Source: an uncultured Erysipelotrichaceae bacterium
GTDB lineage: Bacteria; Bacillota_I; Bacilli_A; RFN20; CAG-826
NCBI GenBank assembly: GCA_902768335.1
Contig: CACXKR010000003.1
Span: 1 to 53,715 of the forward strand
Length of the DNA stretch: 53,715 bases
Reading direction: 5' to 3'
The notes beneath the pieces were generated by a model, which worked only from the letters and a program-made list of their open reading frames with translations, was not told where the DNA came from and did no database searches. Shown here one piece after another: positions 1 through 53,715 of this stretch (positions within the stretch are counted from its first letter, which is position 1; the number at the start of each line of letters is the position of its first letter). The translations under genes and the position numbers were made by a program.

Positions 1-149
1 TAATGTGTTAAAATCCATATGAAAAGACCTCCTATATTGGATTGTGAACAAATCAATTATAAGAGGTTTTTCTTTATGAATAGTTCAATATCTATGAATC
101 CTGGAGTGGAACTTGAAATTTTTCATCCCACCTTAGATTTCATAGAACC
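1..149 (-). mobile_element. Left end of a probable ISL3-family insertion sequence running off the window; putative transposase start at 18 (MDFNTL...)
   Basis: Minus strand from 149 reads GGTTCTATGAAATCTAAGGTGGG, resembling ISL3/IS1167-type termini (GGCTCTATAATTTCTGTAGTGGG). It is followed by an imperfect hairpin (about 22-70) containing AGGAGG and ATG at 18-16. The flank is AT-rich. The transposase body is not in the window. Confidence 0.6.
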
Positions 150-163
150 GTAATTTATTACAG

Positions 164-195
164 CCAACCTGGTTAATCCGGGTTGGTTTTCTTTT
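164..195 (+). terminator. Intrinsic terminator-like hairpin
   Basis: CCAACCTGG-ttaat-CCGGGTTGG followed by TTTTCTTTT. Confidence 0.6.
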
Positions 196-276
196 CGTTA
201 TTTTTTAAAAGAAATAAAAATAATTTGAAATATATCTAAAGTTATGGTTTAACTAATAAAAATAGAAAGAGAGGAT

Positions 277-1158
277 ATGTTTATGAAAAAATATTCATTC
301 ATCCCATTACTCTTATGTGCATCTACACTTGCACTCGCGGGTTGCAATTTAGGTGGATCATCGAGTAAAAAATCAAAGAAGAAATCTAGCTCTACTGAAA
401 CATCGCAAGTTAGTAGTTCAAGTCAAGCAGGTGGAAGCAGTGCTACTTCATCATCACAACAAGGTGGTAGTTCAGCGACCTCTTCCTCTTCTGGAGGTTC
501 CTCAACAGTTACTAGCATTTCGTTCTCAAGTGTCGTTTCTTGGTATGCTAGCGAAGGTATAACCGTTACAATTCCAGATTATCAAGGCTCTGCTTTAAGT
601 GCTGAAATTCAGGAAACAACATATTTCATCGATGGTTCAAATGCTGATGAATTCGAAGCATTCGCAACTTCTATGAAGTCTGCTGGTTGGGGATTAGTTG
701 CAGATTCCTATGGTGACTATTCTGGTGCATTTGGCTCCACCAGAGCCGAAGCATATGTAGGAAACTACATTGGCGTAACCAATTATGATTGCATCATTGT
801 TCAATTCAAGCTTGGAGTTGAGCCTACAGCCACTTTCCCAGGAGCAGAAGTTAATGAATTCCTTAGTACATATAGCATGGGATTCACACTTTCCGAATCA
901 GTTATTTCTCAATTAACCGATCCTTCTGGTGATGGATATTCAACAACTACAGGTGTTGATACTAGTGGTACATATCACTATATTTCCATTGAAGTTACCG
1001 GGGATGCGTCTACTACATGGAAAAATGCTCTTGATCCAGTTGTAACCGCTGTCGGATATTCGTGGGACGATGAATACAAATGCTATGTCAATAGTGCCGA
1101 ACACGAAGTTCAACTTGGATATGATTCTGGCGTGACAAGACTCGTTTTCTTCGAGTAA
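277..1158 (+). CDS. Lipoprotein of unknown function with Ser/Gly-rich linker
   Basis: SD AGAGAGGA; signal peptide with lipobox LALAG-C; Lys-rich then Ser/Gly/Thr low-complexity tract; start could be 283. Confidence 0.75.
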   Translation: MFMKKYSFIPLLLCASTLALAGCNLGGSSSKKSKKKSSSTETSQVSSSSQAGGSSATSSSQQGGSSATSSSSGGSSTVTSISFSSVVSWYASEGITVTIPDYQGSALSAEIQETTYFIDGSNADEFEAFATSMKSAGWGLVADSYGDYSGAFGSTRAEAYVGNYIGVTNYDCIIVQFKLGVEPTATFPGAEVNEFLSTYSMGFTLSESVISQLTDPSGDGYSTTTGVDTSGTYHYISIEVTGDASTTWKNALDPVVTAVGYSWDDEYKCYVNSAEHEVQLGYDSGVTRLVFFE

Positions 1159-1177
1159 TTATTAACTTTTATTCCAG

Positions 1178-1206
1178 AAAAGACTAACAATTGTTAGTCT
1201 TTTTTT
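1178..1206 (+). terminator. Intrinsic terminator
   Basis: AAAAGACTAAC-aatt-GTTAGTCTTTT plus T-run. Confidence 0.8.
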
Positions 1207-1249
1207 ATTCATTAATATTTAGTAAAATATTTATGAAAGGATAATTTCT

Positions 1250-2482
1250 ATGGATAAAAAATACACAAAGGAATTTGAACCAAGTTTTTCTCCATTGACC
1301 GTCACTGAAGAAGCAAGTAGATGCCTTCTTTGTCTAGACGCTCCATGTTCAAAAGCTTGTCCAGCGGGAACTTCACCAGATAAGTTTATTAGATCTGTTA
1401 GATTCCGCAATTTTAAAGGCGCAGCCGAAACCGTTAGAGAAAATAACGCTTTAGGTGCAATATGCGCTAGAGTGTGTCCAACCGAAAAATATTGTCAAAA
1501 AGGTTGTTCACGTAGTGGCATCGATCGCCCAATCGATATTGGTCGCATTCAAAGATATGTCACTGATTATGAAGAAAGCTTAGGAATGAATATTCTTGAA
1601 GCTGGCAAAGATAATGGCAAATCAGTCGCTTTAGTGGGCTCGGGTCCAGCTGCTCTTCAAGCTGCTGCTTCCTTCAGAGGAATGGGCTACAAAGTCGATG
1701 TTTATGAAAAAGAAAAAGTTTTAGGCGGTATGTTACGTCTAATTCCAGAATATCGTTTACCAGATAGAATCGTTGATAAAGAAATTGAACGCATTGAAAA
1801 ATTAGGCGTTAAATTCCATAAATCAACTCAAGTTGGTAAAGATGTTTCAGTTGAAGAACTTAAGAAGTCTCACGATGCAGTTGTCTTAGCTCCTGGCTAT
1901 AGTTATGGCAAGATGCTTCCAATGTTTGAAGGAAACAAATATGTGGTTTCTGCCGTTGATTTCTTAAGAGAAGTCAAAGCGAAAAAAGGCGAAGTCAAAG
2001 TTCCATCTAACGTCTTAGTCGTTGGTGGTGGTGACGTCGCGATGGACGTCGTAACGACTTTAAAACTCCTAGGAGTGGAAAATGTTACTGATGTCGTCTA
2101 TGAACAATTCAAAGAATTTAAAGCATCCAAGAAAGAACTCGAAGGTGCTCAAAAGATGGGTGTTACCATCGTTGATGGTTATGTCCCTGCTAAAGTTGAA
2201 GGTAATGTCGTAAGCTTTGCACATCGCGTTATCAAAGCCGAAATTAAAGTTGAAGCCGAACTCATCATCTTAGCAGTTGGTCAATACCCAGATGTTACTG
2301 GTTTAGGTGTCGAACTTGTTAAAGGCGAAGTTAACACTGGTAAAAACTATTTCACCGCTGATCCAAAAGTATTCGTCTGCGGTGATATCGCTCATTCTAA
2401 ATTTGATAAGACAGTTGTCGGCGGTGTCCGCACTGGTAAAGAAGTCGCGTTATACGTTAACGCTGCTTTAGGAGGTAAATAA
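1250..2482 (+). CDS. preT: Dihydropyrimidine dehydrogenase NAD(P)H/FAD subunit (PreT/GltD-like)
   Basis: [14 protein letters not shown] and CARVCP..C Fe-S motifs; GSGPA and GGGDVA Rossmann motifs; directly upstream of preA. Confidence 0.85.
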
Positions 2483-2483
2483 G

Positions 2484-3731
2484 ATGGTTAAGAAAGATTT
2501 ATCCATAACATTTCTTGGTGTTAAATTCCCTAACCCATTCTGTTTATCGTCTTCACCAGTTGGTAACTGCTATGAAATGTGTAAGAAAGCTTATGAAGTT
2601 GGTTGGGGCGGTGTTGTCTTTAAGACAATTGGCCCTAAATCCTATTTCATCGATGAAGTTTCTCCTCGTTTCGATAAGTTAAACAAAGAGAACACTCCAT
2701 TCGTTGGTTTTAAAAACATGGAACAAATCGCTGAGCATTCATTAGAAGAAAACCTCAGAGATTTACGTAGACTTAAAAAGGAATTCCCAAATCAAGTCTT
2801 AATCGCATCCATCATGGGTAACGACGAAGAAACTTGGGAAGATCTCGCTAGAAAAGTTACCGAATGCGGCGCAGATATGATCGAACTTAACTTCTCTTGC
2901 CCACAAATGACATCTCATGCCATGGGTAGTGACGTTGGTTCATCTCCAGAACTTTGTAAGAAATACTGCCAAGCCGTTAGACGTGGTACGCATCTTCCAT
3001 TTATGGCGAAGATGACTCCAAACATCACCGATATGGTTCCAGTCGCTAAAGCTTCACTTGAAGGTGGAGCGGATGGTATTGCTGCTATTAACACAATTAA
3101 ATCGATTTGTAATATTGATTTAGATAAGAAGGTTGGTCTTCCAATTGTTGACGGAAAGTCTGCAATTTCCGGATATTCTGGCAAAGCAGTCAAACCAGTT
3201 GCCCTTCGTTTCATTCAACAAATGAGAAGTGCTCCAGGTTTAGAAAATCTTGAAATCTCCGGTATCGGAGGTATTGAAACTTGGGAAGACGCTGCTGAAT
3301 TCATTTTAGTGGGCGCTAAGACTCTTCAAGTTACAACTTCCATCATGCAATATGGCTACCGTGTCGTTGAAGATATGAAGAACGGCTTAATGCACTATAT
3401 GGAAGAACAAGGTGTCGATCATCTTGAAGATTTGGTTGGTCTTGCTAACAAGAACATTATTCCAGCTGAAAATCTTAATAGAGACTACATCGTTAGACCT
3501 TCTATCGATTTAGATAAATGCGTTAAATGTGGTCGCTGCTACATTTCTTGCTATGACGGTGGTCACCAAGCCATCGAATGGGACGAAGAAAAACGTGAAC
3601 CAAGCTGCAACACCGACAAGTGTGTTGGCTGCTTATTATGTGGTCACGTCTGTCCTGTTGGCGCAATTAAACCTGGAAAGATTTCGATTAAACCGGGTCG
3701 TAAATGCAAAGCCGAAGATATTAAGCTCTAA
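2484..3731 (+). CDS. preA: Dihydropyrimidine dehydrogenase FMN subunit PreA
   Basis: DHODH-like barrel (ELNFSCP, KMTPN, AINT, GGYSG-like [22 protein letters not shown]); C-terminal 2x[4Fe-4S] (CVKCGRC, CVGCLLC..VCP). Confidence 0.9.
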
Positions 3732-3814
3732 TTAACTTATTCATAAAAGGATGCTTCTAGAAAATGATGGGTACCCAGTTTCCTAGACACTAAATGTTTG
3801 TTAACTGGATTATA

Positions 3815-4615
3815 TCATAAGGCTAACATGGATGCTTCCCTAAACTTAGATGGAGGCATCCATTTTGTTTTGCTTTTAATCCGATGGTTATTGTAATAAT
3901 CAATATAGTCTGCAACTGCTTTTTTAAACTGATTGAATGTTTTGAATTCTGATTCGTGACCATAAAACATTTCGTTTTTCATTACTCCAAAGAAAGATTC
4001 CATTATGCAGTTATCAATACAGTTTCCTTTTCTAGACATTGATTGAATAATACCTTTTTCCTTAAGTCTTTGTTGGTAATAGTTATGTTGATATTGCCAA
4101 CCCATATCACTATGAAAGATTAGTCCTTCTAGATCAGGATATTTTATAAAAGCTTCATCCAACATTCGCTTGGTTTGTTCTAGATTTGGAAATAATGATA
4201 AATCCCACGCAACAACATCTCCCATTCCCATATCAATGATCGGAGATAGATAACATTTGCCAAATGCACAGTTAATTTGAGAAACATCTGTTGTCCATTT
4301 TTCATTCGGCTTGTTGGCTACGAAGTTTCTATTGATAAGATTATCCGCAATATGACCGACTTCACCGATATATGAATGATACTTTTGTTTCTTTTTAACC
4401 GCTCTTAGACCTAATTTGGTCATTAATCGGAGAACCTTCTTATGATTGATTAAATAACCGCGATTACGAAGTTCCGCTGTTATTCTTTTAAAGCCATATC
4501 TTTGTTTGTTTTCATAGAAAATATTCTGGATTAAACCCATTATTTCTTTGTTTTTAATATCTTTATCAGGCTTATTGAGCTCAAAATAATATGTCGCTCT
4601 TGGAAGAGAAGCCAC
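3815..4615 (-). CDS. IS3-family transposase OrfB (DDE/rve); likely made as an OrfAB -1 frameshift fusion
   Basis: NEKWTTDVS, FHSDMGWQY, SRKGNCIDNCIMESFFG, YIDYYNNHR motifs; the frame stays open upstream to the slippery site near 4678-4684. Confidence 0.9.
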   Translation of the reverse strand: MASLPRATYYFELNKPDKDIKNKEIMGLIQNIFYENKQRYGFKRITAELRNRGYLINHKKVLRLMTKLGLRAVKKKQKYHSYIGEVGHIADNLINRNFVANKPNEKWTTDVSQINCAFGKCYLSPIIDMGMGDVVAWDLSLFPNLEQTKRMLDEAFIKYPDLEGLIFHSDMGWQYQHNYYQQRLKEKGIIQSMSRKGNCIDNCIMESFFGVMKNEMFYGHESEFKTFNQFKKAVADYIDYYNNHRIKSKTKWMPPSKFREASMLAL

Positions 4616-4668
4616 TTTGAGTAATTTAGAAAGCTTCCATTTCTTATGTATGGATAATAACTCGTTAA

Positions 4669-5202
4669 TTACTTTTGCTTTTTCGCCCTGGCTTCCGCGG
4701 CTTCCCTCTTTGAGACCAAGGCATCGAGTTTTTTTAGGTACTCATTCTCCATTTCTAAGTATTCATTTCTTTCTCTAAGAAGCTTTAATTCCTCTTGTTC
4801 TGAAACGGATAGCTTAGATTTCTTAGTTTTCTTTTTCATAACGATTTGTTTAGTTGGTCTACCTTTTTTACATTGTAAACCATCAATGCCTTTTTCGTTA
4901 TATCTTCTTACCCATTGGCCAAGCTGACCTGAATCGATATGGGCATTTTTGGCTACAAAAGTGATAGAATTGCCAGCTAAAACCTTTGCCACTAATTCAA
5001 AACGTTGTTCAGGTGTCCAATTTTTGTTGAACGAGGAATGTTTTAAACCGTCGATTCCCAAATCATTATAATTTTTTACCCATTGTCTAACATGATTCAT
5101 AAATGTTATGCGCTGATTCCTAGTTTTTCCAGGTGTCGGAATATATTCGCCATTTTTATACTTGCTGACGTATTCAAGTTTGAATTTCCATGAATATTTC
5201 AT
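4669..5202 (-). CDS. IS3-family transposase OrfA (HTH)
   Basis: Start at 5202 (MKYSWKFKLEY) with SD GAAAGGGG inside the IS end; ELKLLRERNEYLEMENEYLKKL leucine-zipper-like tail. The track start at 5283 lies outside the IR. Confidence 0.85.
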   Translation of the reverse strand: MKYSWKFKLEYVSKYKNGEYIPTPGKTRNQRITFMNHVRQWVKNYNDLGIDGLKHSSFNKNWTPEQRFELVAKVLAGNSITFVAKNAHIDSGQLGQWVRRYNEKGIDGLQCKKGRPTKQIVMKKKTKKSKLSVSEQEELKLLRERNEYLEMENEYLKKLDALVSKREAAEARAKKQK

Positions 5203-5387
5203 AGAAAAAGTACCCCTTTCATAATGTCTAGGATTTGGGGTACCTTTCAAAATAGAGGCATCTTTTTTCATATTTAAAATCATTTTTGTCTTTGTTAGAT
5301 AGCCTCCTTATAGAGGCTTTTATTTTTCTAAACTATTTTCAACAAATTTTCAAAAAATCTCAGTATTAAGTATATGGAGGTTATTCT

Positions 5388-6692
5388 ATGAAAAATCTAA
5401 AACTACTCAATTACAAAGGTATTGAAATTGGAATCAAAGAATTAGACAAAAGCGTTTGGTTTACAATCAATGATCTAGCAAAAATATTTTCAAAAGACAG
5501 GTCCACAATTGCTAAACAAATCAAGCGGTCAACCTGTGAATATTCTTTGGCAACTTGTGAAAAAATTGCACAAGTCCACCTCGAAAATGGGCGAGAAGTT
5601 AAACGGTATGTCGCCTATTTTGGTTTTGATTTAGCGAACGAATTAGACAAAAAATATAATTCAAAAACATTTAGAGAGATTAAAGATTATTTGAATGATT
5701 ATTTTCAAACAAACGAAGCCAAAAGCGCTGATGATTCCAATGATATTATTATTTATAATAATGGAAGTATCTCTTTAGCGGTAAAAGTGTCTCCAGAAGA
5801 GGACACTGTTTTGCTCACTCAAAGTCAAATTGCCGCCCTTTATGAGACCACAAAACCAAATATTTCAATGCACATAAAAAACATTTTAAATGAAGGCGAA
5901 TTGTCAACTGATAAGAATTTCTTAACAGTTCGTGAGAAAAATTCACATACTGAAACAGTTGCAAAAGATTATTTGGCAACTCACAAGGATTACTTGTATG
6001 TTGACAATTTTATTCGGAAGATTCCAACATTGACGGAAAATAATAAAACTTATGATATGACCTACTACAATTTGGATATGATTCTCGCAATTGGATATCG
6101 CGTCAAAAGTAAGAGAGCGATGGAGTTTAGAAGATGGGTTAGTAAAGTGCTAAAACAATATTTAATTAAAGGTTATGTTATAGACGCTAATCGAGTGACC
6201 ATTTCTAAAGATAATTTCATTCAAATGGAAAATGATGTTAAGTCATTGGAGAAAAGGGTCACGAATATCGAAGAAAAGATGTTTATTGAACCCGTTAAGG
6301 AAAGGCTATTCTTCAATGGGCAATATTTCGATGCTTATGAGTTCTTGGTTTCACTCTTCATGGAGGCTAAACAATCAATCACTATTATCGATCCATATTT
6401 CGATATAACTGGTTTAAAATTTTTATCACACGTTTCTAACTTTGTTAGAAAGATAATTTGTTATTCATCATCTTCTAGGTTAAAAGATGAAGATATCAAA
6501 GCGTTTGAAAAACAATATGGCGCTATTGAGCGAATTCAAAAAGATATATTCCATGATCGCTTTATTATCATAGATAATGAAAAAGGCTATCAAATTGGCA
6601 CATCAATCAATAATGCAGGCCGAAAAATCTTTAGCGCATTTAGAATCGACAGCAATCTTTTCGTTAAACATATTTTAGAAGCAATGAAATAA
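5388..6692 (+). CDS. RhuM-family DNA-binding protein with C-terminal PLD-like domain
   Basis: LTQSQIAALY, YYNLDMILAIGYRVKSKRAMEFRRW (RhuM core); IIDPY and FHDRFIIID in the C-terminal domain; SD GGAGG. Confidence 0.75.
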   Translation: MKNLKLLNYKGIEIGIKELDKSVWFTINDLAKIFSKDRSTIAKQIKRSTCEYSLATCEKIAQVHLENGREVKRYVAYFGFDLANELDKKYNSKTFREIKDYLNDYFQTNEAKSADDSNDIIIYNNGSISLAVKVSPEEDTVLLTQSQIAALYETTKPNISMHIKNILNEGELSTDKNFLTVREKNSHTETVAKDYLATHKDYLYVDNFIRKIPTLTENNKTYDMTYYNLDMILAIGYRVKSKRAMEFRRWVSKVLKQYLIKGYVIDANRVTISKDNFIQMENDVKSLEKRVTNIEEKMFIEPVKERLFFNGQYFDAYEFLVSLFMEAKQSITIIDPYFDITGLKFLSHVSNFVRKIICYSSSSRLKDEDIKAFEKQYGAIERIQKDIFHDRFIIIDNEKGYQIGTSINNAGRKIFSAFRIDSNLFVKHILEAMK

Positions 6693-6755
6693 AAACATTT
6701 TGACTTCGTTTCGATTTTCTTGCGTTTTCCAAATTTCAATTTTTATAATTACGAC

Positions 6756-8531
6756 ATGAAAAAAGTCGTTTTATTACCATTAGCTTTGTTCGCTCTAACA
6801 ATGAGCGGATGTAATTCTAGTCCAACGAAAAGCGGTGGGAAGAAAAGTTCATCGAGCGGTGCTTTAACTAGCACTAGCGGAGTTTCCTCAACTACAGGCG
6901 GAGGAAGTACTTCAACTTCAGTTTATATTCCAACAAACACCGGTTCATCCGGCTGGGTTGATCCAGGAATAAGCGATCCGTTTTCAATTACGAATGAATC
7001 TGGAGAAGCCTCAGGATTTGAATTATCTGGTTCAACTTATACGATTAATACCGCTGGAACATACACTCTTACTGGCAAACTAGAAGGCCGCGTTGTTATC
7101 AATGTTACCAAGAATGATACTGTTGAATTAGACCTCAATAACGTCGAGATTTCTTCAAGCGAAAATTCTCCAATATTCGTGCAAACCGCGGATAAAGTTA
7201 AGATAAAATCCTTAGATAACACCATCAATAGCGTTATCGATAAGCGCGCTAATAAGGTTAGTGATGTAGCTGATCAATACGAAGGTGCAATCGCTGCCAA
7301 AAGCGATTTAAACATTATTGGTAGAGGTCGTCTTCAAGTCGAAGGTAATTATAATAACGGAATCCACACATCCAAAGATTTAAAAATTAAGAATTGCGAA
7401 CTATATTCTTATGGTTATCAACACGCATTACGTGGTGGTAATGGAATTGAAATTCTTAATAATGACACTAAGATTTATGCTGTCGCTAAAACTGGTGATG
7501 GACTTAAATCCAATGATGCCTCTATTACTAGCAAAGGCAAACAAAAAGGCACCATTTCAATCACTGGTGGTTTAGTTAATATCAACGCTCAATGCGATGG
7601 TATGGATGCAGCTTATGATGTTGTTATTAGTGATGGCACCGATGAAGATAGCGGCGAAGCTTCTTCACCAACCATCAATATTTACACTGATAAATATGCT
7701 TCTTTAACAAAAGCTGGTCCAGGCTGGAATGATTCTGGAAACACCAATAAATCTGCTACAACTGCCAAAGGCGTTAAAGCTAGCAACTCAATCTCAGTTA
7801 GCGGTGGTCAAATATATTGCAAATGCTACGATGATGGCTTCCATGCTAACACTGAACCATTAACAGATTCTGATGATGTTGAAACAGGCACAAATGGTTT
7901 AGGAAATATCACCATTAGCGGTGGCAATATCACTATCGATTGTAGCGATGATGGAATGCACGCTGATGCAACCTTATCAATCACAGGTGGAACTATAAAT
8001 GTTTTAACTTCCTATGAGGCTCTTGAAGGGCATGACATAGTCATTTCTGGTGGCGTCTCTCGTGTGCTAGGCACAGATGATGGCATCAACGCAGGTGGAG
8101 ATGAAAATCCAACCATTACTATTTCAGGAGGCTTTGTTGAAGTAACTGTTGCTCCTAGCGGAGATACTGATGGTATCGATAGTAATGGAACTTATACTCA
8201 AACTGGTGGTATTGTTATTACTAAAGGTCCAAATAACAACAATTCTTCTGCCTTAGATCACGAAGGTAATGCAACCATCAATGGCGGCATAATCATCGCC
8301 TTGGGCGCTATCGAAAACCAAAACACTCGCTGGGGTGGCGGAGGTGGCCCAAGTGGTGGTCCAGGTGGAGGCGAAGTTACCTATGGTAGTAATATGAGCC
8401 AGTATAACCTATCGCTCCATAGCGCTGGAAATCACACAATCACTATTGGTGGAGTTGAATATAGCTTCTCTAATACTTATTCATACGGAAAAACAATTTG
8501 TTACAGTGACACTCCTGTAACAGGTTCATAA
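6756..8531 (+). CDS. Lipoprotein with carbohydrate-binding DUF4353 (Cthe_2159-like beta-helix) domain
   Basis: MKKVVLLPLALFALTMSG-C lipobox; TINTAGTYTLTG, repeated DG(I/L/M)xS/A and ITISGGxI motifs, DGIDSNG. Confidence 0.8.
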   Translation: MKKVVLLPLALFALTMSGCNSSPTKSGGKKSSSSGALTSTSGVSSTTGGGSTSTSVYIPTNTGSSGWVDPGISDPFSITNESGEASGFELSGSTYTINTAGTYTLTGKLEGRVVINVTKNDTVELDLNNVEISSSENSPIFVQTADKVKIKSLDNTINSVIDKRANKVSDVADQYEGAIAAKSDLNIIGRGRLQVEGNYNNGIHTSKDLKIKNCELYSYGYQHALRGGNGIEILNNDTKIYAVAKTGDGLKSNDASITSKGKQKGTISITGGLVNINAQCDGMDAAYDVVISDGTDEDSGEASSPTINIYTDKYASLTKAGPGWNDSGNTNKSATTAKGVKASNSISVSGGQIYCKCYDDGFHANTEPLTDSDDVETGTNGLGNITISGGNITIDCSDDGMHADATLSITGGTINVLTSYEALEGHDIVISGGVSRVLGTDDGINAGGDENPTITISGGFVEVTVAPSGDTDGIDSNGTYTQTGGIVITKGPNNNNSSALDHEGNATINGGIIIALGAIENQNTRWGGGGGPSGGPGGGEVTYGSNMSQYNLSLHSAGNHTITIGGVEYSFSNTYSYGKTICYSDTPVTGS

Positions 8532-8541
8532 GCTAAAAATC

Positions 8542-8568
8542 AACCGATCGAAAGGTCGGTTTTATTTT
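8542..8568 (+). terminator. Intrinsic terminator
   Basis: AACCGATC-gaaa-GGTCGGTT plus TTTATTTT. Confidence 0.8.
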
Positions 8569-8591
8569 GCACGTGAATATATACACACGGG

Positions 8592-8632
8592 TTGATTATA
8601 TTTTTTAAAATGCTACAATGTAAGCGGTTACA
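8592..8632 (+). promoter_or_regulatory. sigA-type promoter of gdhA with an overlapping cre-like (CcpA/LacI) site
   Basis: TTGATT (8592), extended -10 TGcTACAAT (8611-8619), then TGTAAGCGGTTACA (8619-8632), matching the 14-bp cre consensus. Confidence 0.6.
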
Positions 8633-8704
8633 TATGCTAAAAAGATTGTTAAATCAAATCATTAAGCAGCATTAGGCTGCTTTTTTAGCTAGAAAGGATA
8701 AAAA

Positions 8705-10051
8705 ATGTACAAAAGTAGTTATTTGAACCGTGTTCTTCGTGAAGTCAAAGCTAAAAACAAAGAACAAAAAGAATTCATCGCAGCAGTTGAAGAATTCTTT
8801 GACTCGATGGATTTTGTCGTCGATAAAGATCCACGAATTGAAAAATTTGCAATTTTAGAAAGACTTGTCGTCCCAGAAAGAATTATCACCATGAGAGTTC
8901 CTTGGGTTGATGATAGAGGACATATTAAAGTCAATACAGGTTACCGCGTTGAATTCAATTCAGCTATCGGTCCATATAAAGGTGGCATGAGATTTGATAA
9001 ATCAGTCAACCTCTCCATTCTTAAATTCTTAGGTTTTGAACAAACCTTTAAAAACTCCTTAACCGGCTTACCAATGGGTGGCGGTAAAGGTGGTGCTGAT
9101 TTCGATCCACGTGGAAGAAGCGATGGTGAAATCATGAGATTCTGCCAATCCATGATGGCCGAATTATTTAGACACATCGGTCCAAACACCGACGTTCCAG
9201 CAGGAGATTTAGGTTTCGGTGCTAGAGAAATCGGTTATATGTTTGGTTATTATAAGAAACTTAGAGATGAATTTACTGGTGTATTTACTGGTAAAGGCAT
9301 GTCTTATGGTGGTTCTTTAGGAAGACCAGAAGCAACTGGTTATGGACTTCTCTACTTTGTAGAAGAGATGATGAAGGAATTTAGAAAAGAACCTATTAAA
9401 GGTAAGAAAGTCATGATTTCTGGCTCAGGTAAAGTCGGTGGCATGGCTGCTCAAAAGGCTCACGAATTAGGCGCTATCTTAGTAGCAATGTCCGATATCG
9501 ATGGTTATGTCTATGATCCAAATGGATTAGATGTTCCTTACATCGTTAAGAAAGCCAAAGAAAAAGGCTTATTCTCCAAAGATTATGCTGCTGACCATAA
9601 AGGCGTTAAATTCGTCGCTGGTCCACATGGCATGTGGTCGCTTCCATGCGATATCGCACTTCCATGCGCAACCCAAGGTGAAATTCACGAAGAAGACGCT
9701 AAACTTCTTAAGAAGAATGGCTGCTTCATGGTCGTCGAAGGTGCGAATATGCCTTGCGATGTTGAAGCAATTAGATACTTCAATACTAACGGAGTGTTAT
9801 TCGCTCCAGGTAAAGCATCCAATGCTGGTGGCGTCGCTGTTTCTGGCTTAGAAATGTCTCAAAACGCCATTCACTTATCATGGACCTTCGAAGAAGTCGA
9901 TGCTAGATTAAAACAAATCATGAAAGATATCTTCAAAAAATGTCATGATACAGCGGTTAAATATGGTCAACCAACTAACATTGCATTAGGTGCAAATATT
10001 GCCGGATTTGAAAAAGTCTTAGATGCAATGATTGCTCAAGGAGTTTGCTAA
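8705..10051 (+). CDS. gdhA: NADP-specific glutamate dehydrogenase
   Basis: GPYKGGMRF, LPMGGGKGGADFDP, DVPAGD, RPEATGYG, PCATQ, EGANMP, PGKASNAGGVAVS. Confidence 0.95.
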   Translation: MYKSSYLNRVLREVKAKNKEQKEFIAAVEEFFDSMDFVVDKDPRIEKFAILERLVVPERIITMRVPWVDDRGHIKVNTGYRVEFNSAIGPYKGGMRFDKSVNLSILKFLGFEQTFKNSLTGLPMGGGKGGADFDPRGRSDGEIMRFCQSMMAELFRHIGPNTDVPAGDLGFGAREIGYMFGYYKKLRDEFTGVFTGKGMSYGGSLGRPEATGYGLLYFVEEMMKEFRKEPIKGKKVMISGSGKVGGMAAQKAHELGAILVAMSDIDGYVYDPNGLDVPYIVKKAKEKGLFSKDYAADHKGVKFVAGPHGMWSLPCDIALPCATQGEIHEEDAKLLKKNGCFMVVEGANMPCDVEAIRYFNTNGVLFAPGKASNAGGVAVSGLEMSQNAIHLSWTFEEVDARLKQIMKDIFKKCHDTAVKYGQPTNIALGANIAGFEKVLDAMIAQGVC

Positions 10052-11268
10052 TGGCGTTTAAAACCATTAAAACTCCACATATCCTCCTTCCAAAAGAAGG
10101 AACAGATATGAATGCTTGGGCGGTTATCGCTTGCGATCAATTCACATCTCAACTTGATTATTGGAAGGATGTTGAAAAGATTGTTGGAAATAAACCATCC
10201 ACTTTAAGAATGATGTTTCCTGAAGCTTATTTAGGAAAAGTTAATGAAGAAGAATTCATCGCTAAAACAAATAAGACGATTGAAAATTATCTTAAAGATG
10301 GCACACTAGTGGACCAAGGTGAATGTTTCATTTTGGTCGATAGATCAACACCTGATGTCAAACGTCGTCTTGGCTTAATTATTGCGATTGATTTAGATGA
10401 TTATACTTACGAAAAAGGTGTCAAATCTCTAATTAGAGCAAGCGAAGCAACCATTGTTGAGCGTATTCCGCCTCGCTTAAAAATTAGAAAAGATGCAGCG
10501 GTGGAACTACCGCACATTCTCTTCTTATTTGATGATAAAAAGCGAGAGATCATCGAAGGACTTTATGAAAGAAGAAATTCTTTTAAGAAAGTCTACGACT
10601 TTGATCTAATGAAAAACGGTGGTCATATCACCGGTTATAAGATTACAAACACTAAAGAAATCATCGCTCAATTTGAAAAGCTCTTAAAAGAGAATAATAA
10701 TGGATTACTTTTCATCGTCGGTGATGGAAACCATTCTTTAGCGACCGCGAAGGCGCACTGGGATCAAATCAAAGTTTCACTCAGTGAACAAGAAAAGGAA
10801 AATCATCCTGCTCGATACGCTTTAGTTGAAGCGCTAAACATCTATGATGAAGGTTTGATTTTTGAACCGATTCACCGCGTCGTCTTTAACCCAGATAAAG
10901 ATTTTGTTCCTGGATTAGAAAAAGTGCTTGAAGGTGAAAACAAATCTTATATTTATTCATCTAGCTTTGGAAAGAAAGAAGTTTCACTTCCAAAAGTAGG
11001 ACCAGAGGCTTATAAGATTGTTCAAACATATATTGATTCTTATTTGAAGAATCACAAAGAAACTTCGGTCGATTATATTCACGACGAAGATCAAACGATT
11101 GAAGTTGCTAAAAATAACCCTAATAGTGTGGCGTTAATTATGCCTGCACTAACAAAAAGCGATATATTCGCATATATTGCTAAAGATGAAGTCTTACCGA
11201 GAAAAGCCTTCTCGATGGGACACGCTGTCGAAAAGCGTTATTATCTTGAATCCAAAAGAATTAAATAA
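10051..11268 (+). CDS. DUF1015 family protein
   Basis: WAVIACDQFTS, ERIPPR, IVGDGNHSLATA, LPRKAFSMG motifs; TAATG coupling to gdhA; typical serC/serA neighbour. Confidence 0.8.
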   Translation: MAFKTIKTPHILLPKEGTDMNAWAVIACDQFTSQLDYWKDVEKIVGNKPSTLRMMFPEAYLGKVNEEEFIAKTNKTIENYLKDGTLVDQGECFILVDRSTPDVKRRLGLIIAIDLDDYTYEKGVKSLIRASEATIVERIPPRLKIRKDAAVELPHILFLFDDKKREIIEGLYERRNSFKKVYDFDLMKNGGHITGYKITNTKEIIAQFEKLLKENNNGLLFIVGDGNHSLATAKAHWDQIKVSLSEQEKENHPARYALVEALNIYDEGLIFEPIHRVVFNPDKDFVPGLEKVLEGENKSYIYSSSFGKKEVSLPKVGPEAYKIVQTYIDSYLKNHKETSVDYIHDEDQTIEVAKNNPNSVALIMPALTKSDIFAYIAKDEVLPRKAFSMGHAVEKRYYLESKRIK

Positions 11269-11280
11269 GGAGGAGATTCA

Positions 11281-12363
11281 ATGGGTAGAATTTATAACTT
11301 CTCAGCCGGTCCAGCAATGCTTCCAGAAGAAGTACTTAAGACCGCCGCAGGAGAAATGCTCGACTATCACGGCTGTGGTATGTCGGTTATGGAGATGTCG
11401 CATCGAAGCAAAGTTTATCAAGGCATCATTGATGAAGCTGAAGCTGATTTACGTAAACTAATTGGCATCCCAGACAATTACAAAGTTTTATTTATGCAAG
11501 GTGGCGCAACCCTTGCGTTCGCCATGATTCCAATGAACTTCATGGTCAAAGGTAAAGCTGATTATATCAACACTGGTGTGTGGACAAAGAAAGCCATCAA
11601 AGATGCAAAGCTTTATGGTGAAGTCAATGTCGTCGCTTCTGGTGAAGAAAACGGCTTTAAAAAGATTCCAGATATGAAAGGCGTCAAATTTGATAAAGAT
11701 GCCGATTATGTCTATATGTGTGATAACAACACCATCTATGGTTCAAAATGGAAAGAATATCCAGAGACTGGTGATATTCCATTAATTAACGATATGTCAT
11801 CATGCTTCTTAAGTGAACCAATCGATGTTAAGAAATTTGGCATGATTTATGCTGGCGCTCAAAAGAACGTCGGTCCTGCCGGTGTCACTATCTGTATCAT
11901 TAGAGAGGATTTACTTGCTAGAACTCCAAGAAATCCACTTCCAGCTTATCTTGATTATAGACTCCACGCTGAAAATGGTTCGATGTATAACACCCCACCA
12001 ACATATGGAATCTACATTTGTGGTTTAGTCTTCAAATGGTTACTCGCTAACGGTGGACTTGCAAAACGTAAAGAAATCAACGAAGAAAAAGCCAAAATCT
12101 TATATGATTATTTAGATAAATCTAAATTATTTATCCCATATGTCGATAAGAGTTGCCGTTCACTTATGAACGTTACCTTCCGCACTCCAAGCGAAGAGAT
12201 GGATGCCGAATTCCTTGAAGGCGCTAAAAAATACAAATTCACCAACCTTAAAGGACACCGTTCCACTGGTGGTTTACGTGCATCTATTTATAATGCAATG
12301 CCAATCGATGGCGTCAAAGCTCTCGTCGCTTACATGAAAGAATTCGAAGAGGCTCATAAATAA
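11281..12363 (+). CDS. serC: Phosphoserine aminotransferase
   Basis: YNFSAGPAMLP, EMSHRS, YAGAQKNVGP, YNTPP, KGHRSTGGLRASIYNA. Confidence 0.95.
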   Translation: MGRIYNFSAGPAMLPEEVLKTAAGEMLDYHGCGMSVMEMSHRSKVYQGIIDEAEADLRKLIGIPDNYKVLFMQGGATLAFAMIPMNFMVKGKADYINTGVWTKKAIKDAKLYGEVNVVASGEENGFKKIPDMKGVKFDKDADYVYMCDNNTIYGSKWKEYPETGDIPLINDMSSCFLSEPIDVKKFGMIYAGAQKNVGPAGVTICIIREDLLARTPRNPLPAYLDYRLHAENGSMYNTPPTYGIYICGLVFKWLLANGGLAKRKEINEEKAKILYDYLDKSKLFIPYVDKSCRSLMNVTFRTPSEEMDAEFLEGAKKYKFTNLKGHRSTGGLRASIYNAMPIDGVKALVAYMKEFEEAHK

Positions 12364-13499
12364 TGAATATTCTTTGTTTAAACAAAATTTCCCCAGTGGG
12401 AATGAAGGTTTTACCTTCCTCTTATAAAGTCACTGAAGATATTAACGAAGCAGACGCTATTTTAGTGCGTTCAGCTGCGATGCATGAAATGGTACTTCCA
12501 AAACGCGTTGTCGCTGTCGCTAGAGCGGGTGCTGGAGTTAATAACATTCCATTAGATGTTTACGCTAAAGCAGGTGTCGTTGTTTTTAACACTCCAGGTG
12601 CTAACGCTAATGCGGTTAAAGAATTAACTATCGCCGCTATGCTTTTAGCTGCAAGAGACATTCGTGGATCCATGGAATGGGTCAAAGCTAATAAAGAAGA
12701 CGAAGCTATCAATAAATCAATGGAAAAAGCTAAAGGTGCATTTGCTGGAACCGAAATCCTTGGCAAAACCTTAGGCGTTATTGGTTGTGGTGCAATTGGT
12801 GCATTGGTCGCTCAAGCTGCTGGTGCTCTTGGAATGCATGTTATTGGTGTTGAACCAAGTGCAGCCACCATTGAAAAGAACAAACATCTTTTCCCAAAAG
12901 ATATGGAAATCGTCTCTTATGATGAACTTTATAAACGTGCTGATTATATATCGGTTCACGTTCCATTATTAGATGCTACCAGAGGTATGCTTAATAAAGA
13001 AGCATTTGCTAAGATGAAAGACGGTGTCATCATCGTCAACTGCGCACGTGACGCAATCGTTAACGATAACGACTTAGAAGAAGCAATCAAAGCTGGTAAA
13101 GTCCGTCGCTATGTGACCGACTTCCCAAATCATAAGACTGCAAACATGGAAGGCGTCGTCGCTATTTCTCACTTAGGTGCTTCCACCGAAGAAGCCGAAG
13201 ATAACTGTGCTGCAATGGCAGCTAGCCAAGTTGTCGACTATGTCGAAAATGGTAATATCATCAACTCCGTTAACTATCCACGTTTAGATCTTGGCAAAAA
13301 AGAAGGCAAACGTGTCGTCGTCTTATTTGAAGGCGATAAAGTTAAAGAAGTGAGCGATATTGTTTCTAAAGCAGGTGCTAAAAAACTTGTTTCCGGTTTA
13401 AAGGGTGCATTTGGTGCCCTATTAGCCGAAGTCAGTGGCGAAGTTGACAAAGCTGCTCTTGAAGCTATTTCAGGCGTCACTAGAGTAATGGTTTTATAA
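12363..13499 (+). CDS. serA: D-3-phosphoglycerate dehydrogenase
   Basis: ARAGAGVNNI, NTPGANANAVKE, GVIGCGAIG, HLGASTEEAEDNCA; coupled to serC. Confidence 0.9.
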   Translation: MNILCLNKISPVGMKVLPSSYKVTEDINEADAILVRSAAMHEMVLPKRVVAVARAGAGVNNIPLDVYAKAGVVVFNTPGANANAVKELTIAAMLLAARDIRGSMEWVKANKEDEAINKSMEKAKGAFAGTEILGKTLGVIGCGAIGALVAQAAGALGMHVIGVEPSAATIEKNKHLFPKDMEIVSYDELYKRADYISVHVPLLDATRGMLNKEAFAKMKDGVIIVNCARDAIVNDNDLEEAIKAGKVRRYVTDFPNHKTANMEGVVAISHLGASTEEAEDNCAAMAASQVVDYVENGNIINSVNYPRLDLGKKEGKRVVVLFEGDKVKEVSDIVSKAGAKKLVSGLKGAFGALLAEVSGEVDKAALEAISGVTRVMVL

Positions 13500-13518
13500 T
13501 TTCTAAACCTAAACTTAT

Positions 13519-13560
13519 ATAACCATCAGGTTTACCCTGGTGGTTTTTTATATAAAACCT
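13519..13560 (+). repeat. Direct repeat copy 1, containing the serA terminator hairpin
   Basis: ATAACCATCAGGTTTACCCTGGTGGTTTTTTATATAAAACCT; near-identical to 14205-14245. Confidence 0.9.
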
Positions 13561-13592
13561 TGTTGTGCAAATAGTAATATTATATACTTTAA

Positions 13593-13610
13593 ATAGTAAA
13601 AAACTACTAT
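13593..13610 (+). promoter_or_regulatory. Candidate antitoxin operator
   Basis: Inverted repeat ATAGTA-N6-TACTAT directly upstream of the SD GGAGG of the antitoxin. Confidence 0.4.
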
Positions 13611-13622
13611 GGAGGATAACGT

Positions 13623-13889
13623 ATGATTATCATGGCATCTGCTGAAATCCGTCAAAATTACAATAAGGTGGCCGAAAAGTGCAAAGAGAGCGGTGAACCA
13701 ATTTACTTAACTAAAAACGGGCAAGGAGAGTTGGTTGTCATGGATATCGCTTCTTTTGAAAAACGCGAGCAAGAACTTAGAGCGCAAGAATTGGTTCTTG
13801 AAGCGTATTCATCTTATTTGGCTGGCGATAAGACTTATTCTCCTGAAGAAGCTCACAAGCGTATAAGAGAAATGATTGAGGCAAAGTGA
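13623..13889 (+). CDS. Phd/YefM-family antitoxin
   Basis: SAEIRQNY...EPIYLTKNGQGELVVMD Phd fold signature; 88 aa; GTGA/ATG overlap with the toxin. Confidence 0.9.
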   Translation: MIIMASAEIRQNYNKVAEKCKESGEPIYLTKNGQGELVVMDIASFEKREQELRAQELVLEAYSSYLAGDKTYSPEEAHKRIREMIEAK

Positions 13890-14194
13890 TGGCTGTTTTA
13901 AAAATCGTTTTGACATCAAACGCATATGCCGATTGGCAGAATTGCGTTTCTTTTGTTTTGAATGCTTCAAAAGAAGCGGCTATAAAACTTGACGATGAAA
14001 TAAAAGCAACAATTGATAATTTGAGTAATTATCCAGAAAAGAATCCGATTTTTGAAATGAATCGAACTTTTCCATTTGTAGTAAGAAAATCGATTGTAAA
14101 TCGAAGATATATAATTTTATTTAGTATTAACGAACAAGAAATACTGGTTTATCGTATTCTCGACGTTAGAAGAAAATTTGAAGCATTAATCTAA
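13886..14194 (+). CDS. RelE/ParE-family toxin
   Basis: IVLTSNAYAD...LSNYPE...RYIILFSI...VYRILDVRR; size and position downstream of the antitoxin. Confidence 0.8.
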   Translation: MMAVLKIVLTSNAYADWQNCVSFVLNASKEAAIKLDDEIKATIDNLSNYPEKNPIFEMNRTFPFVVRKSIVNRRYIILFSINEQEILVYRILDVRRKFEALI

Positions 14195-14204
14195 AACAAC
14201 TCAA

Positions 14205-14245
14205 ATAACCATCAGGTTTAACCTGGTGGTTTTTTAATAAAACCT
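14205..14245 (+). repeat. Direct repeat copy 2, containing the TA terminator hairpin
   Basis: ATAACCATCAGGTTTAACCTGGTGGTTTTTTAATAAAACCT; one substitution and one indel versus copy 1. Confidence 0.9.
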
Positions 14246-14265
14246 CCCCTGAGGGAGGTCTTTTT
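14240..14265 (-). terminator. Hairpin probably terminating the convergent membrane-protein gene
   Basis: AAAACCTCCC-ctga-GGGAGGTCTTTT. Confidence 0.6.
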
Positions 14266-14817
14266 CTATTTGGCGAAGGCTTCTTTTAACCCTTCGTTAT
14301 CTTTGAAGATATAACCATCGCCCGGTATATAAGTTAATGTAATTATTGATGCGGTAATAAGCACTGCGATAACAATCCAGAAGATGAGAGATTTTTTCAT
14401 GAATTCTTGCTTTGCAAGATGGAACGCAAGTATACCTAAGAAGATGAAGCACATCATAACTAAAATGATGTCTGGTAAAACTAGTGCAACAATAGAATAG
14501 CTTTCATAAATAGCGAAGGCTCCTAGAACCGATAGAATTGAAAGAAGTCCGCAAACGGTGAAACTACCAAAATAGCCCCAGTTCTTTTCTTTAATAGAAA
14601 GAATGATTCCAGCAAACAAGAACGGATACCATAAAAGTTTCATGTGTTCCCAAGTCGTTTCGTTAACTGGGAATAGCACACCAAGTACTTTAATAACGAT
14701 TTCGTTGTGGAAAATTTCGTGGATAAAATGCCCTAGGCATCCAGATAAAATTAAAATGGTTATCGTTAATATTTCCAAACGATATTTAATGAACCAATCT
14801 TTGATTTTTAACATCAT
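14266..14817 (-). CDS. Multi-pass membrane protein, DUF6512-like
   Basis: HFIHE...FPVNETTWEHMKLL motif; several hydrophobic segments; SD AGAGG before ATG at 14817. Confidence 0.65.
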   Translation of the reverse strand: MMLKIKDWFIKYRLEILTITILILSGCLGHFIHEIFHNEIVIKVLGVLFPVNETTWEHMKLLWYPFLFAGIILSIKEKNWGYFGSFTVCGLLSILSVLGAFAIYESYSIVALVLPDIILVMMCFIFLGILAFHLAKQEFMKKSLIFWIVIAVLITASIITLTYIPGDGYIFKDNEGLKEAFAK

Positions 14818-14936
14818 AATATCAACCTCTTGAAGCAAGAACACTTCCAAACAATTTTAAAGTTTAATTTTGCTTAATAATAAAAACAAGAATCAATTTT
14901 ATTTTGCCAAGAAGTTTTTCGTTTATAATAAAGTTG

Positions 14937-15143
14937 ATGAGATTAACTGTAGACTGCGTTACTTCTAGTGAATATCCTGACGTTTTCTCGATCGGAGATC
15001 TTTTAAGATATCGAAATGTTGAAGCTGTTCCTTGGCTAGTTGTTGGCGTGAATAACGTCTTCTATCGCACGAAAGATTTCGAAAATGTCTATTTAAAAGA
15101 AGGCGATAAAGTCGATTTGGTTTACATTCGTGGTGGTGGATAA
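14937..15143 (+). CDS. ThiS/MoaD-like ubiquitin-fold sulfur carrier
   Basis: 68 aa; VVGVNN..; LKEGDKVDLV; C-terminal GGG-stop; directly upstream of a ThiF/MoeB enzyme. Confidence 0.8.
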   Translation: MRLTVDCVTSSEYPDVFSIGDLLRYRNVEAVPWLVVGVNNVFYRTKDFENVYLKEGDKVDLVYIRGGG

Positions 15144-15144
15144 T

Positions 15145-15864
15145 ATGTCTAAATTGTCTAAAAGACAAATTGAAAAATATTATTGCTCCACCTTTTTAAA
15201 AGAAATCGGTGAAGTAGGACAGGAAAAATTGCTTAAGAGCAAAGTTTTAGTCGTAGGCGCGGGCGGGTTAGGAAGTTCTAACATTCTGTATTTATCATCC
15301 ATCGGAATCGGAACTTTAGGAATCATTGATTTTGATGAAGTATCTTTAGATAATTTACCTCGACAAGTCCTTTATGGTGAGAGTGATGTTGGTAAAACCA
15401 AAGTCGAAATTATTAAAGACAAATTTTTAGGCAAAAATAGCGATACAAAAATTGTTATTTATAAAGAAAAATTAGATGAAAAAAACGCTGATAAAATAAT
15501 CAAAGATTATGACATCATCTTAGATTGCGTGGATAATTTTGATACCGAGTTTATTCTCAATGATGTTTGTAGTAAGAATAGAATTCCTTTGGTGGTCGCA
15601 GGAGTTGGTGGATTTAAAGGTCAGGTTACATTGGTAACACCTGAATCAAAACGTGACTTTAGATCGCTATTCTCATCTATTCCTAACATTACAAAAGAGA
15701 TTAAAGAAAGCGATAGAGGAGTTTTCCCTCTAGCTGTTGCAATAGTTTCAAATATTCAATGCGCTGAAGCAATTAAGTACTTGCTCGGTATTGGTGAACC
15801 CTTGATTGATACAATGCTAGTAATAGATACAATCGCAATGCGATTTGATAAATTTAAGATGTAA
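15145..15864 (+). CDS. ThiF/MoeB/HesA-family adenylyltransferase
   Basis: GQEKLLKSKVLVVGAGGLGS, GIIDFDEVSLDNLPRQVLY, DCVDNF. Confidence 0.9.
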   Translation: MSKLSKRQIEKYYCSTFLKEIGEVGQEKLLKSKVLVVGAGGLGSSNILYLSSIGIGTLGIIDFDEVSLDNLPRQVLYGESDVGKTKVEIIKDKFLGKNSDTKIVIYKEKLDEKNADKIIKDYDIILDCVDNFDTEFILNDVCSKNRIPLVVAGVGGFKGQVTLVTPESKRDFRSLFSSIPNITKEIKESDRGVFPLAVAIVSNIQCAEAIKYLLGIGEPLIDTMLVIDTIAMRFDKFKM

Positions 15865-15892
15865 AAAAAGCGGCTCATACGAGTCGCCTTTT
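15864..15892. terminator. Bidirectional terminator between thiF-like gene and arcC
   Basis: AAAAAAGCGGCTC-atac-GAGTCGCCTTTT. Confidence 0.7.
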
Positions 15893-15907
15893 CATAAATA
15901 ATTTTGG

Positions 15908-16825
15908 TTATTTAATGATGGTTCCCGCTTTTAATTCAACAGCGAGATTTGCTTTCTCTAAAGAAGAAATAATTGCAGTTTTGCCAGGCTTTTCGTTTAA
16001 GAACTTAACGCAAGCGTTGACTTTTGGATACATGCTACCTTTGGCAAAGTAGTCAGTTTTAAGATATTCTTCCATTTCTTTTTTAGAAACGCTTTCAAGT
16101 TTCTTTTCATCTGGCTTACGGTAGTTAATGTACACATTATCGACAGCGGTTAAGATAACAAGATAATCAGCATCAACTAATGCTGCAACTTTTGCAGAAG
16201 CATAGTCTTTGTCAATAACGGCAGCGACGCCTTCGAGTTTTTCGCCGTTCTTGATGACAGGAATACCGCCTCCGCCTGCGCAAACAACGATATCGCCTTG
16301 TTTAACTAAGGTTGCAATCGATTCTTTTTCGATGACATCGATTGGAAGCGGGGAAGGAACAACTCTTCTCCAACCACGACCAGCATCTTCTTTCATTGTG
16401 TAGCCTTTTTCAGCGGCAATCTTCTTAGCTTCTTCTTCACTATAGAAGGCACCGACTGGTTTGGATGGGCTTAAGAACATTGGATCGTTTTTATCAACGA
16501 GCACTTGTGAAACAAGTGTAACAACATTTCTTTTAAGTTTTTCTTCCTTTAAAGCATTATAAATTGCGTTTTGAATGTGGAAGCCAATATAACCTTGTGA
16601 CATTGCTCCGCATTCTGGGAATGGCATATCTGGAGCAGAAGTTGATTCCGTGAACGCTAAATTAATCATTCCAACTTGTGGTCCATTGCCATGAACAATA
16701 ATAACTTCGTGTCCTAATTTAATAAGGTGAACAATGCTTTTAGCAACACCGACGAGAAGGGCTTTCTGTTCTTCGGCGTTATTTCCAAGAGCATTACCAC
16801 CTAATGAAACTACATATCTTGACAT
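15908..16825 (-). CDS. arcC: Carbamate kinase
   Basis: VSLGGNAL, VHGNGPQVG, EDAGRGWRRVVPSP, GGGGIPV, AVIDKD, GSMYPKV. Confidence 0.95.
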   Translation of the reverse strand: MSRYVVSLGGNALGNNAEEQKALLVGVAKSIVHLIKLGHEVIIVHGNGPQVGMINLAFTESTSAPDMPFPECGAMSQGYIGFHIQNAIYNALKEEKLKRNVVTLVSQVLVDKNDPMFLSPSKPVGAFYSEEEAKKIAAEKGYTMKEDAGRGWRRVVPSPLPIDVIEKESIATLVKQGDIVVCAGGGGIPVIKNGEKLEGVAAVIDKDYASAKVAALVDADYLVILTAVDNVYINYRKPDEKKLESVSKKEMEEYLKTDYFAKGSMYPKVNACVKFLNEKPGKTAIISSLEKANLAVELKAGTIIK

Positions 16826-16965
16826 AAATATCTCCTTTATCGCTTCCTAATTATATAACTAGCATCCAAAATATAAAAATATTTTAAATTAAGAATATTA
16901 TATATTTTGAATATATATTCAAAATTTAAATACCTATTTCATACTCTTATACGCGCAACGTATAC

Positions 16966-16994
16966 TTGAAAGCGCTTAACCGCTCGTGTAGAAT
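16966..16994 (+). promoter_or_regulatory. sigA-type promoter for the Mo-enzyme cluster with an overlapping cre-like site
   Basis: TTGAAA-N17-TAGAAT; TGAAAGCGCTTAAC at 16967-16980 is a near-cre/LacI palindrome. Confidence 0.5.
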
Positions 16995-17006
16995 TATAAA
17001 TAATTC

Positions 17007-17582
17007 ATGATGACTGGCCTAATTCTCGCTGGCGGATGTTCTAGCCGCGCTAAAACAAATAAATTGCTCCTGAAGGTCAATGATAAGCCATTAATTTTAA
17101 ATACAATCGCATCTTTAAGTTCGCTTGTGGATGAACTTGTCGTGGTGACAGGTAAATTCGACAAAGAACTTAGACCATATCTTAGCAATTTCAAAGTTGT
17201 TTATAACAAGGATTATGAACTTGGAATGTTTTCGTCTGTGAAAGCCGGAATTAAAGATATCGATTCTGATCTATTAATTCTTCCTGGAGATATTTCAAAT
17301 GTTTCTTCAAAAACAATAAGCGCAATCATTACTAACAAAGGAATCATCACTATACCAACATATAAAGGTAAAAGCGGTCATCCTTTATTTTTGAATAAAG
17401 AAATGGTGAACAAACTTAAACAAGAAAATATTAATTCAAATTTAAGAGCGTTCATTAATTCAAATATTGACTATGTCAATTATGTCGAAGTAGATGATCC
17501 GTTCATCAATTTCGATGTTGATACAATCGAAGATTATAATCGTTTAGTAAAGCAGGGAAAGGAACTAACTTATGAAAGCTAA
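17007..17582 (+). CDS. mocA: Molybdenum cofactor cytidylyltransferase-like NTP transferase (MocA/YgfJ)
   Basis: LILAGGCSSR..NKLLL, GMFSSVKAG, LPGD, GHP, DVDTIEDY; heads a xanthine-oxidase-family cluster. Confidence 0.75.
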   Translation: MMTGLILAGGCSSRAKTNKLLLKVNDKPLILNTIASLSSLVDELVVVTGKFDKELRPYLSNFKVVYNKDYELGMFSSVKAGIKDIDSDLLILPGDISNVSSKTISAIITNKGIITIPTYKGKSGHPLFLNKEMVNKLKQENINSNLRAFINSNIDYVNYVEVDDPFINFDVDTIEDYNRLVKQGKELTYES

Positions 17583-18351
17583 TTCTTATGTAAGCGTTGG
17601 CTCATGGCAAGAAGCTTACAAACTCCTAAAGGCCTCACCCAAAAACAAAATCATTGGTGGCGGTCTTTGGTTAAAGAAAGGAAACGCTCAAGTTGATACT
17701 CTCATTGACTTAAGCAGACTAAACCTTAAGAAAATCGAGGATAAAGGTGCCTATATTGAAATTGGCTCAATGGTCAGTCAAAGAGAACTCGAACAATCTT
17801 CATTGATTAAAGGTCTATCCAATGGAGTTATCTCTGAGGCCGTTTCTCAAATCATGGGTCCAGCTTTTAGAAACGTGGCCACTGTTGGTGGTTCCGTGTA
17901 CGGAAAGTATGGATTCTCCGATTTAATTGCGGTTCTTTTGGGATTTGAAGTCGAACTCCAATTCTATCCAAGTAAGACTATGTCTTTAGAAGAATATCTT
18001 GCTCAACCAGGTTTCTATGATGGAATTCTTACTCATATTAGAATTCAAAAGAAAGATGCTCGAGCATTCTTTAAAAAAGTTTGTTTAACTTCCTTGGATT
18101 ATCCAATCCTAAATATCTGTATCACCAAAGGTGAGAAATATGTTGTTGTCGTTGGATCACGTCCACTTGTTGCGACACGATTAACTAAGACGATGGAATA
18201 TCTTAATAATGGCGGTAGCGATTTTAAAGAAGCCGCTAGAATCGCTGCTACAGAAATTAAAGTTGGTGATTCTATCGCCACCAAAGGTGAATATCGTAAA
18301 GAACTCGTAAAAGTTTACGTTGAACGTGGACTTGAGGAGGTAAATAAATAA
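17572..18351 (+). CDS. FAD-binding subunit of molybdenum hydroxylase I (YgfM-like)
   Basis: IIGGGLWLK, IEIGSMVSQRELE, FRNVATVGGSV, SDL, EYRKELVKV. Confidence 0.85.
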   Translation: MKANSYVSVGSWQEAYKLLKASPKNKIIGGGLWLKKGNAQVDTLIDLSRLNLKKIEDKGAYIEIGSMVSQRELEQSSLIKGLSNGVISEAVSQIMGPAFRNVATVGGSVYGKYGFSDLIAVLLGFEVELQFYPSKTMSLEEYLAQPGFYDGILTHIRIQKKDARAFFKKVCLTSLDYPILNICITKGEKYVVVVGSRPLVATRLTKTMEYLNNGGSDFKEAARIAATEIKVGDSIATKGEYRKELVKVYVERGLEEVNK

Positions 18352-18806
18352 TGCTAGTGAAATTTAACCTCAATGGACTTGAAAAAGAAGTCAATGTTAA
18401 AGCTAATGAATATCTTTTAGATACTCTTCGCTCCATAGGCGTTAAATCCGTTAAGAAAGGTTGCAATGCCTCTTCATGCGGCGTCTGCACCGTTTTATTG
18501 GATGATAAACCAGTTTTGTCTTGCTCTATCTTAACCGTTAGAGTTGCTGGTCATAAAGTTGAAACTGTGGAATCAATTCAAGAAGAAGCCGCTAAATTAA
18601 GTGAATGCTTCTCTAAAGAAGGCGCTGATCAATGCGGTTATTGTAATGCTGCTTTTGCTCTTATGGTCCACGCTTTAAGAAAAGAAAATCCAAATCCAAG
18701 TGCTGAAGAAATTAAGGAATACCTAAAAGGTAATCTTTGTCGATGCACTGGTTATCAATCTCAACAAAAAGCCATCCGTGCTTATTTAGGGGGTGAAGAA
18801 AAATGA
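18351..18806 (+). CDS. 2x[2Fe-2S] subunit of molybdenum hydroxylase I
   Basis: KKGCNASSCGVCTV...SC; QCGYC; NLCRCTGY. Confidence 0.9.
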   Translation: MLVKFNLNGLEKEVNVKANEYLLDTLRSIGVKSVKKGCNASSCGVCTVLLDDKPVLSCSILTVRVAGHKVETVESIQEEAAKLSECFSKEGADQCGYCNAAFALMVHALRKENPNPSAEEIKEYLKGNLCRCTGYQSQQKAIRAYLGGEEK

Positions 18807-21115
18807 GAAAATTTAAAGTAGTTAATAATATTACCCCAAGTGTTGATGGTAAAGGTATCATGATGGGTCGCGCCGTCTTTACTGACGATCTCGCTGCTCA
18901 AAATTCTTTAGTCTTAAAAGTTTTAAGATCACCACATGCCTTCGCACATATCAGAGATATCGACACAAGCGAAGCTGAAAAATATCCAGGTGTAGCCTGT
19001 ATCTTAACTTATAAAAATGTCCCTCATGTTCCATTTACACGTGCAGGACAAGGTTATCCAGAACCATCTCCACATGATAAGTTCGTCTTAGACGAATATG
19101 TCCGTTATGTCGGCGATGAAGTCGCTGTTGTTGCGGCCGAAGATGAAGAAACTGCTCTTGAAGCAATGAAGCTCATCAAAGTCGATTACGAAGTGCTAGA
19201 GCCTGTTTTAGATTTTGAAAAGGCTATGGATAATGAATCGGTCATCCATCCAGAGGACAAGATTCATGAAATGTTCCCAATTGGTTTTGAGCCAAAAAGA
19301 AACATTGCGACTGCTTATGAAATGGAAGTAGGCAATGTCGAAGAAGAATTGGCAAAATGCGATTATGTTGTCGATGAAACTTTCTATACACAAGCTCAAG
19401 CCCATGCGATGATGGAGCCACACGCCTCCAATGCTCGTTTAGATGAGCACAATAGATTAGTGGTTTATTCTACAACCCAAACTCCATTCCACATGCGTCG
19501 TATCATTTGTAAGACGTTAGGCCTTCCAGTTGATAAGGTTCGCGTTATTAAACCCCGTGTTGGTGGAGGTTTTGGTGGTAAACAAGCTTTCCATGGCGAA
19601 ATGTTTGTTTCATTAGTTACTTTAAGAACCAATCGTCCTTCTAAACTCGTTTATACTCGTGAAGAAGTTTTCGGTTCTTCCTATACACGTCACCCAATGC
19701 GCATTGCATTGCGTATCGGTGCAAATAAAGATGGTAAAATCCAGGCAATTGATTGTCGTGCTTTAAGCGATACTGGTGCATATGGCGAGCATGCTTTAAC
19801 AGTCTTTATGATTGTCGGCTCAAAAGTTTTGCCACTTTATAACAAAGTTAAAGCAGTCAGATTTGGTGGCAAAGTTGTTTACACTAATCATGTTCCTGCT
19901 GGAGCATATCGTGGTTATGGAGCAATCCAAGGTAACTATGCCTTAGAATCAACGATTGATATGCTTGCGAAAAAGATGGGTATGGATCCAATCGAACTTC
20001 GTGAAATCAACTCGATGAAAGAAAAAGAAACATCCCCAATCTTTGAAATCATGGGTGAAGGTACCGAAGGTACTGCTATGATTATGGAGTCATGCAAGCT
20101 CCCGTACTGCATTAAACGTGGACGTGAACTTATGAATTGGGATGAAAAATATCCTGTTAAACAAGTCGGTCCACATAAAGTTAGATCTGTTGGTTGCGCA
20201 ATCGCTATGCAAGGTAGCGGAATCCCGTTCTTAGATATGGGTTCTTGTACAATCAAACTCAACGATGGTGGCTCATACATGGTCACTGTTGGTGCAACTG
20301 ATATTGGACAAGGTAGCGATACCATTATTTCTCAAATTGTTGCTGAAGAACTTGGCACAACTATGGATAAGATTATTATTTATTCTTCTGATACTGACTT
20401 AACTCCATACGATTGTGGTGCTTATGCTTCATCTACAACCTATGTTAGTGGTAATGCTGCTTATAACGCTGCTGTCAAGATGAGAGAAAGACTCATTAAA
20501 GAAGCTGCCCAAGAATTAAAAGTTAAGCCCGATTTAGTTGAATTTGACGGCAAAACCTTCACTTCTGGTGACAAGAGTGTCACTTTAGAAGATCTTTCAA
20601 CAGGTCGACTTTACAATAACGATACACATCAAATCGCTGTTACAGAATCCTTTCACGGACATGTTTCGCCACCTCCATTTATGGCGGCATTTGGCGAATT
20701 TGAATTCGATACAGAAACCTATGAATATAAGATGGTGAAGTATGTCACCATCACTGATTGTGGTACAACCATCAACCCAATGCTTGCTAGAGGGCAAGTT
20801 GAAGGTGGTGTCATTCAAGGTTATGGAATGGCTTCTAGTGAAGAAGTTTTATACACTCCAAATGGTAAATTGGTGTCAGATAATTTCGATATGTACCACA
20901 TTCCAACTGTAAAAGAAGTTGGTGAACTTGTTACTGAATTTGCTGATTCGTATGAGCCAACTGGCCCATTTGGTGCTAAATCAGTTGGTGAAATTGGTAT
21001 TGATACACCTCCAGCCGTTTTATGTAACGCTGTTTATAATGCCTTTGGAGTTAGAATCCATAGCTTACCAATCACTCCTCAAAAGATTTTTGAGGCAATG
21101 AAAGAGAAAAAATAA
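18803..21115 (+). CDS. Molybdopterin-binding subunit of molybdenum hydroxylase I (XdhD-like)
   Basis: QAHAMMEPH, GGGFGGKQ, GAYRGYGA, GATDIGQGSDT, YASSTTY, GQVEGG, GPFGAKSVGE. Confidence 0.9.
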   Translation: MRKFKVVNNITPSVDGKGIMMGRAVFTDDLAAQNSLVLKVLRSPHAFAHIRDIDTSEAEKYPGVACILTYKNVPHVPFTRAGQGYPEPSPHDKFVLDEYVRYVGDEVAVVAAEDEETALEAMKLIKVDYEVLEPVLDFEKAMDNESVIHPEDKIHEMFPIGFEPKRNIATAYEMEVGNVEEELAKCDYVVDETFYTQAQAHAMMEPHASNARLDEHNRLVVYSTTQTPFHMRRIICKTLGLPVDKVRVIKPRVGGGFGGKQAFHGEMFVSLVTLRTNRPSKLVYTREEVFGSSYTRHPMRIALRIGANKDGKIQAIDCRALSDTGAYGEHALTVFMIVGSKVLPLYNKVKAVRFGGKVVYTNHVPAGAYRGYGAIQGNYALESTIDMLAKKMGMDPIELREINSMKEKETSPIFEIMGEGTEGTAMIMESCKLPYCIKRGRELMNWDEKYPVKQVGPHKVRSVGCAIAMQGSGIPFLDMGSCTIKLNDGGSYMVTVGATDIGQGSDTIISQIVAEELGTTMDKIIIYSSDTDLTPYDCGAYASSTTYVSGNAAYNAAVKMRERLIKEAAQELKVKPDLVEFDGKTFTSGDKSVTLEDLSTGRLYNNDTHQIAVTESFHGHVSPPPFMAAFGEFEFDTETYEYKMVKYVTITDCGTTINPMLARGQVEGGVIQGYGMASSEEVLYTPNGKLVSDNFDMYHIPTVKEVGELVTEFADSYEPTGPFGAKSVGEIGIDTPPAVLCNAVYNAFGVRIHSLPITPQKIFEAMKEKK

Positions 21116-21116
21116 A

Positions 21117-22421
21117 ATGAACGATCTTCTTGTTAAAAATGGTTTAGTTTACATTAATGGTAAATTTGAGAAAGTTAATCTCGCTATTTTAAACGAGAAG
21201 ATTTCTTATATCGGAAAAGAAGAAGTCGATGCAAAAGAAGTGTTTGATGCATCAAATCTTAAGGTTCTGCCTGGCTTAATTGATCCGCATGTTCACTTTG
21301 AGCTCAACTGCGGAAAAGTTACTTCTGTTGATGATTTTTATTATGGTAGCAAATGCGCAATTTATGGTGGAGTAACCACAATTGTTGATTTCCTAGATCC
21401 AACTAGAAATGCCGAAGAACTCGAAAAATCGTTCTATGAAAGACTTAATTTAGCAAAGAAATCACTTGTCGATTATCATTTCCACGCTTGTATTAGAGAA
21501 CCTAACGGGTCTTTGGAAGAATACGTAAAGAAAACCGTTGAGCTTGGAATGAGAACAATTAAGCTATTTACAACATATTCCGATACGCATCGTCGAACTT
21601 ACGATAAAGACATCATTGAATTACTCAAATTAAGCAAAAAATACAACGTGCTGATTTGCGCGCATATCGAGAATGACGATTTAATCGATTTAAGAGATAA
21701 ATATACATATAAAGATTTATCTTTATCTAGACCAAGCATAGCCGAAACTAGTGAAGCCTTAAAACTCGCTAAATATGTTAAAGAGACCGGCGGAAACTTC
21801 TATATGGTTCATTGTTCAAGTGGACAAACTCTTAAAGCTTTAAAAGAACAATTCAGAGATATTTTGAATAAAAACTTCTATGTTGAATCTTGTCCTCAAT
21901 ACTTTATCTTTAATAATTCTGTTTTAGATGAAGAAAACGGCAGATTGTTTACTTTCGCTCCTCCACTAAGAAGCGAGAGGGAAAGACAACTTTTAGTAGC
22001 GAATTACAAAGATATTATTTCAATTGGAACCGATCATTGTGCATTTATGAAGGCTGATAAAGACTGCCCAACTTTAAAAGGTTTCCCACTTGGAGTTGGT
22101 GGTGTCGAACACGCCTTCCCACTTATGTATAGGCGCTTTGGAGATGAGATTATCGATAAGATGAGCGTTAATACTGCCAAGGTACAAGATTTCGTATCTA
22201 AAGGATTGATTAAGGAAGGCCTTGATGCTGATTTAGGATTTTTTAAAGAAGATGATTCTACAATCGAAAACGAAAACCATGGAAAATGCGATTACTCAAT
22301 CTACGACGGCTTAATTTCTTCTGGACAATTTATTCATGTTTTAAGAAGAGGAAGCTTTGTGTTAAAGAATAGAAAGATTATTGAATCGCAGGGAAAATTG
22401 ATTAATTGTGGGGAAAAATAA
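21117..22421 (+). CDS. Dihydropyrimidinase/hydantoinase-family cyclic amidohydrolase (HyuA-like)
   Basis: PGLIDPHVH, GGVTTIVDF, IKLFTTY (carbamylated Lys), CAHIEN, MVHCS, PPLR, GTDHCAF. Confidence 0.85.
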   Translation: MNDLLVKNGLVYINGKFEKVNLAILNEKISYIGKEEVDAKEVFDASNLKVLPGLIDPHVHFELNCGKVTSVDDFYYGSKCAIYGGVTTIVDFLDPTRNAEELEKSFYERLNLAKKSLVDYHFHACIREPNGSLEEYVKKTVELGMRTIKLFTTYSDTHRRTYDKDIIELLKLSKKYNVLICAHIENDDLIDLRDKYTYKDLSLSRPSIAETSEALKLAKYVKETGGNFYMVHCSSGQTLKALKEQFRDILNKNFYVESCPQYFIFNNSVLDEENGRLFTFAPPLRSERERQLLVANYKDIISIGTDHCAFMKADKDCPTLKGFPLGVGGVEHAFPLMYRRFGDEIIDKMSVNTAKVQDFVSKGLIKEGLDADLGFFKEDDSTIENENHGKCDYSIYDGLISSGQFIHVLRRGSFVLKNRKIIESQGKLINCGEK

Positions 22422-22422
22422 A

Positions 22423-23721
22423 ATGAAAGCAATTATTAATGCAAGAATTTATGATTACACAAATTATATCGAAAACGGATATGTTATTTTTGATAAGAAA
22501 ATCATTGAAGTAGGTTCTATGAAAAATTATAAAAAACCTGCAGAAGCCAAAGAAATTGACTTTACAGGCGATTTATTAATTCCTGGTTTTGTTTGTAATC
22601 ATGCTCATATTTATTCGATTTTTGCTAGGGGTTTAGCTCTTCCTTTCAACCCTAAAAACTTTCAAGACATCCTTGATCAAATGTGGTGGAAGCTTGATGC
22701 AAAACTTACTAATGAAATGACCTATTATAGCGGTATTGCTGCTTCATACGAATTCTTACTCAATGGCGTCACAACTGTTATAGATCATCATGCGAGTGGT
22801 GAAATTAAAGGTTCTCTTAAAAAATTAAGTAAGGCCGTCAGTGGTGTCGCAGGCATAAGAGGCCTATATTGTTTTGAAACATCTGATCGCTATAATGTCG
22901 ATGAATGCATTAAAGAAAATATTACTTTTGCAAAGAAAAACCAAAACGATAAAGTTCATGGCTTATTTGGAATGCACGCTTCAATGTCGTTAAGCGATAA
23001 AACACTTAAGAAGATTTCTAAGAAAAACGAATTCCCAATTCATGTTCATGTTGCTGAATCAGATATGGACGAGGAAGACTCGTTAAACAAATATAAAATG
23101 AACATTATTTCTAGATTTGATAAATATGGCTTAATTAAACCTAATTCTTTGATTGTTCATGGTGTTTTCCTTAATGATGACGAACTTGAGATTATCAAAA
23201 ATAGAAAAGCCTATATGGTCGTTAATACAACTTCGAATATGAATAACGCTGTCGGATTACCTGATGTTAAAACTTATCTTGAACACGATATTCCGGTTAT
23301 GGTTGGCAACGATGGTTTGAATTCTAATATGGCTAGCGAATATATGAATGTTTTATATACTTCGCATCTAAAAAATAAACAACCAACAGAGCTTAACTTA
23401 GGGGATGTCTTAAATATGCTTAAGACTTCCTATAAATATATATCAAATACCTTTGGTATTAAGTTAGGAGAAATCGCCAAAGATTACGAAGCCGATTTCT
23501 TAAGAGTGAAATACACTCCGTTTACCAAGATGGATGAAAGTAATGCTTTTGGTCATCTCTTCTATGGAACCTTCCCTAACTTTAAACCTTCTCATGTATT
23601 TATAGGTGGCAAGCTCCAAGTTAAAGACTACAAAGTTGTTAATAAAAAACTGAATAATGAGTTTACTAAATGCAATACTTATTCCAAACAACTTTGGGAT
23701 TCATTAAAGGAGGCAAAATAA
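22423..23721 (+). CDS. ssnA: SsnA-like metal-dependent amidohydrolase
   Basis: PGFVCNHAHIYSIFARG, ILDQMWWKLD, GVTTVIDHHAS, IHVHVAES, VHG, NNAVG, GNDG. Confidence 0.75.
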   Translation: MKAIINARIYDYTNYIENGYVIFDKKIIEVGSMKNYKKPAEAKEIDFTGDLLIPGFVCNHAHIYSIFARGLALPFNPKNFQDILDQMWWKLDAKLTNEMTYYSGIAASYEFLLNGVTTVIDHHASGEIKGSLKKLSKAVSGVAGIRGLYCFETSDRYNVDECIKENITFAKKNQNDKVHGLFGMHASMSLSDKTLKKISKKNEFPIHVHVAESDMDEEDSLNKYKMNIISRFDKYGLIKPNSLIVHGVFLNDDELEIIKNRKAYMVVNTTSNMNNAVGLPDVKTYLEHDIPVMVGNDGLNSNMASEYMNVLYTSHLKNKQPTELNLGDVLNMLKTSYKYISNTFGIKLGEIAKDYEADFLRVKYTPFTKMDESNAFGHLFYGTFPNFKPSHVFIGGKLQVKDYKVVNKKLNNEFTKCNTYSKQLWDSLKEAK

Positions 23722-24818
23722 TGGATTTAAGTTGTAAATTTGATGGCATTAAGATTGATAACCCATTGATGCCAGCAGCAGGACCTTTAGTTGGCGATGC
23801 TGAAAAAATGTTATGGTTAGAGCAAGTTGCTGGTTGTGGTGCAATTGTCGCGAAAACGATTTCGACAAAAGATGCTCACATTCCACATCCATGTATTTAT
23901 GGTGACAAAGATTACATTATGAACTGTGAACTTTGGACAGAATACACCAAAGAAAAATGGCTCAATGAATTCTTACCTTATTACAAGAAACATTCAATCG
24001 GTAAGCCTTTAATTATCTCGGTTGGTTACACCAAAGAAGATATGGAAGTGCTTATTCCACTTCTTGATAAATACGCCGATGCATTTGAAGTATCTACCCA
24101 CTATGTTGGAAATGATTTAAATGCTTTAGGAGAAACAGTTAGAACAATTCGTTCATTAACTAAAAAACCTTTTTATATGAAGATTTCAGCCCACATGCCT
24201 GACCCAGAAGGTTTTGCTCATACGATTAAAGTCAATGGTGCGAATGGTGTTGTGGCAGTTAACTCTCTTGGTCCATCCATGAAAATTGATATCGAATCAC
24301 GTAATATCATCTATGGAAATGCTAAAGGTTTTGCTTGGACTAGCGGACCATATATTAAAAACATTGCTTTAGCAACCGTCTATACAATTAAGAATGCTGA
24401 ACCATCTTTAACTGTTATTGGTGTTGGTGGTATTGCCTCTGCAAGCGATGTTATCGAATTCCTCCTTGCTGGTGCTTCGGCAGTTCAAATGCTTTCAGCG
24501 GCTATGTTAAGAGGAAAAGATTTATATAAGAAGATTATTGATGATCTACCAGCCGCACTTACAAAATACGGTTTCTCTTCAGTCGAGGAAGTTATTAATA
24601 CAAAATTAGTTAACCGTGTCGCTTATGAGAAGGGCGACGTTCCACAACTTGATGCTGGAAAATGTATTAAATGTGGAACATGCAGCAAAGTGTGTCCATA
24701 TTTTGCAATTGAAATGGATGGCACTCCAAAATTCAATAAAGAAAAATGCTTCCGTTGCGGCCTCTGCGTCAGCAAATGCCCAACCAAAGCTCTCAAATAT
24801 ATAAAGGCGGAAAAATAG
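23721..24818 (+). CDS. Dihydroorotate-dehydrogenase/PreA-like FMN protein with C-terminal 2x[4Fe-4S]
   Basis: NPLMPAAGP, AKTIS, VNSLGP, VIGVGGIASASDVIEFLLAGASAVQ; CIKCGTCSKVCP and CFRCGLCVSKCP; no NxSCP active-site motif (EVSTHY instead). Confidence 0.8.
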   Translation: MDLSCKFDGIKIDNPLMPAAGPLVGDAEKMLWLEQVAGCGAIVAKTISTKDAHIPHPCIYGDKDYIMNCELWTEYTKEKWLNEFLPYYKKHSIGKPLIISVGYTKEDMEVLIPLLDKYADAFEVSTHYVGNDLNALGETVRTIRSLTKKPFYMKISAHMPDPEGFAHTIKVNGANGVVAVNSLGPSMKIDIESRNIIYGNAKGFAWTSGPYIKNIALATVYTIKNAEPSLTVIGVGGIASASDVIEFLLAGASAVQMLSAAMLRGKDLYKKIIDDLPAALTKYGFSSVEEVINTKLVNRVAYEKGDVPQLDAGKCIKCGTCSKVCPYFAIEMDGTPKFNKEKCFRCGLCVSKCPTKALKYIKAEK

Positions 24819-26917
24819 TGAAATCGAAATATCCAACATCAGTTAAAAAAGTGGATTTTGCAGCGAAATTTGCTGGAGAAGCACTTTTTAGTGATGACAT
24901 TCCTTTCGATAACGCCCTGTTTGCTAAGACGTTAAGATCTACAATTTCGAGAGGAAAAATCAAGGCGGTTCATCTTCCTAAACTTCCAGAAGGTTATTAT
25001 TATTTTGACCGCAGCGATGTAAAAGAAAATGTTGTCAATATCATCTTTTCCGATTGGCCAGTCTTTGCCGATGGTAGAGTTAACTATCTTGGTGAAGGAA
25101 TCGGCATTTTTGTCGGTGAAAACATGGAAGTTTTGAACAAACTCGTTGAAGAAACAAAGGTTGATTATATTGAAGAAACTCCTGTTTTTGATATGAGCGA
25201 ATCATACATCCATAAAGCTTTTAAAAAGGGCGACTATGAAGCCGCTAAGAAGAAAGCAAAAAGAGTTATTAAACGTACTTACGAGACTTCGTTCCAGGAA
25301 CAAGCATATCTCGAAAACCAAGCAATTATTGCATATTTTGATGAAAACGATAAACTTACGCTCACAGGATCGATGCAGTGTCCATTCTATATCAAACGGG
25401 CTGTAATGAGGTCTTTAGGGCTTGGCGATGATCAAGTTAGAGTAATTCAACCAGCAGTTGGTGGAGCCTTTGGTGGCAAAGAACATTATCCATCGCTAAC
25501 TGGCTCTCAAGTTGCAACCGCTGCACTTAAGCTTCATCGTCCAGTAAAAATGATTTATGAAAGACCGGAAGACATTGTTTTCTCTACAAAACGTCATCCT
25601 TCTCATAGCGAATATGAAGCTTTGATTGGCGAAAACAATGAGATTCTAGGTATTAAAGCCCACATCAAATTGGATGGTGGTGCCTATAAAGGTTGCAGCG
25701 GTGTCGTTTTATCACGTGCTCTAATTGCATCGTGCAACGCATATGTTTTTGAAAATATTGATATTGTTGGCGATGCTTGCATGACAAATCATGTTCCTTG
25801 TGCAGCATTCAGAGGTTTCGGCTCTCCTCAAACTATTTTTGCGATGGAAATGTTTATTCATCATATCGCAAAAGAAATTGGGGTTGATCCACTCGAACTT
25901 AGATTAAAATACCTTGCAAAACATGGTGATGTTACTACAAATAGTGGACATTTCCACGATCCAATAATCCTACCAGAACTTATTAACAAAGCAATGGAAA
26001 TGAGCGATTACAAACGCAAGGTAAAGGAATATTCAAAACCCGGATGTCTCAAAGGAATTGGTATGTCTTTATTCCTTCATGGATGCGGATTTACTGGTTC
26101 GGGAGAATCAGACATTATTAAAGGCAAAGTTAAATTAGTTAAAGACGAAAATGACCATGTCTATTGCTATGCTTCTAGCGTTGATATGGGTCAAGGTTGT
26201 AGAACAACTTTGAAAAGGATTGTCGCAAAAAATCTCGGTCTACCAGATGAACAAGTAACGATGGATGGACCAGATACAGATGCAACTCCAGATACAGGCC
26301 CGACCGCAGCTTCTAGAACAATTATTATTGTTGGATTCCTTATGGAAAAAGCTGCGAAGAATCTTAAAAAGATTTGGAAAAAAGGTGTTAGACAAGAGCA
26401 TATCGAACCTTATGTCGGTCCAAGTTATATCCATTGGGACGAAGCGACTATGCAAGGTGATGCCTATCCATCATATTCTTGGGGCGTCAATGTTGTAGAA
26501 GTTGAAGTTAACCCAATTACATATCAAGTTGAAGTTAAGCACACTTGGTCAACTTATGATGTTGGTCGAGTTGTCGATGAAAGAATCGCTGTTGGTCAAG
26601 CTGATGGCGGTCTACTTCAAGCACTTGGATATGGTTACTTAGAAAATTTGCGCTGCGAAAATGGTAAATTTAGACAAAAAGGTTTGACAGATTATATTGT
26701 TCCAACCGCAGTTGATGCACCTCCTATGGAAACTGCCTTTATTGACAATCCATTCATTTATGGTGCTGATGGAGCTAAAGGTATGGGTGAATTAACCTTT
26801 GTTGGTGGCGCTCCAGCTCTTGCTTTAGCAATTGAGAATGCAATCAAGAAAGAAATCCATTCTATTCCTGCTACTCCTGAATATCTTATGGAGGTAATTA
26901 ATAATGGCAAATATTAA
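24818..26917 (+). CDS. Molybdopterin-binding subunit of molybdenum hydroxylase II (XdhA-like)
   Basis: GTG start overlapping the upstream TAG; EQAYLE, GGAFGGKE, AFRGFGSPQ, DMGQG, TAASRT, GQADGG, GAKGMGE. Confidence 0.9.
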   Translation: MKSKYPTSVKKVDFAAKFAGEALFSDDIPFDNALFAKTLRSTISRGKIKAVHLPKLPEGYYYFDRSDVKENVVNIIFSDWPVFADGRVNYLGEGIGIFVGENMEVLNKLVEETKVDYIEETPVFDMSESYIHKAFKKGDYEAAKKKAKRVIKRTYETSFQEQAYLENQAIIAYFDENDKLTLTGSMQCPFYIKRAVMRSLGLGDDQVRVIQPAVGGAFGGKEHYPSLTGSQVATAALKLHRPVKMIYERPEDIVFSTKRHPSHSEYEALIGENNEILGIKAHIKLDGGAYKGCSGVVLSRALIASCNAYVFENIDIVGDACMTNHVPCAAFRGFGSPQTIFAMEMFIHHIAKEIGVDPLELRLKYLAKHGDVTTNSGHFHDPIILPELINKAMEMSDYKRKVKEYSKPGCLKGIGMSLFLHGCGFTGSGESDIIKGKVKLVKDENDHVYCYASSVDMGQGCRTTLKRIVAKNLGLPDEQVTMDGPDTDATPDTGPTAASRTIIIVGFLMEKAAKNLKKIWKKGVRQEHIEPYVGPSYIHWDEATMQGDAYPSYSWGVNVVEVEVNPITYQVEVKHTWSTYDVGRVVDERIAVGQADGGLLQALGYGYLENLRCENGKFRQKGLTDYIVPTAVDAPPMETAFIDNPFIYGADGAKGMGELTFVGGAPALALAIENAIKKEIHSIPATPEYLMEVINNGKY

Positions 26918-27377
26918 ATTTACCTTAAACAATAAAGTAGTCGAAGTTGATCTTGATCCTTCGATGAGACTTATTGACGCTTTGCGCTTACACTTTAAAC
27001 TTACCGCAACCAAAGAAGGATGCGGCGAAGGAAGTTGTGGTGCGTGCGTAGTTCTCATGGATGGCAAAGGTATTAATTCATGTTTGATGCCGCTTGCTAA
27101 TGTTAATGGTCATTCAATCATCACTCTCGAAGAATTCAAGAAAACAAAACAATTCAAAGTGTTAGAAGAATGTTTTGCTGATGAAGGTGGTTCACAATGT
27201 GGTTTCTGCACCCCAGGAATGATTTTTGCGGCTCAGTCTTTGCTTGCTAGCAATGCTCATCCAAGTGAAGAAGAAGTTCGCGAAGCTCTTTCTGGAAATC
27301 TCTGCAGATGTACAGGTTATCAATCAATCGTCAATGCTATTTTAAGAGCAGCGAAGGAAGGAGAAGGCTTATGGTAA
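26904..27377 (+). CDS. 2x[2Fe-2S] subunit of molybdenum hydroxylase II
   Basis: TKEGCGEGSCGACVV, QCGFCTPGM, GNLCRCTGY. Confidence 0.92.
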   Translation: MANIKFTLNNKVVEVDLDPSMRLIDALRLHFKLTATKEGCGEGSCGACVVLMDGKGINSCLMPLANVNGHSIITLEEFKKTKQFKVLEECFADEGGSQCGFCTPGMIFAAQSLLASNAHPSEEEVREALSGNLCRCTGYQSIVNAILRAAKEGEGLW

Positions 27378-28219
27378 AATACATCCCGGCTTCAAAAGAA
27401 GACGCTTTAAATTTCCTTGCTTCTCATGACGCTTATATTGTTGCAGGTGGAACCGATATGATGGTTCTAAAAAGAAATGCAGCAGGATTGCTTCCAAAAT
27501 TTGATAAGGATGTTTTATATATTTCCAACTTAAACGAACTTAATAAAATTTATGAAGATAAGGAATATATTCACATAGGCGCAACTGCAACATTAGATGA
27601 AATTTATAATCATCCTTTGACTCCAAAATTATTAAAAGAAGCTGTTGGGGAAGTTGCCTCAATAAATATTCGTCATTTTGCAACTCTTCCTGGCAATATC
27701 GCTAATGCCTCTCCAGCAGGAGATACGATTGTCATCGATTATCTTTTAGATGCTATTGTTAAACTCGAGTCCAAGAATGGCGTTAGATTAGTTAAAGCTG
27801 AAAACTTTGTCTTAGGCGTTAGAAAAGTCGACCGTAGAAGCGATGAACTAATTACTGAAATTATGTTCCCTCGTTTCTCCTATGACGGTGATATGTGGTA
27901 CAAAGTCGGTTCTAGAAAAGCTGATTCAATTTCAAAAGTGAGTGTTGCAGGTCTTTACTCTATAACAGATGGTAAGATTTCGAAATTTGCTCTCGCATTT
28001 GGCTCTACCGCTGTTACAGTTCGTAGAAGTCACGAATTAGAAAAAGAAATTGAAGGTTTAACTCAAAAAGAGCTTCTCGATAGATGCGAAGAATTTGTTG
28101 AAAAATATTCTAAGATTATTTCGCCTATCGATGATCAACGTTCCAACAAAGAATATCGTTTAATGGTTGCGAAAAATATTACTCGTAAATTCATTAAACA
28201 AGTTGGGGAGGGAAAATAA
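27371..28219 (+). CDS. FAD-binding subunit of molybdenum hydroxylase II
   Basis: VAGGTD, IHIGATAT, IRHFATLPGNIANASPAGD, PIDDQRSNKEYR. Confidence 0.9.
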   Translation: MVKYIPASKEDALNFLASHDAYIVAGGTDMMVLKRNAAGLLPKFDKDVLYISNLNELNKIYEDKEYIHIGATATLDEIYNHPLTPKLLKEAVGEVASINIRHFATLPGNIANASPAGDTIVIDYLLDAIVKLESKNGVRLVKAENFVLGVRKVDRRSDELITEIMFPRFSYDGDMWYKVGSRKADSISKVSVAGLYSITDGKISKFALAFGSTAVTVRRSHELEKEIEGLTQKELLDRCEEFVEKYSKIISPIDDQRSNKEYRLMVAKNITRKFIKQVGEGK

Positions 28220-29466
28220 TGAGTTCATACATAAAAGGTTATAAATGCACGATTTGCGGGGAATTCTTTAAACCAGATGAGGTCAATTTAACCTGCCCAC
28301 ACTGTGGCGAAAAAGGTATTCTCGATGTTGTTTATGACTACGATGCATTAAAATCTATTCTCACAAAAGAGTACTTTAAGAATAATAAAAACTATTCAAT
28401 GTGGAGATACGCTCCAATCATGGGAATTAAAGAAGACCATATTGATGAGATGCTCCGTGTTGGATGGACTCCTCTTTACCACGCTAGAAATCTAGAAAAA
28501 GAATTAGGCGTGAAAAGACTATATGTAAAAGATGATGGATTAAATCCAAGCGGATCAAGCAAAGACCGTGCTAGTGGTGTAGCGGTTTTAAAAGCTATTG
28601 AAGCTGGCGCGAAAGTTATTGCTTGTTCTTCAACTGGAAATGCCGCATCAAGCTGTGCTTGTCAGGCTGCTCATATGGGACTTAAAGCAGTTATCTTTGT
28701 TCCAAAAAGAGCCCCGATTGGCAAAGCCACTCAAATTTGTTTATACGGTGCTACTTTAGTTAAAGTTGATGGTGACTACAAAGCCGCTTTCTCTTTATCA
28801 AAGCAAGCTATCGATAAATACGGTTGGTATAACCGTAATGCCGCCATTAATCCTTTCATGGTTGAAGGCAAGAAAACTGTTGCAATGGAAATAGCCGAGC
28901 AACTTGACTTCGAACCAACCGATTGGGTAGCAATATCTGTAGGCGACGGATGTTCTATTGGTGGTGTTTATAAGGGATTTGCAGAGTTTTACAAGTTAGG
29001 TTTAATTAAACGAATCCCAAAAATCTTAGGTGTTCAATCAACTGGATGCGCACCATTTGTTATTTCAAGTCAAACTGGTGAGCCTCTAAAAGAAGCTGAT
29101 GAGAACACTCTTGCTGATTCTATCGCTGTTGGTATTCCTCGTAACCCTGTGAAAGCTATTAATGCAGTGAAGCTTTCAAAAGGTGCTTGGATCGCTGTAC
29201 CAGATGAGGACATTATTAAAGCAATGTCTTTATTAGGAAGAACCGAAGGCATCTTTGGTGAACCTGCTGGTGTAGCAGCAATAGCGGGAATTAGAAAAGC
29301 TGTTGAACAAGGTATCATCTCGCCTGATGAAACCGTTACAACAATCGTTACTGGAAACGGTTTAAAAGATCCAGTCAATGGTCAAAAGGCAGTATCCATG
29401 CCTGAACCAATGGAACCAAATCTTGAAACATTGGATAAATTTTTGAAAGAAAAAGGAGCAATTTAG
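28219..29466 (+). CDS. Threonine-synthase-like fold-type II PLP enzyme with N-terminal Zn ribbon
   Basis: CTICG...CPHCG; LNPSGSSKDR (PLP Lys); SSTGNAASS; EGKKT; VGDG; context argues against a housekeeping thrC. Confidence 0.8.
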   Translation: MSSYIKGYKCTICGEFFKPDEVNLTCPHCGEKGILDVVYDYDALKSILTKEYFKNNKNYSMWRYAPIMGIKEDHIDEMLRVGWTPLYHARNLEKELGVKRLYVKDDGLNPSGSSKDRASGVAVLKAIEAGAKVIACSSTGNAASSCACQAAHMGLKAVIFVPKRAPIGKATQICLYGATLVKVDGDYKAAFSLSKQAIDKYGWYNRNAAINPFMVEGKKTVAMEIAEQLDFEPTDWVAISVGDGCSIGGVYKGFAEFYKLGLIKRIPKILGVQSTGCAPFVISSQTGEPLKEADENTLADSIAVGIPRNPVKAINAVKLSKGAWIAVPDEDIIKAMSLLGRTEGIFGEPAGVAAIAGIRKAVEQGIISPDETVTTIVTGNGLKDPVNGQKAVSMPEPMEPNLETLDKFLKEKGAI

Positions 29467-29467
29467 T

Positions 29468-30838
29468 ATGTCAAAAATTCCATTCGGACCAACGTATGAT
29501 GAAATGCTTAATCCATCGCATGTTGATCCAGAAACTAGAGCAAAAGCTCTCAAGGCACTCAAGGAAAACGAACTTGATCCTATTAACCTCTTCAACATCA
29601 CTTGGAAAAATGAAAAGAATGAGGTTAACAAAATCGTCTTACCAAAAGCTTTAACTGGCGTCGATGCAAACATCGTCGTTATGCTCGGTAAGTATTTCCC
29701 ATCTGGCTCACATAAAGTTGGACCAGCTTATGCAACACTTATTGAAGGATGTGTTGATGGTGAAATTATCCCAGGAAAACACACAATTCTTGGTCCTTCA
29801 ACTGGTAACTTTGGTATCGGCACAAGTTATATTACTAACTTAATGAAATATGATGCCATCGTCATCATGCCAGACAATATGTCTAAAGAGAGATATGAAA
29901 GAATCTCTAAATATGGCGCAAAACTCGATTTAACTCCAGGTTCTGAGTCTGATGTTATTCTCACCTTAGAGAGAACATATGAACTTAAGAAGAATCCTCT
30001 TAATAGAACCTTAGCTCAATTCGAGCTTCTTCCAAACTACAGATTCCATCGTCATGTCACAGGTAATTCTGCTATCGAAGCTGTCAAAGGAATCGGTAAT
30101 GGTCGTATTGCCTGTTTCTGTTCTGCCCCTGGTAGCGCAGGTACATTAGCGGCTGGCGATCAAATCAAAGTTGCATTCCCAGAATGTAAAGTTGTTGCTT
30201 TAGAACCACACGAATGTTCAACTCTTACCAATGGTGGTCTTGGACAACATCGTATCGAAGGTATCGGCGATAAGATGATTACTCTTATCCACAACGTTTT
30301 AACAACCGACTTCATCACTCAAATTATCGATGAAGATTGCGTCCGTGGTTTAGCAGTCATTCATGAAGGTAGCGATATTCTTGTTAAACACGGTGTTGAT
30401 CCAAAAGTTGCTAAAGCAATGACCGATTTATTTGGTGTCTCTGGCATCTGCAATATTTTAGGTGCTATCAAGATGGCTAAATATCTTAAACTCGGACCAG
30501 ATGATAACGTTGTTACAATCGCGACTGACTCATTTGATAGATATCCATCAGTCATCAAGAATCTCCATGAAAGAGAACTTGAAGTTACTGATAACGTTTT
30601 AGAAAGATGGTTTGAAGATGTCTTTGCTGAAGCTGATACCCGTTACGTTTTAGATACACGTGGCAAAGAAGCTAAAGAAAAACTCTTCACTCAAAAGGAA
30701 AAAGATTGGCTTAAATTTGGCTACAAACAAGAATATCTTGATTCAATGAGAAAACCAGAATTCTGGGAACACGAATATGCTTTAGTCAAAGAATATGATA
30801 AAAAGATTAAAGAAATGCGTGGAAAGGAAATCAAATAA
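29468..30838 (+). CDS. Cysteine-synthase-like fold-type II PLP enzyme, unknown substrate
   Basis: FPSGSHKVG (PLP Lys), GPSTGNFG, SAPGSAGT, HRIEGIGD; long N- and C-terminal extensions. Confidence 0.75.
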   Translation: MSKIPFGPTYDEMLNPSHVDPETRAKALKALKENELDPINLFNITWKNEKNEVNKIVLPKALTGVDANIVVMLGKYFPSGSHKVGPAYATLIEGCVDGEIIPGKHTILGPSTGNFGIGTSYITNLMKYDAIVIMPDNMSKERYERISKYGAKLDLTPGSESDVILTLERTYELKKNPLNRTLAQFELLPNYRFHRHVTGNSAIEAVKGIGNGRIACFCSAPGSAGTLAAGDQIKVAFPECKVVALEPHECSTLTNGGLGQHRIEGIGDKMITLIHNVLTTDFITQIIDEDCVRGLAVIHEGSDILVKHGVDPKVAKAMTDLFGVSGICNILGAIKMAKYLKLGPDDNVVTIATDSFDRYPSVIKNLHERELEVTDNVLERWFEDVFAEADTRYVLDTRGKEAKEKLFTQKEKDWLKFGYKQEYLDSMRKPEFWEHEYALVKEYDKKIKEMRGKEIK

Positions 30839-32059
30839 ATGAAGGTTTCATTTGAAGAAATTCTCAAAAAAGCAGAGTCGTATCAAAAAGATATGACCAA
30901 ATTCCTTCGTGACATGGTTAAGATTCCTTCCGAATCATGTTGCGAAAAGGAAGTCGTCCTTCGCATCAAACAAGAGATGGAAAAAGTTGGTTTCGACAAA
31001 GTCGAGATCGATCCAATGGGCAACGTATTAGGTTATATTGGCCATGGTAAACACCTCATTGCTATGGACGCTCACATCGATACTGTCGGTATCGGTGAAA
31101 TCAAAAACTGGAAGTTTGATCCATATGAAGGTTTCGAAGACGATACCTACATCGGTGGTAGAGGAACTTCCGACCAAGAAGGTGGCATGGCTTCAATGGT
31201 TTATGCTGGTAAGATTATCAAAGATCTCGGTCTTGAAGATGACTACACTTTATTAGTTACTGGTACAGTTCAAGAAGAAGATTGCGATGGCTTATGCTGG
31301 AAATACATCATTGAACAAGACAAAATCAAACCAGAATTTGTCGTTTCGACCGAACCAACTTCTTGCCAAATCTATCGCGGCCATCGTGGACGTATGGAAA
31401 TTAAAGTTAATGTCCGCGGTATTTCTTGCCATGGTAGCGCACCAGAACGTGGTGACAACGCCATTTACAAAATGGCTGATATCATCAAAGATATTGAAAA
31501 ACTTAATGAAACCGGCCTTGCCTATGATCCATTCTTAGGAAAAGGTACAGTTACCATCTCTCAAATCTTCCATAAATCACCAAGCCGCTGTGCGGTCGCT
31601 GATGGTTGCTGGATCTCTCTTGATAGACGTTTAACTGTCGGTGAAAATGATAAGACCTCAATTGCTGAAATTGAAAACTTACCATCAGTCAAGAAAGCTA
31701 AAGCTGAAGTTACGATGTACGATTATGAACGTCCAGCGTATACTGGCTTAGTTTATAAACAAGAATGCTACTTCCCAACTTGGGTTATTCCTGAAGATTC
31801 CATTTATGTTCAATCATTGAAACAAGGATATGAAGGATTATTCAAAAAAGCACCAGTCATCGATAAGTGGACATTCTCCACAAATGGTGTTTCCATTATG
31901 GGTAGATTCGGCATTCCATGTCTCGGATTTGGTCCTGGCGATGAAAAAGAAGCTCACGCACCAAATGAAAAGACAAGAAAACGTGATTTAGTCATCTGTG
32001 CTGCATTATATGCAACTATCCCAGGACTATATCTCGAAAATTTAGCGAAGCAAAAATAA
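30839..32059 (+). CDS. ygeY: YgeY-family M20 metallo-amidohydrolase
   Basis: [64 protein letters not shown]. Confidence 0.85.
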
Positions 32060-32068
32060 GGAGAAGTT

Positions 32069-33079
32069 ATGAAAAAAATTGAACCAAAATTCGCTGGTCG
32101 TCATCTTATTACCTTAGAAGATTTTACTAAGGAAGAAATCGACTACATCTTAAAAGTCTCTCACGAAATGAAAGACGCCTTCTATGCCAATGAAGAAACT
32201 CAATGGTTAGTAGGCAAAACTGGTTTCTTGATGTTCTTTGAACAATCAACCAGAACCAGAAACTCTTTTGAGTCAGGTATGGCTCAACTCGGTGGACATG
32301 CAACATTCTTAGATACATCTATGATGCAAATCGCTCATGGTGAATCTGCAAAAGATACGGCTGTCATCCTCTCAAGCTTTGGTCATATGATCGCTTGTAG
32401 ATATTGTAACTGGGGCCTTGGCAACAAATATATCCGTGAAATGGCCAAATGGTCCACAGTCCCAATAATTAACTTACAATGTGACCTTTATCACCCAATG
32501 CAAGCCTTAGCAGACTTAATGACAATCGAAGATGAATTTGGTAAGACCAAAAACCTCAAAGTTTCCGTCATTTGGGCTATGGCTACAACTCATAAGAAAC
32601 CAATTTCAGTTCCAGTTTCACAAGTCTTATTATTCCCACGTTATGGAATCGATGTGACTCTTGCTTATCCAGAAGGTTATGATTTACCAGACTGGGTTAT
32701 TGAAAAAGCCAGAAAGAACGCTGCTGAAAATGGTGGATCATTAACAATTACCCACGATATGGATGCCGCATACAAAGATGCAGACGTCGTCTTCCCAAAG
32801 AACTGGGGAAGCTGGGTTACCAACCAATCAACAACAGTCGTTGATGATGCTTTATTAGCACTCAAATCCTGGAAGTGTACACCAGATAAGATGGCACTTG
32901 CTAAACCAACTTGTCGTTATATGCACGCTCTTCCAGCTGACAGAGTCAACGAAGTTGTCGATGAAGTTATTGATGGACCACAATCAGTCGTCTACCAAGA
33001 AGCCGAAAACAGAATTCACACTGCAAAAGCTGTTATGGCCTTATTTGTCCACGACAAAGTTCCATCAGATAGACGTTAA
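32069..33079 (+). CDS. Carbamoyltransferase (OTC/AOTC/YgeW superfamily), substrate uncertain
   Basis: STRTR carbamoyl-phosphate motif, HPMQ, ENR; MHALP instead of HCLP; WAMATTHKKPISVP loop. Confidence 0.85.
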   Translation: MKKIEPKFAGRHLITLEDFTKEEIDYILKVSHEMKDAFYANEETQWLVGKTGFLMFFEQSTRTRNSFESGMAQLGGHATFLDTSMMQIAHGESAKDTAVILSSFGHMIACRYCNWGLGNKYIREMAKWSTVPIINLQCDLYHPMQALADLMTIEDEFGKTKNLKVSVIWAMATTHKKPISVPVSQVLLFPRYGIDVTLAYPEGYDLPDWVIEKARKNAAENGGSLTITHDMDAAYKDADVVFPKNWGSWVTNQSTTVVDDALLALKSWKCTPDKMALAKPTCRYMHALPADRVNEVVDEVIDGPQSVVYQEAENRIHTAKAVMALFVHDKVPSDRR

Positions 33080-33100
33080 TTGCTCCTATTAAATAGATGG

Positions 33101-33132
33101 GCGGACCTCGTTAGAGGTTCGCTTTTTCTTTT
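33101..33132 (+). terminator. Terminator of the Mo-enzyme operon
   Basis: GCGGACCTC-gtta-GAGGTTCGC plus TTTTTCTTT. Confidence 0.75.
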
Positions 33133-33143
33133 GTTTTCTAAGT

Positions 33144-33179
33144 ATATCTATTGTACATACATTGGATATATGTTATAGT
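33144..33179 (+). promoter_or_regulatory. TA promoter with overlapping operator
   Basis: TTGTAC-N17-TATAGT with extended TG; imperfect inverted repeat ATATCTATTGTA-ca-TACATTGGATAT (10/12) over the -35. Confidence 0.55.
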
Positions 33180-33201
33180 TTTATCGAAGGAGGTAAGAAT
33201 T

Positions 33202-33486
33202 ATGAATGCAACCGCAGCAGTTTATGTCAAAGTTGATGCTTCTGACAAAAAGATAGCTGAAACAATAATGCATAGTTTAGGCGTGACTCCATCAAGCTTA
33301 ATCCAAATGCTTTACAAGCAAGTTATCTTAAAACGTGCAATTCCATTTGATATTTCTTTACCTAGCAAGCCAATTGCAACTGGTGATATGACCGAAGAAG
33401 AAATTTCTGAATTGGTTCAAGAAGGAATCGATTCGGCGAAAGATGGAACCTACACATCGGAAGAAATAAGAAAGATGCTAGGATAA
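33202..33486 (+). CDS. RelB/DinJ-family antitoxin
   Basis: VYVKVDASDK..AETIMHSLGVTPS..IQMLYKQVILKRAIPFDI; SD GGAGG. Confidence 0.85.
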   Translation: MNATAAVYVKVDASDKKIAETIMHSLGVTPSSLIQMLYKQVILKRAIPFDISLPSKPIATGDMTEEEISELVQEGIDSAKDGTYTSEEIRKMLG

Positions 33487-33489
33487 ACT

Positions 33490-33795
33490 TTGTATAAAGT
33501 AGCCTACTCAATCAAGTTTTATATAGACATTTGGTTTATAAAATCGCACATTTCACTTGTTCTAAAAGACGAGAAAGCTGCCGAAACATTATTTATTCTA
33601 ATAATGGATAAGGCAGACTCGTTGTGTGATTTTCCGGAAAGATATCCCAAGATAACGATATTGAATCGGAAATACCATCGAATGCCTGTAAAAAACTTCA
33701 ACATCTATTATTGTGTAGACAAAGTTACTAAAACAGTCACTATCGCAAGGGTCTTGTATAGCGGTAGAGATATCAATCAAGTTGCAATTAATTAA
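33490..33795 (+). CDS. RelE/ParE-family toxin
   Basis: TTG start; YKVAYS...LCDFPERY...YHRMPVKNFNIYY...VTIARVLYSGRD. Confidence 0.75.
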   Translation: MYKVAYSIKFYIDIWFIKSHISLVLKDEKAAETLFILIMDKADSLCDFPERYPKITILNRKYHRMPVKNFNIYYCVDKVTKTVTIARVLYSGRDINQVAIN

Positions 33796-33806
33796 AGAGG
33801 AGCGAG

Positions 33807-33830
33807 AGAGAGGGCAAAGCCCTCTTTTCT
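33807..33830 (+). terminator. Intrinsic terminator
   Basis: GAGAGGGC-aaa-GCCCTCTT plus TTCT. Confidence 0.65.
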
Positions 33831-33907
33831 ATATTTTTAATGTTTGCTTCTATTTATCGTTTTATCAATTCTTTTCTTTTGCTTATAAATTGCTATAATG
33901 ATTTCCA

Positions 33908-35116
33908 ATGAAATCCTTACGATATTTATATAGAATCGGCCACGGACCATCCTCATCCCATTCAATTGGACCTTATAGGGCTGCTAAATATTTTCGTAAG
34001 AATTATCCAAATGCGATAAGCTACGATGTTACTTTGTATGGTTCTCTAGCGTTGACTGGTCGAGGTCATTTAACTGACAAGACCATAAAAGAAACACTTA
34101 AACCAATCGATACAAAAATCGTTTTCGATTATAAAACACCCGTTCCTCATCCAAACACAATGGATTTCACATTGTATTTTGAAGATGGTTCATCTATTAC
34201 CAAAAGAGTTTTCTCTGTCGGTGGTGGCGCTATCAAAATTGAAGGCGAAGTGGAAGAAGCAGAAGAAGAGGTTTATCCAGAAAAGAATTTTGCGGAAATA
34301 TCCGCGTTATGCAGAGAAAAAGGCTGGTCTTTGGTTGATTATGTTCGTCATTACGAGGGTGAAGAAATCTTTGATTATCTCGCAAAAGTTTATAAGCAAA
34401 TGATGGAGACAATTAATAAAGGCTTATCTGCGACTGGCGAACTTCCAGGTACGCTTCATGTTAAACGTCGCGCTTATGAATTTTTAACTTCGATTTATGA
34501 AAACGAAAGCGCTGTTGGCAGAGCATATCGTTCTATTATGGCCTTTGCATTTGCGACAGGCGAAGAGAATGCCGCTGGTGGAATGGTTGTAACCGCGCCT
34601 ACTTGTGGATCAGCCGCCACAATGCCGGCTTTGCTCAAGTATTATCAAAAGGTCTATGAAGTTCCTCAAAAGAAAGTCATTGAAGCATTAGCGGTCGGGG
34701 GCGTTTTCGGTAATGTTATTAAACAAAACGGTTCCATTTCAGGCGCCGAAGCTGGTTGCCAAGCTGAAATTGGCTCAGCCTGTTCAATGACTGCTGCTGC
34801 ATATGCTTATCTTAAGGGTCTATCCCTTGATGGCATTGAATGCGCTGCTGAAGTTGCAATGGAACATTCTTTAGGATCAACCTGCGACCCTGTTGGTGGA
34901 TATGTGCAAATTCCTTGCATTGAAAGAAACGTTTTAGCTGCCACTAGAGCCGAAACCGCTGTTAGATTAGCCGAATACGCCGCAGATACCCGTTCAATTT
35001 CATTCGATACCATTGTTCAAACAATGATTGAAACTGGAAGAGATTTAAAGAAAGCGTATCGCGAAACTTCAAAAGGCGGTCTTGCTAAAGAAATAAAAGT
35101 TAGCAAAGAGAAATAA
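33908..35116 (+). CDS. sdaA: Fe-S-dependent L-serine ammonia-lyase, single chain
   Basis: GHGPSSSHSIGP, GSLALTGRGH, EENAAGG.VVTAPTCG, SGAEAGCQAEIG, EHSLGSTCDPVGGYVQIPCIERN. Confidence 0.9.
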   Translation: MKSLRYLYRIGHGPSSSHSIGPYRAAKYFRKNYPNAISYDVTLYGSLALTGRGHLTDKTIKETLKPIDTKIVFDYKTPVPHPNTMDFTLYFEDGSSITKRVFSVGGGAIKIEGEVEEAEEEVYPEKNFAEISALCREKGWSLVDYVRHYEGEEIFDYLAKVYKQMMETINKGLSATGELPGTLHVKRRAYEFLTSIYENESAVGRAYRSIMAFAFATGEENAAGGMVVTAPTCGSAATMPALLKYYQKVYEVPQKKVIEALAVGGVFGNVIKQNGSISGAEAGCQAEIGSACSMTAAAYAYLKGLSLDGIECAAEVAMEHSLGSTCDPVGGYVQIPCIERNVLAATRAETAVRLAEYAADTRSISFDTIVQTMIETGRDLKKAYRETSKGGLAKEIKVSKEK

Positions 35117-35135
35117 ACTAATTATAATTAGACAT

Positions 35136-36467
35136 ATGGAAGTCAAACTCTTTAATTCATTAACAAATCAACTCGAAACTTTTAAGCCTATTAAACCTGG
35201 CGAAGTTTCAATGTATTGCTGTGGACCAACGGTTTACGGCGATGCTCACGTTGGAAATATTCGTCCAGCGATTGTTTTCGACACACTTAGAAGATTTTTT
35301 GAAGCAATTGGTTATGATGTTAAATTTGTATCTAATTTCACCGACGTCGATGATAAGATCATTAAAAAAGCTTTGGATGAAGGCGTATCAGAGTCAGTTA
35401 TTACCGAAAGATATATTGCCGCATATAAAGATGTTTTAACAAAGTTAAATATTAAACCACATTATGAAAATCCACGTGTTACTCAATACATGGATTCAAT
35501 CATTTCATACATTAAGGATTTGATCGATGAAGGCGCTGCCTATGAAATCGATGGCGATGTCTTTTTTAGAATTAGTTCAATCAAGGATTATGGTGAACTA
35601 AGCAATATTAAAAAAGATGATTTAGTCGTCGGAGCCCGAATCGAAGAAAATAGTAAGAAGGAATCTCCATTAGACTTTGTCTTGTGGAAGAAAACTGATG
35701 TCGGAATCAAATGGGATTCGCCATGGGGAAAAGGTCGTCCTGGCTGGCACACAGAATGCTGTGTCATGATTGACTCCATCTTTGATGGAAAAATTGATAT
35801 CCATGGTGGTGGTTTCGACCTCAAGTTCCCTCATCACGAAAACGAGATTGCACAAGCTAAGGCTCATGACCACAGCAAACTTGCAAACATTTGGATGCAT
35901 AATGGTTTCGTTAATTTTGGAAACGAAAAGATGTCCAAATCATTAGGCAATGTTGTCTTAGCCAAAGACGCCATCGCAAAATACGGTGGTAACGTGATGA
36001 GATTATTAATTCTTTCCACCCACTATAGAGCACCAGTAAGTTTCACCGAAGAAAGCGTTATTTCAATCAAAAATGAATTAGACAAGATTCAAAAGGTTTA
36101 TAACCAACTCGCGGTTAAACTTCAATTTGCTCACGCGGATCTCAATAGCAAAGATATTCGCATCGAAAAATTCCTCTCCTCTTTAGCAGATGATTTAAAT
36201 ACTTCAAATGCTTTAGCCGATCTATTTGAGATGGTTAAACAAGGAAACGTCGAATTAAGGAAAAACCCCGCAGATATCAAACAAATTGAATCAATTTGGG
36301 CCTCCTTAAATGAGATGCTTGATATATTAGGAATCAAACTCGATTATCCTATTCTCACTAAAGAATTAGAAGAAATCTATTCTCAATATCTCAAATTCAA
36401 AGCAGAGAAGAATTTTGAAGAATCTGACAAATTAAGAGACGTTTTGCTTAACGCCCACATCATTTAA
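35136..36467 (+). CDS. cysS: Cysteine--tRNA ligase
   Basis: CGPTVY, HVGN (HIGH-like), PGWHTEC, DIHGGGFDLKFPHHENE, KMSKS. Confidence 0.97.
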   Translation: MEVKLFNSLTNQLETFKPIKPGEVSMYCCGPTVYGDAHVGNIRPAIVFDTLRRFFEAIGYDVKFVSNFTDVDDKIIKKALDEGVSESVITERYIAAYKDVLTKLNIKPHYENPRVTQYMDSIISYIKDLIDEGAAYEIDGDVFFRISSIKDYGELSNIKKDDLVVGARIEENSKKESPLDFVLWKKTDVGIKWDSPWGKGRPGWHTECCVMIDSIFDGKIDIHGGGFDLKFPHHENEIAQAKAHDHSKLANIWMHNGFVNFGNEKMSKSLGNVVLAKDAIAKYGGNVMRLLILSTHYRAPVSFTEESVISIKNELDKIQKVYNQLAVKLQFAHADLNSKDIRIEKFLSSLADDLNTSNALADLFEMVKQGNVELRKNPADIKQIESIWASLNEMLDILGIKLDYPILTKELEEIYSQYLKFKAEKNFEESDKLRDVLLNAHII

Positions 36468-36468
36468 A

Positions 36469-37197
36469 ATGCAAGATTTCAAAAATAATCAAAACATTGT
36501 TTATGGCAGAATTCCTGCTTTAAACACTTTAGAAAATCACAAAGCTACAAAAGCATTTGTCCAAAAAGGTTTTTCAGACGAACGAGTTTTAAGCGAAATT
36601 AAGAAGGCGAGAATTCCTCTTGCTTATGTCGATATCGCTAAACTCGACGAATTGTCATCAAAAGGAAATCACCAAGGAGTTGTTTTAGAAGTTAAGCCGT
36701 TTGAATATAGTGATTTAACCTCGATTATCAACATTTCTAAAAAGAAAGAGCATCCTCTAATTCTCATCCTTGACGAAATTGAAGATCCCCACAATTTTGG
36801 TGCGATTATCCGTTCTGCGGATGCTTTTGGCGTTGATGGAATCGTTATAAAGAAACAGAATCAAGTTCCTGTCACTATGACTGTTTCAAAAGTTTCAACC
36901 GGAGCGATTGAATTTGTGAGAATAGCACAAGTGGCAAATTTATCCATAGCTATCGAAAAACTTAAAGAGAATGGCTATTGGATTTATTCTGCCGACGGAA
37001 GTGGCAATGATGACTATCAAAATATCAAATACGATGGTCCTGTTGCTCTAGTTGTCGGTTCTGAAGGAAGAGGCATATCTCGCCTTGTTCTTAAGAATTC
37101 AGATTTCATTATCAAAATCCCAATGAGCGGTCATGTAAACTCGCTAAATGTTTCGGTCGCTACCGGAATCCTCTTATCTAGAATAAGAAACAAATAA
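36469..37197 (+). CDS. rlmB: 23S rRNA (G2251) 2'-O-methyltransferase
   Basis: HQGVV, DEIEDPHNFGAIIRSA, GSEGRGIS, IPMSGHVNSLNVSVA (SPOUT). Confidence 0.92.
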   Translation: MQDFKNNQNIVYGRIPALNTLENHKATKAFVQKGFSDERVLSEIKKARIPLAYVDIAKLDELSSKGNHQGVVLEVKPFEYSDLTSIINISKKKEHPLILILDEIEDPHNFGAIIRSADAFGVDGIVIKKQNQVPVTMTVSKVSTGAIEFVRIAQVANLSIAIEKLKENGYWIYSADGSGNDDYQNIKYDGPVALVVGSEGRGISRLVLKNSDFIIKIPMSGHVNSLNVSVATGILLSRIRNK

Positions 37198-37208
37198 TTT
37201 TATTTATT

Positions 37209-37832
37209 ATGAACACATTTTATCCAAACGTCTCAGACGAATCCTTATTTTTATTAATGTCTCAAGGCAGCAAAGAAGCCCAAGATATTTTACTTAGGCG
37301 TTATGTCCACCTTGGAAGGCAGATCGCCGGTGTATTGATTCGTCAAAGAGGTCTAAGAAATACTACGGATGAGTATTTCATTCCTGTAATTTATGAAACA
37401 ATATTTAAAAGTTTTCGATACTATCGAATGAATGATTGCCATTATTTTCTTTATTGTCGCGAATTATTAAATCAAAGTATCAATTCAGAAGCCGATATTC
37501 GAGAAGAAGAATTAGAACAAGATAGAGCAACTTTTTATCTCGATGATTTTATTAATGAATCTACTAACACTTATCATGAGATTGTTTCGGATAGTGAAAC
37601 TTCGCTTACTGTTCCTGAAGTTGCGGACGTTAATGATTTTTTAGAACATCTATCATCAACTAATTCGCCAAAAAAGCGCAAGCTTGGTAGAATATATATC
37701 ATGTATCAGATGGGTTACACCATAACTGAAATTGTTGAAAAACTACAAACAACCCAATATACAGTTAGAAAAGTTATCGAAGATCCTCAAAAATACATTG
37801 ATGGCATCAAAGATAATCTAAATATGAAATAA
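37209..37832 (+). CDS. Divergent sigma-70/SigH-like factor
   Basis: SDESL...GSKEAQDILLRRY N-terminus; C-terminal HTH-like GYTITEIVEKL; sits at the sigH position after cysS-rlmB. Confidence 0.55.
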   Translation: MNTFYPNVSDESLFLLMSQGSKEAQDILLRRYVHLGRQIAGVLIRQRGLRNTTDEYFIPVIYETIFKSFRYYRMNDCHYFLYCRELLNQSINSEADIREEELEQDRATFYLDDFINESTNTYHEIVSDSETSLTVPEVADVNDFLEHLSSTNSPKKRKLGRIYIMYQMGYTITEIVEKLQTTQYTVRKVIEDPQKYIDGIKDNLNMK

Positions 37833-37841
37833 GGAGATTTT

Positions 37842-38654
37842 ATGGCAGATTGTAATCATAAATGTGAAGGCTGCAGCGTGGAAAACTGTGAGTCGAGAAT
37901 TGAAAAAATAAAACCTAACGAATTGAGTAATATCAAACATTGCTATGCAATAATGTCTGGTAAAGGCGGTGTTGGTAAGTCCTTAGTGACTTCTTTAATC
38001 GCTTCAGAATTATCAAAAAGAGGCAAATCGGTTGCGATCATCGATGCCGATGTAACAGGACCATCCATTCCTCAAGCCTTTGGCTTAAAAGGTAAATTTG
38101 CAAAAAGTGATGAGACGCATATCTTTCCAGTTTTATCAAAGACCGGTATTAAAATCATGTCCGCGAATTTACTAATGGAAGACGAGGAAGCTCCAATCGT
38201 GTGGAGAGGACCAATCGTCTCTGGTTTTGTTCAACAGTTATACACTGATGTCGCTTATGGCGATGTCGATTATATGTTCATCGATATGCCACCAGGAACA
38301 AGCGATATTCCTTTAACTATTTTCCAAATGATTCCAATCGATGGAGTTATTGTGGTTACTTCTCCTCAAGAGTTAGTTTCAATGGTCGTTTCCAAATCGA
38401 TCAACATGGCGAAGATGATGTATATTCCAATGATTGGTGTGGTGGAGAATATGGCCTACGTTAAATGCCCTAAATGCGATGAAAAAATTCGTATCTATGG
38501 AGATAGCCATTCCAAAGAAAATATCGAAAAGAACGGGGTTAAAGTTCTCGCTGAATTACCAATCGATCCAGAGCTCGCTAAAAAGGTTGATAAGGGCGAA
38601 ATTGAAGATTATCAATGCAATGCATTGAATGATTTAATCTCTGCTTTAGAGTAG
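37842..38654 (+). CDS. mrp: Mrp/NBP35 (ApbC) Fe-S carrier ATPase
   Basis: SGKGGVGKS, DADVTGPSIP, DMPPGTSD, ENM..vkCPKC. Confidence 0.9.
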   Translation: MADCNHKCEGCSVENCESRIEKIKPNELSNIKHCYAIMSGKGGVGKSLVTSLIASELSKRGKSVAIIDADVTGPSIPQAFGLKGKFAKSDETHIFPVLSKTGIKIMSANLLMEDEEAPIVWRGPIVSGFVQQLYTDVAYGDVDYMFIDMPPGTSDIPLTIFQMIPIDGVIVVTSPQELVSMVVSKSINMAKMMYIPMIGVVENMAYVKCPKCDEKIRIYGDSHSKENIEKNGVKVLAELPIDPELAKKVDKGEIEDYQCNALNDLISALE

Positions 38655-38696
38655 GCATAGCAAAGTTTAATTTTACTTGCACTTCCAGCTCTTCTT

Positions 38697-39482
38697 TTGA
38701 GTGGATGTAGCAAAGAAATCAGCAAAGAAGATGCGAAGAAGCGTGCTCAAGAAATTGCTGATCACGAAGTTAAATTAGAAGACTTCAAAAAAGTCCATGT
38801 TGAAGCTGTCGAAGAGAAAAAAGTCGAAGGCGAAGCTAGTGACTTTCAAAACACCAAACAAGTTATGGAATATTCTACCAACGATAAATGGGTCCACAGC
38901 TATGAAGTTATTGAAAGTAAAGAAGGCGAACAAACCATTAAACGCGAAGAAGAAAGTTGGGCTTACCAAGAAGATGGTAATTACTACACTGTTGAACGCG
39001 TAAACAATAATGGCGAAGAAATGAAAGCCTATAACGTTTATCAAGAATCCGATGAGGGCTGGGTAGCGGAAAAAATTCTTTTCGATGCCGCATTTAGTTT
39101 AATCCAAACCGGAGCATTTGGCGGTTTAACTGGTAAAGAAGCTCTAAAAGAACTCATCAAGACGATTGATGGCGGTGCTTTTGATGGCCTTAACTTCGAT
39201 TTAAAATACTTCTCATCTGGTGAAGGCAACTTAACCGTCGAAGGTAAGAAAGTCGATACCAAATACGAACTCTTTGGTTATAAGGGTGAAGTTACTTCTA
39301 CAGTCAAAGCCGGCTGGGATAAATACGTCATGGCCGAAAATTCTGAAACTTCTGAAGGCACTCTTAAAAATGCCGATAACAAAGAAGTCAAATTTACAGG
39401 TTCTAGCAAAACAACCTACTCTTATGAAGTCAGCGTTACAAAACCAGATTTAAGTGGTTATCAACAAGGCGGCTTAAACTAA
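38697..39482 (+). CDS. Probable lipoprotein of unknown function; 5' end uncertain
   Basis: In-frame hydrophobic stretch QSLILLALPALLLSG-C from 38661, but an in-frame TAG at 38658-38660 and no ATG; acidic soluble domain. Confidence 0.6.
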   Translation: MSGCSKEISKEDAKKRAQEIADHEVKLEDFKKVHVEAVEEKKVEGEASDFQNTKQVMEYSTNDKWVHSYEVIESKEGEQTIKREEESWAYQEDGNYYTVERVNNNGEEMKAYNVYQESDEGWVAEKILFDAAFSLIQTGAFGGLTGKEALKELIKTIDGGAFDGLNFDLKYFSSGEGNLTVEGKKVDTKYELFGYKGEVTSTVKAGWDKYVMAENSETSEGTLKNADNKEVKFTGSSKTTYSYEVSVTKPDLSGYQQGGLN

Positions 39483-39500
39483 TCTTACTAAATCATTAAG

Positions 39501-39532
39501 AAGGCGATTCGAAAGGGTCGCCTTTTCATTTT
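39501..39532 (+). terminator. Intrinsic terminator
   Basis: AAGGCGATTC-gaaa-GGGTCGCCTT plus TTCATTTT. Confidence 0.75.
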
Positions 39533-39610
39533 AAGTCAATTAAGATTTGACTTTTATTTTCGCTAGGTTGTAGAATAACTGCACAAGATGTTTAGTAGGA
39601 TAACTAATCA

Positions 39611-39757
39611 ATGAGAAAGAAAGTTATTTTAATTTGCCCCGAATGCTTGTCTAGAAATTACTCGACAACAAAAAAAGAAGGTGCGACTGAACGTCTCGAA
39701 TTAATGAAGTATTGTCCTCATTGCAATAAGAAGACATTACACAAAGAAAGCAAATAG
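39611..39757 (+). CDS. rpmG: 50S ribosomal protein L33, Zn-binding (C+) type; absent from the ORF track
   Basis: [48 protein letters not shown]; CxxC...CxxC; upstream of secE. Confidence 0.95.
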
Positions 39758-39769
39758 GAGAGATTATTT

Positions 39770-40030
39770 ATGGGAGTTAAAAAATACACTCAAGAAGTAA
39801 TCAAAGAAGGTAAACGTGTCCGTTGGCCTAAGAAGGAAGAATTCTTCCCAGCTTTAATCACCGTTATTATCATTTGTGTTTTCGCTGCTTTAATCCTTTC
39901 ACTAGAAGACTTTGCAGCCGGCACAATCATCAACACGATTAAAGATTGGTTCAGTGGCATTAAACCATCCTCAGAAACATCCGGAAGCACCAGTGAAGCT
40001 GTTGCAGCCATCAAAATGTTTCTTAATTAA
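39770..40030 (+). CDS. secE: Preprotein translocase subunit SecE
   Basis: EVIKEGKRVRWPKKEE followed by a TM segment; between rpmG and nusG. Confidence 0.88.
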   Translation: MGVKKYTQEVIKEGKRVRWPKKEEFFPALITVIIICVFAALILSLEDFAAGTIINTIKDWFSGIKPSSETSGSTSEAVAAIKMFLN

Positions 40031-40046
40031 TTAAAGGAGAATAACA

Positions 40047-40598
40047 ATGGCAGAATTAGGTGATAAGCATTGGTATATCGTCACAACTTATTCTCAACAT
40101 GAAAATAAAGTTGCTGATAATTTACGTAAACGTATTGAAACTCTAGGACTTCAAGACTACATCTTTGATGTTTTGGTCGCTGAACAAGAAGTTCCAGTTT
40201 TAAAAGATGGGCTTCCAACCGGCAAGACCAAAATGAAAAATCTTTTCCCGGGAAACATCTTCGTAGAAATGATCATGACCGACAAAGTTTGGTATGACGT
40301 TCGTAACACTCCAGGCGTTACAGGTATTGCTGGATCAGCCGGTGGTGGTCAAAAACCAACTCCAGTTTCCAAGGAAGAAATCGAACCAGTTCTTAAAAGA
40401 ATGGGCAAAGTCGATAACTCCATGTATGAAAACTACAATGTTGGAGATGCGGTCCGTATCATTAAAGGAACTCTTGAAGGTACTCAAGGCAAGATTCTTT
40501 CCATCGATAAGACCACAGGTGCTTGCCGCGTTGAAACAGTCTTCTTCGGTAGAGCCACTCCAGTGGATGTAGACTTCTCTGATATCGAAAGAATTTAA
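40047..40598 (+). CDS. nusG: Transcription factor NusG
   Basis: WYIVTTYSQHENKV, LFPG.IFVEM, VRNTPGVTG, KOW motif VGDAVRIIKG, FGRATPV. Confidence 0.97.
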   Translation: MAELGDKHWYIVTTYSQHENKVADNLRKRIETLGLQDYIFDVLVAEQEVPVLKDGLPTGKTKMKNLFPGNIFVEMIMTDKVWYDVRNTPGVTGIAGSAGGGQKPTPVSKEEIEPVLKRMGKVDNSMYENYNVGDAVRIIKGTLEGTQGKILSIDKTTGACRVETVFFGRATPVDVDFSDIERI

Positions 40599-40610
40599 AA
40601 ATCATTTAAG

Positions 40611-40649
40611 AAGGGCGATGCGCTTAAAAAAGCAAAGCCCTTTTATTTT
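40611..40649 (+). terminator. Intrinsic terminator after nusG
   Basis: AAGGGC...GC-ttaaaaaa-GC...GCCCTT plus TTATTTT. Confidence 0.55.
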
Positions 40650-40811
40650 GCAAAAAAATGAATAATTTTAAGATTATTAATAATCTTAACACTATTTTAT
40701 GCATATTTACGAGGGCGCGTAAGTAAAAATTTCTTACATAAAAAGCATATTTGTTATATAGTGACCTTTCGGTATAAATACGCCGATAATCAAAATTAAG
40801 GATAGTAGATT

Positions 40812-43800
40812 ATGAAAAAGAGAATTGTCGGTGCGTTCTCGCTCCTAGGCATTGTTATCGGTGGATTAACTTTTGCTGTTCAATCACAAAATAAAGCCAA
40901 ATCAGTAGAAGCTTTATACACTCCATCAACACATTACGAGGTATCTGATACCGCGTCAGAATTAACCTCATATTATAGTAGCGTCGGTAGTGGTGATACA
41001 GGAGACACCCTTCTTACTAAATTAAGAAGTATTAATAGTTCAAAATATCACAAGAACTTTTCATATAAAAATTTTGGGACATCTTCATCAACGAGTCCAT
41101 ATGTTTATACAGACTATCCAATCGGAACCACAACAAAAGATAGTAATGGTCAAATTCGCGGTTCATCGATTGCCTCGTTTTACACTAAAACTACCTCTGA
41201 TAGTTTTAACAAGGAGCATGTCTGGCCAAATAGTAAGGGTGGAAATCAAGTTGAAAATGACATTTTAATGCCACGTCCAACGATTTCGAGCGAAAACTCT
41301 TCTCGAGGTAACTCCAACTTTGTTGAAGGAATGAATAGTTCTTCAGGTGGATGGGATCCGTATACGGCTGGCTACGATATAGAATGTCGTGGCGAATGCG
41401 CTCGTATCATGCTTTATTGTGTGGTTGCAAGCTCCCAATTATCACTTGTTGCGTCAAATAGTGGTAGCAGCACTTCTTGTGGAAATATGAACACTTTGAT
41501 TAAGTGGCATTTTGATTACGCTCCAAGCGATTATGAAATGAACCGTAATAATGGTGCTGAATATTTACAAGGAAATAGAAATCCATTTGTCGATCATCCG
41601 GAGTATGTAGCAAAGATTTGGTCGGATTTTAATTCGACTGTTAGTAGCTTATGCACTTCTAACCAATCCAAATATTCAAATTGGACACCAGGAAGTTACT
41701 GTGCTTACGGCACTAATACACCAGTTAATAATAATGGCATCTCAATCAGTGCATCAACCGCAAGCGTTACTGTTGGTAGTACCACAACCTTATCTGCAAC
41801 TTCCAGTGATAGTGGAACTATTACTTGGACCACATCAAATAGTTCGGTTGCAAGTTTAAGTTCATCTTCATCTGCTAGTGGTGCAAATATCACAATTACA
41901 GGCGTTTCTGCCGGTACTGCCACAATCACCGCCAAGCGTACGATAAATGGCACTCAATACTCCCAAACTTGTACTGTAACAGTTACTAAAGTAGTTAGTT
42001 CTCTATCCAAAGGTTCAACTTCTCCAACAAAAACAACTTATACTGCCGGAGAATCTTTTGATCCAACTGGTTTAACAATTACTGCCACATATAGTGATTC
42101 AACAACAGGTAACGTTACAAGTTCGGTTGTTTGGACACCTGATCCATTAACCGCTGGAACTACATCGGTAACAGGCACCTTTGGTGGAAAATCCATTACA
42201 ATTACTGGTTTAACCGTTAATGCCGCAACCGAACCAGAAATAATCGATAGTAATTCTGATTTAGCGGTTGGCGATTATGTTGTTTTAAAAACCGCAGCAG
42301 GAGTAGGCGTTACTGGTTGGAACAATAATAAAGACGCAACTGTTTCTGAAACTGAATCCGAGTGGAAGAAATTCTATGTAGCTTCTGCTTCGAGCAGTGG
42401 TTTCACCCTGAAAGACGAAAGTGCGAATGACTATATTGCAAGCCCAGGAAGCTCCAATCAATTCATATATGGCTCGGCTGCAACTTGTAGCACGGATAGT
42501 GATGGACATTTAATTTGTAACAACCGTTATTTATGCAAGAACGGAACAAATTATCGATTCTATACAAGCATAGGCAGTTACTTACCATTCTTTATTTATA
42601 AAGTTCCAGGATCATCTTCAACAAAGACTTTGTCTTCCATCTCGGTTAGTACCGCTCCAACGAAGACAACTTATACAGCTGGTGAATATTTCGACCCAAC
42701 AGGTCTTGTCATAACTAGAACATATTCAGATTCAACATCAGATACATATACATACGCAAATCATACGGGCGAATTCACATTCTCTCCAACAACCTCGACA
42801 GCTTTAACTACAAGCAACACAAGTGTCACAATCACCTATAGTGGTAAGTCTACTTCCCAAGCAATTACAGTTAATGCCGCGAAGACTTTGTCTTCAATCT
42901 CGGTCAGTACTGCTCCAACCAAAACAAGTTATTATGCTGGTCAAACATTTGATCCAACTGGTTTGGTGATTAGAAGAACCTATTTCGACTCAACATACGA
43001 TATTTATACATATGCTAACCACACAAGCGAATTTAGCTTTACTCCATCAACAAGTACTGCTTTAACCACAAGTAACACAAGTGTCACCATCGCATATGGT
43101 GGTAAAACATGCACTCAAAGTATCAGCGTCAGTGCAGTTACTTTAACTTCAATTGCTGTATCAACTGCTCCAACAAAGACAACCTATGTTGTTGATGAGA
43201 CATTTGATCCAACTGGACTTGTCATTACAAGAAATTATTCCAATAGCACAAGTGACACATACACTTATGCTGGTCACACATCTGAATTCTCGTTCAATCC
43301 TTCATTATCAACTGCCTTAACGGTTGCGAATATTTCGGTTACAATCACCTATGGTGGTAAGTCTTGCAGTCAAACAATTACAGTTTCAACATCTGGTGGT
43401 GGAAGCCAAACAGAAGATAATCCTGAAACGATAACAATGTCGGAACAAGGTTTTTCAAATACTCAAGAAGTTACGGAAATCGAAGGCGCAAATGCGACAG
43501 TAATGTTCGCAAAAAATGATGGTAACAACGCTCCAAAATATTATGATTCCGGCAGTGCTGTTAGAGTTTATCCGAAAAATACAATAACTGTTTCATCCTC
43601 TTTGACCATTGTTAAAATCACCATCACTTTCGGATCAGGCGATGGAAGTAATTCAATTACTTCATCACCAAGTGGATGGTCATCTCCTGATTGGACTGGT
43701 AGTTCCAACTCAGTTTCTTTCACCATTGGTGGCGCAAATGGTAATCGTCGTATTTCAGCAATTACTGTTTACTATGAAGAATCTGGCTCAACTGACCCAA

Positions 43801-44840
43801 TCACATCAATCACAGCCTCGGTTAGCAAAACATTCTATGTTGGTGAAACAATTTCTTCATCGGATATCACAGTTAAAGGCAATACCGGTGCAACCGTTGG
43901 CTCATTCACTTTTGCTAACGATGGTTATCAATTCACTTATAGTGATGCTGCAAGTGGTGGTGCTTCAACAAGCAAAACATTCGCCGATGCAATTTCTGTT
44001 GAAAGCTTGACTTGCTCGTTGACCGTTCAAGTTCAAAGAAAGGCTTATGTAACTCCTTCTGGCACATCAACTCTTGAACATACTGGTAGCGAATTTCAAA
44101 CCGCAGGAATTAGCGCAGGTAAATCATCAAGTTATTTTGAAGAGAATCAAACTGCAACAGTGGATGGAGTCACATTTACAGTTAATGGCTACGTTTTTAC
44201 AAACACCTCACCAGTTGCTTTGTCGTTTAGCGAATCTAAAACTAGTGCGACAGGTTCTCTCGTAAGCACGACTCCTTATCCAAGTGGAATTACCGATGTA
44301 ACAGTTTCTGGTGCATCTCCAGATATTCAATTATCAGTTGATGGCTCGACTTGGGTTGACTTAAGCAGTGCCACTCCAGAAACAGTGAATTATTACTATC
44401 TAAAAGTTTTCTATAAAAACACATCACAAAATAGTTACGTAAACATCACTTCGCTTACTGTAACGCTTAAAGCTGGAGAGACACCAGAAAATGTCGCCAA
44501 TTATGTGATGTACGAAGATACAAACAATCAATGCACAACAAAATTTGATACAGCTAAAGGTTATTTTGAAAACTTGTCTCCTTCTGGTAGAGCGGCATTT
44601 ATGACCTCAAATGACTATGTCATAGCAACAGGAAGAGAAAGACTTCAAGCCTGGGCTAAACATGAAGGCAAACAAATCGTTTCGCAAAACGGAGATTATG
44701 TAATTACAAGCGCTTCAAGAATCAGCGTGCTTAGCATGAACGAAAACAATTCCTTAATTGTTGTTGTTATTACTATTGCTTCTATCAGCTTTGCTGGTGT
44801 CTTAGGCTTATATATTCTAAAGAGACGTAAAGAACAATAA
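40812..44840 (+). CDS. Large surface protein: endonuclease I-like domain, Ig-like repeats, C-terminal membrane anchor
   Basis: Signal peptide; KEHVWP, RGNSNF, RNNG...QGNRNPFVDHPE nuclease motifs; Big_2-like SVTVGSTTTLSA; repeated PTKTTY.AGE.FDPTGL; TM plus KRRKEQ tail. Confidence 0.85.
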   Translation: MKKRIVGAFSLLGIVIGGLTFAVQSQNKAKSVEALYTPSTHYEVSDTASELTSYYSSVGSGDTGDTLLTKLRSINSSKYHKNFSYKNFGTSSSTSPYVYTDYPIGTTTKDSNGQIRGSSIASFYTKTTSDSFNKEHVWPNSKGGNQVENDILMPRPTISSENSSRGNSNFVEGMNSSSGGWDPYTAGYDIECRGECARIMLYCVVASSQLSLVASNSGSSTSCGNMNTLIKWHFDYAPSDYEMNRNNGAEYLQGNRNPFVDHPEYVAKIWSDFNSTVSSLCTSNQSKYSNWTPGSYCAYGTNTPVNNNGISISASTASVTVGSTTTLSATSSDSGTITWTTSNSSVASLSSSSSASGANITITGVSAGTATITAKRTINGTQYSQTCTVTVTKVVSSLSKGSTSPTKTTYTAGESFDPTGLTITATYSDSTTGNVTSSVVWTPDPLTAGTTSVTGTFGGKSITITGLTVNAATEPEIIDSNSDLAVGDYVVLKTAAGVGVTGWNNNKDATVSETESEWKKFYVASASSSGFTLKDESANDYIASPGSSNQFIYGSAATCSTDSDGHLICNNRYLCKNGTNYRFYTSIGSYLPFFIYKVPGSSSTKTLSSISVSTAPTKTTYTAGEYFDPTGLVITRTYSDSTSDTYTYANHTGEFTFSPTTSTALTTSNTSVTITYSGKSTSQAITVNAAKTLSSISVSTAPTKTSYYAGQTFDPTGLVIRRTYFDSTYDIYTYANHTSEFSFTPSTSTALTTSNTSVTIAYGGKTCTQSISVSAVTLTSIAVSTAPTKTTYVVDETFDPTGLVITRNYSNSTSDTYTYAGHTSEFSFNPSLSTALTVANISVTITYGGKSCSQTITVSTSGGGSQTEDNPETITMSEQGFSNTQEVTEIEGANATVMFAKNDGNNAPKYYDSGSAVRVYPKNTITVSSSLTIVKITITFGSGDGSNSITSSPSGWSSPDWTGSSNSVSFTIGGANGNRRISAITVYYEESGSTDPITSITASVSKTFYVGETISSSDITVKGNTGATVGSFTFANDGYQFTYSDAASGGASTSKTFADAISVESLTCSLTVQVQRKAYVTPSGTSTLEHTGSEFQTAGISAGKSSSYFEENQTATVDGVTFTVNGYVFTNTSPVALSFSESKTSATGSLVSTTPYPSGITDVTVSGASPDIQLSVDGSTWVDLSSATPETVNYYYLKVFYKNTSQNSYVNITSLTVTLKAGETPENVANYVMYEDTNNQCTTKFDTAKGYFENLSPSGRAAFMTSNDYVIATGRERLQAWAKHEGKQIVSQNGDYVITSASRISVLSMNENNSLIVVVITIASISFAGVLGLYILKRRKEQ
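42624..43390 (+). repeat. Three tandem intragenic ~85-86-codon Ig-like (Big_3-type) repeats
   Basis: Units start at 42624, 42882 and 43137 (258 and 255 bp spacing) with KTLSSISVSTAPTKT.Y..G..FDPTGLVI.R.Y; a fourth diverged unit starts near 42020. Confidence 0.85.
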
Positions 44841-44847
44841 AAATATG

Positions 44848-44875
44848 AAGTGGGTTTGCTGCCCACTTTTCTTTT
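44848..44875 (+). terminator. Intrinsic terminator
   Basis: AAGTGGG-tttgctg-CCCACTT plus TTCTTTT. Confidence 0.75.
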
Positions 44876-44925
44876 AAAAACTTTACATAAGTAAAACAAA
44901 GAAAGACAATATATACGAGTTTATT

Positions 44926-46857
44926 ATGAAGAAGACTTTGATTAAATTATTGATCCCTTTAACAACTTTGCTTGTTTCAAGCTGTCAATTAATGCCATCA
45001 AATAAAGGCGGTAGTCGCACTAATCCAACGACTGGGGAGGATTCAACTGGAGATTCTAGTGGTGATACTTCTATAGGTGGAACATCTGCTACAACTGGAC
45101 AAAGTGGTACTAGCTCTTCTTCTAATAAATCAAGCAGTGGAACTTCATCTACTTCGGCTGGTCCAACCGATATTTATCCAACCGCTATATCGATCCCTTC
45201 GTCTAAAACATTAGATGTTGGTGGATCGTTCACTTTAAGCGTTACCTATACCCCATCGAATACAACCGTTAGAAATGTGACTTGGTCAACTTCTAAATCT
45301 TCAGTCGCGACTGTTTCTAACGGAAAAGTCACTGCGGTTGGTGCAGGTTCTGCGGTGATAACCGCTAAAGCGAAGAACGCTTCTGGTCAAGATATAAGTT
45401 CAACTTGTAACGTTACAGTTAATGATTCAAGTTCAATTACTAAGACTCATCTTTCATATACTTATGATGATTACATGGCGAACAATTACTACACTTTGGA
45501 TAACTGTCCTTTAAGTGGTAGTCCCAAACTATTAATCATTCCTATTTGGTTCTCTGATTCAACAGATTTTATTTTAGAATCCAAAAAAGAAACTATTAGA
45601 AGCGATATTCAAAAAACTTACTTAGGCACCAACAGCGAAACTGGTTGGAGAAGCGTCAAAACTTTTTATGAAGAAGAAAGTCAAGGTACGATGACATTAA
45701 CTGGCGTTGTTACCGATTGGTATAACGTTGGCGTTTCTTATAAGACTTATGCGAATACTAGCAGTGGACAAAGTGCGACAACTTCTTTGGTTACAACTGC
45801 ATCAAACGCTTACTTCGGTAAATCTGGCAGCGATTCAAGAAGCAGTTTTGACACTAATAACGATGGTTATCTTGATGGAGTCATGCTCATCTATGCCGCT
45901 CCAGATTACCAATCTTTAGAAAATGAAAGTTATAGAAATCTTTGGGCGTATTGCTACTGGGTTCAACAATCCGGAAGCGTTTCTAATCCAAAACCTAACG
46001 TTTTCTTCTGGGCTAGTTACGATTTCATGTATTCTTCAAGCAAATCCTACACCCAAACTGGTAAAACCAGTTATGGTCATGGCGATACATCGCACTGTAA
46101 TGTAGACGCTCATACATTTATTCACGAAATGGGCCATGTATTAGGATTAGAAGATTATTATGATTATTCCGATGCTAACTACGAAGCAGCGGGTGGATTC
46201 TCAATGCAAGATTATAATGTCGGCGGACATGATCCATATTCAGTTATGGCATATGGTTGGGCCGATCCTTATATTCCTACAAAGACAATGTCGATAACAA
46301 TCAATCCGTTCCAATCTTCCCATGACATCATTCTTCTAGCAAATCACACCGTTAATTCTGTTTTTGATGAATATATGTTATTAGAACTATATACACCGAC
46401 GGGACTAAATCAATTTGATTCACAATATCAATATGGTGGCGCTTATCCTTTGGGTCCAAGCACACCTGGAATTAGATTGTGGCATATCGACGCTAGACTT
46501 GTGAGTTACACTACGTCCGATTGGTCAACCAATCCAAATGATGGTGGAGTTACGCATGCGATGACTAACACCTACAATAATGATAACGACAATGGCCATG
46601 TTTCACCTTTGGGTGAAGAATACTACGATTATAATATTCTTCAATTAATCAGAAATGACACCAGTGAAACGTATCATACATCCGCAGTTTTAAGTTCAAG
46701 TGATTTATTTAAGCAAGGTAATAGCTATTCTCAAGCAACATATTCCTCTCAATTTGTTGATGGCACTAAGATGAATAATGGTTCAGCTTTAGGCTGGTCA
46801 TTCTCGGTTACTTCTTTATCTTCTACTAGCGCGACTATTAAAGTCACCAAGTTATAA
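44926..46857 (+). CDS. Lipoprotein with Ig-like domain and M6 (immune inhibitor A-like) metalloprotease domain
   Basis: LLVSS-C lipobox; Ser/Thr linker; Big_2 (YTPSNTT.RNVTWSTS.SSVATV.NGKVTAV); HEMGHVLGLEDYYD zincin motif; FSMQD..VGGHDPYS. Confidence 0.85.
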   Translation: MKKTLIKLLIPLTTLLVSSCQLMPSNKGGSRTNPTTGEDSTGDSSGDTSIGGTSATTGQSGTSSSSNKSSSGTSSTSAGPTDIYPTAISIPSSKTLDVGGSFTLSVTYTPSNTTVRNVTWSTSKSSVATVSNGKVTAVGAGSAVITAKAKNASGQDISSTCNVTVNDSSSITKTHLSYTYDDYMANNYYTLDNCPLSGSPKLLIIPIWFSDSTDFILESKKETIRSDIQKTYLGTNSETGWRSVKTFYEEESQGTMTLTGVVTDWYNVGVSYKTYANTSSGQSATTSLVTTASNAYFGKSGSDSRSSFDTNNDGYLDGVMLIYAAPDYQSLENESYRNLWAYCYWVQQSGSVSNPKPNVFFWASYDFMYSSSKSYTQTGKTSYGHGDTSHCNVDAHTFIHEMGHVLGLEDYYDYSDANYEAAGGFSMQDYNVGGHDPYSVMAYGWADPYIPTKTMSITINPFQSSHDIILLANHTVNSVFDEYMLLELYTPTGLNQFDSQYQYGGAYPLGPSTPGIRLWHIDARLVSYTTSDWSTNPNDGGVTHAMTNTYNNDNDNGHVSPLGEEYYDYNILQLIRNDTSETYHTSAVLSSSDLFKQGNSYSQATYSSQFVDGTKMNNGSALGWSFSVTSLSSTSATIKVTKL

Positions 46858-46870
46858 CAATTTACTGATT

Positions 46871-47836
46871 TTAAAATTCGTTCATTTCTTTGAATCTTTT
46901 TGTTAAATAATTAGGCAAGTCTTCTAATAATTTATATTTAGAAATTCCAATCGGATTATCAATGTTTTCTAATGATGTTTGAATTACAAATTTATCAGCA
47001 TTTTTACAAAGCAAAATCCCGATAGTATCGTTGTCAAATTCTGTTTTTTCAATCTTGTTAATTGCATTTATATAAAAGTTAAGTTGACCAATGTCTGCCG
47101 GCATTATTTCATCAAGCTTAACTTCAATAACGACATAAGCGTGAATTTTTGTGTGATACATTAATAGATCAATATAAAAGCTTTTATTTGTGGGCGTTAT
47201 CAATCGATATTCTTTCCCAACCAAAGCAAAACCGGGTCCTAGTTCTTGAAGGAACAATATTATATTATCGAGCAATCGCGTTTTAAGATCTTTTTCGCTA
47301 TTAACTTCTTTTCGGCTTATAAAATTAAACACCATGGTATCTTTTACAATCTCACTAGTAAGATTTTCGTCGGTGACTATAGGGGTAATCAAATTTCGTT
47401 GATACGCTTGTAGTTCGAATTGTTTTACAATCATCGAACGAGACCATCGATTTTTGAATGTTTGATTAATATACCAAATCATTTCTTCTTTAGAAGAAGA
47501 TTTACTTATTATACTTATCAAAGATCCCCAAGGAATTTGGGTAACAGGTTGTTCTCTAATTTCATTTTCTGAAAAAACAGTGGCAAATAATGACATTTTC
47601 TTTAGATGTCCAATCGAATAGCCTTTTCCATATTGTTGTAGGTCCTTTGATAACCTCTCAATGTATTTATTACCCCAACTCTTTCTTAGGTTAATAATCA
47701 TTCCGATTTGATAATATGAAGAAATCATGGCGCTATTAGCGACAAACATTGCTTTAGCACGATTCTCAAATATCGATCTTTTTATCCTATCCAAATCTTC
47801 AAAATACAACTTTTCCAATTCTTGATTCATATTCAT
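46871..47836 (-). CDS. YhcG/DUF1016-family PD-(D/E)xK nuclease domain protein
   Basis: ANSAMISSYYQIG, WGNKYIERLSKDL, IPWG, LQELGPGFALVGKEY, FYIDLLMYH, VIEVK, GQLNFY, IGILLC. Confidence 0.9.
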   Translation of the reverse strand: MNMNQELEKLYFEDLDRIKRSIFENRAKAMFVANSAMISSYYQIGMIINLRKSWGNKYIERLSKDLQQYGKGYSIGHLKKMSLFATVFSENEIREQPVTQIPWGSLISIISKSSSKEEMIWYINQTFKNRWSRSMIVKQFELQAYQRNLITPIVTDENLTSEIVKDTMVFNFISRKEVNSEKDLKTRLLDNIILFLQELGPGFALVGKEYRLITPTNKSFYIDLLMYHTKIHAYVVIEVKLDEIMPADIGQLNFYINAINKIEKTEFDNDTIGILLCKNADKFVIQTSLENIDNPIGISKYKLLEDLPNYLTKRFKEMNEF

Positions 47837-47879
47837 TTCTCCTTTCGATTAAAGAATTGGATGTTTTCGCAAAGGATAA

Positions 47880-48171
47880 ATAAAAGCCATCACCCGTAAC
47901 GAAAACACCTTTGTAGTTATCGACTAAGTCCCGTAACTACTGGTGTTACATCATCCTTGTGATGGCCACATGCTCAATTATAAATAATTGTAGGGAGCGC
48001 GGATTTTCCTTCTCAGCGGATTAGGCATCAATGAAGTAGTTCTCACTGGGCAATACTTTCCCTATTACCACACCCTAACACGTAGTGTGATAGCCCTCTA
48101 TATTCATTTACCGCTTTTTTCTATTACTAGACGCTGGATACTCAGCCCGCCCGTGGTCTAAATATATAGGC
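47880..48171 (-). ncRNA. Candidate ~290 nt structured RNA (unnamed)
   Basis: Many perfect or near-perfect stems (see findings); minus-strand promoter ATGACA-N17-TATTAT; final stem followed by a U-tract; no ORF in the track lies within it; I could not match it to a known family. Confidence 0.55.
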
Positions 48172-48177
48172 ACAAAA

Positions 48178-48206
48178 ATAATACCAAATATACATTTGAA
48201 TGTCAT
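48178..48206 (-). promoter_or_regulatory. sigA-type promoter facing the structured RNA and yhcG
   Basis: Minus strand ATGACA (48206-48201), 17 nt, TATTAT (48183-48178) with extended TG. Confidence 0.55.
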
Positions 48207-48221
48207 TATGTGATATTTTAA

Positions 48222-48250
48222 TTGACTATATGAACGGCCATTCATATAAT
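48222..48250 (+). promoter_or_regulatory. arsR-cadA promoter with an SmtB/CadC-type operator in the spacer
   Basis: TTGACT-N17-TATAAT; palindrome TATATGAA-cggcca-TTCATATA at 48227-48248. Confidence 0.8.
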
Positions 48251-48256
48251 ATAGGC

Positions 48257-48610
48257 ATGAAAATAAATGTGATTGAAAAAATGGAAGAGCTACTAAAGAT
48301 AGCTGCCGATCAAACAAGAATAAAGATAATGCTTTGCCTCTTAGATGAAGGCGAATGTCATTGTGGTTGTAGTGCTAGAGGATGCTCAGAATGCACTTGC
48401 CTTTCTTGCATGATAGAAAAATGCGTCGGAGATATCGTTAATGAAACTGGCGCATCTCAATCTTTAGTTTCCCACCAATTAAAAGTCCTTAAGGATGCCG
48501 ATTTAGTGAAAACCAGAAAGGATAGACAAAAGGTCTATTATTCCCTTAAAGACGGTCACATAAAAGAATTATTGAATGTTGTTCGTGAACACGTTCTAGA
48601 GGAGAAGTAG
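48257..48610 (+). CDS. ArsR/SmtB-family metalloregulator with a Cys-rich insertion
   Basis: LKIAADQTRIKIMLCL, CVGDIV..TGASQSLVSHQLKVLK..DLVKTRKD.QKVYYSL.DGHIKELL; alpha5 D/H/E/H residues. Confidence 0.9.
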   Translation: MKINVIEKMEELLKIAADQTRIKIMLCLLDEGECHCGCSARGCSECTCLSCMIEKCVGDIVNETGASQSLVSHQLKVLKDADLVKTRKDRQKVYYSLKDGHIKELLNVVREHVLEEK

Positions 48611-48614
48611 TTAT

Positions 48615-50750
48615 ATGAAGAAAGAACATTGTTGTTGCTGTCACGAAGAAGAGAAGCACGAAGAAAAAGAATGTTGCTGCCATCATGAGGAAAAGCACGA
48701 GGAATCTTGCTGTTGCCATCGCGAAGAGAAAAAACATAAACACGAAGATACATGTTGTTGCTGCCACGAGGAAGAACCTCGCCACAAGCACGAAGAATCA
48801 TGTTGCTGCTGCGAAGACAACCGTAAACCAAGCAGTAATAAGATCTTTGATACAAGATTCTTTATTATGCTCGCGAGAATTCTCACTTCAACATTAATTT
48901 TTGTATTCACGAAAATATTCGTGAGTTACCAGGATAATTTCGTTTTAGCGTTGGTACTTTACTGCATTGCCGCTCTTATTTGCTTATATGATATTTTATG
49001 GAAAGTTATTAAGAAGATCATTCATTTAAAGAACCCGGTGAACATGAATCTTCTTATTACGATTTCAACACTCGGTGTTATCGTATTAGGCTCGCTTATT
49101 CATTATCAGGTTTTACCTGAAGGACCATTTGAAATTGATCTATATGAAGGTGTTATGGTCGTTGCCTTATATCAAGTAGGTGAACTTTTTGAACATATTG
49201 CTTCTAATAAATCAAAACAAGCTATTCACTCTGCTTTAGATTTAAGAGTTGAAAAAGCCCATTTATTAAAAGATGACAAAGTCGTTGATGTCGCTCCAGA
49301 AGAAGTAAAAGTTGGCGATAGAATTATTGTTAATGTTGGAGACGCTATTCCAGTTGATGGAGTTATCGTTTCTGGTGAAGGTTCATTAGATACTTCGTCT
49401 TTAACTGGTGAATCTCTACCAGTAGACGTTAAAGAAAACACCAGTGTTTTAAGCAGTTCAATTGTTAAAAACGGATCCCTTGTTATCGAGGTCTTAAAAC
49501 CATACAAAGAGTCAACTGTATTTAGAATCATGGAACTTATTGATTCGAGCAGTGAAAAGAAATCCAAAGCAGAGAAATTTATTTCTAAATTCGCTCGTGT
49601 ATACACTCCTATCATCTTTATCTCAGGTATCGCATACACGCTCATATTTGGCTTCGTAACTGGTCAGTGGCCACTCGCTATCTTTGGTGGCTTAGCTATT
49701 CTTGTTGTTGCGTGCCCATGCGCAATCGTAATCTCTGTTCCTCTTGCCTATTTTGCTGGTGTAGGATTATCCTCAAAAAGAGGCATTATTATCAAAGGCA
49801 CAAATTACTTAGATTCACTCTGCAATTTAGGAACTTTGTTCATCGATAAAACCGGAACACTTACTTATGGCAATTTCGTGGTAGGTGAGATTAATGCGGT
49901 TAAGAATAAAGAAGATGTTTTAAACGCTTTATACATTTCAGAATCTCGTTCGAATCACCCGATCGCTAAGGCTATTACTAATGGCGTAGATACTTCTAAA
50001 TTTGCAAGCAAAATTGATAAATATGAGGAGTTTGCAGGACAAGGTGTAAAAGTGACTTGCGGTAAAGACATTTATTTAGCGGGAACTGCGGCTTTCTTAA
50101 AGAAAAACAGCGTAAATCTCGAAGATGTTGATTCACCATTTACAACCGTCTTTGTATCTAAAAACAATGCATATCTTGGATATGTTGTCTTAAAAGATCA
50201 AATTAGAGAAGACGCTAAAGCGTTAATTGAAAAGCTTAACAAACTCGGTATTAAAGTCGTTCTTCTTTCAGGTGACAAAGAAACAATTGTTAAGTCAGTT
50301 TCCGAGGAATTAGGCATCAAGGAATATTATTCTTCTTTGCTTCCATCTGATAAGACAAAATACGTAGAAGAAGCTATTTCCAAACGAAGCAGAAAACTTG
50401 TTGCATTCGCAGGAGACGGCATCAATGACACGCCTTCAATTGTGCGCGCAGATATCGGTTTTGCCATGGGTGGAATCGGTAGTGATGTCGCTGTTAAAAA
50501 CGCTGATATTGTTTTAATGGAAGATAATCCAAAACGAATAGTTGATGCGGTGAGAATAGCGAAGAAAGTCCGCCATGTTGCTTTGTTTAATATCATTTTC
50601 TCCCTTGCTCTAAAAGCAACTGTTATTGGCCTTATTATCGGTGGGGTTATGGGTCAATACGGCATGCTTGTAGCGGTGCTTGCAGACACTGGTTTAACAG
50701 TCTTAATGATCATCAATTCACTTTTAGTTTTCTATCGCAAAATTGATTAA
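48615..50750 (+). CDS. Heavy-metal P1B-type ATPase (CadA/ZntA-like) with His/Cys-repeat N-terminus
   Basis: TGES, CPC, DKTGTLT, HPIA, GDGIND.P, LAVLADTG (TM Asp typical of P1B-2 Zn/Cd/Pb pumps). Confidence 0.92.
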   Translation: MKKEHCCCCHEEEKHEEKECCCHHEEKHEESCCCHREEKKHKHEDTCCCCHEEEPRHKHEESCCCCEDNRKPSSNKIFDTRFFIMLARILTSTLIFVFTKIFVSYQDNFVLALVLYCIAALICLYDILWKVIKKIIHLKNPVNMNLLITISTLGVIVLGSLIHYQVLPEGPFEIDLYEGVMVVALYQVGELFEHIASNKSKQAIHSALDLRVEKAHLLKDDKVVDVAPEEVKVGDRIIVNVGDAIPVDGVIVSGEGSLDTSSLTGESLPVDVKENTSVLSSSIVKNGSLVIEVLKPYKESTVFRIMELIDSSSEKKSKAEKFISKFARVYTPIIFISGIAYTLIFGFVTGQWPLAIFGGLAILVVACPCAIVISVPLAYFAGVGLSSKRGIIIKGTNYLDSLCNLGTLFIDKTGTLTYGNFVVGEINAVKNKEDVLNALYISESRSNHPIAKAITNGVDTSKFASKIDKYEEFAGQGVKVTCGKDIYLAGTAAFLKKNSVNLEDVDSPFTTVFVSKNNAYLGYVVLKDQIREDAKALIEKLNKLGIKVVLLSGDKETIVKSVSEELGIKEYYSSLLPSDKTKYVEEAISKRSRKLVAFAGDGINDTPSIVRADIGFAMGGIGSDVAVKNADIVLMEDNPKRIVDAVRIAKKVRHVALFNIIFSLALKATVIGLIIGGVMGQYGMLVAVLADTGLTVLMIINSLLVFYRKID

Positions 50751-50770
50751 ATAAGAGTATTAAAAACAAA

Positions 50771-50798
50771 AAAGATGTCGAATTATTCGGCATTTTTT
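50771..50798 (+). terminator. Intrinsic terminator
   Basis: AAAGATGTCGAA-tta-TTCGGCATTTTTT. Confidence 0.75.
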
Positions 50799-50940
50799 CT
50801 TTGTGACACAATAATTTAAATTATTGTTCATACACGATTATATGAGCATCATAAAAATAATGCTTGTGTGTGCGCACTGCGTTTGATAAAATTTCAAACG
50901 TATATTCGCTGTTGAGAGGGCGTGTATGCATATACGTATC

Positions 50941-50973
50941 GTGGAAGGACATAACGATTTGTCCATTTACCAC
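50941..50973 (+). promoter_or_regulatory. Probable L1-binding autoregulatory leader of rplK-rplA
   Basis: GTGGAAGGAC...GTCCATTTACCAC resembles the GTGGGAGG...ACCAC L1-site hairpin found before rplK in Bacillota. Confidence 0.55.
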
Positions 50974-51010
50974 GGCACGGACAACCTAAAAGAAAAGGAG
51001 GAAATGTCAC

Positions 51011-51421
51011 GTGAGTAAAAAAATCGTCAAAGTTGTGAAGATGGAACTCCCTGGTGGCGAAGCAAAACCAGGTCCAAAACTCGCTTCTGCCGGTGTCATC
51101 ATGCCAAAGTTCTGTACGGACTTTAACGCTAAGACCGCTGATAGACGTGGAGAAATCGTTCCAGTTATCATCACAGCCTATGAAGACAAGTCACACGATT
51201 TTGTAATCAAGACTTCCCCAGTTGCAGGTTTAATCCTCAAAGCTGCTGGAATTAAAAAAGGCTCCGCTAACCCAAAAGTTATCGTTGGCCACATCTCCAA
51301 AGCGCAACTAAAGGAAATCGCTGAATACAAACTTCCAGACCTCAATTGTGATGATGTCGAAGCTGCAATGAAAATTGTCGCAGGCACATGCCGCAATATG
51401 GGAATCACGATCGACGAATAA
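51011..51421 (+). CDS. rplK: 50S ribosomal protein L11
   Basis: GTG start with SD AAGGAGG; FCTDFNAKT, PVIIT.YEDKS.DF.IKT.P, IAEYKLPDLN, GTCRNMGI. Confidence 0.95.
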   Translation: MSKKIVKVVKMELPGGEAKPGPKLASAGVIMPKFCTDFNAKTADRRGEIVPVIITAYEDKSHDFVIKTSPVAGLILKAAGIKKGSANPKVIVGHISKAQLKEIAEYKLPDLNCDDVEAAMKIVAGTCRNMGITIDE

Positions 51422-51426
51422 GCATT

Positions 51427-52110
51427 ATGAAGTATTCAAAGAATTACAGAAAAGTAGCGGAACTCGTTGATAGCAAAAAGGTTTATAGCCTTGAAGAAGC
51501 TTGTGAACTTGTTAAAAAGACCTCAACTGTCAAGTTCGATGCTACAGTCGATGTCTCATTCCATTTCAATGCTGATCCAACTCAAGCTGATCAACAAGTT
51601 AGAGGAACTCTCATTCTTCCAAACGGAAATGGCAAAGAGAAAAAGATTTGTGCCATCACTTCAAAAGTTGAAGACGCTAAAGCTGCCGGTGCGGATTTCG
51701 TCGGTGGTAAAGAATTAATTGAAAAAATCCAAAAAGAGAACTGGTTCGAATTTGATACCTTAGTCGCCACACCAGAAATGATGGGTGAACTTGGTAAGAT
51801 TGCTAGAGTTCTTGGTCCAAAGGGCTTAATGCCAAACCCAAAAGCTGGAACAGTATCGCCAGATATTGCTAAGACAATCAAAGAATTCAAACTCGGTAAA
51901 GTTGAATATCGTATGGATAAAAACGCCAATATGGCCTTATCAGTCGGTAGAGTTAGCTTTGAAACCGGTAAACTCGTTGAGAACTTACAAGCTCTTGTGT
52001 CCACACTTGTTAAAGTTAGACCAGCTGCTATTAAAGGTTCTTACATCAAAACCGCCGTTGTGCACACCACAATGGGCCCAGGCATTCACTTCACATTCGA
52101 AGGAATGTAA
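51427..52110 (+). CDS. rplA: 50S ribosomal protein L1
   Basis: KFDATVD, ADQQVRGT..LPNG.GK, LGPKGLMPNPK.GTV, TMGPGI. Confidence 0.97.
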   Translation: MKYSKNYRKVAELVDSKKVYSLEEACELVKKTSTVKFDATVDVSFHFNADPTQADQQVRGTLILPNGNGKEKKICAITSKVEDAKAAGADFVGGKELIEKIQKENWFEFDTLVATPEMMGELGKIARVLGPKGLMPNPKAGTVSPDIAKTIKEFKLGKVEYRMDKNANMALSVGRVSFETGKLVENLQALVSTLVKVRPAAIKGSYIKTAVVHTTMGPGIHFTFEGM

Positions 52111-52111
52111 A

Positions 52112-52200
52112 GAGCACAATATATCGAAGACAGCAACGGTCAAGGGACTTAATAATGTTGCCGAGGTGTATTATTTACCAATATATTGGTGCCTCTAAAT
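52112..52200 (+). promoter_or_regulatory. L10 leader (rplJ autoregulatory RNA)
   Basis: CGAAGACAGCAAC...TTAA...GTTGCCGAGG matches the L10-leader pattern; position upstream of rplJ. Confidence 0.7.
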
Positions 52201-52225
52201 GACTATTAAAAAAGGAGGTAGAACA

Positions 52226-52714
52226 ATGAATCAAAAAACTCTCGAATCCAAAAAAGAGATTGTTAACAAGATTAGTGAATCATTTAAAGACGCTGGATCT
52301 CTCACCATCGTTGAATATCGTGGTCTCACTGTCGCCCAACTCTCTGAACTCCGAAAGTTATTAAAAGCCCAAGGCGCTACATTCAACGTCTACAAGAACA
52401 CTCTTGTTTCTAAAGCAACTGCTGCTCTTGGACACGAAGAATTAGGCCAATACTTGTCTGGTTCAAACGCATTCGTCTTCTCCAAAGAAATCTCAGACGG
52501 ACCTAAAGTCCTCGCTAAATTCGCTAAGAGAAATGAAAACTTAGTGATCAAAGCAGGTCTTGTTGAAGGCAAAGTCTATGATGCTGCTGGAATGAAAACA
52601 ATTGCTACATTACCAAACAAAGAAGGACTTATTTCCATGTTCTTATCGTGCTTGCAAGCACCTATCCGCAGTTTCGCTTGCACAGTCAAAGCAGTCGCGG
52701 ATAGCAAAAATTAA
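52226..52714 (+). CDS. rplJ: 50S ribosomal protein L10
   Basis: VEYRGLTVAQLSELRK, VYKNTL, IATLPNKEGLISM; SD AAGGAGG. Confidence 0.95.
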   Translation: MNQKTLESKKEIVNKISESFKDAGSLTIVEYRGLTVAQLSELRKLLKAQGATFNVYKNTLVSKATAALGHEELGQYLSGSNAFVFSKEISDGPKVLAKFAKRNENLVIKAGLVEGKVYDAAGMKTIATLPNKEGLISMFLSCLQAPIRSFACTVKAVADSKN

Positions 52715-52738
52715 TGCCAATTATAGGAGGAACTTATT

Positions 52739-53119
52739 ATGGCAAAGTTAACAAAAGAAGAAATCATTGCTTCATTAAAAGAAATGACAGTCGTTGAACT
52801 TAACGAACTCGTCAAAGCTGTTGAAGAAGAATTCGGCGTCACAGCCGCCGCTCCAGTTGCAGTTGCAGGTGCTGCTGCTCCAGCTGAAGAAGAAGCTGCT
52901 AAAGGACCATCCGAAGTCAGCTTAGTCCTTAAAGCTGTTGGTATGCAAAAAGTTGCAGTTATCAAAGCTGTTCAAGCCATCACTGGTCTTGGACTTATGG
53001 ATGCTAAGAAACTTGTCGATGGTGCTCCATGCAACATCAAAGAAAAGATTTCACCAGTCGAAGCAGAAGAACACAAGAAAGCTCTTGTCGCTGCTGGTGC
53101 TGAAGTCGAAATTAAGTAA
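52739..53119 (+). CDS. rplL: 50S ribosomal protein L7/L12
   Basis: [46 protein letters not shown]. Confidence 0.97.
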
Positions 53120-53143
53120 ACTTCTTCCCCTTAGATTCTAATC

Positions 53144-53715
53144 ATGTCGCATTATTTTACTAACGATGAGAACCTCGTTTCTCAACCTAGAAAAGTAACC
53201 TATTCCATTAATGGAAAAGACTTTGAATTAGAATCTGATGTCGGTGTTTTTTCCAAGAATAAATTAGATTATGGAAGCGAGGTTCTTATCAAGAGCCTCC
53301 TTCCACTAAATCTTGGTGAAACCCTCTTAGATCTTGGTTGTGGAATTGGGCCGATTGGCTTAACTCTCGCCTATTTCCACCCAGACATAAACGTTGTTTG
53401 TTCTGACGTTAATATGCGCGCACTTGCATTATGTGAAAGAAATGCGCGTAAGCTCGCGTTAAATCAACGAGTCACCTGCCTTCAAAGTGACATCTATATA
53501 GAGATTGAAGGAAAATTTCACTCGATAGTTTCTAACCCTCCTATTCGGGCTGGTAAAAAAGTTACCTACGAAATCTATAGAGGAGCAAAAGAACATCTCT
53601 GTGAACAGGGTTCGCTTTATATCGTTATTAGAAAAGCTCAAGGAGCTTTGTCGGTCAAAGACTACTTAGAACAATTGTTTGGAAACGTAACTGTTCTATC
53701 TAGATCTAAAGGCTA
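53144..53715 (+). CDS. Class I SAM-dependent methyltransferase (RsmC/YbxB-like), truncated by the window end
   Basis: MSHYFTND...GVFSKNKLDYGS...LDLGCGIGPIG...SDVN.RA...SNPPIRAGK; usual position after rplL in Bacilli. Confidence 0.9.
   Translation, partial: MSHYFTNDENLVSQPRKVTYSINGKDFELESDVGVFSKNKLDYGSEVLIKSLLPLNLGETLLDLGCGIGPIGLTLAYFHPDINVVCSDVNMRALALCERNARKLALNQRVTCLQSDIYIEIEGKFHSIVSNPPIRAGKKVTYEIYRGAKEHLCEQGSLYIVIRKAQGALSVKDYLEQLFGNVTVLSRSKG

Follow-up and report, generated by a model that had tools for sequence, protein, structure and literature searches.

The operon described here, about 17 kb long, probably encodes a self-contained system of anaerobic purine-base catabolism, in which bases would be converted via urate and 2,8-dioxopurine into a C3 amino acid and finally pyruvate, with ATP gained from carbamoyl phosphate. 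It lies in a window of 53,715 nucleotides (the whole stretch of DNA analysed) from a rumen or gut bacterium with a tiny genome. Judged from its sequence, the locus is a conserved variant of the anaerobic urate (2,8-dioxopurine) pathway solved in 2025, for which the roles of XdhD/DOPDH, YgfK/UacX, SsnA, HyuA, YgeW with YqeA, YgeY and YgeX have been described (PMC12507026; bioRxiv 10.1101/2025.04.24.650524). Most of the differences claimed in the original prediction are already explained by these two papers. New are a ThrC-like enzyme in place of YgeX, an extra CysK-like enzyme, a carbamoyltransferase in a clade of its own, and hosts that lack SelD and YqeB and, in most cases, the genes for molybdenum cofactor (Moco) synthesis; the variant would work without the selenium trait, unlike the characterised systems. 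All steps of the route proposed below are assigned from homology and synteny.

Matches to Pfam and NCBIfam profiles identified 14 closely packed plus-strand genes (17007-33079), adjacent genes overlapping or lying at most 10 bp apart, and a divergent carbamate kinase gene. All 15 reading frames are intact, and the layout that had been predicted, a 14-gene operon with a divergent arcC, held for every gene and for the families named. The control region between arcC and mocA (16826-17006) matched no Rfam family and carries promoter-like sites on both strands, TTGAAA-17-TAGAAT toward mocA (16966-16994, plus strand) and TTTATA-16-TATAAT toward arcC (16877-16850, minus strand), each a consensus match only. 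A strong intrinsic terminator (33099-33124, plus strand; 11-bp stem with 6 G-C pairs, then a T tract) closes the operon. Neither YgeX/DpaL, YgfK, YgeW, YqeB nor YqeC was found in the whole 0.99-Mb source MAG, whose 89% completeness limits such absence calls.

Two complete molybdenum hydroxylases are encoded. The first module begins with a MocA-like Moco cytidylyltransferase (17007-17582; PF12804; TIGR03310 123 bits, under the cut-off of 186; 27% identical to E. coli MocA), whose gene also comes first in this module in the four related genomes checked. FAD1 (17572-18351, 259 aa) matches PF00941 only, without a CO_deh_flav_C domain, and its top E. coli match is YgfM, a protein of equal length. 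It is followed by a [2Fe-2S] subunit (18351-18806; PF01799 and PF00111) and by Mo1 (18803-21115, 770 aa), which by sequence similarity is of the XdhD type (35% identity to E. coli XdhD versus 32% to XdhA). Mo1 and XdhD have in common an insertion carrying Glu606 (Mo1 E419) that is found in neither XdhA nor Mo2; the catalytic Glu and a GGGFGGKQ motif are retained, and orthologues (64-100% identity) occur in 26 of 26 genomes with the same cluster type. We propose Mo1 as the urate/2,8-dioxopurine dehydrogenase (DOPDH), which with its FeS1 and FAD1 subunits would reduce urate to 2,8-dioxopurine. Mo2 (24746-26917, 723 aa) has the canonical xanthine dehydrogenase (XDH) active-site set Glu/Arg/Phe/Glu, with the motifs GGAFGGKE, KRHP, AAFRGFG and GMGE. 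It is only 24% identical to E. coli XdhA, is kept in all cluster loci, and its residues fit an XDH. With a second [2Fe-2S] subunit (26904-27377; PF01799; 42% identical to E. coli XdhC) and an XdhB-like FAD2 that has the CO_deh_flav_C domain (27308-28219; PF00941 and PF03450; 29% identical to E. coli XdhB), it would carry out the preceding step, oxidation of hypoxanthine and xanthine to urate. The two hydroxylases had been listed as a departure from known systems; both are present, but the 2,8-dioxopurine pathway normally comprises an XDH together with another Mo enzyme, DOPDH/XdhD (bioRxiv 10.1101/2025.04.24.650524).

The same applies to the stand-alone PreA-like protein, a DHODH/PydA-like FMN barrel with two [4Fe-4S] clusters (23670-24818; PF01180 and Fer4 domains; true start probably the ATG at 23718). 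It is present as predicted but is of a known type, that of C. difficile UacX, a characterised stand-alone PydA-like reductase that takes the place of YgfK (PMC12507026). In loci L058 and L062 YgfK occupies this slot in otherwise identical clusters. Together with a coupled SsnA-like aminohydrolase (22408-23721; top NCBIfam match SsnA, 362 bits, under the cut-off of 444; 30% identical to E. coli SsnA), the reductase may dearomatise the purine and open its pyrimidine ring. The hydantoin formed would then be opened to 2,3-diureidopropionate by a hydantoinase/dihydropyrimidinase-like amidohydrolase in the HyuA role (21117-22421; TIGR02033 220 bits, under the cut-off of 393), which is 28.5% identical to E. 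coli HyuA and holds a conserved operon position in relatives.

The two ureido groups would be removed one after the other. YgeY, an M20 hydrolase (30839-32059), scored 692.6 bits against TIGR03526 (cut-off 321.5) and is 73% identical to its E. coli counterpart; it would hydrolyse the second ureido group to yield 2,3-diaminopropionate. Phosphorolysis of the first would be due to a short carbamoyltransferase in the YgeW role (32069-33079), which scored below the cut-offs for OTC (261 vs 281), YgeW (194 vs 453) and also PTC. It has the motifs STRTR, HPMQ, HALP and PKNWGSW and lacks the SMG loop. In the tree it forms a separate clade (support 99/99) that is neither YgeW nor OTC. The description as a shorter, non-YgeW transferase was therefore borne out by the tree, although in pairwise comparison the protein is nearer YgeW (36%) than ArgI (31%). 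YgeW and the short transferase replace each other within otherwise identical clusters. The arcC/yqeA-type carbamate kinase (15908-16825, minus strand; TIGR00746 381.5 bits, cut-off 358; 50% identical to E. coli YqeA) is the proposed ATP-forming step, acting on carbamoyl phosphate; relatives L096 and L097 also have a divergent arcC.

The Zn-ribbon ThrC-like enzyme (28219-29466; PF00291) has the fold-type II PLP architecture of threonine synthase, with its PLP lysine and STGN loop, and lies above the TIGR00260 thrC cut-off (216 against 167). It differs in its N-terminal CxxC...CxxC ribbon and in the setting of its gene, a purine catabolic operon. Relative to three solved threonine synthases (PDB 1UIM, 2D1F and 2ZSJ; T. 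thermophilus numbering), in which all four residues are invariant, T88A, S155A, R160M/L and N188D were seen in 78 of 78 relatives, Asp at 188 being invariant in the family. We take these four positions to form the phosphate pocket of threonine synthase, as in the T. thermophilus structure. Among 32 YgeY-bearing genomes, 29 had the ThrC-like enzyme, 3 had YgeX and none had both. We therefore propose the ThrC-like enzyme as the functional replacement of YgeX (diaminopropionate ammonia-lyase), which would release pyruvate by beta-elimination of ammonia. The exclusivity is not universal, since 8 of 18 larger Bacillota genomes with ThrC-like/CysK-like clusters also have YgeX somewhere.

The second PLP enzyme, an extended CysK-like protein of 456 aa (29468-30838), matches PF00291 over residues 67-354 only and scored 130 bits with the CysK HMM (cut-off 351); a structure model suggests similarity to OASS only. 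It is highly conserved (74-96% identity over 80 species loci) and is present in 31 of the 32 YgeY-bearing genomes, two of these with YgeX. Because its gene also adjoins a bona fide YgeX where there is no ThrC-like gene (L086, L087 and L100), the two PLP enzymes are not an obligate pair. Thus the claim that both replace YgeX holds for the ThrC-like but not for the CysK-like enzyme, which is an additional conserved member of urate clusters. It may catalyse a second PLP-dependent reaction drawing on the same pool of C3 amino acids, such as handling one enantiomer, or a beta-replacement to serine that would feed the neighbouring Fe-S L-serine dehydratase (33908-35116, plus strand; PF03313 and PF03315). 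The latter is possibly linked to the cluster: in close relatives it starts about 90 bp after the transferase, and here a relB/parE cassette lies in between.

A less likely alternative is a joint two-step exit that does not lead straight to pyruvate: the two PLP enzymes would together turn diaminopropionate or albizziin into L-serine or a different beta-substituted alanine, the serine serving biosynthesis or being deaminated by the dehydratase. Most clusters have the ThrC-like and CysK-like genes side by side or almost so, and beta-replacement is typical of CysK-fold enzymes. The dehydratase gene is immediately downstream in 11 close relatives and occurs also in L100, an unrelated YgeX-type cluster; in the source genus serA and serC flank the cluster. 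Against this, the CysK-like gene in the three loci named above does without a ThrC-like partner, the dehydratase linkage is seen in a single family only and may simply reflect synteny with cysS, and no chemical precedent is known for an enzyme of this kind with water as nucleophile.

Direct elimination to pyruvate within a purine pathway remains the preferred reading. Of 399 genomes sampled from the phylum, 26 carried this cluster type, and about 60 loci in different species showed the same gene order, so the arrangement is not due to chance; the gene set, whose dispersal would have spoken against the original prediction, is strongly conserved together. In 25 related genomes with the cluster (96-99% complete) neither YgeX nor YqeB was found. 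Sister clusters contain embedded adenine and guanine deaminase genes, the adenine deaminase lying inside the Izemoplasma-type cluster; this gene and the XdhC-like chaperone have been lost in the source genus. In cultured Izemoplasma relatives homologous clusters are induced at the transcript level and strongly expressed, in strain zrk29 in response to DNA and RNA (PMC8397711, PMC10470597).

Several observations run against the purine reading: the SsnA-like, HyuA-like and MocA-like proteins fall under their NCBIfam cut-offs at 27-30% identity to the E. coli enzymes, the transferase is outside the YgeW clade, and E. coli queries found no purine permease homologue in the MAG. One might suppose that the operon degrades another N-heterocycle or a modified nucleobase and resembles the Yge/Ygf system at the family level only, as the low identities (24-30% for SsnA-like, HyuA-like and Mo2), the separate transferase clade and a PreT/PreA pair elsewhere on the same contig would allow. 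We regard this as very improbable given the 73% identity of YgeY, the YgfK/UacX and YgeW/short-transferase swaps, the embedded deaminases, the XdhD-specific Glu loop of Mo1, the xanthine-specific residues of Mo2 and the induction by DNA and RNA. Of the two options originally offered, a parallel Yge/Ygf route built by partly non-orthologous replacement is thus favoured, and a different heterocycle is not.

The cofactor supply is unusual. Among the 26 sampled genomes with the cluster type, none had SelD or YqeB, 23 lacked MoaC and 24 lacked MoeA, complete genomes included; MoaC was absent from four complete named genomes, and moaA-E, moeA, modA and modB from the source genome. The hosts thus appear to be molybdoenzyme "orphans". 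Since most lack Moco-synthesis genes, they presumably obtain the cofactor externally, with the MocA-like enzyme completing it, and the Mo enzymes could be inactive in some hosts. That the whole cluster is a relic, decaying or no longer active because its reduced hosts can neither make Moco nor take up molybdate, is very improbable: the missing MoaC, MoeA and transport genes and the loss of the chaperone and deaminase would fit, but none of the 15 frames is disrupted, identity between orthologues from different genera is 64-98% with gene order conserved, mocA is kept throughout the related genomes checked, and cultured isolates express the homologous cluster strongly.

Organisms described as having orphan molybdoproteins likewise carry xanthine oxidase-family enzymes without a Moco pathway or known Mo transporter, and Mollicutes are listed as making no use of Mo (Peng et al. 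2018, PMC6147048). The present case differs in its complete genomes, in the conservation of an operon in which MocA and, in most cases, an XdhC-like chaperone are retained, and in the expression seen in cultured relatives. The E. coli reductive urate cluster comprises ygeW-ygeX-ygeY-hyuA-yqeA, mocA, ygfK-ssnA-ygfM-xdhD and xdhABC (Li et al. 2025, PMC12507026; Liu et al. 2025, bioRxiv 10.1101/2025.04.24.650524). Common to both systems are two Mo enzymes (one XdhD/YgfM-like and with the Glu606 loop, the other XdhABC-like), amidohydrolases resembling SsnA and HyuA, MocA, and a carbamoyltransferase encoded next to ygeY. Their overall logic is alike too: a reduction, the opening of two rings, the cleavage of two ureido groups and a final step by a PLP enzyme. 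Here, however, all genes form one operon, the Mo and 2Fe-2S parts of the XdhD equivalent are separate subunits, a UacX-type reductase stands for YgfK and a ThrC-like enzyme for YgeX, the CysK-like enzyme is extra, and the transferase is short and outside the YgeW clade. YqeB, YqeC and SelD are absent, as are Moco biosynthesis and ModAB in the host; the known pathway depends on selenium and Moco genes, whereas hosts of the present cluster lack the former and mostly the latter. The C. difficile uricolytic cluster (XdhD, UacX, SsnA, HyuA, UacY, YgeY and YgeX; PMC12507026) shares the stand-alone FMN/[4Fe-4S] reductase in place of YgfK, UacX being likened by description, but retains YgeX and the selenium trait, which the present locus is without. 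C. difficile relies on the hydrolase UacY and lacks carbamate kinase; the present locus keeps a carbamoyltransferase and kinase and would therefore, unlike C. difficile, conserve ATP.

The gene families named in the original prediction were all recovered with Pfam and NCBIfam, and that observation stands. The window is one complete contig (C3) of a 0.99-Mb MAG of 27 contigs (89% complete, 36% G+C). Fourteen plus-strand genes span 17007-33079, with junctions that overlap or measure at most 10 bp, and a strong terminator (33099-33124) lies at the downstream end of the operon. A control region of 181 bp with divergent promoter-like sites lies between the operon and the minus-strand carbamate kinase gene arcC (15908-16825); no riboswitch or other known RNA was found 5' of the operon. 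The families comprise a MocA-like transferase, two full sets of FAD, 2Fe-2S and Mo subunits, hydantoinase-like and SsnA-like amidohydrolases, a DHODH/PydA-like flavoprotein, ThrC-like and CysK-like PLP enzymes, YgeY and a carbamoyltransferase. Curated NCBIfam cut-offs were exceeded only by YgeY, an M20 hydrolase (30839-32059; 692.6 bits against 321.5, 73% identity to E. coli YgeY), by carbamate kinase (TIGR00746, 381.5 bits against 358.25) and, misleadingly, by "threonine synthase". The SsnA-like protein matched SsnA best among NCBIfam models, at 362 bits under a cut-off of 444, and is 30% identical to E. coli SsnA. The hydantoinase-like protein scored 220 bits with TIGR02033, under the cut-off of 393, and is 28.5% identical to E. 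coli HyuA. The flavoprotein (23670-24818), with a PF01180 barrel and two [4Fe-4S] motifs, adjoins the SsnA-like gene and is referred to hereafter as the UacX-type reductase.

The Yge/Ygf pathway was solved by two papers in 2025 (Li et al., PMC12507026; Liu et al., bioRxiv 10.1101/2025.04.24.650524). XdhD/DOPDH reduces urate to 2,8-dioxopurine, which is dearomatised by YgfK and SsnA; C. difficile uses a stand-alone PydA homologue, UacX, in the place of YgfK (PMC12507026). HyuA opens the hydantoin ring to yield 2,3-diureidopropionate, from which the two ureido groups are taken off by YgeW (with YqeA, making ATP) and YgeY; YgeX converts diaminopropionate to pyruvate, and hypoxanthine and xanthine enter as urate through a separate XDH (both 2025 papers). 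Two of the predicted differences are therefore not new. A pair of Mo hydroxylases (XDH plus XdhD/DOPDH) already belongs to the published pathway, and C. difficile already has such a stand-alone PreA-like protein, UacX, where other carriers have YgfK.

Comparison of the two Mo subunits at the sequence level supports a division of labour in which Mo1 (18803-21115) would be the XdhD/DOPDH-type enzyme and Mo2 (24746-26917) the XDH-type enzyme. Mo2 carries the motifs GGKE, RH, AAFRGFG and GE, which we take to be the classical xanthine dehydrogenase set, as in bovine and R. capsulatus XDH. Mo1 aligned most closely with E. coli XdhD (35% identity, higher than to XdhA), and its FAD partner matched YgfM best and has the same length. 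When Mo1 was aligned with E. coli XdhA and XdhD, it shared with XdhD an XdhD-specific insertion containing the equivalent of Glu606, which is proposed to orient urate (Li et al., PMC12507026). Elsewhere in the window a PreT/PreA-like pair (1250-3731) consists of a GltD-like NAD(P)H-FAD subunit and a DHODH-like FMN/[4Fe-4S] subunit. This pair could reduce pyrimidines, or it might feed electrons to the UacX-type reductase, which has no FAD domain.

The gene set proved to be conserved together. About 60 loci share the order hyuA-ssnA-uacX-Mo2-FeS2-FAD2-(adenine deaminase)-thrC-like-cysK-like-ygeY-transferase, and mocA-FAD1-FeS1-Mo1-(XdhC-like) lies upstream of hyuA in the loci that extend far enough in that direction. 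Orthologues of Mo1 and Mo2 were both present in 26 of 26 genomes with this cluster type in our sample of the phylum. Izemoplasma-type clusters (loci L070, 7044-8759; L090, 12646-14370; L093, 4008-4775) have two additional genes. One, for an adenine deaminase of 571 aa, follows FAD2 and precedes the ThrC-like gene; the other, for an XdhC-like chaperone of 260 aa, separates Mo1 from hyuA. The genus of the window has lost both. Species-representative genomes contained at least 539 relatives of the CysK-like protein. The best 80 were 74-96% identical to it and came from rumen and gut Bacilli MAGs, Izemoplasmatales, Acholeplasmataceae and other Mycoplasmatota; hosts of such relatives also include Neomoorella, Vallitaleaceae and others.

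Two interpretations had been proposed for the locus, a route parallel to the Yge/Ygf pathway or a pathway for a different substrate. The variants of the cluster bear on this choice. In Izemoplasma sp. B36 and strain WC30, YgfK is found at the position held by UacX elsewhere. In larger Bacillota both PLP genes reside in clusters with a true YgeW (65-72% identity to the E. coli protein), YgfK, YqeB and MocA. These exchanges speak for the Yge/Ygf pathway rather than for a different substrate, so that only the first of the two interpretations is supported. The pathway is now known, and the locus represents a conserved variant of it and no system of a new type. Its new parts, each specific and testable, are a ThrC-derived enzyme in the place of YgeX, a very widespread CysK-like enzyme, a distinct short carbamoyltransferase, independence from selenium and hosts without molybdenum cofactor synthesis.

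Related loci have been described before. In Hujiaoplasma nucleasis zrk29, DNA and RNA induce a gene cluster for XDH-related and Fe-S proteins along with genes for adenine deaminase and dihydropyrimidinase (PMC10470597), and XDH-deaminase loci were noted in Izemoplasmatales by Wasmund et al. (PMC8289736). The papers on these relatives, including PMC10470597 and PMC8289736, draw no link from the locus to 2,8-dioxopurine and do not comment on missing YgeX, selenium or Moco genes.

The surroundings of the cluster differ between the window and its close relatives. In the window, the cluster region lies between two type II toxin-antitoxin cassettes, one RelB/ParE-like (33151-33795) and one Phd/ParE-like (13623-14194). 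Close relatives have sdaA about 90 bp after the transferase gene and serA directly next to arcC, and both cassettes, the DUF6512 gene and thiF are therefore insertions specific to the genome of the window. Farther downstream, on the minus strand (47905-48001), there is a match to the Rfam COG3943 RNA (RF02941; 82 bits against a gathering score of 71.8), which overlaps a stretch noted from the sequence alone as an unnamed multi-stem RNA.

The distribution of the PLP enzymes was determined in 399 genomes of the phylum, 32 of which contain YgeY. The ThrC-like gene (28219-29466) adjoins the cluster in 29 of these 32, which lack YgeX; the other three have YgeX and no ThrC-like gene. YgeX/DpaL gave no match above the cut-off in the whole MAG or in the 29 genomes with ThrC-like and YgeY, 26 of which carry this cluster type. 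In larger genomes exclusivity is not absolute, as 8 of 18 carriers of the PLP gene clusters have YgeX somewhere.

The CysK-like gene (29468-30838) is distributed differently. Its family is present in 31 of the 32 YgeY genomes, including two of the three with YgeX, and in those two a 497-aa paralogue (40-44% identical) directly adjoins ygeX. A paralogue is also located beside YgeX in an unrelated metagenomic cluster (L100), and the subfamily of the 497-aa protein has at least 8000 database members. The proposal that two other PLP enzymes stand instead of YgeX is therefore supported for the ThrC-like enzyme only. Since the ThrC-like enzyme and YgeX exclude one another in this sample while the CysK-like enzyme coexists with YgeX, the ThrC-like enzyme is the candidate replacement of YgeX and the CysK-like enzyme an additional member of the cluster. 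A CysK-like replacement of YgeX is not favoured, as the family adjoins YgeX in L086, L087 and L100. Because this family also accompanies YgeX, a step may be missing from the pathway of eight enzymes as published.

The active site of the ThrC-like protein departs from that of threonine synthase. Four residues that are invariant in three solved threonine synthases (T. thermophilus numbering) are changed, as T88A, S155A, R160M/L and N188D, in 78 of 78 relatives. T88, S155, R160 and N188 presumably form the pocket for the phosphate of O-phosphohomoserine. An acidic residue in place of N188 would suit a substrate with a distal amine, e.g. diaminopropionate. The protein nevertheless passes the TIGR00260 threonine synthase cut-off (216 against 167 bits), and annotation pipelines will therefore mislabel it as threonine synthase. 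A second ThrC-like ORF (478 aa, contig C20 of the MAG) may be the real threonine synthase.

The CysK-like protein scored 130 bits, below the CysK/CysM cysteine synthase cut-off of 351. At 456 aa it is longer than the single-domain CysK/CysM proteins of about 300 aa, by about 60 residues at the N terminus and about 100 at the C terminus, and it keeps the PLP lysine and the glycine-rich loops. A Foldseek search of the PDB with its structure model (pLDDT 74) returned O-acetylserine sulfhydrylases only and was uninformative for the extensions. In this family the urate operon is closely followed by a gene for an Fe-S L-serine dehydratase (33908-35116 in the window), and another is found inside the unrelated YgeX-type urate cluster L100 (13342-14929). 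This neighbourhood may link the CysK-like step to serine.

The last gene of the operon (32069-33079) was predicted to encode a shorter, non-YgeW transferase, and its scores and phylogeny agree. It fell under every equivalog cut-off (194 and 183 bits for YgeW against 453 and 500; 261 bits for OTC against 280.85) and formed its own clade with 99/99 support, although the tree leaves the placement of that clade relative to YgeW and OTC unsettled. Identity is 36% to YgeW and 31% to ArgI. The motifs STRTR, HPMQ and HALP are present together with PKNWGSW, which resembles PKSWAPY of YgeW, but the YgeW insertion after the PKxW motif is missing. The protein also has no DxxxSMG ornithine loop and reads HALP instead of HCLP in 59 of 60 relatives. 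An OTC of the arginine deiminase pathway was rejected, as the SMG loop and HCLP are missing, the gene is always the last of the purine operon and the clade is separate. Clusters hold either the short transferase or YgeW at the same spot beside ygeY, and from this alternation we infer that the short transferase has the role of YgeW, ureido phosphorolysis coupled to carbamate kinase.

All strains with urate clusters have been reported to contain SelD and YqeB/YqeC, and XDH and DOPDH to need SelD (Liu et al., bioRxiv 10.1101/2025.04.24.650524). In contrast, the 26 genomes that carry this cluster type contained neither SelD nor YqeB, whereas five of the six YgeY genomes sampled with other cluster types have SelD. 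Tblastn found no match to YqeB or YqeC in the MAG of the window. A version of the pathway that works without selenium would be relevant to the idea that urate removal in the intestine is limited by selenium supply, and to the engineering of uricolytic probiotics. Gut and rumen surveys recognise urate degraders by YgeX, YgfK, YgeW and the selenium trait and would miss organisms with this cluster type, although the CysK-like marker alone has species-level relatives by the hundred. Both PLP genes, ThrC-like and CysK-like, are at present annotated as enzymes of amino-acid biosynthesis.

Molybdenum cofactor genes were also missing. MoaC was absent from 23 and MoeA from 24 of the 26 carriers, single-contig genomes included. 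MoaC was likewise missing when complete genomes were examined (Izemoplasma sp. B36, strain WC30, strain zrk2 and one chromosome from a metagenome); 13 of 13 larger Bacillota have it. In the MAG of the window (89% complete), tblastn detected none of moaA-E, moeA, modA and modB. The ThiF gene (15130-15864) was considered as a MoeB for Moco synthesis and rejected, since the MoaD/MoaE partners are missing and a genome of the same genus has no such gene here, serA abutting arcC instead; it probably encodes a TcdA-type enzyme. The Mo enzymes of the carriers, even of those with complete genomes, look like orphan molybdoenzymes. Intact and conserved reading frames, the retention of mocA and expression of the cluster in cultured relatives point to a working Mo enzyme in spite of the missing genes, and for this reason acquisition of the cofactor from outside is favoured.

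Taken together, these features may amount to selenium-independent anaerobic purine degradation in Mollicutes-like anaerobes with Moco salvage and two new PLP exit enzymes, a combined reading that we put forward tentatively and consider rather doubtful as a whole. The hosts would make no Moco and import no molybdate, and preformed Mo-molybdopterin would be scavenged from the surroundings, cytidylylated by the MocA of the operon and loaded into the two XDH-family enzymes. The exit of the pathway would use a diaminopropionate lyase derived from threonine synthase and, in addition, the very widespread CysK-like enzyme, which would catalyse a step absent from the published scheme. If true, no earlier case of molybdenum-cofactor salvage would be on record for bacteria. 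Mo hydroxylase operons that are intact and expressed in hosts with neither Moco biosynthesis nor molybdate transport make a tractable test case for the problem of orphan molybdoproteins. Cultured Izemoplasma relatives exist. "Orphan" molybdoproteins of the XO family have been noted in general terms, and Mollicutes are listed as not using Mo (PMC6147048). With two XDH-family Mo enzymes and MocA in genomes without the cofactor genes, the carriers of this cluster resemble the orphan-molybdoprotein organisms of that survey (PMC6147048).

Follow-up and report, generated by a model that had tools for sequence, protein, structure and literature searches.

The reductive pathway of urate degradation was not elucidated until 2025, when it was worked out in E. 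coli and Clostridium sporogenes, both of which use YgeX. In the published pathway, YgeY strips the ureido group to give diaminopropionate (bioRxiv 10.1101/2025.05.19.654654), and YgeX/DpaL (EC 4.3.1.15) is the terminal enzyme of this urate/2,8-dioxopurine route (bioRxiv 10.1101/2025.05.19.654654; 10.1101/2025.04.24.650524). YgeX acts alone and is reported to be active on both D- and L-2,3-diaminopropionate (DAP); Lys77 and Asp120 (DGN motif) are cited as the candidate catalytic residues of the E. coli enzyme (PMC4000059). In ygeX mutants of E. coli or C. sporogenes, DAP builds up. The pathway is relevant to gout, to ruminant and insect nitrogen cycling, and to sediment DNA turnover.

We analyzed a window of 53,715 nucleotides from the genome of an uncultured Erysipelotrichaceae bacterium, a rumen or gut organism, that contains an anaerobic operon for reductive (2,8-dioxopurine-type) urate/purine degradation. 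All operon genes lie on the + strand, and their families were assigned by profile matches. The operon encodes a MocA/MobA-like transferase and a first xanthine dehydrogenase (XDH)-family enzyme with FAD, 2Fe-2S, and molybdenum subunits (17007-21115), followed by a HyuA-like hydantoinase, SsnA, and a UacX-type (PreA-like FMN/4Fe-4S) reductase (21117-24818), whose roles are taken from the literature. A second XDH-family enzyme with molybdenum, 2Fe-2S, and FAD subunits (24746-28219) is located immediately upstream of, and coupled to, two genes for fold-type II PLP enzymes: a ThrC-like protein of 415 aa (28219-29466) and an extended CysK-like protein of 456 aa (29468-30838). These are followed by the M20 hydrolase YgeY (30839-32059; TIGR03526, 692.6 bits vs. 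a cut-off of 321.5) and by an OTC-type carbamoyltransferase in place of YgeW (32069-33079). A carbamate-kinase-like amino-acid kinase (15908-16825, - strand; PF00696) is divergent from the operon. Thus, the other enzymes of the published pathway (XDH-type enzymes, UacX, SsnA, HyuA, carbamoyltransferase, carbamate kinase, and YgeY) are all encoded in the operon region.

The first-pass annotation, made from the sequence alone, had proposed that a zinc-ribbon ThrC-like enzyme and an extended CysK-like enzyme precede ygeY at 28219-30838 in place of YgeX. Both open reading frames are indeed present and intact directly upstream of ygeY, and the profiles confirm their families. A TAATG overlap joins the gene for the XDH FAD subunit to the ThrC-like gene, the gap between the ThrC-like and CysK-like genes is 1 nt and that between the CysK-like gene and ygeY is 0 nt, and a GGAG-type ribosome-binding site precedes every start at these junctions; the pair is translationally coupled within the urate/purine operon. 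The replacement of YgeX was also borne out, since no match to the YgeX/DpaL model NF006058 reached the cut-off of 276 bits in the genome (989 kb, 89.4% complete). Genome-wide, the ThrC-like protein itself matched this model best, with 51 bits; in the profile search of the operon proteins it scored 61.5 bits, and the CysK-like protein was absent from the matches listed.

The ThrC-like protein has a single PF00291 (PALP) match of 261 bits. It passes the threonine synthase model TIGR00260 (216 bits vs. a cut-off of 167.1) and falls below the cut-offs of two other threonine synthase models, NF006050 (279.6 vs. 303) and NF004170 (214 vs. 421); solved threonine synthases match it at an E value of 1e-65. 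With ThrC (EC 4.2.3.1; solved from M. tuberculosis and T. thermophilus) it has in common the PLP lysine and the S-T-G-N loop, but it has an added N-terminal Cys4 zinc ribbon (CxxC...CxxC; C10, C13, C26, and C29). All four cysteines and the PLP lysine K115 are invariant among 70 orthologues. The phosphate of O-phosphohomoserine is bound in T. thermophilus ThrC by six residues, which we take to be K61, T88, N154, S155, R160, and N188 and whose equivalents we placed by alignment. The positions of T88, S155, R160, and N188 are occupied in the orthologues by Ala (70/70), Ala (70/70), Leu or Met (47 and 23, respectively), and Asp (70/70), corresponding to A142, A209, M214, and D243 of the protein studied here. 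Thus, four of the six phosphate ligands are lost in all 70 orthologues, whereas five housekeeping ThrCs retain T, S, R, and N; for three of these, the ThrC-like paralogue is present in the same genome. O-phosphorylated substrates, suggested earlier by analogy with cysteate synthase and SbnA, are therefore unlikely for this enzyme; its score with the cysteate synthase model TIGR03844 is 85.8 vs. a cut-off of 324.9. The genomic setting also differs from that of ThrC: the gene belongs to a catabolic operon, and in the 89%-complete genome we found no homoserine pathway genes, with no PF00742 match for hom and a best TIGR00191 match for thrB of 54.8 bits vs. a cut-off of 168. With YgeX/DpaL, the ThrC-like enzyme shares the fold-type II PLP superfamily and the operon slot beside ygeY; however, the identity is only about 22-26%, and YgeX has no zinc ribbon. 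Where five YgeX homologues have DGNHG, the ThrC-like protein has STGNA and the CysK-like protein STGNF, so that Thr stands in place of the YgeX aspartate in both.

The CysK-like protein also has a single PF00291 match, of 69.5 bits, and is far below the cut-offs for cysteine synthases (at best 129.8 vs. 350.95 for TIGR01139, and 83.5 vs. 394 for TIGR01138) and for SbnA (TIGR03945, 54.9 vs. 349.95); a separate true CysK is encoded elsewhere in the genome (385 bits vs. a cut-off of 351). Its motifs comprise the PLP lysine K83 within SGSHKVG, the Asn loop PSTGNF, and the phosphate loop GSAGT; no variation was seen across 25 sequences at K83, S111-T112-G113-N114, or G222-S223-x-G225-T226. The AF2 model (pLDDT 91.6) has a CysK/beta-cyanoalanine-synthase core, with a TM score of 0.85 by target, and among solved structures its nearest relatives are cysteine, beta-cyanoalanine, and O-ureidoserine synthases. 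The core fold matches that of CysK, beta-cyanoalanine synthase, the O-ureidoserine synthase DcsD, and SbnA, and the PLP lysine, the Asn loop, and the Gly-rich phosphate loop are retained, as is the Ser that faces the pyridine nitrogen. In contrast to CysK (about 300 aa), however, the protein is longer by about 150 residues and has the lysine motif SHKVG rather than SVKDR. The additions, about 55 N-terminal and about 95 helical C-terminal residues, are both conserved, and the terminal helices of the model were unmatched in the structure comparison. In the Atlas, its own and sister protein clusters bear the names "putative cysteine synthase" or "PLP-dependent protein subunit beta", and "cysteine synthase" occurs among the database names of its relatives. 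Distant relatives again adjoin another PALP gene, outside urate clusters. The idea that the protein might be OrtB, the beta subunit of 2-amino-4-ketopentanoate thiolase, was dropped, since no ornithine-fermentation genes were seen in the neighborhoods of distant relatives.

To describe the distribution of the pair, we used 75 ygeY-carrying genomes, 48 from 300 sampled in the same class and 27 from 300 sampled in a Clostridia-type class. The ThrC-like gene alone occurs in 55 of them, YgeX alone in 19, both in none, and neither in one; the sampled genomes are related and hence not independent, and the 55-vs-19 split rests on few families (5 vs. 1 in the first class). The CysK-like gene accompanies 54 of the 55 ThrC-like genes and is found in 5 of the 19 YgeX genomes. 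Within the same class, YgeX is present in three genomes of one family and the ThrC-like gene, beside ygeY, in exactly the other 45, while 47 of the 48 genomes have the CysK-like gene. Within the Clostridia-type class, 16 genomes have YgeX; the cluster-type ThrC-like gene is present in 10 of the 11 genomes without YgeX and in none of the 16 with it, whereas the CysK-like gene is found in 10/10 ThrC-like genomes and 2/16 YgeX genomes. Two related cluster architectures differ by the swap alone (CysKl-YgeX-YgeY vs. YgeY-ThrCl-CysKl). The swap is not absolute, since one Desulfitobacterium MAG carries ThrCl-CysKl-YgeX-YgeY side by side and in one Clostridium MAG a ThrC-like gene and YgeX are found on separate contigs.

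Among the findings that would count against its idea, the first-pass annotation had named an occurrence of the two genes independent of ygeY and ssnA; the loci that we compared do not show this. Among 80 genome loci retrieved via the CysK-like protein, with neighbors counted within 10 kb, the ThrC-like gene is present in 69, ygeY in 69, XDH subunits in 62, and the carbamoyltransferase gene, together with the pair, in 65. When only the 48 loci spanning 15 kb or more are considered, one or more of the ygeY, ssnA, or XDH genes are present in 47, the ThrC-like gene in 46, and ygeY in 43. The linkage of the pair to ygeY and XDH genes is kept where the gene order is rearranged and is conserved across classes. 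Thus, the pair is tied to ygeY/ssnA and not to amino-acid biosynthesis, and its genes are inherited together as a conserved module within the reductive urate/purine operon. The suggested supply or removal of serine-type intermediates by the nearby serA, serC, and sdaA genes did not hold up as a conserved link: sdaA is present in 9 of the 80 loci, all from close relatives, and serA/serC in one. As to the two members of the pair, the co-occurrence fits better with the ThrC-like gene as a like-for-like substitute for YgeX and the CysK-like gene, which adjoins YgeX in one family, as an extra member. A stand-alone monocistronic CysK-like gene was found in a YgeX-type Clostridium genome, far from the cluster, between rubrerythrin and ctsR-clpC, surroundings that gave no hint of its function.

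Our account of the substrate, the chemistry, and the roles within the pair is inferred. The two enzymes would fill in for the YgeX of E. coli and C. sporogenes and dispose of DAP, the last three-carbon amino acid, made by YgeY. We hold with somewhat better than even confidence that the ThrC-like enzyme is the YgeX analogue converting DAP to pyruvate. It is a paralogue of threonine synthase that has kept the PLP lysine and the carboxylate loop and has rebuilt the phosphate pocket, with Asp in place of Asn. The enzyme would bind DAP, take the alpha proton, and eliminate the beta-amino group, and the resulting aminoacrylate would be hydrolyzed to pyruvate and ammonia. For the near-obligate CysK-like companion, in which all PLP-binding motifs are intact, our best guess is a stereochemical role. 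YgeX has two candidate catalytic residues, and both enzymes described here have Thr (STGN) at the aspartate position, so the ThrC-derived lyase is probably restricted to one enantiomer of DAP; the CysK-like partner may supply the missing handedness, either racemizing or eliminating the other enantiomer. This role is weakened by the finding that YgeX retains the DGN aspartate where it occurs together with the CysK-like gene, and the Thr of STGN could itself serve as a base, against the presumed single-enantiomer specificity. The chirality of DAP in the pathway we infer solely from two enzymes in the literature, a D-specific hydantoinase and a D-aminoacylase-like one. More tentatively, the pair might form an unrecognized two-enzyme ending of anaerobic purine degradation, in which the ThrC-like enzyme would be a threonine synthase turned amine-eliminating lyase and the extended CysK-like protein would be the first member of a new functional class among fold-type II PLP enzymes. 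Examples for such a class are a DAP racemase, a D-specific lyase, and a beta-replacement enzyme diverting the C3 unit to another amino acid.

Two other divisions of labor were weighed, each of which we consider rather improbable. In the first, which corresponds to the added substitution step of the first-pass annotation, one enzyme would exchange the beta-amino group of DAP, or else the ureido group of albizziin, for water or sulfide and so form serine or cysteine, after which the second enzyme or SdaA would eliminate to pyruvate, or the amino acid would be kept for biosynthesis. CysK-fold enzymes are typically beta-replacement catalysts, the natural final step of ThrC is the addition of water at C-beta, the two genes travel together, and in this genus sdaA is located 0.8 kb downstream of the carbamoyltransferase gene, the last of the operon. 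However, the scarcity of sdaA and serA/serC near the pair argues against this route, as does the CysK-like gene beside YgeX, where a direct conversion of DAP to pyruvate is already available; a normal CysK is present in the genome, and none of the genes conserved in the operon among the related loci compared would supply a nucleophile. In the second, with the same small probability, both proteins would be needed for one reaction, as a heteromer or with the lyase activity on DAP residing in the CysK-like protein and the ThrC-like protein serving as an accessory or regulatory subunit. The tight translational coupling and near-perfect co-occurrence are consistent with this, as are the distant CysK-like relatives adjoining another PALP gene. 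The CysK-like protein is also the more conserved of the two: in matched genomes identities are, e.g., 71-77% vs. 55-63%, and across 57 distant loci the medians are 75% and 59%, the latter comparison being biased by the choice of loci by CysK-like similarity. Nevertheless, the CysK-like gene occurs with YgeX and alone, whereas the ThrC-like gene never occurs with YgeX in our samples; if the CysK-like protein were the lyase, it should itself exclude YgeX. Moreover, both proteins have a full set of catalytic motifs.

Less probable still is a role of the CysK-like enzyme outside the carbon pathway, in cofactor chemistry, e.g., in supplying sulfur or selenium to molybdenum centers. The operon encodes two molybdenum hydroxylases, which may need a sulfido ligand, since selD and yqeB were not found in this genome, and CysK-fold enzymes can release or fix sulfide, with H2S-producing relatives among the structure matches; however, the position of the CysK-like gene is fixed beside the ThrC-like gene or YgeX and ygeY rather than beside the XDH or MocA genes, and we know of no Moco sulfuration system with a CysK-fold enzyme. 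That the pair is an ordinary threonine synthase and cysteine synthase placed in the operon by chance would agree with the TIGR00260 match, the automatic annotation as threonine synthase, and the names of the CysK-like relatives, but appears close to refuted by the replaced phosphate ligands, the missing hom and thrB matches in the 89%-complete genome, the subthreshold cysteine synthase score beside a true CysK, and the linkage to ygeY/XDH across classes.

The pair stands in place of YgeX in 55 of the 75 ygeY genomes of the two class-level samples, or about three quarters, and is thus commoner there than the textbook arrangement. If the two-enzyme ending is true, most carriers in nature would finish the pathway differently from E. 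coli and C. sporogenes. Published surveys either demand dpaL/ygeX or take any PF00291 neighbor as YgeX, and so miss or mislabel clusters with the pair. Automatic annotation of the two proteins as threonine and cysteine synthases inflates the predicted amino-acid prototrophy of small-genome gut bacteria.

The pair is present in rumen metatranscriptomes. Four studies of the ruminant gut yielded RNA-library contigs that cover both genes, with 90-99% identity, and run across the gene junctions, although contig depth cannot rank expression and a two-gene contig is no proof of a single transcript. In the urate-cluster literature that we searched, the pair is not described; the sole mention is a transcriptome of cultured Izemoplasma with both annotations, in which the levels of "threonine synthase" and "cysteine synthase" increase jointly with those of the XDH genes, OTC, and an aminohydrolase (PMC8397711). 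Cultured carriers of the pair include Izemoplasma strains, Neomoorella stamsii (DSM 26217), and Liberiplasma, so its function is directly testable.

The ThrC-like gene (28219-29466, plus strand, 415 aa) and the CysK-like gene (29468-30838, plus strand, 456 aa) are intact at exactly the positions proposed in the first-pass annotation, each with a single PALP (PF00291) match, and lie inside a long same-strand operon (17007-33079). The operon comprises genes for (i) a MocA-like transferase, (ii) a xanthine-dehydrogenase-family (XDH) enzyme with FAD, 2Fe-2S and Mo subunits (17572-21115), (iii) a HyuA-like hydantoinase (from 21117), (iv) SsnA (from 22408), (v) a PreA-like FMN/4Fe-4S reductase of the UacX type (from 23670), (vi) a second XDH-family enzyme (24746-28219), directly before the PLP pair, (vii) YgeY, after the pair (from 30839; 692.6 bits, cut-off 321.5), and (viii) an OTC-type carbamoyltransferase (32069-33079, 336 aa); a carbamate-kinase-like gene (15908-16825) is divergent from it. 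The second XDH enzyme and the ThrC-like gene are joined by TAATG, the ThrC-like and CysK-like genes are separated by 1 nt, and the CysK-like gene and ygeY by 0 nt, with a GGAG-type ribosome-binding site at each of the three junctions.

The genes of this operon are those of the reductive urate pathway, which was published in 2025. In that pathway, urate is converted to 2,8-dioxopurine, the ring is reduced and then opened by SsnA and HyuA to give 2,3-diureidopropionate, two ureido groups are taken off by YgeW (or UacY) and YgeY to yield 2,3-diaminopropionate (DAP), and YgeX finally converts DAP to pyruvate and ammonia (bioRxiv 10.1101/2025.05.19.654654; 10.1101/2025.04.24.650524). Neither paper mentions ThrC-like or CysK-like enzymes; every PF00291 neighbour is coloured 'YgeX' in the former, and an earlier survey made dpaL a requirement. 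The ending with the ThrC-like and CysK-like genes is a new, widespread form of this known pathway.

Scanning one genome per species revealed at least 545 relatives of the CysK-like protein, and the best 80 of these (72-92% identity) were analysed. Their hosts are rumen Bacilli MAGs, Izemoplasmatales, Acholeplasma relatives, Moorella/Neomoorella, Desulfitobacterium, Thermacetogenium and Clostridia. Among these best 80, the genes within 10 kb include the ThrC-like gene (69/80), ygeY (69/80), a carbamoyltransferase (65/80), XDH subunits (62/80) and ssnA (49/80); the 48 loci of at least 15 kb contain the ThrC-like gene in 46 cases and one or more of ygeY, ssnA and XDH in 47. The association persists in rearranged gene orders (loci L049 and L068), which supports a tie of the pair to ygeY. 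True YgeX occurs in one of the 80 loci, from a Desulfitobacterium MAG, where ThrC-like, CysK-like, YgeX and YgeY genes are adjacent in this order (L085:8720-13198).

The host genome, a ~1-Mb 'Bacilli bacterium' MAG that is 89.4% complete, has no match to the YgeX model over cut-off. In 300 genomes of the same class (at least 85% complete), ygeY exceeds its cut-off in 48. Three of these, all from one family, have true YgeX, and exactly the other 45 have the ThrC-like gene, always beside ygeY; the CysK-like gene is present in 47 of the 48, and in the single miss the ThrC-like gene is at a contig end. The YgeX family has the order CysKl-YgeX-YgeY and the sister architecture YgeY-ThrCl-CysKl, otherwise with the same YgfK/YgeW-type genes. 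In 300 genomes of a Clostridia-type class, 27 have ygeY and 16 of these have YgeX. The cluster-type ThrC-like gene occurs in 10 of the 11 YgeX-negative and none of the 16 YgeX-positive genomes, the latter having ThrC matches at the housekeeping level only; the CysK-like gene accompanies all 10 ThrC-like genes and occurs in 2 of the 16 YgeX genomes, there on other contigs. Of the combined 75 ygeY genomes, 55 have only the ThrC-like gene, 19 only YgeX, none both and one neither, and the CysK-like gene is found in 54/55 and 5/19, respectively; no p-value is given, since related genomes are non-independent. The first-pass reading that the pair stands in place of YgeX is supported; beyond the two samples, the ThrC-like gene and YgeX occur together in two genomes, one of them the Desulfitobacterium MAG. 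A ygeY match in a sister-family genome (G095:C8:1381725-1382903) has 8 in-frame stops and is probably a decaying cluster copy.

The ThrC-like protein aligns with threonine synthases of known structure (E 1e-65) and exceeds the cut-off of one thrC model, remaining under the closer equivalog models. In the Thermus thermophilus enzyme, T88, S155, R160 and N188 are phosphate ligands; in the alignment they correspond to A142, A209, M214 and D243, whereas the PLP lysine (K115) and one Asn of the phosphate set are retained. The residues at the four sites in 70 orthologues (44-91% identity), all from urate-type clusters, are A (70/70), A (70/70), L (47) or M (23), and D (70/70). K115 and the four zinc-ribbon cysteines are invariant, in keeping with the label 'Zn-ribbon ThrC-like'. 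Five control housekeeping ThrCs, three of them from genomes that also have a ThrC-like paralogue, lack the zinc ribbon and retain F-K, T, N, S, R and N. The lost ligands, together with the absence of homoserine dehydrogenase and homoserine kinase over cut-off from the 89.4%-complete host genome, indicate on sequence grounds that the protein is not a threonine synthase by function. Its phosphate pocket has been remade into one that bears a carboxylate, and would suit an ammonium group.

For the CysK-like protein the best curated model is cysK (129.8 bits, cut-off 350.95), compared with 385.5 bits for the true CysK elsewhere in the host genome. In its AF2 model (pLDDT 91.6), a core with the CysK/beta-cyanoalanine-synthase fold (TM 0.85 by target) carries conserved helical extensions without structural match (N-terminal, ~55 aa; C-terminal, ~95 aa), which bears out the label 'extended CysK-like'. 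Across 25 sequences, with identities as low as 34%, there is no variation in the PLP lysine, the Asn loop, the Gly-rich loop or the Ser that faces the pyridine nitrogen. The family is of modest size, with 115 clusters out of 1.8 billion representatives at E 1e-30. When matched genomes are compared, the CysK-like protein is better conserved than the ThrC-like one (e.g., 71-77% versus 55-63%); identity medians over distant loci are biased, since the loci were picked by the CysK-like protein. Two relatives with 44-46% identity (L011:8644-11395 and L012:3-2898) lie outside urate clusters beside another PALP gene: one such neighbour is ThrC-like, with the Arg retained and no zinc ribbon, and adjoins LarA-like and peptide-transporter genes; the other has 500 aa and is followed by a radical-SAM gene.

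We lean slightly towards the ThrC-like gene acting as a like-for-like replacement of YgeX, which makes DAP the likeliest substrate and pyruvate the likeliest product. By co-occurrence, the CysK-like gene is required with the ThrC-like gene and only sometimes accompanies YgeX. YgeX is reported to be equally active on D- and L-DAP, and the pathway hydantoinase is D-specific (bioRxiv 10.1101/2025.05.19.654654); the candidate catalytic residues of YgeX are Lys77 and Asp120 (PMC4000059). Where YgeX homologues have DGNHG, both the ThrC-like and CysK-like proteins have STGN. Given these features, the ThrC-derived lyase may take one DAP enantiomer only, leaving the other to be racemised or eliminated by the CysK-like partner. 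This stereochemical reading is weakened by the YgeX copies adjoining a CysK-like gene, which retain the aspartate of DGN.

A route through serine or cysteine, formed by beta-replacement, is an unlikely alternative. The nearby serC, serA and sdaA had been proposed to supply or remove serine-type intermediates, but among the best 80 of at least 545 loci sdaA is present in nine, all close relatives, and serA/serC in one; this part of the idea reflects a local accident. Equally doubtful is that both proteins are needed for one reaction, e.g., as an obligate heteromer. That the CysK-like enzyme serves cofactor chemistry is highly improbable.

Both genes are covered by RNA-library contigs with 90-99% identity from four ruminant-gut studies; one contig of 2308 nt runs from the ThrC-like through the CysK-like gene into ygeY and another spans the XDH/ThrC-like junction, DNA carry-over being possible in each case. 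In a cultured Izemoplasma, 'threonine synthase' and 'cysteine synthase' genes are up-regulated with XDH genes, OTC and an aminohydrolase (PMC8397711).

The carbamoyltransferase, with 93-96% identity within the genus, scores 261 bits with the OTC model (cut-off 280.85) and 183 bits with the YgeW model (cut-off 500), reaching neither threshold, and thus represents a second swapped enzyme of the operon. Since neither selD nor yqeB was found in the 89%-complete host genome, the two XDH-family enzymes may not be selenium-dependent, unlike the 2,8-dioxopurine dehydrogenase of C. sporogenes (bioRxiv 10.1101/2025.04.24.650524). A RelB/ParE-type toxin-antitoxin cassette (33151-33795) lies between the operon and sdaA, and a second ParE-like gene (13886-14194) is upstream of the operon. 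A PreT/PreA-like (dihydropyrimidine-dehydrogenase-type) gene pair (1250-3731) is followed by an IS element (3815-5283), whose transposase, on the minus strand, contains rve and HTH domains.
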